From positions 1 through 34,046 of the forward strand of contig JBBSXB010000012.1 of the NCBI GenBank assembly GCA_038046005.1: DNA of 34,046 bases, given 5' to 3'. The stretch's first letter is position 1. Each line of letters starts with the position of its first letter. Source of the DNA: Nanobdellota archaeon (lineage in GTDB: Archaea > Nanobdellota > Nanobdellia > Pacearchaeales > GW2011-AR1). Position numbers and translations under genes: made by a program. The notes under the pieces were generated by a model. The model saw nothing but the letters and a program-made list of their open reading frames with translations. It was not told where the DNA came from and searched no databases. Below are positions 1-34,046 of the stretch, piece after piece.

Positions 1-2
1 GA

Positions 3-416
3 GTTTTCGTTGTAGGAGCGATTTTTGTTGCACTTTTAATCGGAAGTGTTGCAGCATTTGGATTTGGAAACGGGTTTGGAAAGAACCTTTCTGATGAAGA
101 AAAAATCCAAATGAAGACATTTAGAGACAATGTCCAGACAGCTGTAGAGAACAATGACTATGCCGAATGGAAATCTTTAATGGAGTCTCAGCTTACTGAG
201 GAAAATTTCCAGAAGCTTGTTGATAGGCAGTCTAAAATATCTGAAGCTAAAGATTTGATGAAGCAAATAAAAACAGCTATGGAAAATGGAGACACTGAAA
301 AAGCTGAAGATTTAAGAGAACAAATGCATGAACTTATGCCTGAAAAAGCCAAAGCATACGGCATTGGTTACGGCAAAATGAAACATGGATTTGGTTCTAC
401 TGAAGATGAAGATTAA
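3..416 (+). CDS. Secreted helical hypothetical protein, 5'-truncated by the window edge
   Basis: The frame of ORF 111..416 stays open back to base 3 and adds a hydrophobic signal-like stretch (VFVVGAIFVALLIGSVAAFGFG), followed by a charged helical body (AVENNDYAEWK...). The true start is outside the window. Confidence 0.7.
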   Translation, partial: VFVVGAIFVALLIGSVAAFGFGNGFGKNLSDEEKIQMKTFRDNVQTAVENNDYAEWKSLMESQLTEENFQKLVDRQSKISEAKDLMKQIKTAMENGDTEKAEDLREQMHELMPEKAKAYGIGYGKMKHGFGSTEDED

Positions 417-459
417 TTATTAATTTTTTTACTATAAAAATGGACTTGAAGTCCACATT

Positions 460-475
460 GAAAAACCTTTAAAAA
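460..475 (+). promoter_or_regulatory. Archaeal BRE/TATA promoter of ileS (near-leaderless)
   Basis: GAAAAACC-TTTAAAAA ends about 21 nt before the ATG at 497. Confidence 0.55.
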
Positions 476-496
476 TTAGCTTTTTCTTGAGTATGT

Positions 497-3292
497 ATGT
501 ATCCATTCAAAGAAGTTGAAGAGAATGCTAGAAAGGTTTGGAAAAAACATATCAAAGAAATAGAAGCATCAATTCATGATGTAAAAGGCAGAAAATTATT
601 TTCATTTCTTGAGGGACCTCCAACCGCGAACGCCCCTCCTGGCCTACACCATCTTGAAGTTAGAACTTTTAAAGACATAATATGCAAATTCAAATATATG
701 AATGGATTTTCTGTTCCAAGAAAAGGAGGATGGGATTGCCATGGATTGCCTGTTGAAGTACAAGTTGAAAAGACACTTGGATTAAAAGATAAAAAAGACA
801 TATTAAATTATGGGGTTGAAAAATTCATAGACAAGGCAAGAAACAGCGTTTTCTCCTACATAGAAGATTGGAATAAATCTACAGAAGAATTAGCTTATTG
901 GATTGATTTGAAAAATCCGTACATAACTTTAGAAAATGATTACATTGAAAGTGTTTGGTGGAGCCTTAAAGAGCTTTACAAAAAAGGATTTTTGTATGAA
1001 GGACATAAAGTTGTGCCGTTTTGCACAAGATGCGGGACTCCTTTGTCAAGCCACGAAGTTGCTCAAGGATATAAAGATGTGACTGAGGAATCTGTTTATA
1101 TTGCTTTCAAATTAAAATCTGAAAAAGATTCTTACATATTAGCTTGGACAACAACACCTTGGACTTTACCCGGAAATGTTGCGCTTGCGGTTGGGCCTGA
1201 AATAAAATATGTGAAAGCAAAACTTTCTGACGGGGATACGTTAATTCTTGGAAAAGATAAATTAAATTTAATAAAAGGAGAATATAAAATTGTCAAGGAG
1301 ATGAAAGGAAAAGAGCTTAAAGGACTAGAGTATGAATCTTTGTTTGATATTAAGGAGACACAAAACAAAAATTCCCACAAAGTTATCCTAGCGGACTTTG
1401 TAACAACAGAAGAAGGAACAGGAGTTGTCCACACGGCGGTAATGTATGGAGAAGATGATTATAATTTAGGGATGAAAGAAAAACTTCCTGCCGTTCACAC
1501 GGTTGGAGAAGATGGAAAATTCCTTGATATTGTCCCTAAATTCCATGGGAAATATGTTAAATATGTTGAAAAAGAAATTGTTGCTGACTTGAAAGAAAGA
1601 CATTTAGTATTCAAGACTGAAAAAACAACTCATGCTTATCCCCATTGTTGGAGATGTGAAACTCCTCTTTTGTATTATGCAGTAACTTCTTGGTTTGTAA
1701 AAGTTAGTGAGGTGAGAGAGAAAATGATGAAACTCAATGAAAAAATAAACTGGGAACCCGAGCATATAAAGGACGGAAGATTTGGAAAATGGCTCGAGGG
1801 AGCAAAAGACTGGGCGTTGTCAAGATTTAAATTTTGGGGGACTCCATTGCCAATTTGGAAATGTGAGTGCGGAAAACAAAAGATGATAGGAAGTGTTGAA
1901 GAATTAAAAAAAGAGTCTGTTAAAAAAATACAAGGAGAAATTGATTTGCATAAACCTTGGATAGACGGAATAAAACTGAAATGTGAATGCGGAAAAGCTA
2001 TGGAAAGAATTCCGGACGTGATTGATTGCTGGTATGATTCTGGATCCGCATCCTTTGCCCAGTTTCATTATCCTTTTGAAAACAAAAAAGAGTTTGAAAA
2101 AAGATTTCCTTATGATTTTATAGCTGAAGCAATAGATCAAACTCGAGGATGGTTTTACACATTGCATGTTTTGTCAACAATTTTGTTTGATAAGCCAGCA
2201 TACAAAAATGTTATTTGTGCAGGACATATCGTCGATGAAAAAGGAGAAAAAATGTCCAAGAGCAAAGGAAATATTATTGCCCCTAAAGAAATAATTGAAA
2301 AAGTAGGAGTTGATGCAATAAGACTGCAATTTTGCACTAGCGATGCTGGAAATTTTAAAAGATTTTCATTTGACTCGATGAAAGAAGAAGTAATACCTTT
2401 TTTGACTGTTCTTTACAACACGAAAAAATATTATGATCAGCAAGAGAATAAAAAGTCAAACTTGCAAATTGAAGACAAATGGATTTTATCAAAGCTTAAT
2501 TCAACAATTGATAAAGTAACCAATGAACTAGAAAAATTTCATCTTGACACCAGTTTTAGTGAGATGCAAAATTTTGTTGTTAATGATTTTTCAAGAGGTT
2601 ACATAAAGATGACAAGGGACAGAGAAGATAACAAAGAGATTGTTGGGGAAGTTTTGGAAAAAATATCCTTAATACTGGCACCTTTCGTACCATATATTTC
2701 GGAAGAAATTTACAAAAGTTTTGGAAAAAATTCTGTGCATCTTTCAGAATGGCCAAAGACAGACAAAAAAAAGATTGATAAAAAACTTGAAGAAGAATTT
2801 AGAAATATGTTGAGGTTAATTGAAATTGGTCTGGCTGAAAGAGACAAAATTCAAATAGGATTAAAGTGGCCATTGAAATCTGTCGACATAAAAGCAAAAT
2901 TAGATGTAAGAAAAGAAGTATTAGAATTAATTAAGTCTCAATTAAATGTCAAGGAGATTTATTTTAACAAAGTTGAGAAATTAGACACTCCTTCAGTCAA
3001 GCTCGACACAAAATTAACTCCGGAGCTTGAAGCAGAAGGTTATGCTAGAGAACTGTCTAGAAAAATTCAGGCTTTCAGAAAAGAAATTGGTCTGCAAAAA
3101 AACCAAATGGTTGTAACAACAATAATTGTTGATGAAAAATTCAAAAATATTTTAGAAAAACATAAAAATTTCATAAAAGAGAGAACGAACTCGAAAAAGT
3201 TAGAAGTTGTTACAACTAGCAAAGAAAGATTTAAAAACAAAACAGACTTTGAAATTAGAGAAAAAAGAGGCGAGATTGCTATAGTGGTCTAA
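497..3292 (+). CDS. ileS: Isoleucine--tRNA ligase, IleRS2-like, with non-canonical GLHH signature
   Basis: EGPPTAN-APP-GLHH, GWDCHGLPVE, editing-domain WTTTPWTLPGN and GTGVVH, YPHCWRC, DWALSR..FWGTPLP, DQTRGWFY and KMSKS. Confidence 0.97.
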   Translation: MYPFKEVEENARKVWKKHIKEIEASIHDVKGRKLFSFLEGPPTANAPPGLHHLEVRTFKDIICKFKYMNGFSVPRKGGWDCHGLPVEVQVEKTLGLKDKKDILNYGVEKFIDKARNSVFSYIEDWNKSTEELAYWIDLKNPYITLENDYIESVWWSLKELYKKGFLYEGHKVVPFCTRCGTPLSSHEVAQGYKDVTEESVYIAFKLKSEKDSYILAWTTTPWTLPGNVALAVGPEIKYVKAKLSDGDTLILGKDKLNLIKGEYKIVKEMKGKELKGLEYESLFDIKETQNKNSHKVILADFVTTEEGTGVVHTAVMYGEDDYNLGMKEKLPAVHTVGEDGKFLDIVPKFHGKYVKYVEKEIVADLKERHLVFKTEKTTHAYPHCWRCETPLLYYAVTSWFVKVSEVREKMMKLNEKINWEPEHIKDGRFGKWLEGAKDWALSRFKFWGTPLPIWKCECGKQKMIGSVEELKKESVKKIQGEIDLHKPWIDGIKLKCECGKAMERIPDVIDCWYDSGSASFAQFHYPFENKKEFEKRFPYDFIAEAIDQTRGWFYTLHVLSTILFDKPAYKNVICAGHIVDEKGEKMSKSKGNIIAPKEIIEKVGVDAIRLQFCTSDAGNFKRFSFDSMKEEVIPFLTVLYNTKKYYDQQENKKSNLQIEDKWILSKLNSTIDKVTNELEKFHLDTSFSEMQNFVVNDFSRGYIKMTRDREDNKEIVGEVLEKISLILAPFVPYISEEIYKSFGKNSVHLSEWPKTDKKKIDKKLEEEFRNMLRLIEIGLAERDKIQIGLKWPLKSVDIKAKLDVRKEVLELIKSQLNVKEIYFNKVEKLDTPSVKLDTKLTPELEAEGYARELSRKIQAFRKEIGLQKNQMVVTTIIVDEKFKNILEKHKNFIKERTNSKKLEVVTTSKERFKNKTDFEIREKRGEIAIVV

Positions 3293-3447
3293 AATAATCA
3301 CTAAGAAGTAATTTATTTGATTTGCCCCTTTATAGTATAAAAATGTTTAAAAAGAGAGATTAGCACGTAAATAGACATTATAGGATAAAAACACCAAAAT
3401 GGTGCGCTGGAATGAAAATTCCTCTAAACCATTTTCAAAAAACCAAA

Positions 3448-4254
3448 ATGATAGTTAAAGATGAATTTTTAGGCAGATTAAGAAAGATTTTTGACCTTAA
3501 TCTTTATGAAGTTAAAGTTTGGACTGCTTTGCTCTCAAGAGGAACTTCAACTGCGGGAGAATTGAGCAGTATTTCTGATGTTCCAAGATCTAGAACCTAT
3601 GATATTTTAGAGAGTTTAGAAAAGAAAGGTTTCATTATGATGAAGCTTGGAAAACCAATAAAGTTTGTTGCATTAAAACCAGATGAGGTTGTTGAGAGGG
3701 TTAAGAAGAATCTTGTGAAATACGCGCAGGAAAGAACAAAGAGACTTGAAACTTTAAAGGGAGATGAAGTTCTTGAAGAACTTAATGGTTTGTTCACAAA
3801 AGGAGTCAAGTTTGTTGAACCTAATGATTTATCTGGAAGCATTAAAGGGAGACAGAACTTATACAACCATCTGGATATGATGATAAGAGATGCTGAAAAA
3901 ACAATTACTGTTGTTACAACAGCAGAAGGACTGAACAGAAAAATTGAGGCCTTGATGCCAAGCTTTGAGAAATGTAAAAAGAGAGGGGTTAAAATTAGAA
4001 TCGCTGCCCCAATAAATGCAAATAATATTAAAGTTGCAAGAGAGTTGAAAAAAGTTGCAGAAGTCAGAAATCTTGAAGGAATCAAAGCTAGATTTTCTAT
4101 AATTGATGGAAAACAATTGATGTTTATGCTTTTAGATGATGAAAAATTCCATCCAAACTATGACATTGGTGTCTGGATAAATACAGAATTCTTCGCACAA
4201 GCTATGGAACAAATGTTTGAACTTGCTTGGAATGAAATGAAACAGGTAAAATAA
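3448..4254 (+). CDS. TrmB family transcriptional regulator (TrmBL2-like wHTH plus C-terminal domain)
   Basis: LNLYEVKVWTALL..TAGELS..SDVPRSRTYDILESLEKKGF wHTH and C-terminal RGVKIRI...ARFSIIDG. The start is placed at the ATG at 3448; the ORF track starts at 3412. Confidence 0.9.
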   Translation: MIVKDEFLGRLRKIFDLNLYEVKVWTALLSRGTSTAGELSSISDVPRSRTYDILESLEKKGFIMMKLGKPIKFVALKPDEVVERVKKNLVKYAQERTKRLETLKGDEVLEELNGLFTKGVKFVEPNDLSGSIKGRQNLYNHLDMMIRDAEKTITVVTTAEGLNRKIEALMPSFEKCKKRGVKIRIAAPINANNIKVARELKKVAEVRNLEGIKARFSIIDGKQLMFMLLDDEKFHPNYDIGVWINTEFFAQAMEQMFELAWNEMKQVK

Positions 4255-4483
4255 AACATTTGAAAGCAGTTTATTTTTATATAATCATTTGCACTAAATT
4301 TTTTAACGGAATTGTGAAGAGAGGTTTGATTGAGATAACTCCAGATAATTATTTAAACTATTTTTTACTAAATTAAACAATGAGCTCGTCCATGTAGTTG
4401 AAAAAGCTTTGAGAAGCGGTCTGATCAAAACCATTTGCTGAAATATAAAATAGAATTAAAAATTATAAAAATAAAAAATAAAA

Positions 4484-4858
4484 TTATCTCTTTTTCTTCT
4501 TATGAGATTTTTTTGCGGGCTTCGCACCTCCAGATATTCCTGCAAGTGTTGCTCTAAAATGAACTGGATGTTGTGCTCCTGCAAGAATTGAAACTCTCTG
4601 TGCAACTGATTTAACTCTTGCTATATTCTTCCTTATCTCACCATCTAATCTTGCTAACTCTTTGTTTGTTTTTAACACAGATATAGCCAATGCTTTTTGT
4701 GATATCTTACCAAAAAAATATCTTTTAGACTCAGCATCGAATTCGTCTAAGAGTCCTTGTTTTTCCTCTTGTCTTGCTCTTATCAGTTCTCCAGCTATTG
4801 TCAACTCCTTATGAAGTGCTGCAAAAAAACCTTCGTCCATCTTTCTTACTACTGCCAT
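4484..4858 (-). CDS. Hypothetical coiled-coil protein with Lys-rich C-terminal tail
   Basis: A perfect Shine-Dalgarno GGAGGTGA (4864-4871, minus strand) lies 5 nt before the ATG at 4858. The protein ends KPAKKSHKKKKR. Confidence 0.75.
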   Translation of the reverse strand: MAVVRKMDEGFFAALHKELTIAGELIRARQEEKQGLLDEFDAESKRYFFGKISQKALAISVLKTNKELARLDGEIRKNIARVKSVAQRVSILAGAQHPVHFRATLAGISGGAKPAKKSHKKKKR

Positions 4859-4924
4859 TATATTCACCTCCTTACATATAATAAATATAAATATACTTGG
4901 GAAATATTGTTTAAATAGGTTTTG

Positions 4925-6616
4925 CTACATCTCTTCTATAGCTTTTATTCCTAAAAGATTTAATGAATTTCTTAATGTTATTCTAAAAGCTTCAACCAAT
5001 GCCATTCTAAAAGGCTCTTCATCCGAACCAATTACAGGAGAAGAATGGTAAAATTCGTTGAAAGATTTTGCAAGTTCGTAAGAATATGTTGCAATCATAG
5101 AAGGAGCCAATGATTTAAACGCTTTGACAACTGTTTCCTCAAACTGATAAATTCTTTTGACTAAATCCAACTCATGTTCATTCAGTTCAGTTATTTCGAA
5201 TTTTTCTCCTTGCTTTTTTGCTTTTCTTATTATAGAAGATGCTCTTGCATAACTGTAAAGAATGTACGGCCCAGTGTCTCCTTCGAACGAGACAAATTTT
5301 TTGATGTCAAAAACAATGTTGCTTCTTCTGTAATTCTTTAAATCACCGTAAAAAATTGCAGCCACTGCAACATTTAACGCTCTTTTTTCAATCTCCTCTT
5401 TTTTTAATTTTTCCCCTCTTTTTTGTATTTCTTTTCTTGCTAGGTTTTTAGTCTCCTCAAGAATATCTTTCATAAAAACTGTCTGGCCTTTTCTTGTTGA
5501 AAATTTTTTTCCTTTTGTATTAAGATAAAACCCGTGATCATTATGCAAACAATCCTTAGCCCAAGAATATCCCATAAGTTCCAGAATCTTGAAAACTTGC
5601 TTGAAGTAAAGAGTTTGTTCCTGCCCAACTTCATAAATCATCGTATCAAATTTGTATTTTTTATATCGTTGAATTGCTTCGCTTAAATCCCTTAAGGCAT
5701 AAGTTGTTCCTAAATCTGTTTTAACCATCATACAAACATCCAAACCATATTTGGTCAAATCAACAATTAAAGCACCCTTGCTTTTCTTGATTAATTTTTT
5801 CTTCGCAAGCTCATCCATCGTTTCATTAACCCGCTTTACTGATTCTGATTCCCCAGAATATTCATCGAAGGAAACCCCCAAATCTTTGTAAATTTTTTCA
5901 AAAGCTTCGATGCTTGAGTCCCTGAAAGCTTTCCAAAGCATCAAGGCGCTTTTATCCTGGTCTTCAAGTCTCTTAAACCACTCACTTGATTTTTTCTCGT
6001 AGATTTTTTTATTCACTTTTACATAAACTTCATATAAATGTTCGATGGGGTTTTTTAAAAACTTTTTTTCATTTCCAAATTTGTCATATCCGAATAAGAC
6101 TTTTCCAAATTGTGAACCCCAATCTCCAAGATAATTAATCCTTACAACTTTATATCCAAGAAACTCTGCAACATTTGCAATTGAATTGCCGATTATTGTG
6201 CCCCTAAGATGGCCAATTCCGAAGGGCTTTGCAATGTTTGGAGAAGAAAACTCAATAATTAGTTTTTTTCCCTTGCCAATTTTTTCAGCACCGTATGTTT
6301 TTTTCTGGCTTATTGTTTCCCAGACAACTTTTCTTGCAAGGTTTTTTCTGTCTATGAAAAAATTAATGTAAGGACCAACGGTCTGTATATCGTCAAAATC
6401 TGTTGCCTTGGGAGTTTTGATTGAATCTCTTAACTCCATTGCAATTTGATGTGGATTATCTTTAAGCTGTTCAGCCAAGAAAAAACATGGAAAAGAATAA
6501 TCCCCCATGTCTTGAGAAGGAGGAATACCTATCTTTTCTTCTATTTCCTCTCGCGAAATTTTAATGCCCTTCTTTTTCAATGCTTTTTCCAAAACATCAA
6601 CCACCAGTTTTTTCAT
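4925..6616 (-). CDS. argS: Arginine--tRNA ligase
   Basis: GDYSFPCF, GPYINF, EFSSPNIAKPFGIGHLR, NYLGDWGSQFG, KFSTRKG, FEGDTGPYILYSYAR, FNEFY and C-terminal LLGI...EEM. Confidence 0.96.
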   Translation of the reverse strand: MKKLVVDVLEKALKKKGIKISREEIEEKIGIPPSQDMGDYSFPCFFLAEQLKDNPHQIAMELRDSIKTPKATDFDDIQTVGPYINFFIDRKNLARKVVWETISQKKTYGAEKIGKGKKLIIEFSSPNIAKPFGIGHLRGTIIGNSIANVAEFLGYKVVRINYLGDWGSQFGKVLFGYDKFGNEKKFLKNPIEHLYEVYVKVNKKIYEKKSSEWFKRLEDQDKSALMLWKAFRDSSIEAFEKIYKDLGVSFDEYSGESESVKRVNETMDELAKKKLIKKSKGALIVDLTKYGLDVCMMVKTDLGTTYALRDLSEAIQRYKKYKFDTMIYEVGQEQTLYFKQVFKILELMGYSWAKDCLHNDHGFYLNTKGKKFSTRKGQTVFMKDILEETKNLARKEIQKRGEKLKKEEIEKRALNVAVAAIFYGDLKNYRRSNIVFDIKKFVSFEGDTGPYILYSYARASSIIRKAKKQGEKFEITELNEHELDLVKRIYQFEETVVKAFKSLAPSMIATYSYELAKSFNEFYHSSPVIGSDEEPFRMALVEAFRITLRNSLNLLGIKAIEEM

Positions 6617-6647
6617 GATATGATTATGGAAAAATAGTTAATAAAAC

Positions 6648-7205
6648 TTACTTAACTCCCAATATTTTAAAAACTTCCCTGTGAATTTTTTCTGGAGAAG
6701 GAGAAGCGTCCACTTCATGATATTTTGTTTTGGTTTTAAGGAAGTCCAAAATTGGCTGTGTTTCAGAATAATAAATATTAAATCTTTTTTTTATCACATC
6801 CATAGAATCATCTTTTCTTTTTTCTTTGGATTTTTTTACCCTATTCACTATTCTCTTTTCGGCTGTTTTTTCATCGAGTTTAAAAAAAACAACTTCCTCA
6901 ACAAACCCTTTTTCAACCGCAATCTTTGCCTGAGCCAAATTTCTAATCGCCCCGTCTAGAACATAACCTTTGAAATTTTTCAGAGAGTTTATTTCTTTGA
7001 GAACAATTTTAAATACAACTTCATCTGGAAGAAAATTTCCTGCCTCGATACTTTCCTTGTAGGGCATGACTAATGGATCTTTTCTTTTCCACCCTTCTCT
7101 TATTAATTCTCCAGTTGAAATGTGTTTGAATCCTTTCTTCTCAAGAAATTCTGCCTGTGTTCCTTTTCCAGAACCAGGCGCCCCAACAAAAAGAATTTTC
7201 CTCAT
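6648..7205 (-). CDS. adk: Adenylate kinase family protein (short LID)
   Basis: P-loop GAPGSGKGTQA, HISTGELIR, VLDG..R and R.DD...IKKRF..Y...T.P. Confidence 0.88.
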   Translation of the reverse strand: MRKILFVGAPGSGKGTQAEFLEKKGFKHISTGELIREGWKRKDPLVMPYKESIEAGNFLPDEVVFKIVLKEINSLKNFKGYVLDGAIRNLAQAKIAVEKGFVEEVVFFKLDEKTAEKRIVNRVKKSKEKRKDDSMDVIKKRFNIYYSETQPILDFLKTKTKYHEVDASPSPEKIHREVFKILGVK

Positions 7206-7265
7206 GAATACTCAAAGTTAAAGTTATTAATAAAGTTTTATAAATAAACCATTGCTGAGTCTTGC

Positions 7266-7448
7266 ATGGCAAAACAAGAAACTCCAGCCATGCCTAGAGA
7301 GGAAGAAATCGGATACCACAAAGGAGCCATAAACACCCTTGTTAATGAAAGAAATGAGTTGGCAAGAATTGTGGGTATTGTAGACTCTTTGATAAGAGTT
7401 CATCTTAAGAGGCTTGAAGAGCTTGGAGTAAAAATTCATAAGAAGTGA
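7266..7448 (+). CDS. Small helical hypothetical protein (60 aa)
   Basis: ATG ORF divergent from adk with a TATA-like TTTATAAATA about 20 nt upstream. Amphipathic helical pattern (IGYHKGAINTL..ER.EL...L...HLK.LEELG). Confidence 0.7.
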   Translation: MAKQETPAMPREEEIGYHKGAINTLVNERNELARIVGIVDSLIRVHLKRLEELGVKIHKK

Positions 7449-7450
7449 GA

Positions 7451-8311
7451 CTAGTTAACTGAGGCAGAAATTACATAACCCGGCCCAAAGTCTGAATAAA
7501 GAGAGACTTTGGATCTTGGAAATTTAATTCCGAATTCTGTATGGTGTTTTTTCTTGTTGAAGAAATTTATCATTCTTTTTATATCGCTGTCTGAAGATAT
7601 GACTATAACATCATCACTGAGTGCCCTTGTAAATGCTGAAGCCAAAATTTTAGAATCAGTCTGAAAGTGTGCCGGCCTCCTATTTTCTACTGTTCTTCCC
7701 CTAATGAAATCAGATCTTTCTCCAAAGTCTTTTTCAAGACTATACTCTCCAGAAACAAATGAAAAAAAATCGAGAAATTTAAGATACATCTCCCTTTCAG
7801 TGGAAGAAAAACTTTTTCTTATATCTTTTTTTTGAATAAGAGGAATCAGCCTAACTGTGTTTTTAGTCAAATCACTGAGACAGTTATATGCATCAACATT
7901 GAAATAGCCATTATTTTCTCCTCTTTTTTCTATTTGCATATTCAGTCTCCTGATGTGTTGTATCGTGGCAGGATTTACGACTTTCATGATACCTCTGTGA
8001 GAAGCCGGCTTTAAAGGAAGCGGCTGAAATTGGGCAGAATTTTGATAGAAAAATTTTAAGGAATTGTTAAAAAGAGCCAGGCCAAGCTTTATTTCTTTAC
8101 CCACTTCGCTTATGCTAAACACACCGTCTCTTAAAAGATAGTCACATCCCACAATCTTTAAAGCGCTTTCTAATCTAATCAGGTCGACTGGAATATCGTC
8201 TTGTCGGCTTGCTTCGTAGAGAACTTCATATGTTGAAAGACCAACAGGAGCAAAAAAATTTGCATCAAGTAGCTTCGATCCACGCAAAGCGATTATTTCT
8301 TCTAGTTCCAT
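7451..8311 (-). CDS. PIN-domain-like protein with a large insertion
   Basis: N-terminal LLDANFF, an SEV motif, and C-terminal TDSKILASA and VIVISSDSDI match the PIN acidic motifs. Confidence 0.55.
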   Translation of the reverse strand: MELEEIIALRGSKLLDANFFAPVGLSTYEVLYEASRQDDIPVDLIRLESALKIVGCDYLLRDGVFSISEVGKEIKLGLALFNNSLKFFYQNSAQFQPLPLKPASHRGIMKVVNPATIQHIRRLNMQIEKRGENNGYFNVDAYNCLSDLTKNTVRLIPLIQKKDIRKSFSSTEREMYLKFLDFFSFVSGEYSLEKDFGERSDFIRGRTVENRRPAHFQTDSKILASAFTRALSDDVIVISSDSDIKRMINFFNKKKHHTEFGIKFPRSKVSLYSDFGPGYVISASVN

Positions 8312-8412
8312 AAAAAAGGATTTTAAGAGTATTTAAAAAGATTTTGAAGGAAGCCTAGATAGTTATTTAAAGTGTTTTGGGCACTTTTTTTTGTTGCAGA
8401 GTAGTTTTCGTA

Positions 8413-8463
8413 GACTAAAATCCTAGCGGATTTTGTCAGCTCCAAAATGCAACGCATTTTGTC
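8413..8463. repeat. Two related hairpins directly 5' of tRNA-Leu
   Basis: GAC(T)AAAATCC-TAGC-GGATTTTGTC (8413-8437) and CAAAATGC-AAC-GCATTTTG (8443-8461). Both end in ATTTTGTC. Confidence 0.7.
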
Positions 8464-8547
8464 GCGGGAGTGCCAGAGCGGTCAAATGGGCTGGACTTAA
8501 GATCCAGTGGCTTAGTGCCTGCGCAGGTTCAAATCCTGTCTCCTGCA
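8464..8547 (+). tRNA. tRNA-Leu (anticodon TAA), CCA not encoded
   Basis: Acceptor stem GCGGGAG/CTCCTGC plus discriminator A, anticodon arm CTGGA-CTTAAGA-TCCAG, long variable arm, T arm GCAGG-TTCAAAT-CCTGT. Confidence 0.96.
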
Positions 8548-8623
8548 TTTGATATTAATAAACAATCTACTCCTAAAAAACAAGTGATTCTGTTTTAAGA
8601 TATAATAAATGAATAAAAAGTTT

Positions 8624-9616
8624 TCAATCAAAAAGCTTAGAAATCGAAAGCCCGAACTGAGCCCTGTAAATTGCTTCTGCAAATAATGAAGAAACATCAA
8701 CAATTTCTACTCCTGGCTTTTCAATGCAATGAGTGTTAGAAGTCATTACAACATCAAAATGTTTTTTTAGTTCATCTGTTCCGTTAGTAAAAATTCCATG
8801 AGTTGTGTAGCATAAAATTTTTTCAGCACCGTTTTCTTTCAAGATTTTTGCCGCACTGCATAATGTTCCCCCAGTATCAATTATATCATCAGGAATCAAA
8901 CAATTTTTTCCCTTAACACTGCCCACCAATTGCATCTGCGAAACCTCGCCTGCTTTTTGTCTTTCTTTGTCAATGATTGCAAAATCATAACTTTCTTTTG
9001 TCTGATCTTTTTCATTGGCCTTATTCAAGGCAGCAATAAATTTTTTTGCCCTTTTTGCAGAACCGGCATCAGGAGAAACGACAACAAGATTTTTTAGATA
9101 TTCAGAATGATGAGCTTTTAGATAACGAACAGCTTCTGGAAAACTGTAAAGATTATCTAACGGAACGTCTTGAGGATAAAACCCCTGAATTTGGTCAGCA
9201 TGCAAGTCCATTGTTATTATTCTCTCAACGCCTGGAAAAATAGATGTTGCGAGAGCTCTTGCTGAAATAGGAACATGTGGCCTGTCTTTTCTGTCCTGCC
9301 TACTGTAAAGCATATTTGGAAGAACCAAAATAAGACTTTTTGCAGAAGAACTCAAAACCAGATCTTTTAATAAAAGCAATTCGGTCCACCATTGCTGCGG
9401 ATCTTTTGTAGAATCATGAATGAAATAAATCTCTTTTTTTCTTAAATTTTCGCTAATATGCAATCCAATTTCTCCATTTCTAAATTTGTCAACTTCTAAT
9501 TCGTAAAGAGGGACATCCATTCCTTTTTCAATTTTAGTGTAAGATTGGATTTTCTGTGCAAATCCCCAAGCATTAGAATTCTTGTCTGCTAAAATAACAA
9601 AATCTCCCATAAACAT
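8624..9616 (-). CDS. prs: Ribose-phosphate pyrophosphokinase
   Basis: F.NGE, YSRQDRK, TMDLHADQIQGFY, VVSPDAG, IDKER and the PRPP-binding DDIIDTGGT. The start could be 9610. Confidence 0.95.
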   Translation of the reverse strand: MFMGDFVILADKNSNAWGFAQKIQSYTKIEKGMDVPLYELEVDKFRNGEIGLHISENLRKKEIYFIHDSTKDPQQWWTELLLLKDLVLSSSAKSLILVLPNMLYSRQDRKDRPHVPISARALATSIFPGVERIITMDLHADQIQGFYPQDVPLDNLYSFPEAVRYLKAHHSEYLKNLVVVSPDAGSAKRAKKFIAALNKANEKDQTKESYDFAIIDKERQKAGEVSQMQLVGSVKGKNCLIPDDIIDTGGTLCSAAKILKENGAEKILCYTTHGIFTNGTDELKKHFDVVMTSNTHCIEKPGVEIVDVSSLFAEAIYRAQFGLSISKLFD

Positions 9617-9706
9617 AAAGAAACAAGGTGATTTATAATAATTATGTTTCTAAAGAATATTGTTTGAAATAGAAATTAATATATAGTAAAGAAGAGAGAA
9701 AAATGC

Positions 9707-10033
9707 ATGGATGATAAATGGCATGATCCAAGAAATAGACTTTGTGAGAAATATATTAACGGAGAGATTGATGTTTTAGCATATCTAACTGCTTTAAGGG
9801 ATTATAATATTTTAGAGGTAAGTCAAAAAGGTAAGGGACATTTATTAGAGATTCATCAACATCTTAAAAAATGCAAAATATGTATGGATTGTTATATTTT
9901 TTTAAAAGAAAGATTTTCATCTGATGAGCGGAATGAAGGTGATGAATTTTTTAGATTTACTCCAGAAGCATTTAGGTTGATATCTGAAAATGAAAGAACT
10001 TTAGATAAGTTAGTTGCTTCTTCTCCACAATAA
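9707..10033 (+). CDS. Hypothetical protein with HxxxCxxC zinc-binding motif
   Basis: 108-aa ATG ORF containing HLKKCKIC. Confidence 0.6.
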   Translation: MDDKWHDPRNRLCEKYINGEIDVLAYLTALRDYNILEVSQKGKGHLLEIHQHLKKCKICMDCYIFLKERFSSDERNEGDEFFRFTPEAFRLISENERTLDKLVASSPQ

Positions 10034-10064
10034 TAATTATATAATATCTTAGTTATAATATTTC

Positions 10065-10844
10065 ATGAAAACAAAAGACAAACAAAAGCTTCTCCTGTTG
10101 GTTTTAGTTCTGTTTCTGTTTGCAGTAAATTATCCATTTCTTGATAAATTGCTAAAAAATTGGCTCTCTAATTATGAAGTTGGAATTGTTGAGAGGGTTA
10201 TAGATGGAGACACACTAGTTGTCAACACTTCACATGTAAGGCTTTTGGGAATAAACACTCCTGAAAAAGGCGAGTTTTATTATTCTGAAGCAAAGAGTTT
10301 TACAGAAAATTTAACTTTGAATCAACTTGTTAAAATGGAATCTGGGAAGCAAAATCTTGATTTGTATAAAAGAAAATTGAGGTATATTTTTGCCAACGGA
10401 GAAAATGTAAATTTAAAAATTGTTGAAAATGGATTTGCCAATCCTTATTTTCCTGAAGGGAAAGACAAATATTACAATGATTTTGCAGATGCCTGGCAAG
10501 AATGCATTTCAAAAAACATAAACCTGTGCAAGAAATCTAAAGATGTTTGCGCCGATTGCATAGAATTAAAAGAATTTAATGTCGATGAACAGAAAGTTAT
10601 TTTTTCAAACAAATGTTCTTTCAAATGTGACCTAACTGGATGGAAAATAAAAGATGAAGGAAGAAAAGTTTTTACCTTCCCAAATTTTGAATTGGAAAAC
10701 AATGTGGCTATTGAGGTTGGGAATAAAACAGATACGGACAATATATTATACTGGGGCGGTAAAGATTATGTTTGGACAAAAACAGGAGACACTTTGTTTT
10801 TGAGAGATGATAAAGGTGGATTAGTTTTGTGGAAAAGGTACTGA
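10065..10844 (+). CDS. Membrane-anchored thermonuclease (SNase) with C-terminal lamin-tail-like domain
   Basis: N-terminal TM; VERVIDGDT, VRLLGINTPE, D.YKRKLRY and N...VENGFA; C-terminal DLTGWKIKD..FTFP..VW...GDTLFLRD. Confidence 0.88.
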   Translation: MKTKDKQKLLLLVLVLFLFAVNYPFLDKLLKNWLSNYEVGIVERVIDGDTLVVNTSHVRLLGINTPEKGEFYYSEAKSFTENLTLNQLVKMESGKQNLDLYKRKLRYIFANGENVNLKIVENGFANPYFPEGKDKYYNDFADAWQECISKNINLCKKSKDVCADCIELKEFNVDEQKVIFSNKCSFKCDLTGWKIKDEGRKVFTFPNFELENNVAIEVGNKTDTDNILYWGGKDYVWTKTGDTLFLRDDKGGLVLWKRY

Positions 10845-10900
10845 AAAGCTATACTTTTTAGTATAATAATCCTTTTAAAGAGAGAATATGTGCTAAAGCT

Positions 10901-11338
10901 ATGAGTAAATTTGTCCTGTTCGGAATATTGGTTTTGACTATGCTTTTTGTAACTGCTGGCGTTAGTGCTAAAACGTTAATTGCAGGTAAGATATACAATG
11001 CAGATTTTAGTGGCACAATTGCTGGCGTAGATGTTATTGTTAAATGTGTGCATGGAACAACAAATACTTTGTCTACAACAAGCCTTTCTGATGGATCCTA
11101 TTCTGTAATTTATAATGAAACAGGGGATTTTGCGTGCAACAACGGGGATTTCTTAAGTGTATCTGCTACAAAAGGAGAATTATCAGGATATAAAGAAGGA
11201 GAAATACATGATGATGCTTTTGCAGATTGGGATTTGGCAGTGGTAAATGTTCCATTAGTCCCTGAATTTGGAGTTATTATTGGAGGATTGACAATACTTA
11301 GTGCTATTGGTGTTTTCTTTATGGTTAGAAGGAGATAA
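10901..11338 (+). CDS. PEF-CTERM sorting-signal surface protein 1 (small beta-sandwich ectodomain)
   Basis: Signal peptide (..GVSA) and C-terminal VPEF + TM + RRR, the tripartite archaeosortase signal. One NET sequon. Confidence 0.88.
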   Translation: MSKFVLFGILVLTMLFVTAGVSAKTLIAGKIYNADFSGTIAGVDVIVKCVHGTTNTLSTTSLSDGSYSVIYNETGDFACNNGDFLSVSATKGELSGYKEGEIHDDAFADWDLAVVNVPLVPEFGVIIGGLTILSAIGVFFMVRRR

Positions 11339-11801
11339 AAATGAAAAAATTATTTGTGATTATGACTTTGTTAATATTATCTTTAAGTCTAGTTCTTGCT
11401 AATAATTCTGGAGCAATTTGGACAACAAAAAATGATTGTGGGAATCAAACTCAAAATGTCAATCAATATGCTAAAGGGGAGAAGGTCTACATTAATGGAA
11501 ATAATTTTGAGCCGGGTAATTATGAGTGGTCTATAACCGGGCTTAATGGTGGTGCTTCCTGCGACCCAAACACAAAGGTAATTAACGGCACTTATGGGGT
11601 TGGAGATTCTAAGAAATTTTGTTTTGAGGCCTATACTGTTAATCTAGATGATTGCGGAGAGTATAAAGCTAGTTTCGGAGGGAAAAAAGATAATTATCGT
11701 GTTGATCTAGACGCTCCAGTAGTCCCTGAATTTGGAGTTATTATTGGAGGATTGACAATACTTAGTGCTATTGGTGTTTTCTTTATGGTTAGAAGGAGAT
11801 A
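11256..11801 (+). repeat. Exact 82-bp direct repeat encoding the PEF-CTERM signal (11256-11337 and 11720-11801)
   Basis: Base-by-base comparison shows TAGTCCCTGAATTTGG...AGAAGGAGATA is identical in both copies. Confidence 0.95.
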
Positions 11802-11802
11802 G
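11341..11802 (+). CDS. PEF-CTERM sorting-signal surface protein 2
   Basis: Signal peptide (..LVLA), an unrelated Cys-containing ectodomain with sequons NNS, NQT and NGT, and the identical VPEFGVIIGGLTILSAIGVFFMVRRR tail. Confidence 0.88.
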   Translation: MKKLFVIMTLLILSLSLVLANNSGAIWTTKNDCGNQTQNVNQYAKGEKVYINGNNFEPGNYEWSITGLNGGASCDPNTKVINGTYGVGDSKKFCFEAYTVNLDDCGEYKASFGGKKDNYRVDLDAPVVPEFGVIIGGLTILSAIGVFFMVRRR

Positions 11803-11832
11803 TTTTAAATAAGATTTTTCTTTTTGTTTGTA

Positions 11833-12252
11833 ATGGGAGGTTTATTGACTCACTTAAGCGCCGGCATTATTGGGGCTGTTATAATTTATTTTGCATTTTA
11901 CAGATTTCATACAAAAGAAAAAATTATTTTTGGGTTGGTGTTTATTTTAGGGAATTTACTTCCTGATTTGGTTGATTTTGGTATTTTGGGTGTGGAAATG
12001 GGTTCTTTAAATCCAAGTGAAATAATGAAAAATCCTTTGTTTGACGCCTTTGCTTTATGGGGACACACATTTTCAAATTGGGCGGTTATTGCCCTGGTTT
12101 TCTGGGTTGTAGTATTCTTAATCTATGAGTTTGAGAAAATCTCAAAGAAAACCCTTATAGTGATGATAATAAGCACCATACTGATTTTGATAGGCATTCT
12201 CATTCATCTTAAAATAGATGTTCTTGTTATTGAAAAGAGCTATTGGATTTGA
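11833..12252 (+). CDS. Membrane-bound putative metal-dependent hydrolase (YdjM-like)
   Basis: Four TM segments with TH, G..LPD..D, GHT and H..ID motifs. The ATG at 11833 is preferred to the TTG at 11824. Confidence 0.6.
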   Translation: MGGLLTHLSAGIIGAVIIYFAFYRFHTKEKIIFGLVFILGNLLPDLVDFGILGVEMGSLNPSEIMKNPLFDAFALWGHTFSNWAVIALVFWVVVFLIYEFEKISKKTLIVMIISTILILIGILIHLKIDVLVIEKSYWI

Positions 12253-12641
12253 CTTAATTTTTTAGAAACAGCTTCGTAAGTGGGATGAAAAAGAGTTTTA
12301 GCGATTGAGATAATATCTTTTACTTCTTCAAGATTTGGCCTGTAGCCGTAATAATTTATATTATGCCTTAATATTCTTAAATTGTTTAAAATACCAATTG
12401 GCCTTTCAGCCTTAACGTCAAGTTTAGTTAATTCTTTTATGCATTCTAAATGATCTTGCGAAGTAGTTCCCCTGCTTATAAGCAGAGCATCTCCCAACAT
12501 CCTAAAACTTTCATAAATATTTCTTATTATTGTTGCAGCAGATTTTTCATCAACTTTCATTGACAACGTGAATTCCATTTCCTGTTTTGCTGCAGATATT
12601 ATGCTTAAGGCATTTTTGTTGTCTGGTCTTTTGTATCTCAT
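12240..12641 (-). CDS. HEPN-domain protein (putative toxin of an MNT-HEPN pair)
   Basis: IYESFR..GDALL, an H, and LRILRHNINY (R-X4-Y). It overlaps the upstream MNT gene by 4 nt. Confidence 0.75.
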   Translation of the reverse strand: MRYKRPDNKNALSIISAAKQEMEFTLSMKVDEKSAATIIRNIYESFRMLGDALLISRGTTSQDHLECIKELTKLDVKAERPIGILNNLRILRHNINYYGYRPNLEEVKDIISIAKTLFHPTYEAVSKKLSQIQ

Positions 12642-13225
12642 GGCCTAACCTCCAAAAATCCGTCTAAAACTATCCCATTTCCTATATTAGCAAACAAGTT
12701 TAGGTCTATTTTATTTCTTGTGAAAATATGGATATTCACAGGGACATTTTTCCTAAAACCCAATTGTGCGATGTTTCCAATATTTTTTATTTCTAATTCA
12801 GAGTTCCCTATAACTTCTACAGCAATGTCCAAATCGCTTGATCCTTGATCATCTCCTTTTCTATAGCTTCCAAATAAAATTATCGCTTTAGGATTTCCGA
12901 TTATTCTATAAATTTCTTGAATTATCCCAGAGCCATAGATTAAAGAAAGGTTATAGCTAATTTTTATCGTTCTGTTATAAGAATGATTTAAATTGCAGTG
13001 TATTCTCCATGCTTTGCCTATCTGTTCTACAAAAAGAAATCCTTCATCTTTTAACGCAGTCACTATTTTGTTTGCTGTTTTTTTAGATATTTCCAATTCT
13101 TTGGCTAAATCACTTAACGTTATTTTAACTTCAGGGTAAGAGAAAAACCAGTACAATACTCTAAGCATCCCCACATTCTGTTCTAGCTGTTCTACTTTGG
13201 TTAATTTAATTGTTTTATTTTTCAT
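12638..13225 (-). CDS. wHTH + minimal nucleotidyltransferase (MNT) antitoxin/regulator
   Basis: N-terminal LSDLAKELEISKKTA..L..EG wHTH and ILFGSYRKG....SDLDIAV. Confidence 0.88.
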   Translation of the reverse strand: MKNKTIKLTKVEQLEQNVGMLRVLYWFFSYPEVKITLSDLAKELEISKKTANKIVTALKDEGFLFVEQIGKAWRIHCNLNHSYNRTIKISYNLSLIYGSGIIQEIYRIIGNPKAIILFGSYRKGDDQGSSDLDIAVEVIGNSELEIKNIGNIAQLGFRKNVPVNIHIFTRNKIDLNLFANIGNGIVLDGFLEVRP

Positions 13226-13228
13226 AAT

Positions 13229-13290
13229 TATGGTAACTTACGCTACTATATAAATATTTTGGTTACCATATGCTTCTTTTGGTTACCATA
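13229..13290. promoter_or_regulatory. Operator-like repeats around the TATA box of the MNT-HEPN promoter
   Basis: TATGGTAAC (13229-13237) is inverted relative to GTTACCATA (13262-13270 and 13282-13290). TTTTGGTTACCATA is a 14-bp direct repeat at 20-bp period. The minus-strand TTTATATA lies between them. Confidence 0.7.
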
Positions 13291-13353
13291 GCTTTAAAAT
13301 AGGTTTAAAACAGGTTTTAATAAATTTAAAAACTCAGGATTTTAGATATATTC

Positions 13354-15564
13354 ATGAAATTGGAGAAAGGATTTAAGCAGTTGATATTGAAGACCTGCGT
13401 GTTTTTAGGATTATTTATTTTGATTCAGTTGACAACAATATTTTTACAAAAATTTGAACTATCTGTAGAGTATTATCTTATACTGGACACTGATATTGGA
13501 AAGGCTTTTCTTTTTGCTGTTGTGTTTTTTATAATTTTTTCAAAAAAGAAATTAATGGAAGTTAAAGGATGTAAGTTTGAAATTAAAAATACAATTATCC
13601 TTGGAATTGTAACAATAATTTTATTTAGCCTTTATTTTATTTTTAAAATCTTTTTAAGTAAAAATCATTCTATCGCATTAGATTACATTTATTTGTTTTT
13701 ACCTCTAAAGTATCTTATTCTAATAATTTGTGTAATTTCTTTAGCAATAACTGTTTTTGGAACTAAATTCTTTAAAGATTTTATTAAAAATTTTAAAAAA
13801 GAGCTTTTTTTCTCTTTCTTGTTATTTATATTAATACTCTTTTTAATTATTCAATTTCAAAAGACTTGGTATTTTTTTAGTTTAATCGTTGCAAAGGCAG
13901 TCTATTTTTTGTTAAGTTTAAAGTCAAATGCCGTTATGTATTTGTCTGACAAACTCCCTATTTTGGGGATTAATCAGTTTTTTATAGGAATAAATAAAGT
14001 TTGTTCTGGAATAGATTCAATTTTTCTTTTTACCTTGCTGTATTTTTTTGCAATATGTTTTGATTGGAAAGTTTTAGACAAAAAGAAAGCAATAATAATG
14101 TTTCTTCCAGGAATAATCAGCGTGTTTATTTTGAATATTTTAAGAATATATTTACTTATTTTAATTGGGGCCTATGTATCAAGCAGTTTTGCATTAGGAT
14201 TTTTCCACACTAGCGCCTCAAGCTTCTTTTTCCTAATTTATTTTGGATTGTTTTGGCTGTTGTTTTATAATTGGATGAAAAAGCCAGAATTTAAATCAAA
14301 AGAAAAAGGATTTATCAAAAGAAAATATAATCAGATAATGAGTGACTCCCTTTATAGAAATTCTGTTTATCTTATGTTAGCTACATTAATCATGTCCATT
14401 CTTGGTTTTATTTTCTGGATGATAGGGGCAAGACTTTTTACACCAGAACAGGTTGGGTTGGCAACGACACTTATCTCTGTTACGAGTTTAATAACTTCTT
14501 TTAGCCTTTTAGGGCTAAATACTGGATTGATAAGATATCTGCCTACTGCTGAAAATAAAGACAAGAAGATTAATACAAGTTTTGTCCTAGTTGCAATTGT
14601 AACAATTATGATTTCATCTCTTTTTCTCATTTCTACAAAAACACTTTCTCCAAAACTTATGTTTGTACATGATAACATAATCCTTGCTTTTGTTTTTATA
14701 TTTTTCATGATTTTTGCTTCATTTAGCTCATTGATTGACAGTGTTTTTATAGCATATAGAAACGCAAAATTTATTCTTTTGAAAAACACAATTTTTAGCT
14801 CGCTAAAAATATTACTGCTTTTTGCATTTGTCTGGCTTGGGGCTTATGGAATTTTCACATCCTGGATGATTTCAATCATTATTGGCTTTTTAACAGTTTT
14901 TTTTATACTTATTTACAAATTTAATTATAATCCAAAATTTGCTTTTTATGATTCAATAATAAAAAAGATTGGAAAGTATTCCTTTGGAAACTATGTTGCA
15001 GGTTTTATTGGGGGATTGCCCACAATGATCCTCCCTTTGTTAATCTTAAACAAATTAGGTGCAGAAAATTCTGCTTACTATTATATGTCCATGATGATTG
15101 CTACATTATTGTTTGTGATCCCTTCAGCTACATCTAGCTCACTATTTGCAGAAGGAAGTTATAACGAAAAGCATCTTAAAATTCAAATTAAAAAAGCTGT
15201 TAAAATAATTGCACTTCTTCTTATACCCGCAATACTTATCACGATATTCTTTGGAAAATATATCTTATTGCTATTTGGACAGGCATATTCAAGTGAAGGG
15301 TTTAGATTCTTGCAGATGCTCGCATTAAGTGGGATATTCATGGGGATAAATAGTATTTTTGGAACTTTGTTAAGAGTTAAAAAAAAGATTAAAAGTTTGA
15401 TTGTTATCAGTATCTTTAATGCAGTATTAATCTTGGGATTATCTTATTTGTTTATGGGCAGGAATTTAGGCTTGTTGGGAATTGGTTATGCTTGGATGAT
15501 TGGACAGGGGATTGTTAGTGTGGTTTATGTGGCGGAGACGTGGATGGGGAGAAAAAAAGGTTAG
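13354..15564 (+). CDS. Fusion of an exosortase/archaeosortase family domain (aa ~1-307) and a Wzx-like oligosaccharide flippase (aa ~325-736)
   Basis: Single 736-aa ORF. Exosortase-type motifs INKVCSGIDS (C217), LNILRI (R264) and FFH (H285). A basic linker is followed by LYRNSVYLM...GFIFW..GARLFTPEQVG, LGLNTGLIRYLP, YSFGNY and roughly 12 TM segments typical of MOP/Wzx flippases. Confidence 0.85.
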   Translation: MKLEKGFKQLILKTCVFLGLFILIQLTTIFLQKFELSVEYYLILDTDIGKAFLFAVVFFIIFSKKKLMEVKGCKFEIKNTIILGIVTIILFSLYFIFKIFLSKNHSIALDYIYLFLPLKYLILIICVISLAITVFGTKFFKDFIKNFKKELFFSFLLFILILFLIIQFQKTWYFFSLIVAKAVYFLLSLKSNAVMYLSDKLPILGINQFFIGINKVCSGIDSIFLFTLLYFFAICFDWKVLDKKKAIIMFLPGIISVFILNILRIYLLILIGAYVSSSFALGFFHTSASSFFFLIYFGLFWLLFYNWMKKPEFKSKEKGFIKRKYNQIMSDSLYRNSVYLMLATLIMSILGFIFWMIGARLFTPEQVGLATTLISVTSLITSFSLLGLNTGLIRYLPTAENKDKKINTSFVLVAIVTIMISSLFLISTKTLSPKLMFVHDNIILAFVFIFFMIFASFSSLIDSVFIAYRNAKFILLKNTIFSSLKILLLFAFVWLGAYGIFTSWMISIIIGFLTVFFILIYKFNYNPKFAFYDSIIKKIGKYSFGNYVAGFIGGLPTMILPLLILNKLGAENSAYYYMSMMIATLLFVIPSATSSSLFAEGSYNEKHLKIQIKKAVKIIALLLIPAILITIFFGKYILLLFGQAYSSEGFRFLQMLALSGIFMGINSIFGTLLRVKKKIKSLIVISIFNAVLILGLSYLFMGRNLGLLGIGYAWMIGQGIVSVVYVAETWMGRKKG

Positions 15565-16052
15565 GTTTTGTTTATCTTTTTATTTTTAACAATATTATAA
15601 ATATATTTGAAAAAGTTGTTGGCATTGTTTAAAGATGTTTGAGCCGGGTCTTTATTAGCTTGAGGAATCTTTTCGTAAGTAAAATCGGTTCTTTTCTTTC
15701 TCTCTTCTTTTAGTATAACAAGAAGACTTTCAGCTTTAATCTTAACTTCTTCATAAATAACCAAGAGTTCTGAATCAATAATTCCTTTTTCAACCAATTT
15801 TTTAAATTCAAAAAATACTTTTTGATGTGATCCCTGTTTTTCAGATATTTTTATATTTTTACTGAGCAGGTAAGCTATAGCAGAATAAAATATTGAATAA
15901 TAAGAGTGGCTTATTACAGCACTATAAAAAGTCATATCACCAAGATTTAGAGCACTCTTAATTTCTTTATCCTCTGAGATTCTAAATATGGTCTGTGCTA
16001 ATCTTAACTCGTTCTCTGATCTTTGGAAATAAAGTGTGTTTAGCGAATCCAT
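15561..16052 (-). CDS. HEPN-domain protein
   Basis: SYYSIFYSA.A.L, SH and R..RTDFTY. It lies downstream of, and overlaps, an MNT gene. Confidence 0.8.
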   Translation of the reverse strand: MDSLNTLYFQRSENELRLAQTIFRISEDKEIKSALNLGDMTFYSAVISHSYYSIFYSAIAYLLSKNIKISEKQGSHQKVFFEFKKLVEKGIIDSELLVIYEEVKIKAESLLVILKEERKKRTDFTYEKIPQANKDPAQTSLNNANNFFKYIYNIVKNKKINKT

Positions 16053-16639
16053 GGTTTTATTAATGAATAGAATGATGCTGGATTATAAAAAATTAACTGA
16101 TTTCTTGCTATTTCTTTACCTACGTTTTCAAGCTCATGTTTAAGCATTTTGGTAAATTCATCATTTGAAAATACTTGATAATGAACAGGCAACAACTCCC
16201 TCAACTTTATACTTTCCATAACAGCTTTGGCTGTTGAAACTTCTTTTTTATTCTCGACTAAGATGGCAATATCCAAGTCAGAATCTTTTCTTTGTGTGCC
16301 TTTTGCATAACTTCCAAAGACTATTCCAATAAAAGAAGAAATTTTTTTACCTACCTCTTGTTCTATAGTATTTAAAAGAGGATTAGGCAAGTCATAGATT
16401 TCATAAGTTACAAGCCCTAAATATGAAGCACTTCTATTATTAATTTCAAGGCGGTATAATAATGATTTTCCTACTTGTTCAGTAGTCATTATCTCTTCAT
16501 GCATGCAATTGCTTAATGCCCTATATAGAAATTTATTTGAGTTTATTTTGGCGCTTTCTTTGATCTGCTTAGCTGTCAATTTCTTTCCAAGATTTTTTCT
16601 AAATACATCTATTACTTTAAGTTGTTTTTTTGTTAACAT
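16040..16639 (-). CDS. wHTH + MNT nucleotidyltransferase
   Basis: N-terminal wHTH (..VGKSLLYRL) and IVFGSYAKGTQRKDSDLDIAI. Confidence 0.88.
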   Translation of the reverse strand: MLTKKQLKVIDVFRKNLGKKLTAKQIKESAKINSNKFLYRALSNCMHEEIMTTEQVGKSLLYRLEINNRSASYLGLVTYEIYDLPNPLLNTIEQEVGKKISSFIGIVFGSYAKGTQRKDSDLDIAILVENKKEVSTAKAVMESIKLRELLPVHYQVFSNDEFTKMLKHELENVGKEIARNQLIFYNPASFYSLIKPWIR

Positions 16640-16665
16640 TTTGCTTTATTATTATAATCCTCTTT

Positions 16666-16714
16666 AGTGGTTTATATACACCACTTTTATGGTGTGCTAA
16701 TATATAAATCTTTC
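16666..16714 (-). promoter_or_regulatory. BRE/TATA promoter with overlapping palindromes upstream of the second MNT gene
   Basis: Minus-strand GAAAGA-TTTATATA (16701-16714). Palindromes AGTGGT-N8-ACCACT (16666-16685) and ACACCA-N6-TGGTGT (16678-16695). Confidence 0.55.
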
Positions 16715-16802
16715 TATCTGCATAATCAGCGTGATTTTATCGGGGGGAGAAGTGGGTGAGGGGGAAAAATAACTATTTATACTATATTTGCTCATAGATT
16801 TT

Positions 16803-17177
16803 ATGGAAATATTCAAAGATGAAATTAAAAGAAAACTAAAGGAAGGACAGAAATCATTTGAGTTAAAAATGCCCCTCTCTGGAGATAATTTTGCTTCTCT
16901 GTCTGTGACTTCTTTAAATGGTAGTGTGTTAAATTTGGATATGCCTGATAATCAATTTAAGATAAGATTTCAAACACTTATTTCAGGGACACAAGGATTT
17001 GAGAAGGGAAGTTTTAGGATGGATAATCATGCAGGAAAGCCGATTCACACGCATTTTTTCTGTGAAGAAGACAATCAAGTTTATGAAAATATTTTATCCC
17101 CCATGGCTTTGGGAAGCAGTTTTAAAATGATCTTAGGAAGTGCATATTTTGATTTAGAAAATAGTATAAGGAGTTAG
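16803..17177 (+). CDS. Hypothetical protein with R-x-D-N...H-x-H motif (DUF6516/TumE-like, tentative)
   Basis: FRMDNHAGKPIHTHFF. The ATG at 16803 is used; the ORF track starts at TTG 16788. Confidence 0.5.
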   Translation: MEIFKDEIKRKLKEGQKSFELKMPLSGDNFASLSVTSLNGSVLNLDMPDNQFKIRFQTLISGTQGFEKGSFRMDNHAGKPIHTHFFCEEDNQVYENILSPMALGSSFKMILGSAYFDLENSIRS

Positions 17178-17257
17178 GTTTTCTTTTTGCTTTCTGATAT
17201 TATTTTTTTGTAAACCTCGATGTATTGCTTAGCAACTTTATCCCAAGTATATTTTAG
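17174..17257 (-). pseudogene. Orphan 3' end of a GT4 glycosyltransferase
   Basis: The minus strand translates LKYTWDKVAKQYIEVYKKIISESKKKT*, resembling KKYSWDKIVKQTEEVYK at the end of 22919..24100. There is no ATG before an upstream in-frame stop. Confidence 0.75.
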
Positions 17258-17499
17258 CCTTGCAATAATAAGTTTAACATATTTGCTGTTTGTGAGGATA
17301 ATAAAACCCCAGAAAGTTAATGGGAAGACAAGGTGAATGATTGTTTACTTTTAGTGAATAGACATTCATTAGATGAGTAATTCTTTTATAACACAAAGTA
17401 GATAGTATTAGCTAGATAATTCTCAATCTGGAAAGACTTATAAAGATACATTAATTAGTTGAAATATGGCTAAACAATGTATCGTTTATATAGGACAAA

Positions 17500-18066
17500 A
17501 TGAAAAGGCAAAAAATAAAAAAGGATAAAAAAATTGAACATGATAAGGGCGTTGAAATAAAAGGTCTTTCACAAAAAGAAGTGAAAATTATAGCTTGGAT
17601 AGAATTTTATCAGAAATACTTTTTTACTTCTAATGATATTGAACAATTTTTTACTAGTAAGAGTATTTTTTATAATTTTATTAAAAGGCTAGTTAAGAAA
17701 AAAAGGATAATAAAAATAAATAAAAATAAATATTATCTAATTCCAATAAAAGCTAAATCTGGAGCATGGATTCCTCACGAGTTTATTATTGTGGATGAGA
17801 TATGTAATTCACAGGAGTATTATATAGGTGGCTGGACTTCTTCTAACTACTGGAAGCTAACTGACCAAATTCCTTTTACAATAGAGGTATTTACAACAAA
17901 AAAACAAGGTAAGATAAATATACTAAATACAAAGATATATTTTCATAGAATCAAGAAGATTGATAAAGTTAAGTATGTTATTAAAAAAATTGCAGGTCAT
18001 GAGTTTAAGATATTAAACAAAAAGGAGTCTAAAAAATGGTTGAAGTCAAGAGAATCACTAATATAG
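17500..18066 (+). CDS. AbiEi-like type IV antitoxin / transcriptional regulator
   Basis: wHTH RLVKKKRI..I....Y.LIP, then YYIGG..S.NYW.LTDQIP.TI.V. It overlaps a downstream AbiEii gene. Confidence 0.82.
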   Translation: MKRQKIKKDKKIEHDKGVEIKGLSQKEVKIIAWIEFYQKYFFTSNDIEQFFTSKSIFYNFIKRLVKKKRIIKINKNKYYLIPIKAKSGAWIPHEFIIVDEICNSQEYYIGGWTSSNYWKLTDQIPFTIEVFTTKKQGKINILNTKIYFHRIKKIDKVKYVIKKIAGHEFKILNKKESKKWLKSRESLI

Positions 18067-18833
18067 AATTTGAAGATGTTTTGGCTGGAACAAAATTTAA
18101 CAGAGGAAAGCTAACTAAGGATTATTTTTTAACTTTGCTTCTTTATTTGATTAAAGATGTTAACGGAATTTATTTTAAAGGAGGGACCGCTTTAAATAAA
18201 ATATTTCTTAATCATACTAGGCTGTCAGAAGATATTGACTTTTCTTTAACACGTGAAGTATCAGATGTTAAAAAAGAGGTAGTTGAAGTCATTGAAAAAT
18301 CAGGGCTATTTGGAAATGTAACTTACGATAAAAATGTAGAAGGTTTTCTTAGAATTGTTGTTGACTATATAAGCTTTGATGGAGAAAATGACAAGATATT
18401 CATAGATTTGAATAAAAGGGCAAAACTTGCCCTTCCATACGAAAATCATAAAGTTAATCATTTTTATGTTCCATTTATACCAGAATTTTCTATAAAGACA
18501 GTTGCAGAGGAAGAATTAATTGCTGAAAAAACTGCTGCTACAATTGGTAGGAATAAGCCAAGAGACCATTATGATGTTTATATGCTATTAAAGAAAGGCA
18601 TTCCTATAAATATGGAACTTGTAAAGAAGAAATGCCATGAATCAGGAGACGAGTTTTCTATAATAAAAATGTTCAACAAAGCAAAAATGCTGAAGAATAG
18701 ATGGGATAAGGATATGGCTTCACTTATTGCCGAGCCTATCTCTTTTCAGGAAATTATAACATTTTTATCAAAACATTTCAAGCTTAAAGAAGAAAAAGAA
18801 AAAATAGTTTCACAAAGATTAAGGAAGCCCTAG
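18036..18833 (+). CDS. AbiEii/AbiGii nucleotidyltransferase toxin (type IV TA)
   Basis: KDY, FKGGTALNK, RLSEDIDF, AEK..A...R.KPRD.YD. Confidence 0.92.
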   Translation: MVEVKRITNIEFEDVLAGTKFNRGKLTKDYFLTLLLYLIKDVNGIYFKGGTALNKIFLNHTRLSEDIDFSLTREVSDVKKEVVEVIEKSGLFGNVTYDKNVEGFLRIVVDYISFDGENDKIFIDLNKRAKLALPYENHKVNHFYVPFIPEFSIKTVAEEELIAEKTAATIGRNKPRDHYDVYMLLKKGIPINMELVKKKCHESGDEFSIIKMFNKAKMLKNRWDKDMASLIAEPISFQEIITFLSKHFKLKEEKEKIVSQRLRKP

Positions 18834-18867
18834 TTTAACTTTAGTAAATTAATCATAAATTAGCGAG

Positions 18868-18984
18868 AATCTCGGATTATTGGGAATTGGGTATGCTTGG
18901 ATGATTGGGCAGGGAATTGTTAGTGTGGTTTATATTGCAGAGATGTGGATTATGGGGGGGAGAAAGAATGTCAAAAAAAATTAA
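18868..18984 (+). pseudogene. Orphan 3' end of a second flippase allele
   Basis: Translates NLGLLGIGYAWMIGQGIVSVVYIAEMWIMGGRKNVKKN*. 18868-18950 matches 15463-15545 at 72/83 nt and 25/27 aa by hand count. Confidence 0.9.
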
Positions 18985-19474
18985 TGCGGGGATAAGAAGG
19001 GTCGTTAGTGGCTCTTATATGTTTATAGAGAATTATCAGAGTTGTGGTGGTTTGTTAATGGATGTTCCAACTAAATGTCCTCCTAAAAAAGAAACAATCG
19101 AAAAAATAAGAGCTGATCTAAATTTTGATGAAGTTAATGGATCAATAAAAAAAGAAAAATTAGATGTTGCAATTGTTTTGGAAGTTAATAAGAATAGATT
19201 TGAAAAACAAGATTTGGATAATGTTGCGAAAATTGTTCTTGATGCTATTAAGAAACCAAAAGATTCAACAGACACAAGACCTTATTTCTTTGATGATGAT
19301 TGCCAGATAATTAGATTATTAGTTCAAAAGAATTTGAGAAATGAGTTACAAGATACCGAAACATCACAAGTATCTATTTCTGCAAGAAAACATAATTCTT
19401 CTAAGGAAATGAAGTTGAAAAGATTTGGACCTTATAAAGATCAAGAAGATTATGAAGATAGTATGAAGAGTTAG
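18968..19474 (+). CDS. RusA-like Holliday junction resolvase family endonuclease
   Basis: DLDNVAKIVLDAI......FFDDDCQI matches the RusA D-x-D-N-x-x-K...D-D motif. The start is moved to ATG 18968. Confidence 0.72.
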   Translation: MSKKINAGIRRVVSGSYMFIENYQSCGGLLMDVPTKCPPKKETIEKIRADLNFDEVNGSIKKEKLDVAIVLEVNKNRFEKQDLDNVAKIVLDAIKKPKDSTDTRPYFFDDDCQIIRLLVQKNLRNELQDTETSQVSISARKHNSSKEMKLKRFGPYKDQEDYEDSMKS

Positions 19475-19497
19475 GTTTTCTTTTTTGCTTTCTGCTA

Positions 19498-20625
19498 TTA
19501 CTTTTTTGTAATTTGTCTAATTTTTTCGACAAATTCGTTAGTTTTCTTATTAAAACCCTTCTTTATTTTTAAAAAATTATTCTTTTTTTTAATTAGACTT
19601 GACAAGATTTTTAGATCTGAAGAGATATTTTCTAAATTTAAATTTCTAACATCTATAAAACTATTTTCTTGGTTTATTGCTCTCATAAAAGCATGATTTT
19701 TTTTGTCATAAGCAATATTAAACACTGGAACAGAGCTACCAAAAGCAAAAATAGAAGAATGTAACATCATACTAATGACGAGATCCATATTTTCATAGAT
19801 GTATTTTGTTTCATAAGGCCCATATTTACAAATAGTCATATCAGGGAATCTTTTTTTTAAAATCTTAATGACTCTGTTTTCATTAGAATGATGTCTAATA
19901 TAAAAAAATTTTGCATTATAGGTCCTACCAAGGTTTTTTATAAGTTCAGTATAATAATCTACCAGCTGAGGGGTGTATTTATCCTGAAATTTCCACCCAT
20001 GCTGAGCTATATTCAATGCAATTTTTATATTTTTTTCAAATTTTAAATTTATTTTCTTACTTTTTAAAAATATGGCCGGGTCACCGATATAATCTGCATT
20101 AAAACCTAGCTTTTTTAAGAATTCTTTTGTTTCCAAATCACGGACTGAAGATAATTTTGCTTTTCTATTCAGAAAGATAATACTTTTCAGTTCTTTTGAA
20201 GAAAGATTCTTGTCACCAAAGTTATGGTTATACCCCACCCCAAAAATAATTATTGGAATCTTAATCTTATTTATTAGCTCATCGTTTAGCGGGAAAAACC
20301 ATTTAGAATATAACCCCCCTCCCCCAAGTATCATCAGATCATGTTTGTTTATTTTGTTTAGGAGAATATCATCTAGTTTGTTTTTTATCTTTCTATAATT
20401 TTTGTCTAATAATTTTATACTTGAAGTAAATTTTAAGATCTCAAAATATTTCATAAGAATGTCTATAAACCAAGGATAATCACGTTTTTTTAAATCAAAA
20501 ATATTTTTTGAAGTGTATGAAGTGATTTTAAATTTTGTTTTTAGAATATCTCTGAGAGACAATACTATTGCAACATCTCCTATATTTGATTTTTCTTTAA
20601 CATGAAAATGAATAATTTTTACCAT
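19498..20625 (-). CDS. Polysaccharide pyruvyl transferase family protein
   Basis: NIGD, LGGGGLY, FGVGY, SVRD, GDPA, MLHS.IFA and IAYD.K. Confidence 0.88.
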   Translation of the reverse strand: MVKIIHFHVKEKSNIGDVAIVLSLRDILKTKFKITSYTSKNIFDLKKRDYPWFIDILMKYFEILKFTSSIKLLDKNYRKIKNKLDDILLNKINKHDLMILGGGGLYSKWFFPLNDELINKIKIPIIIFGVGYNHNFGDKNLSSKELKSIIFLNRKAKLSSVRDLETKEFLKKLGFNADYIGDPAIFLKSKKINLKFEKNIKIALNIAQHGWKFQDKYTPQLVDYYTELIKNLGRTYNAKFFYIRHHSNENRVIKILKKRFPDMTICKYGPYETKYIYENMDLVISMMLHSSIFAFGSSVPVFNIAYDKKNHAFMRAINQENSFIDVRNLNLENISSDLKILSSLIKKKNNFLKIKKGFNKKTNEFVEKIRQITKK

Positions 20626-20646
20626 AGTCCTAAAACGCAGATTCTC

Positions 20647-22938
20647 TCATTTAAATATTTCACTTTCCCCATTACTATAAATTTTTCCTTTATTGTTATT
20701 AAGAAAAGTGCTAGGTGATTCATAAAGTATACTATATTTTCCATAAGTTTTTGAGATTAAACTTAATTGTGTATTACTTCTCCCAAGGTATACATATCCA
20801 TCTTGAGTTATTATTTGGGGAAAAATGCCTCTTACGGATTTTGTTATAAAACTGGGAGAAGAAGAGATTGCTAATTTGTAGTATGCCAAATTGTCTAAAT
20901 AAATTAAGCCACCTCCGTAGTGATTAAACAACCATATTCCTGAATTAATTTCAGAACTTGACGAATAAATTGAATCATATTCACTTCCAACATTGTTTAA
21001 ATTTAAGCTAACATCACTACCTCCCAAAAATTGTTGATTAAAGCTAGATAAGAATAAAAAGTAAAGTATTACAAAAAGTGACACTACAATTACTCCTTTT
21101 TTATACTTCAAGATAAGAAATCCTCCAAATAAGATTAAGGGAGATAAGATTAACAAGACTTGCTGATACACCCTTCCTAAATCATAACTTACAGAAGAAA
21201 AAGGAAGTACTATTAATGTTAAAAGAAAAATCAAACTCACCAAAATATGTATTCCAAACTCAGCAGTTGCCTTTTTTTTGTTAAAAAATTGTTTAATCAA
21301 AAAATAAAGAATTCCAATGAACAAAATTATTTCCCCAATTATTTTGACCAACTCTCTTTTTTCTAAAATTGTAGTAAGAATTGAACTTTTTATAGGCATA
21401 ATTAAAGAGGATGTTGTTTTAGGTTTTATTTGATAATCACTATAAGTTTCATTAGGATACCTATTAAGATTAGGATATTTTTTATTATAATCATCTATTG
21501 CTTCATAGGCTATAACATTAAACGGTTTATTTTCTGAATTTTTGTTAAATATATTAAAATGGCTTAAGGGGGTTTGTGTTTGTGATTGAACATCTTCATT
21601 AAAAATATTTCCAAGATTACTAAAACTCTTTTTAGTAAAATCAATCAAACCATCTGCAGTATCCGTCACTTGAGTATACCATAAAAAACTGAAAATTAAA
21701 AGTAATATAACTAAAAATCCTGTTAGGTGAAATTCTGTTCTTTCGTGCGGATGAAGTTTTCCTTTCCTTATTTTTCTATGTTCATGTCCTTTATAGATTA
21801 GAATTAATATGTATGAAAGAAGAAAGATGGCTAATGCAATATAAGCGGTAGAATAATGAGAAACAATCATTGAAAAACCAAAAATAGCAAATAAGAGAGA
21901 TTTCATATTTCTTCCTATTTCCTTAGTAAATAGAACTAACAGCATAAGACCAAAGAATAAGAAAGCTATTTGTTGCCTTAAGGGTATACCAAAGTATCCT
22001 AAAATAAACATGGGTTGGGAAATAAAGAAAAAAGCACCCATAAAAGAAAACTCACTTTTGATAAATTTTTTAGAAAATAAATAAATTGTTAAAGGGACTA
22101 AAGGAAAAATAATTTCTAAAAAAATTTTAATAAGATAAAGTTTATTTAATCCAAGAAAAGATGATATCACGGTGGGGAATACTGTTAAGCTTAACATTGC
22201 GTTATAGACATGGTCGTAATTTGATGGGCTCCAATAGGATAGGCTAGAAGTAGAATTAAATACTGAAAATTCAAGGTTTATGTCTACTCCTGAGATAAAC
22301 CAACTCCTCAAAGAGTACATCAGCAACAAAGAAATAGATATCATCAAAATAGCCCAAGGATAAACATTTTCATTCAGTTTTTCTCGTTTTAGGACGAGAA
22401 AGAAAACATATAATGCTATTCCACCAAGCATTATCATTGTTAATATATTTGGGCCGTGGTTATTGAGTATAAGTGCTCCGAGTATGCTTAATACTGGAAA
22501 AATCATTGGAATGATGAAAAAGATTTGATTTGTCCTGTCAAGTTTTGGAGTTTTTATCTCAAATGGTGGAAGCTCAAAATTTCTTATGACTGCAAAAAAC
22601 CACATTACCAGCAAGAAAATATCAAAGCTTACTAATATTGGAACTAGGGAGAGAGGTTTGTCAGTAATGTGAAGCCATGGAAGTGTCCAGTTAACAATTA
22701 ATCCTGCAAACATAATAAAAGCAACACTTAATCCTATTATGTAAACAAGATATTCCCAAAATTTTACTGTCCTAACCTTAAATATCAGCATAAGAAGCAA
22801 TCCTGGAATTGTTATGATAAAAATAAAAGCAAGAATTGATCTTATGTAAAATTGATTTAGGTTAAATATGACTAGAAGATTAACAATTAGTATAAATGCC
22901 ACTATTCCATAAAATATCTTACTTCTTGTTATTTGCAT
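20647..22938 (-). CDS. DUF2206-like multipass membrane protein (archaeal glycosylation-associated)
   Basis: Many TM segments; PG..L, Y.IGLS, SLRSW.ISG.D...E, YNAMLS, RQQIA, SHYSTAY, R.YQQ and C-terminal KIYSNG.SEIF. Confidence 0.75.
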   Translation of the reverse strand: MQITRSKIFYGIVAFILIVNLLVIFNLNQFYIRSILAFIFIITIPGLLLMLIFKVRTVKFWEYLVYIIGLSVAFIMFAGLIVNWTLPWLHITDKPLSLVPILVSFDIFLLVMWFFAVIRNFELPPFEIKTPKLDRTNQIFFIIPMIFPVLSILGALILNNHGPNILTMIMLGGIALYVFFLVLKREKLNENVYPWAILMISISLLLMYSLRSWFISGVDINLEFSVFNSTSSLSYWSPSNYDHVYNAMLSLTVFPTVISSFLGLNKLYLIKIFLEIIFPLVPLTIYLFSKKFIKSEFSFMGAFFFISQPMFILGYFGIPLRQQIAFLFFGLMLLVLFTKEIGRNMKSLLFAIFGFSMIVSHYSTAYIALAIFLLSYILILIYKGHEHRKIRKGKLHPHERTEFHLTGFLVILLLIFSFLWYTQVTDTADGLIDFTKKSFSNLGNIFNEDVQSQTQTPLSHFNIFNKNSENKPFNVIAYEAIDDYNKKYPNLNRYPNETYSDYQIKPKTTSSLIMPIKSSILTTILEKRELVKIIGEIILFIGILYFLIKQFFNKKKATAEFGIHILVSLIFLLTLIVLPFSSVSYDLGRVYQQVLLILSPLILFGGFLILKYKKGVIVVSLFVILYFLFLSSFNQQFLGGSDVSLNLNNVGSEYDSIYSSSSEINSGIWLFNHYGGGLIYLDNLAYYKLAISSSPSFITKSVRGIFPQIITQDGYVYLGRSNTQLSLISKTYGKYSILYESPSTFLNNNKGKIYSNGESEIFK

Positions 22939-24100
22939 TGTGTTCTTTTAATACTTCTTTGTAAACTTCTTCTGTCTGCTTAACTATTTTATCCCAAGAG
23001 TATTTTTTAATCTCTCTTAATCCATTTTCTGCAAATTTTTTTCTCAGATTAGGATTATTAATTAATTTTTCTATTACCTCTGCTATTTTTTCTGATGTTG
23101 GCTCAACAAGAAGACCATTGTAATTGTTTTTAATCACAGATCTTATTCCTGGAATGTCTGAGGCAATAATAGGGGTTCCGGTGGCCAAGGCCTCTAACAA
23201 AACTAACCCAAATGATTCATACAAACTAGGTAAAATAAGAATATCTGACTTGTAAATTTCTTCTATTGCTTGATCATTTGAGATAAATTTGTGCAGTTTA
23301 ATGTAGGCTGAGAGATTATTGTCTAAAATTCTTTTCTCAATGTTGCTTTTTAGAGGACCTTCCCCATAAATGTCTAGGACAAAGTTTTGGTTATGTTTAA
23401 TTACTTCTTTGATAGCATCAACAAGAAATGTTAATCCTTTTCCATAAAATAATCTTCCTAAAAAAATTATTCTTATTTTTTCGTTTTTTTCTTTCTTAAC
23501 ATTTTTTATTATTTTCCTAATCCTATCAAGATCAATCCCATTATGAATAACTCTTGCATTGTTTGTATCAAATTTAAAATTTTTCTTTAGGTCAATCAAT
23601 AATGACTCACTTACTGAAATTATTCTATCGGCATTTTTTAAATCAGTAGAATATAATTGTTTATATAAAGGATATTCAAGAACATTAAAAATAAAATCCC
23701 CTATATTTTTTTCTCTAAAAGGCGCATCAAAAAATGCTTTTAATCCTCTTTGAGGGCAATCATGCATAGTTACAATCCAAGGCTTATTCAAACTTTTCTT
23801 TATTTTAGAATAAATTGAAAAATCAGTATTTTGGGTATGAATTATATCAAAGTATTTCAATTCATTTTTTAATTTTTTTAAATTAGCTAATTGAAACCAC
23901 AGGGCTCTTGGAGGAAAGTTAAACATGGGCAATCTTTGAATCTTGAAGTTTACATCTAACTCCTTATCGACTTTACCTCCGCAAAAAACAGTCACATCAT
24001 GACCTCGATTAGTTAATGAACCAGCCAAACTGGTAGCATAACTACCAATTCCCCCAGTCATAAAAGGAGGAAAATTATGAGATATTATAGCTATTTTCAT
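22919..24100 (-). CDS. Glycosyltransferase family 4
   Basis: MKIAIIS..FPP..GG, VTMH, IHNGID, FLGRL..KG, LPSLYESFGLVLLEALA.GTP and YSWDKI. Confidence 0.93.
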   Translation of the reverse strand: MKIAIISHNFPPFMTGGIGSYATSLAGSLTNRGHDVTVFCGGKVDKELDVNFKIQRLPMFNFPPRALWFQLANLKKLKNELKYFDIIHTQNTDFSIYSKIKKSLNKPWIVTMHDCPQRGLKAFFDAPFREKNIGDFIFNVLEYPLYKQLYSTDLKNADRIISVSESLLIDLKKNFKFDTNNARVIHNGIDLDRIRKIIKNVKKEKNEKIRIIFLGRLFYGKGLTFLVDAIKEVIKHNQNFVLDIYGEGPLKSNIEKRILDNNLSAYIKLHKFISNDQAIEEIYKSDILILPSLYESFGLVLLEALATGTPIIASDIPGIRSVIKNNYNGLLVEPTSEKIAEVIEKLINNPNLRKKFAENGLREIKKYSWDKIVKQTEEVYKEVLKEHNANNKK

Positions 24101-25215
24101 TTTTTAAGAGATTTGAAAATTTCTTCAAATTTATCTAAGGTTTTTTGCCATGAATGAGGATTTTTGAAACGTTTATGTCTCGTTTTGTATATTTTTAACA
24201 AAGCGTTTTTTATTCCGTCTGAATCTCTAGGTTTTACAAAAAAAGCACCCCCATAATCTTTCATACTTTCTTTTAAACCTCCTACTTTTGAAACAATTAC
24301 TGGAAGTCCATAACTTGTAGCAATATGCGCTGCTCCACTTTGAGATGCTCTGAGATAAGGCAGAACAACCACATCGGCATTACTAAAGAATTTACCAACT
24401 TCTTGATCAGAAACATACCTATCAACTAAAGTTATATTCTTTCTATACCTGCTTTTTTCAACTAATTCTTTTGGATTGCACTGCCAAGCTTCCCCCACAA
24501 TGGTTAGATGATACTTATCAATTAATTCTTGAGGGATTTTTTCAAACGCTTCTATCAAATATTCAAGGCCCTTGTAAGGTCTTATTAAACCAAAAAATAA
24601 AATGTTGCAAGTTTTACCATCTTTCCTTATCGGTTTTTCTTTTTTAAAATAATTAAAACTGCCAAGAGGAACTACAAATATGTTATTAACATTATATTTT
24701 GACTTTGTCAGCTTTGCATCACTCTCTGAATGACAGATGTAAGCATCAAAATTTTTGAATAAATGGCCATTAAAGAATTTCATATAAAACCGAGCAAATT
24801 TCATATTATTTTCAGAAGGGTCTAGAACTTCGTGGAATTCCAAAATTGTTTTCTTTTTAAAAAACAATTTATTTAGTATCTTTAATAAGAAGTAAGTATG
24901 TGCAACTGTTCCTGTCCACCATTGAAAGATAATCACGTCTGGATTTTCTTTTTTTAAAAAAGAAATTGCTTTAAACATGCTCGGAAACCAGTACCAGTTT
25001 ATTCCATCGTAGACATCAATTTTTTTATTAAGTTCTAAATCGCTAATATTAGAACCCACTCTGCTTTTACCAGGAAACAAAAATCTTGGTAATAATTTTT
25101 TTAGATGAATAACTGACACTTCATTTTTTTTGCTTAATTCATTTGCTAGTCCTATTGTAAAGTAAGTTATTCCAGACAAGAAATGTTTGCTTGGTCCAAC
25201 CACACATATCTTCAT
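24097..25215 (-). CDS. Glycosyltransferase family 4
   Basis: LFFGLIRPYKG, ADVVVLPY..ASQSG and GLPVIVS.VGGL. The start is placed at MKICVVG (25215); the ORF track starts at 25239. Confidence 0.92.
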   Translation of the reverse strand: MKICVVGPSKHFLSGITYFTIGLANELSKKNEVSVIHLKKLLPRFLFPGKSRVGSNISDLELNKKIDVYDGINWYWFPSMFKAISFLKKENPDVIIFQWWTGTVAHTYFLLKILNKLFFKKKTILEFHEVLDPSENNMKFARFYMKFFNGHLFKNFDAYICHSESDAKLTKSKYNVNNIFVVPLGSFNYFKKEKPIRKDGKTCNILFFGLIRPYKGLEYLIEAFEKIPQELIDKYHLTIVGEAWQCNPKELVEKSRYRKNITLVDRYVSDQEVGKFFSNADVVVLPYLRASQSGAAHIATSYGLPVIVSKVGGLKESMKDYGGAFFVKPRDSDGIKNALLKIYKTRHKRFKNPHSWQKTLDKFEEIFKSLKK

Positions 25216-25220
25216 CTCCC

Positions 25221-25940
25221 TCACTTCCCCGGCTTCCAACCAATGTTTTTAAATAGCATCCAGGTGATTTTTAGGCCATCTCCTATTGGAGAAAGCTTTG
25301 AATTTGATTCTCCATGCCTTGGGTCATATGTTATTGGAACTGAATAAATCTTGTTTCCTAGCTTTGCCATTTTTGTTATCATCTCTGCTTCAATTGCGAA
25401 ACCACTTGATTTTAGATAACCATTAAGCTTAACTATCGCTTTCTTTTTCCATGCAAAATATCCTGTGCATGTGTCCGTAACGTTGGCTCCATAAAAGTAT
25501 CTTGTTATAAATGTAAAAAACCAGTTTGCCGTTCTATGTGAAAAACTCATGGCATTTCCATTCATTCTTCCCTCAAGCCTTGAACCAACAATAACATCAC
25601 AAAAATCATTTTCAAGAGGCTCTACCATTCTTGGAATCTCTTTAGCTTTGTAAGTGTCATCCCCATCAAGCATAACAACAAAATCAGTGTCTTCGCTAAT
25701 ATGTCTAAAACCAGTCCTTATTGCATTTCCTTTTCCGGGATTAGGTTCGAATATTACCTTTGCACCTAATTTTTTAGCTATTTGTGATGTTTTATCACTA
25801 GAATTATTGTCTATCACAAGAACCTCAACAGTATAGCCAAGTTCTTTTAATTTTCTATTAGGAACACTTTCAATTACTTTCCCTATGCCTTTTTCCTCAT
25901 TATAACACGGAATTACAACAGTTATCTTTTTCATGGTCAT
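25221..25940 (-). CDS. Glycosyltransferase family 2 (polyprenol-phosphate sugar synthase-like)
   Basis: VVIPCYNEE, IDNNSSD.T, GKGNA, LDGDDTY, VGSR, D.CTGY and FAIEAE. Confidence 0.93.
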   Translation of the reverse strand: MTMKKITVVIPCYNEEKGIGKVIESVPNRKLKELGYTVEVLVIDNNSSDKTSQIAKKLGAKVIFEPNPGKGNAIRTGFRHISEDTDFVVMLDGDDTYKAKEIPRMVEPLENDFCDVIVGSRLEGRMNGNAMSFSHRTANWFFTFITRYFYGANVTDTCTGYFAWKKKAIVKLNGYLKSSGFAIEAEMITKMAKLGNKIYSVPITYDPRHGESNSKLSPIGDGLKITWMLFKNIGWKPGK

Positions 25941-26052
25941 GTTTTCCCAGAATTAACAGATTCTGAGATGCTGATCACCCCAAAAACCTTAAAAATAGAT
26001 TAATAATAATGCTTATAAATGTTATTATGCGTTGCTTTTTTAGGATAATAAA

Positions 26053-26541
26053 ATGAAATATGTATTAATAGGGGCAATTGCAATAGTAGTGATTTTCCTT
26101 ATAGTTTTAGCCTTAATTCCAAAAGGCATTGAGCCTTTAACAGAGCTCTATTTTGAAAATCACACAGCTCTAACAAAGTATGCTTTTCTTGACAAAGACT
26201 ATAATTTTTCATTCACAGTCCATAATCTTGAATACACTCCCATGGAATATGAATATGTTATAGAGGCTTTTGACAAAAACAATACTCTATTATTTGAGCT
26301 TGACAGAAACAAGTTCAATCTCTCTGACAATGAAAGTATCACTCTAAATGAGAATTTTACATTCAAAAGCCACTTTGAAAACGCTAAAATCAGTATTTTG
26401 CTTAACAAACTCACTTCAGGAAATGAAATCAACGCCCAAAGAAAATTCTGGTGGAAAGATGAAAATTATCCTAATAGTGTAGACATCCACTTTTGGGTAG
26501 AGGAAATTACAGGACCTAAAATAACAATAATTCCAGATTAA
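26053..26541 (+). CDS. DUF1616-like membrane-anchored protein
   Basis: N-terminal TM, EPLTELYF, V.N.E...EY.Y and HFW. It has six N-x-S/T sequons (NHT, NFS, NNT, NLS, NES, NFT). Confidence 0.65.
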   Translation: MKYVLIGAIAIVVIFLIVLALIPKGIEPLTELYFENHTALTKYAFLDKDYNFSFTVHNLEYTPMEYEYVIEAFDKNNTLLFELDRNKFNLSDNESITLNENFTFKSHFENAKISILLNKLTSGNEINAQRKFWWKDENYPNSVDIHFWVEEITGPKITIIPD

Positions 26542-26590
26542 TAATCTGCAACACCACAATATTTAAATATCATTATAAAGGAGTAAACGA

Positions 26591-27316
26591 ATGAAAGAAA
26601 AGTTAATTTTTGTATTGATTTTTGCATCCATGATTCTTTCGGTTGGCTCGGTAAGTGCTCAGACACCAATTATGGGCAAGATATATAATTCAGGCTACAG
26701 CGATGTTCTATCTGGGGCATCTGTTATAATATATTGCGGCTCCAGCTCATTAAGCACAACAAGTTTTAATGACGGGGCATATGTTGTTAAATTTGAACCA
26801 GAAGTTTGTAGCTATCCCAATAGTATTCGGGTTGAAGCTAATAAAGATAATCTTGCTGGAAGTAACACCGGAACTTTAATTGAATGTGATGGCACTAATT
26901 GTACTGGAGACTATTTTTCAGTTGTTAATCTTAATTTAAAAGTTCAAACTCCATCAAGCAGTTCTTCCCCAAATTCAGGTGGAAGAGGTTTCTATATAGG
27001 ATATTTTAACTGCGGAAACAACAAATGTGATACTGGAGAAACAGTGAACACCTGCCCTAAAGATTGTACAAAAGAAACGCCTGTGAATGATATAACAGAA
27101 TTAGGGTTTAATGAAATTCCAAAAGGAGAAACACAAAATAAGACAAGTGATGGATTTTTTTCATCAATTTCTGGGGCTTTTGTGAATGTTGACGGAAAGA
27201 TAAAAACACCAACTTATATTACACTATTAATAATAATTGTTCTAGGAATAACAATAGGATTGATTTATTATAATAGAAAAAAGAGTAGAACACATTCGGG
27301 AAGTAATTTCTATTAA
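26591..27316 (+). CDS. Cys-rich surface protein with C-terminal TM anchor; N-domain paralogous to PEF-CTERM protein 1
   Basis: Signal peptide, GKIYN...STTS..DG.Y domain, Ser-rich linker, CGNNKCDTGETVNTCPKDC, then TM plus basic tail. Confidence 0.8.
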   Translation: MKEKLIFVLIFASMILSVGSVSAQTPIMGKIYNSGYSDVLSGASVIIYCGSSSLSTTSFNDGAYVVKFEPEVCSYPNSIRVEANKDNLAGSNTGTLIECDGTNCTGDYFSVVNLNLKVQTPSSSSSPNSGGRGFYIGYFNCGNNKCDTGETVNTCPKDCTKETPVNDITELGFNEIPKGETQNKTSDGFFSSISGAFVNVDGKIKTPTYITLLIIIVLGITIGLIYYNRKKSRTHSGSNFY

Positions 27317-27377
27317 CTTTTGCTAGGATAAAGTAACAAAAAATTCAAGACAAAAACTTTTGTCTATACTTTCAGCA

Positions 27378-27393
27378 CGAAAATGTTTATATA
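27378..27393 (+). promoter_or_regulatory. BRE/TATA promoter of the giant surface protein gene (near-leaderless)
   Basis: CGAAAATG-TTTATATA ends about 21 nt upstream of the ATG at 27415. Confidence 0.65.
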
Positions 27394-27414
27394 CTATTCA
27401 ATTCTGAAGTTTTA

Positions 27415-30400
27415 ATGGTTGAAAAGAGAGGATTCATTTTTTTATTGTTTTTAGCTGCTTTCTCAATTTTTATCGGTTCCATTCATTCTGTCAGTTCTGT
27501 TAGCGCTTGGACTTGTACGACTAATGCGGATTGTGTCCCATGTACTGATCAAGAACATTGCGGACCAGAAGGTAATTCTTGCCAAGGCAATGATTTGATT
27601 TATGATACTAATATTTGTGTTGGTGGATTTTGTACACCATCTTCTTCAATCATCCAGGATTGCACTCAATCTGGGGATAATACTTGCACTATTGGAGTTT
27701 GCGATTCACAAACTAATTCTTGCGTTACCAACAAGTTACTTGATACTACTCCTCCTGTAACAAGCAATTTGGTTGCAACAAAGGTTATTAATGCCTGCCA
27801 AATAAAAATTGAGGCAAAAGAAACCGATCAATGCTCACCAATAAAAACTTCTGAATATTTCACAACGAGTTGCGAAACTGCTGGAACGGGAAAAACACTT
27901 TCGGCTGTAGATGGTTCTTATGATGAATTAATTGAAGATGTTATGAAAGATGAAGTGAATGTAGTTGATGGAAGCATTAATGTTTATGTGAGAGGTCAAG
28001 ATTCTGAAGGAAACTGGGAAGTTTCTTGCAAGGTTATCCAGATAAATGTTGATTGTTTACCTCCTGAATATCCTACTTGTGAAGTTGGACAAGATACTGA
28101 TACAGAGAGAGGAATTGCACTTAATGGGCAATGTAACCCTAATGAATTACTTCTGTGTGGAAATAATCCTTTGTTAACTGCAAATGTTTGTGATAAACAA
28201 TCAGCTATACAATTAGCTGAATACTTTATAGATCAACAAAATCCAGTAAACTGGGGTGGGATTGTTATGCAAGCATCTGATGGAAACTACAGAGATGAAA
28301 ATTGTGAAGATGTTCAAGCAACAATTGATTTAAGCCAATTAAGTGAGGGAACACATTATGTTGAACTTCATGGAAAAGACACCCAAGAAAATTGGGGCAA
28401 GCTTGGATTGCCTTCCAATCCTTTAATTTCTTTCATAAAAGATACTTTGCCTCCTGTAACCACAAAAACAATTAGTTTTGCTGGTGATACTTACGAATCG
28501 TGTGACCTCACATCAGCAAATGGTCATGAGTTGACCGATGGCTGCTACTATGTCAAATCAGGAATTACCAACTCCGGCTCACAACAGTCAGCTGTGAATC
28601 TCGGAACAGCAGGTGATTTCGTCATACTAGCGAAAGCAGGAATCACGACAACTGGGGCTACTTCTATTATTGGAGACATTGGGGTAAGCCCAATCGCAGC
28701 TTCGGCAATTACAGGATTTGGGCTAGTAGCTGATGCATCGAATCAATTTTCAACTTCATCCTTAGTCACAGGAAAAGCATATGCTGCCAACTATGCACCC
28801 CCTACCCCTGCCGCAATGACTGCAGCTGTAAGCGATATGGAAGTTGCATACACTGACGCATTATCAAAAGCAGTAGATGAAACTAATCCTGGAAGTGCTG
28901 GAGAAATTGGCGGATTAACACTTGCTCCTGGTGTCTATGCCTTTACTGGTGCTAGCATTAATGTACTTATATCAACAGATCTCACTCTAAATGGAAATGC
29001 AAACGATGTCTGGATATTCCAGATACCGGGAACTTTCGATGTGCATGCAGATGTTGTCTTAAGTCCTGGTGTACAAGCAAAGAATATCTTCTGGGTAGTC
29101 GCTGGTGAAACAACTATTTTCCCAGGCTTTATTGTCAATGGGAATATTTTGACTGCTGAACCAAGCACTATTGCAATGCAAACTGGTGCAGTATTAAACG
29201 GAAGAGCATTATCACAAGGAGCAGTTACATTAAATGCTAATGCTATCTCATTACCAACAGAATCTGAAAACGCTACAGCACATGGAACACAAATAACACT
29301 TAATGCAACTGACCCAGACACTCCAGATCACGAGATTTCGGGAAATCCTGTTGTAAATTACAATATATGGTACAGCCAAGATTGCACAACACAAGAGCCA
29401 ACTTGGACACTTCAGTCTTCTGGAGTAGGAGAACCAAATGAAGCTGTAGAATTAAGTTTAACTCACGACTCTTGCCATTTGATTGAATACTGGGCAAGCG
29501 ATGGATGTGACAATGTAGAAACACATCATTATGAATTAGATATTGTTGATAGTAAAGCTCCTGTAACAACAAAAGAAGTCACTGGAACATTCATTAAAGG
29601 AGATAACGATCCCATAGATTATTATTTGGGAAGTCAGTCACTTATAACATTGACGTGTAAAGACCAATCCCCACATCCTGTTGGGGGAGAAACACTTAAC
29701 TGGCAGATTTTCGGGAGTCAAGATTGTAATAATCCTGAATGGCAACAGATTGGAGAAAACCACTCTTCAACTTATGGAATTGCAAACATAGCTTATGAAG
29801 AAAGTTCATGCCACAAATTAGTTTACTATTGCACAGATGCTTTAGGAAATGCAGAACAACCTCAAACAGAAATTGATGCTGTTGATTTAACTCCTCCTGT
29901 AATAACAAAAGAGATTATTGGACCTCAATCTGGAACATGCCCTCCTAGACCAGACAGCAATGATGTTTGTTATTTAGATGGTGTTACAGAAATTCAAGTC
30001 ACTGCAACAGACTCTACACCACATCCTGTTGGTGGTGTCACTTGTGATTGGGATTATACTGTGATAGGTGGAGAAAAGATAGGGGTAGGACAAACTGGCG
30101 TCACTTCCCCATTCATTGTTCACTTCCCAGAAGAATCACAACACGAATTAACAATAACATGCACAGATGCTTTAGGAAATGAAGCAACTGATGTTGAAAC
30201 ATTCTTCGTTGATAAGACGCCACCTGTAACAATAAAGACTTATGGAGAACAAGTATTCATGCAACCTTTATTAGAAAGACTTGGCAATGCTAACAGCGAA
30301 TGGACACCAGAACAAGCATCATTGGGAACACATTCTGCAAAGCTTGTCATTCCAGATAATGCAGCAGGAACTGACTTCGCAGGAGTTGATTCATTCTTTG

Positions 30401-32760
30401 ACGTATTTGTTGATTTAACCTCGATAAACAGTCTGACATATGACCGAAAGGTGATACAATATGATAATGGATGGACTCCAATAATAATTTTTGGAGTAGA
30501 TGCCGATGGTGATGGTATATTTGAAGCACAACCACTAGAATGGCAGGCGTCTGGTTTTAATCCATCTTTGCTTGGAGATGACAGCTTCATCCAATGTGAA
30601 GCAACAACTGGATTAACTGGAGTAGACACTGATTTTGTAAATGTTGATGCATACAATAATTTTGTGTGTTACACACCAAATGTGGCTGGAGATAATTATG
30701 ACTGGAATGTTTATCAGCCTTTAAGTTATTTCAAAAGTAACGATGTAGGAAGGATACAAACAACTGATAAGGTTACAATGGTGAAAGTAGAACTTGGAGG
30801 CAACCCTTCAGCACAAGATAATGAAATAGCATATGTTGACAATGTAAGATTAAACGGAGATATAATCATTAACGAACCTGTTATATGGATAAATTCACAA
30901 ACACCAATAACATTGACTGTAGATGATGCAGGGCCACATAAATCTGGAATAAAGGAGACAAAATATAGAGTGACACCAGTTGCTGATTCAAATTGTTTTG
31001 ATGATAGTATTTGCCAATCCGCACAAGGAAATGAAGAAGAAGGATGGACGTTATATGATAATGAACCATTCACAATAAATGAACAATCCTGCCACTTAAT
31101 TGAATATTACAGCGTTGATAATGTTGATAAGACAGAACAGGTGAAAAAACAATGTGTTTTTGTAGACAATCAGGCTCCTGAAACTAACAAGGCAATAGGA
31201 AATCCTAAATTTATATGTGATGTTCTTGGAAAATGTGGTGAAGAAAGCGATTGGCAAGCTTGGTTTGTTACAAGTCAAACGCCTGTAACATTAAGCTGCA
31301 ATGATGTTCAGCCTCATCCTGTAGGTCATGAACAATTATGTTTCAAAATATCATGGCACCAGGGTGAAGAGATAAGTTACCCAACTCAAAAATATGCGGG
31401 AGAAAACACATTAACTGAAGATGGATATTATTGTGTTAAAACAAATGAAGAAGGAAAATATACTTTCAATTTCCTTGAAGACTCGCTTCACAATATAGAA
31501 TGGTATTGTAAAGATGCTCTTGGAAATCAAAACGATGCACAGATTGAATGGGACAATGTAGATAATGTTCCTCCAACAATAATAGTAAGAAACCCTACGC
31601 AAAGTGAAGCTAGTGATGTCGACAAATGTGTGCAATCCATTGTTGTAAGCATTGATGACGCAAAGTCCGGAGTAAATGATTCAAGTGTTGTTGCTGAATT
31701 ATGGAATTCTGAGGGTGTATCAGTAAAGAATGTTACACTAAAGAAACAACAGTATGGAAACACATTCACATATGAAGGATTGATGGAAAAAGATCTCCCA
31801 TCTGGAAGTTATACTTTAATAATAACCGCTAGAGACAATCTAGGAAATGAAAACAGTGTTTCAGTGGAAGAATATTTACCAGAAGTTGTAAATGTTGAAT
31901 ACATAAGCCCTTCAACATGTATTGTTGATCCAGTAAATGGGGGAAATTGTGACTTTACTTTCAATTTGTGCATGAGAGGAGGAAACACAATAGAATTCTG
32001 GATGGATAAACTTGGAAATATTGTGACACCCGCAATGCTTAATGCTTCAACGTCAAATCCTCAAGATATGAGCTGGACGTTTGTTGGATTAAAACACATT
32101 ATTGGAACCGATGAAGAATCCTGTGTGGGTCCTGATGTAGAATGGGTAAACGGTGCATGCTGGTTCAAGACAGACGCTGGAGACTTATCTCTTGAAGATA
32201 TGTGCATAGACATAACTGGACGTGCTCAATTCAAACTTCATTTGAACTTGGCTAGTGAAGCAGTGCAGGCAATTGGAGAAGGAGTCCACGACTTGAACTA
32301 CTGGATAAAAAGTTCTCTAATGTGTGAAGAGCCTGAACCAGAAGAAAAACATGTTGTAATTAATGAATTTTTATCTGGACCAGCTTTTGATAATGAGTGG
32401 ATTGAGTTATATAATCCGACAGATTCAAACGTTGATTTGGCAAACTGGAAAATACATGATAATACTGGTTTAAGGAAGACTTTATCTGGAACACTAAGTG
32501 CAGGGAGTTATTTAGTTGTCGAGTTTAATAGTAGTGTTTTGAACAATGGGGGGGATATAATTAAATTAATAGATAACTCAGAAAGTTTAATTGATTTTGT
32601 TAGTTATGGCACTTGGAATGACGGAAATACTGCAGATAATGCTGATGCGCCTTTTGATGGAGAATCTGCAGGAAGAAGTCCAAACGGTCAAGATACTGAT
32701 GTTGACAATATTGATTTTGTGATTTTTGGAAGTCCGACTCCTGGTACAACAAATATTTAA
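27415..32760 (+). CDS. 1781-aa secreted Cys-rich protein with Ig-like D-x-x-(P/A)P repeats, an ice-binding DUF3494 domain (aa ~393-611) and a C-terminal lamin-tail domain (aa ~1647-1781)
   Basis: Signal peptide; eight D-x-x-(P/A)P boundaries; DUF3494 motifs AVNLGTAGDFVILAKAGI, GDIGVSP, LTLAPGVY, VWIFQI, AKNIFWVV and NGRALSQ.AVTL; LTD motifs VVINEF, EWIELYN, LNNGGD and PTPG..N. Confidence 0.9.
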   Translation: MVEKRGFIFLLFLAAFSIFIGSIHSVSSVSAWTCTTNADCVPCTDQEHCGPEGNSCQGNDLIYDTNICVGGFCTPSSSIIQDCTQSGDNTCTIGVCDSQTNSCVTNKLLDTTPPVTSNLVATKVINACQIKIEAKETDQCSPIKTSEYFTTSCETAGTGKTLSAVDGSYDELIEDVMKDEVNVVDGSINVYVRGQDSEGNWEVSCKVIQINVDCLPPEYPTCEVGQDTDTERGIALNGQCNPNELLLCGNNPLLTANVCDKQSAIQLAEYFIDQQNPVNWGGIVMQASDGNYRDENCEDVQATIDLSQLSEGTHYVELHGKDTQENWGKLGLPSNPLISFIKDTLPPVTTKTISFAGDTYESCDLTSANGHELTDGCYYVKSGITNSGSQQSAVNLGTAGDFVILAKAGITTTGATSIIGDIGVSPIAASAITGFGLVADASNQFSTSSLVTGKAYAANYAPPTPAAMTAAVSDMEVAYTDALSKAVDETNPGSAGEIGGLTLAPGVYAFTGASINVLISTDLTLNGNANDVWIFQIPGTFDVHADVVLSPGVQAKNIFWVVAGETTIFPGFIVNGNILTAEPSTIAMQTGAVLNGRALSQGAVTLNANAISLPTESENATAHGTQITLNATDPDTPDHEISGNPVVNYNIWYSQDCTTQEPTWTLQSSGVGEPNEAVELSLTHDSCHLIEYWASDGCDNVETHHYELDIVDSKAPVTTKEVTGTFIKGDNDPIDYYLGSQSLITLTCKDQSPHPVGGETLNWQIFGSQDCNNPEWQQIGENHSSTYGIANIAYEESSCHKLVYYCTDALGNAEQPQTEIDAVDLTPPVITKEIIGPQSGTCPPRPDSNDVCYLDGVTEIQVTATDSTPHPVGGVTCDWDYTVIGGEKIGVGQTGVTSPFIVHFPEESQHELTITCTDALGNEATDVETFFVDKTPPVTIKTYGEQVFMQPLLERLGNANSEWTPEQASLGTHSAKLVIPDNAAGTDFAGVDSFFDVFVDLTSINSLTYDRKVIQYDNGWTPIIIFGVDADGDGIFEAQPLEWQASGFNPSLLGDDSFIQCEATTGLTGVDTDFVNVDAYNNFVCYTPNVAGDNYDWNVYQPLSYFKSNDVGRIQTTDKVTMVKVELGGNPSAQDNEIAYVDNVRLNGDIIINEPVIWINSQTPITLTVDDAGPHKSGIKETKYRVTPVADSNCFDDSICQSAQGNEEEGWTLYDNEPFTINEQSCHLIEYYSVDNVDKTEQVKKQCVFVDNQAPETNKAIGNPKFICDVLGKCGEESDWQAWFVTSQTPVTLSCNDVQPHPVGHEQLCFKISWHQGEEISYPTQKYAGENTLTEDGYYCVKTNEEGKYTFNFLEDSLHNIEWYCKDALGNQNDAQIEWDNVDNVPPTIIVRNPTQSEASDVDKCVQSIVVSIDDAKSGVNDSSVVAELWNSEGVSVKNVTLKKQQYGNTFTYEGLMEKDLPSGSYTLIITARDNLGNENSVSVEEYLPEVVNVEYISPSTCIVDPVNGGNCDFTFNLCMRGGNTIEFWMDKLGNIVTPAMLNASTSNPQDMSWTFVGLKHIIGTDEESCVGPDVEWVNGACWFKTDAGDLSLEDMCIDITGRAQFKLHLNLASEAVQAIGEGVHDLNYWIKSSLMCEEPEPEEKHVVINEFLSGPAFDNEWIELYNPTDSNVDLANWKIHDNTGLRKTLSGTLSAGSYLVVEFNSSVLNNGGDIIKLIDNSESLIDFVSYGTWNDGNTADNADAPFDGESAGRSPNGQDTDVDNIDFVIFGSPTPGTTNI

Positions 32761-32782
32761 ATGTTGAATTTTCATTAACACT

Positions 32783-33457
32783 ATGAAAGGAAAAATTATT
32801 TTACAATTTTTATTGGTCTTCTTAGTTTTTGCAGGAATTGGTTTAGTTTCTTCTGCTAAATATCAAGGAAGTTTGAAATTTGATAATAGCGGGGGCAAAA
32901 TATCAATAGGTGGTGGATCATGTGAAGATTGGTCCAGTAGTTTTTGGAGTGATTGCACAAGTAATCAACAGACTTTTGTTTGCATTCAATCAAACCCTTC
33001 ATGCCCAACTAAAGATTTAAAGCCCGTACAATGCGATCAAACTAGAGCATGTGGCGTAATAGACAATGGCGGCTCTTCAGGTGGGGGTGGAGGAGGCGGC
33101 AGTGGTGGCTCATTTAATTCTCCACAAGTATTTTCCAATTCAAATAATAATCAAACTCAATCCTCCTGTACTGAAAATTGGGTGTGTTCTGTCTGGAGCG
33201 ATGCTACAAATGCTTGCGGAACAAGAGATTGTGTTGATTGGAATGGCTGTGAGACTGAAGATTTAAAGCCATTAGTAGAAAAAAAGTGTGGATCTAGCGT
33301 TACACAATCAGATGGGATAACGTTTTATTTTTCGGCAATCGGAGACTTTGTTAAAACAAAAACTGGTGGTATTATTGTATTTATTATATTGATTGCAGGT
33401 ATAGGACTTTTGGTTTGGAGAATTGGGAAGAGAGGAAAGAAACCTGAGTTTAAGTGA
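32783..33457 (+). CDS. Cys-rich surface protein with TSP1-like C-x-E-x-W...WS repeats, poly-Gly linker and C-terminal TM anchor
   Basis: Signal peptide, CEDWSSSFWSDC and CTENWVCSVWSD..CGTRDCVD.NGC modules, a GGGGGGG linker, then TM plus KRGKK. Confidence 0.8.
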   Translation: MKGKIILQFLLVFLVFAGIGLVSSAKYQGSLKFDNSGGKISIGGGSCEDWSSSFWSDCTSNQQTFVCIQSNPSCPTKDLKPVQCDQTRACGVIDNGGSSGGGGGGGSGGSFNSPQVFSNSNNNQTQSSCTENWVCSVWSDATNACGTRDCVDWNGCETEDLKPLVEKKCGSSVTQSDGITFYFSAIGDFVKTKTGGIIVFIILIAGIGLLVWRIGKRGKKPEFK

Positions 33458-33502
33458 AAGTGATTTTGGAATAATTAAATAGTTGTTTTATATTTGATTG
33501 TT

Positions 33503-33955
33503 ATGATGAATGAAAATCAGCAAATAAAATCTGAAACGAGAGATCAAATTATTTTATTTGGGGAAAATTTTGGGAAGAGATGCTTAGATTATTTTTACTC
33601 TTTACATTTGCAAGAGTTTAAAAAAGAATATTTTAAAGGGTTAAGTGGAAATTTGCCGTTAGATGAAGATTTGAAAGTGAAGAGTTATGCTAAAGGCCTT
33701 TTTACTAAAATCAATTATAACCTTCTGATTATTCCTAATTTAAGAGGAATAGATAACACAGACAAAAAGTGCCATATATGGTTTAATATAAACTTACTTC
33801 AGGAAGGAGACCCATTAAATGGACTTCGAGGATGGATAAAAAGAGATGGCGTTAAAACTCAAGGAGAGTTAGATCTTAGTGGAAAGAGAGTATTAAAATT
33901 AAGTCAAAAATTTCTCGAAGAAATGGTTAAAGCTTCTGAAGCAATTTTGGGCTAA
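33503..33955 (+). CDS. Hypothetical protein
   Basis: Roughly 150-aa ORF filling the gap, with no recognised motif. The start is uncertain (33494, 33503 or 33506). Confidence 0.6.
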   Translation: MMNENQQIKSETRDQIILFGENFGKRCLDYFYSLHLQEFKKEYFKGLSGNLPLDEDLKVKSYAKGLFTKINYNLLIIPNLRGIDNTDKKCHIWFNINLLQEGDPLNGLRGWIKRDGVKTQGELDLSGKRVLKLSQKFLEEMVKASEAILG

Positions 33956-34000
33956 CTCCAAATCAATAATTTTAAATACCCTTTTTCTATCTAATTTCGT

Positions 34001-34046
34001 AGACTAGGTCAGCGGATTAGCCCTCCGCTATTTGCAAACGGGCTTT
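34001..34046 (+). ncRNA. Archaeal SRP (7S) RNA, 5' Alu domain, truncated by the window end
   Basis: TTTAAATA at 33971-33978, then AGACTAGGTC-AGCGGA-TTAGCCC-TCCGCT-ATTTGC-AAAC-GGGCT. The hairpin loop AGCCC is complementary to the downstream GGGCT, matching the Alu helix 3/4 loop-loop layout of archaeal SRP RNAs. Confidence 0.75.

Follow-up and report, generated by a model that had tools for sequence, protein, structure and literature searches.

Ultra-small archaea and bacteria attach to their hosts via the cell surface, and to our knowledge the acceptor of exosortase and archaeosortase enzymes is known for none of them except Haloferax ArtA. The surface-gene island described here lies in a window of 34,046 nucleotides (the whole stretch of DNA that was analysed) from a Nanobdellota archaeon. 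It encodes a member of this superfamily and a flippase in a single open reading frame, amid genes for glycosyltransferases, and raises the question of whether protein anchoring and glycan delivery are coupled. We lean, with modest confidence, towards an organisation in which the island holds two conserved surface modules that are coupled via one fused gene, anchoring being tied to glycan delivery.

Gene content of the island

Analysis of open reading frames (ORFs) with Pfam and NCBIfam recovered every gene listed in the first-pass annotation of this DNA in its place: the sortase-flippase, a GT2, two GT4 enzymes, a pyruvyl transferase, a DUF2206-like and a DUF1616-like protein and three Cys-rich proteins. 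According to Pfam, approximately eight genes in the span had gone unlisted; among these are two MNT/HEPN-type pairs, an AbiEi/AbiEii pair, a YdjM-like protein, a weak RusA-like ORF and a 129-aa ORF. The genome (874,611 bases, 33% GC, 98% complete) fits a reduced DPANN archaeon, as had been surmised. A scan for promoters and terminators of the sigma-70 type, which is not the archaeal promoter type, gave 86 sites where 93.9 were expected.

Three toxin-antitoxin-like pairs break up the island and are insertions. The minus-strand pair at 12240..13225 lies outside the system and consists of an MNT nucleotidyltransferase (12638-13225; NTP_transf_2, Polbeta and HTH in Pfam, MntA-like in NCBIfam) and a small overlapping partner (12240-12641). 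Homologs of this pair are found in two related loci (L046 and L035), and a third (L005) carries no toxin-antitoxin gene at the corresponding site. A Pfam search with the partner gave no match, and its label as “HEPN-like” therefore stands on position alone. The second pair, HEPN (15561-16052, 25.2 bits) and MNT (16040-16639, NTP_transf_2 43.7 bits), occupies 15561..16639 on the minus strand; the third, on the plus strand at 17500..18833, comprises AbiEii (98 bits) and an AbiEi-like gene (19.9 bits, under the cut-off).

Three plus-strand genes at the right-hand end encode Cys-rich proteins: one with a plain C-terminal transmembrane (TM) anchor and no PEF motif (26591..27316, 8 Cys), a secreted protein of 1781 aa with ice-binding-like DUF3494, Ig-like and lamin-tail domains (27415..32760, 54 Cys) and a TM-anchored protein of 224 aa (32783..33457, 12 Cys). 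The first has no match to the sorting-tail model described below; the other two have no PEF tail and no homolog in 78 related loci, and the 1781-aa protein contains 7 sequons where 20.1 are expected. These large Cys-rich proteins are neighbours, not demonstrated members of the system.

The sortase and its cargo proteins

The fusion protein of 736 aa is encoded by one ORF (13354..15564, plus strand; Exosortase_EpsH and Polysacc_synt). Its sortase domain spans approximately residues 1-320 (13354-14313), and a Wzx-type MOP flippase makes up the rest. Scores of 44.3 bits for Exosortase_EpsH PF09721 (cut-off 25.7) and 46.5 bits for TIGR04178 (cut-off 23) identify the sortase as a member of the exosortase/archaeosortase superfamily. 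C217, R264 and H285, which do not vary among 16 fused homologs, may, by analogy with the Cys/Arg/His catalytic residues described for ArtA (PMC6098224), constitute the catalytic centre. The best specific matches are the bacterial exosortase models XrtE (46 bits), XrtX and XrtV, all far under their cut-offs. The ArtC model, TIGR03762 (cut-off 100 bits), matches nothing in the genome at E <= 10, is absent from an hmmscan of the sortase domain and gave no match in the control genomes either; TIGR04124 (ArtE) reports nothing over threshold on the window's genes. The enzyme belongs to an unnamed exosortase-family clade that is found both in DPANN archaea and on contigs labelled as bacterial, mostly CPR; labels of metagenome-assembled genomes may be wrong in places (locus L011 is labelled Flavobacterium). 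Literature searches returned nothing on DPANN archaeosortases that matches this system (judged by titles and abstracts), no paper on an exosortase in Patescibacteria and, for pacearchaeosortase or exosortase in the Candidate Phyla Radiation, only unrelated work.

Upstream of the fusion, two plus-strand genes encode small secreted proteins unrelated to each other, cargo 1 (10901..11338; tail model 62.1 bits) and cargo 2 (11341..11802; 58.9 bits, 4 Cys). Cargo 1 begins with an N-terminal hydrophobic signal, and both terminate in VPEFGVIIGGLTILSAIGVFFMVRRR, a VPEFG-TM-RRR sorting tail. The mature domain of cargo 1 and the N-terminal domain of the 26591 protein are paralogous (E 1e-14), and an Atlas match is the one basis for relating it to a carboxypeptidase-regulatory-like fold. 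Homologs of cargo 2 adjoin the sortase in four related loci (L007, L018, L026 and L029). From locus to locus, the [VI]PEF[GSA]-TM-basic signal is uniform. Within the island, the 82 nt that encode the first tail (11256..11337, plus strand) equal 11720-11801 in every base: columns 37-118 of the alignment are invariant next to unrelated upstream DNA, which suggests that the signal has evolved in concert or been copied by gene conversion. The first-pass annotation had proposed a genome-wide scan for further tails of this kind; carried out by regular expression and by HMM (two matches in G000), it found none beyond the two cargos.

The two proteins had been described as PEF-CTERM proteins with sequons. 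The tails are indeed present, but the PEF-CTERM model TIGR03024 (cut-off 23 bits) reports neither of them and, among 12 related tails, gives just two matches, both under threshold (14.7 and 10.6 bits); sequon numbers agree with chance (cargo 1 has 1 where 0.9 is expected, cargo 2 has 3 where 1.7 are expected). PEFG-CTERM (TIGR04296) and VPEID-CTERM (TIGR04161) give no match at E <= 10. The Atlas output names a further family of this kind, PEF-CTERM_ARCH (Pfam PF26596). With the ArtC model failing as well, the archaeosortase C/PEF-CTERM label finds no support, and the curated models leave both this sortase and its signal without a name.

The proposal that the neighbouring sortase serves the tailed proteins fared better. 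In this genome the two lie ~1.5 kb apart. Among related loci with at least 5 kb of upstream DNA, found by seeding with flippase peptides (which favours finding flippases in the 78 loci collected), tails were present in 18 of the 21 with the sortase and in 4 of the 29 without it. Across 401 genomes, 29 have both island sortase and tail, 14 the sortase only, 10 the tail only and 348 neither, i.e. the sortase is present in 29/39 tail-positive and 14/362 tail-negative genomes; these genomes are related rather than independent, so that Fisher values overstate the co-occurrence. The tail model was trained on tails located beside sortases; when G000 and the six training genomes are left out, the counts become 22, 14, 10 and 348. 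Two of the genomes (G017 and G138) carry strong tails without an island-type sortase or any PF09721 match, and the 14 sortase-only genomes have no tail match. A different sortase following the tails would have spoken against the earlier proposal, and the genome does encode a second one, an unfused pacearchaeosortase of 184 aa (C1:41106-41600). Its counts are 6 genomes with both, 96 with this sortase only, 33 with the tail only and 266 with neither, placing it in 6/39 tail-positive genomes; within the window's own family it occurs in 25/27 genomes and the island sortase in 1/27. The data support the view that the tails and the adjoining sortase are a cognate pair, as far as sequence comparison can tell.

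The YdjM-like small polytopic membrane protein encoded directly after the cargos (11824..12252, plus strand; PF04307 18.8 bits, cut-off 29; Atlas match to the YdjM cluster, score 0.85) is a candidate third component. It occurs in 11 of 21 sortase-positive and 1 of 29 sortase-negative loci of the same set, and H10, P47, D48, H128, D132 and E137 are invariant in 16 sequences. It is a conserved companion of the sortase genes and a putative metal-dependent hydrolase.

The glycan cassette and its fusions to the sortase

The flippase domain scores 42.4 bits with Polysacc_synt PF01943 (cut-off 28.2) and also matches PF13440 and MatE. In the structure model of the fusion (pLDDT 75.7), its fold is nearest to WzxE (9g9n_A; TM 0.82 normalised to the target, rmsd 3.7), in keeping with a MOP/Wzx-type, putative lipid-linked-oligosaccharide flippase. 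The sortase is fused to the flippase in 60 of the 120 relatives listed. In the 28 sortase-bearing loci, the two are fused in 8, overlap or abut on the same strand in 10, abut on opposite strands in 1 and lie 0.7-5.2 kb apart in 9. One relative (P0128) has the reverse order, flippase then sortase, and in another (P0258) the sortase is fused to a Bac_transf priming transferase, a phosphoglycosyltransferase. These fusions support a physical tie between the sortase and lipid-linked-glycan enzymes. When 20 loci were seeded with the sortase instead (up to 9 kb on each side), only 4 contained this flippase, and lengths of 650 aa or more are rare among the best 150 sortase-family representatives (4 of them); the fusion is therefore a minority state. 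In a quick tree, fused and split sortases are intermixed, and the fusion is therefore evolutionarily labile.

The remaining glycan genes form a minus-strand run. The GT2 enzyme (25221..25940; PF00535 109.6 bits) resembles polyprenyl-phosphate hexose synthases of the AglJ/Dol-P-hexose transferase type, scoring 183.4 bits with AglJ TIGR04182 (cut-off 325) and 98.1 with NF041391, and is present in 25 of 33 DUF2206 loci. The two GT4 enzymes (b, 24097..25239, 82.9 bits; a, 22919..24100, Glycos_transf_1 145 bits) are both supported by synteny, and the stop of GT4 a overlaps the start of the DUF2206 gene (20647..22938). The pyruvyl transferase (19498..20625; PF04230 105.8 bits, cut-off 25.3; CsaB equivalog 72.8, cut-off 213.1) has a homolog in just 1 of 78 loci (L080) and is probably a variable decoration enzyme. 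Divergent from the GT2 gene, the plus strand encodes a DUF1616-like single-pass protein of 162 aa with an extracellular domain (26053..26541; PF07760 31.4 bits, cut-off 31.6, profile 156-287 of 307), which has homologs in 14/78 loci. Its six sequons, already pointed out in the first-pass annotation, stand well out from a shuffle mean of 1.8 (sd 1.2).

The DUF2206 protein (100.3 bits) consists of an N-terminal TM module of ~130-180 residues, the N-terminus scoring 20.4 bits with DUF1616 (PF07760, under the cut-off) over profile positions 3-127, and a part with GT-C fold (approximately residues 180-763). The earlier suggestion of such a fold is borne out by structure comparison. With the model (pLDDT 84.9, pTM 0.89), VIA-align ranks 1-20 are all of GT-C fold (17 enzymes and three GPI-transamidase subunit rows), with Z from 19.3 (AglB) to 8.3; unrelated folds start at 7.6. 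The best Foldseek matches are AftA, STT3A, ArnT and PglB. R211, D219, E223, R321 and H361-Y362-S363 are invariant in 28 sequences; D219 and E223 come just after helix 192-209, the first GT-C helix, in the first extracytoplasmic loop and are putative catalytic acidic residues. In two related loci (L049 and L050), GT4, GT4 and DUF2206 are joined in single ORFs, that of L049 matching PMT_2 with 26.2 bits. STT3 of Pfam has no match in the protein, and a search of PDB sequences with the DUF2206 profile found no solved GT-C, only two antibody matches at chance level. The models thus support a GT-C glycosyltransferase fold for a formerly unclassified family, on which our literature search found no paper; DUF2206 thereby gains a fold-level assignment.

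The first-pass annotation had regarded the island as one complete pathway. Completeness does not hold: a GPT-type priming enzyme and AglB, the sole STT3 match of the genome (C1:87654), sit on contig C1, so that canonical N-glycosylation (AglH-type GPT plus AglB) appears to be encoded outside the island. A single pathway that takes in all the surface proteins is not supported either. Gene-neighbourhood analysis and phylogenetic profiling, both proposed earlier, bear out the pairing of sortase and tails and show conserved synteny between flippase and glycan genes in many genomes, to which the sortase-flippase fusions add a link. Against a single pathway, the 1781-aa and 224-aa proteins are without synteny, DUF2206 is missing (E <= 1e-8) from 39 of the 43 genomes that carry the sortase, and the modules can be separated. 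In loci with at least 6 kb of downstream DNA, DUF2206 occurs in 13/17 sortase-positive and 16/31 sortase-negative ones; the cassette being frequent without the sortase, DUF2206 does not require it.

Proposed coupling of the modules and comparison with known systems

The island thus comprises two separable modules, A and B, that are linked by fusions of sortase and flippase, in which either domain may come first, and by the sortase-phosphoglycosyltransferase fusion. Based on the gene content, folds, conserved residues, synteny, co-occurrence and fusions observed, we infer the enzymatic steps and the acceptors of the sortase and the GT-C enzyme as follows. Module A would be a minimal protein-sorting system, consisting of a transpeptidase sortase, two VPEFG-TM-RRR substrates and the YdjM-like hydrolase candidate; the cargos would be exported via Sec as small proteins and be the only two substrates of this sortase in the genome. 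Module B would be a lipid-linked-glycan cassette of GT2, two GT4s, flippase, DUF2206 and DUF1616-like protein. GT2 and the GT4s, in this genome together with the pyruvyl transferase, would work at the cytoplasmic face, and the Wzx-type flippase would carry the lipid-linked sugar outward. On the outer face, DUF2206 would use this sugar as the GT-C enzyme, with the DUF1616-like protein as its probable helper. The sortase is fused to the flippase of module B, and anchoring and glycan delivery are therefore presumed to be coupled: cleavage of the tail and anchoring may take place where the lipid-linked glycan emerges.

A bolder version of the coupled model is that the sortase passes its cargo to the lipid-linked glycan just delivered by its fused flippase, giving rise to glycolipid-anchored VPEFG proteins. 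The GT2/GT4/GT-C cassette would then build the anchor, and the YdjM-like hydrolase may clear or remodel the leftover. We consider this specific outcome unlikely, though worth stating: if true, it would be a convergent prokaryotic counterpart of GPI anchoring, common to DPANN archaea and CPR bacteria.

The most serious competitor of the coupled model, possible but clearly less probable, is that two independent surface systems lie side by side in a variable surface-gene island, the fusion reflecting co-expression or genome compaction. The sortase would then place its cargos on an ordinary membrane lipid, in the manner described for ArtA in PMC6098224, and the cassette would decorate S-layer or other N-glycans, for which AglD/AglR/AglS (PMC3871713) offers a precedent. 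The separability of the modules in loci and genomes, the presence of AglB and GPT on contig C1 and the lability of the fusion agree with such independence. It has more difficulty with three fusion architectures (sortase-flippase, flippase-sortase and sortase-Bac_transf) and with 10 loci in which sortase and flippase overlap or abut on the same strand, which exceeds what chance adjacency easily yields. Rather doubtful is a third reading, in which DUF2206, instead of transferring glycan to protein, would polymerise a surface polysaccharide of the Wzx/Wzy route in the manner of Wzy or a ligase, and the sortase would attach the cargos to that polymer. The Wzx-like flippase, GT4s and a pyruvyl transferase typical for polysaccharide loci, the sortase-Bac_transf fusion of P0258 and the association of exosortases with EPS proposed in PMC1569441 would all suit it. 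Yet the best structure matches of DUF2206 are GT-C transferases with polyprenyl-linked donors (OST, AftA, ArnT, ALG and PMT), and the GT2 that accompanies it is related in type to polyprenyl-phosphate-hexose synthases; the Pfam matches of the island include neither a chain-length regulator nor an export gene, and neither Wzy nor WaaL is found among the best 50 structure matches or the Foldseek matches, which is weak evidence.

The complete ArtC/PEF-CTERM sort-and-glycosylate pathway of the first-pass annotation, with all surface proteins as targets and DUF2206 as final transferase or polymerase, is highly improbable. It could draw on tails in which P-E-F stands ahead of a TM helix with basic residues behind it, on the sub-threshold TIGR03024 matches, on the GT-C fold of DUF2206 and on the description of ArtC as the PEF-CTERM archaeosortase of Methanosarcinales/ANME (PMC5244752, PMC9723798). 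It is contradicted both on family assignment, by the ArtC and TIGR03024 results (with the caveat that the ArtC model matched none of the control genomes either) and the preference for bacterial exosortase models, and on completeness, by GPT and AglB beyond the island; in addition, the tail proteins have sequons at chance level, and the 1781-aa and 224-aa proteins lack PEF tail and synteny. Returning to the coupled model, a sortase clade fused to lipid-linked-glycan enzymes in three architectures points to a glycan carrier as acceptor, and the acceptor question becomes approachable in a very small system of one enzyme, two cargos and one cassette. The island would define a surface-biogenesis kit common to ultra-small archaea and bacteria.

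Several known systems share parts of this organisation. ArtC/PEF-CTERM (TIGR03762/TIGR03024) of Methanosarcinales and ANME-2 has P-E-F before the TM helix and an archaeal host in common with the island, but both curated models stay under threshold, and the island sortase scores better with bacterial exosortase models. In the PEP-CTERM/exosortase system (EpsH, XrtA), PMC1569441 describes a sorting enzyme among polysaccharide biosynthesis genes that correlates with its signal across genomes, as in the island, and links it by proposal to exopolysaccharide; the island differs in its motif, its archaeal host without outer membrane, its flippase fusion and a GT-C (DUF2206) cassette in place of classical EPS export genes. 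For the trio of GT2, flippase and outer-face transferase, AglD/AglR/AglS of Haloferax volcanii is a precedent: GT2 charges dolichol phosphate with hexose, followed by Wzx-like flipping and an outer-face membrane transferase (PMC3871713). The island adds two GT4s and a sortase, and its GT2 is under the AglJ cut-off (183 vs 325); PF09971 has no match in the H. volcanii control genome. The solved GT-Cs (AglB/STT3/PglB, AftA, ArnT, ALG12 and PMT) match DUF2206 over ~340-470 residues (Z 14.9-19.3) and, like it, have conserved acidic residues in the loop that follows the first GT-C helix on the outside, whereas DUF2206 has an extra N-terminal TM module and its profile finds no solved GT-C by sequence. 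The pacearchaeosortase/PACE-CTERM S-layer protein system (NF033505/NF033506), encoded in the same genome, uses a different tail and does not follow the PEF tails.

ArtA/PGF-CTERM of H. volcanii is described in PMC6098224 as the sole family member with experimentally proven cleavage and lipid anchoring. It shares with the island the superfamily signature, the conserved Cys/Arg/His and the succession of motif, TM helix and basic end; its motif is PGF instead of VPEFG, and no ArtA model reports the island sortase domain. Unlike ArtA, the island sortase is linked to a Wzx-type flippase by fusion or by abutting genes, has only two substrates, which are encoded next door, and belongs to a system that is found on bacterial-labelled (CPR) contigs as well.

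Gene content of the island

The window is an entire contig (C12, 34,046 bases) from a genome that comprises 874,611 bases at 33% GC and is 98% complete; relatives of the window bear the labels Nanoarchaeota, Woesearchaeota or Pacearchaeota. Housekeeping genes fill bases 1-10,000 (two aminoacyl-tRNA synthetases, TrmB, adenylate kinase and PRPP synthase). All genes that the first-pass annotation had assigned to a sort-and-glycosylate island were recovered in place by ORF and domain searches; the observation is confirmed, and its interpretation as a single sort-and-glycosylate pathway is partly supported. On the forward strand, two genes for proteins with VPEFG-TM-RRR tails (10901-11338 and 11341-11802) are followed by a YdjM-like membrane protein (11824-12252) and the sortase-flippase fusion (13354-15564), and further on by a 129-aa ORF (16788-17177) and a weak RusA-like ORF (18905-19474). 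The reverse strand carries a pyruvyl transferase (19498-20625), DUF2206 (20647-22938), two GT4s (22919-24100, 24097-25239) and a GT2 (25221-25940), before a DUF1616-like protein (26053-26541) and three Cys-rich surface proteins (26591-27316, 27415-32760, 32783-33457) on the forward strand. Immediately 5' of the tail genes lies a secreted SNase and lamin-tail nuclease (10065-10844, forward), with close homologs at the same place in the loci L007 and L046 (E 1e-69 and 4e-74).

The sortase-flippase gene lies between two pairs encoded on the opposite strand, one MNT-type (12240-13225) and one HEPN/MNT (15561-16639); AbiEi/AbiEii (17500-18833, forward) comes next. Because L005, the closest long relative, has no toxin-antitoxin genes between flippase and DUF2206, those of the window are insertions; all three places occupied by such pairs here are free of them in L005. 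Several relatives hold 0.7-3.6 kb of other DNA between the sortase and flippase genes, which makes the junction a possible insertion hot spot.

The sequons pointed out in the first-pass annotation are enriched in the DUF1616-like protein (six versus 1.8 expected, sd 1.2), whereas the tail proteins have about as many as chance would give (1 versus 0.9 and 3 versus 1.7 expected). In the 1781-aa protein (27415-32760) sequons are strongly depleted (7 versus 20.1, sd 3.9); this Cys-rich, secreted protein lacks a membrane anchor and combines Ig-like domains with an ice-binding-like domain (DUF3494, 201.5 bits) and, at its C-terminus, a lamin-tail domain. Neither it nor the 224-aa protein has a homolog in any of 78 related loci, which speaks against placing all surface proteins in one syntenic pathway.

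Sortase, sorting tails and a second sortase

The first 320 residues of the 736-aa fusion protein match the exosortase/archaeosortase signature, and Cys217, Arg264 and His285 are invariant in the homolog alignment. The archaeosortase C/PEF-CTERM label did not hold: no curated subfamily model (TIGR03762, TIGR03024 and others) reaches threshold on the window's genes. The ArtC model TIGR03762 did not match the sortase, nor anything in the control genomes, and the ArtE model TIGR04124 did not match it either; the best specific matches were bacterial exosortase models, far under their cut-offs (XrtE, 46 bits versus 150). The window's tails were not reported by the PEF-CTERM, PEFG-CTERM and VPEID-CTERM models, and of 12 related tails found at other loci, TIGR03024 scored two, at 14.7 and 10.6 bits against a cut-off of 23. 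Since no curated subfamily fits, sortase and tails would, judged by sequence, form a system that is archaeosortase-like in its working, yet outside ArtC/PEF-CTERM by curated tests.

The two tail proteins have unrelated mature parts, but the final 82 nucleotides of their genes are exactly alike (11256-11337 versus 11720-11801), which points to concerted evolution of the sorting signal. Tails are also very similar within single other loci, for example L029 (seven) and L022 (five). The genome-wide scan proposed earlier, by regular expression over all ORFs and by tail HMM, found only these two VPEFG-type tails. In L005, which is 56% identical, genes for an Rce1-like CAAX/CPBP intramembrane protease and a PEGA-domain protein (61-744, 2664-3524) flank three tail genes.

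The ArtE search brought to light a second sortase on another contig of the genome, C1: a pacearchaeosortase of 184 aa (C1:41106-41600; L135:1387-1941, minus strand; NF033505, 182 bits, cut-off 80). At a distance of 1.1 kb, an ORF (L135 3065-3352) scores 107.6 bits over its C-terminal 95 aa with the PACE-CTERM S-layer model NF033506 (cut-off 110); a PAP2-type polyprenyl-diphosphate phosphatase-like gene adjoins the pacearchaeosortase. Both enzymes and the tail model were profiled across a single set of 401 genomes sampled from the phylum and cross-tabulated by script (positives: island sortase 43, tail model 39, pacearchaeosortase 102). A different sortase tracking the tails would have spoken against the proposed pairing; the tails follow the island sortase in 29 of 39 genomes (enzyme only 14, tail only 10, neither 348) and the pacearchaeosortase in six of 39 (enzyme only 96, tail only 33, neither 266), although relatives are not independent and the direction of the result weighs more than P values. 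Without the window's genome and six tail-training genomes, the counts for the island sortase become 22, 14, 10 and 348; leaving out G332, which has sortase and tail, and G321, which has just a weak tail, both flagged as unpublished, they are 28, 14, 9 and 348. Strong tails (E <= 1e-6) occur in 24 genomes, 22 of which possess the island sortase; the other two, G017 and G138, lack a PF09721 match as well.

Among the 27 other genomes of the family to which the window belongs, one has the island sortase and 25, nearly all, have the pacearchaeosortase; the island is therefore accessory. The two sortases seldom share a genome (both 4, one only 39 and 98, neither 260; odds ratio 0.27), and the window's genome is one of the four with both; this scarcity may simply reflect lineage.

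Fusions, synteny and the glycan cassette

Among 120 relatives listed of the 736-aa protein, 60 carry both Pfam domains (sortase and flippase) at 640-755 aa. Of 929 sortase-domain cluster representatives at E <= 1e-3, four of the best 150 reach at least 650 aa; P0128 has flippase then sortase, the reverse order, and P0258 joins the sortase to Bac_transf, a priming phosphoglycosyl transferase. A further architecture in the set P0128, P0258 and P0123 is a sortase with a 480-aa C-terminal part without family assignment, and flippase relatives of about 700-740 aa (P0084, P0106, P0114) carry PF24793 in place of the sortase domain. GT4-GT4-DUF2206 is a single ORF in two Saccharibacteria-labelled loci; the window encodes these parts as three genes that overlap. 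A quick tree was built from 49 sortase domains (long proteins trimmed to the domain, no row dropped, arbitrary root), and fused and split sortases interleave in it; the window sortase clusters with the fused L005 and an unfused relative of its own family (support 99), and the eight bacterial-labelled rows fall into a single clade (support 99) that lies within the DPANN rows.

A flippase-seeded scan yielded 78 loci. The sortase is present in 28: it is fused to the flippase in 8, overlaps or abuts the flippase gene on the same strand in 10, abuts it on the opposite strand in 1 and lies 0.7-5.2 kb away in 9. The most common order is tails, YdjM-like gene, sortase, flippase. Where at least 5 kb upstream is covered, tails occur in 18/21 sortase-positive versus 4/29 sortase-negative loci and the YdjM-like gene, with H10, P47, D48, H128, D132 and E137 invariant, in 11/21 versus 1/29. 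Where the downstream side extends for at least 6 kb, DUF2206 (13/17 versus 16/31) and GT2 (12/17 versus 17/31) are also frequent without sortase; flippase, DUF2206, GT4 and GT2, often with the DUF1616-like gene, thus constitute a unit of their own, found in DPANN, CPR-labelled contigs and Streptomyces contigs. Of the proposed synteny, tails with sortase and glycan genes with flippase stand, but the cassette often occurs without sortase and the 1781-aa and 224-aa proteins are not syntenic; the pyruvyl transferase has a homolog in 1/78 loci. Of 20 loci seeded with the sortase instead (up to 9 kb on either side), 9 have tails and 13 a GT4 or GT2 match; the window-type flippase is found in 4, each of which ranks within the nine strongest sortase matches. 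DUF2206 is rare in the phylum sample (6/401 genomes), and four of the six encode it and the island sortase on one contig. Longer DUF2206 proteins (about 860-1034 aa) lie beside a related flippase and GT4, without sortase, in Streptomyces and Quadrisphaera (L061, L063, L066, L072, L077). L011, L044, L074 and L073, labelled Flavobacterium, Gammaproteobacteria or Sulfotelmatobacter yet carrying DPANN- or CPR-type versions of the locus, are probably mis-binned or mislabelled MAG contigs.

The suggestion that the DUF2206-like protein might have a GT-C fold was borne out by comparing its AlphaFold model (28-sequence alignment; pLDDT 84.9, pTM 0.89) with solved chains. A structure search independent of Foldseek (48,161 chains) places nothing but GT-C-fold proteins at ranks 1-20: AglB leads (Z 19.3, rmsd 4.2, 423 aligned), followed by STT3B (17.2), PglB (16.5), AftA and ArnT (16.4 each) and ALG12 (16.2), and after these by PMTs, DPY19, AftD/B, ALG9/3/6, Emb and PimE; the GPI-transamidase subunit accounts for three rows. 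Directly below rank 20 comes an unrelated fold (Z 7.6), and Foldseek concurs with the GT-C assignment. The predicted core spans approximately residues 180-763, with invariant D219 and E223 after its first helix. Pfam detected no STT3 in the protein, the family profile found no solved GT-C by sequence, and one fused homolog barely reached the PMT_2 threshold (26.2 bits versus 26.1). The DUF1616 profile has two counterparts here: its first third weakly matches the ~130 N-terminal residues of the DUF2206 protein, and its last half matches the 162-aa DUF1616-like protein, which suggests that the two may work together. For the flippase half, WzxE, the lipid III flippase, gives the best superposition (rmsd 3.7; TM 0.82 normalised to target). 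With pLDDT 75.7 and pTM 0.58, the fusion model does not reliably position its two halves relative to each other.

Mechanistic model and known systems

From the genes, folds, conserved residues, enzyme-signal co-occurrence, synteny and fusions, which the analysis shows, we infer four mechanistic steps. The two cargos would be Sec-exported and kept in the membrane by their tails; the sortase domain would cut at the VPEF motif via Cys217 and pass the cargo to an acceptor. GT2 may load polyprenyl phosphate with a hexose, and the GT4s and the pyruvyl transferase may extend or decorate the lipid-linked sugar. The flippase half would then move this sugar to the outer face for use by DUF2206. As fusion or translational coupling joins sortase and flippase, cargo would be anchored where the lipid-linked glycan emerges; that this glycan itself serves as the sortase's acceptor seems unlikely to us. 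The pathway is not complete in the island: an AglH-type GPT at C1:86401 (PF00953, 104.9 bits) lies directly upstream of AglB at C1:87654, the only STT3 match in the genome (987-aa frame; C1:86401-88418; L136, L082), and canonical N-glycosylation is thus separate, on another contig.

Earlier reports already describe systems of the exosortase/archaeosortase kind and connect them with polysaccharide loci (PMC1569441, PMC6098224); they also cover ArtC/PEF-CTERM from Methanosarcinales and ANME (PMC5244752, PMC9723798), and the GT2, flippase-like and outer-face-transferase logic of AglD/AglR/AglS (PMC3871713). The literature searched contained no description of the present clade, signal, fusions, YdjM-like partner or DUF2206 GT-C assignment. 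New relative to these systems are the unnamed sortase clade and signal common to DPANN and CPR-labelled genomes, the recurrent fusion of this clade to lipid-linked-glycan enzymes, the YdjM-like partner of the sortase and the model-based assignment of DUF2206 as a GT-C-fold protein.
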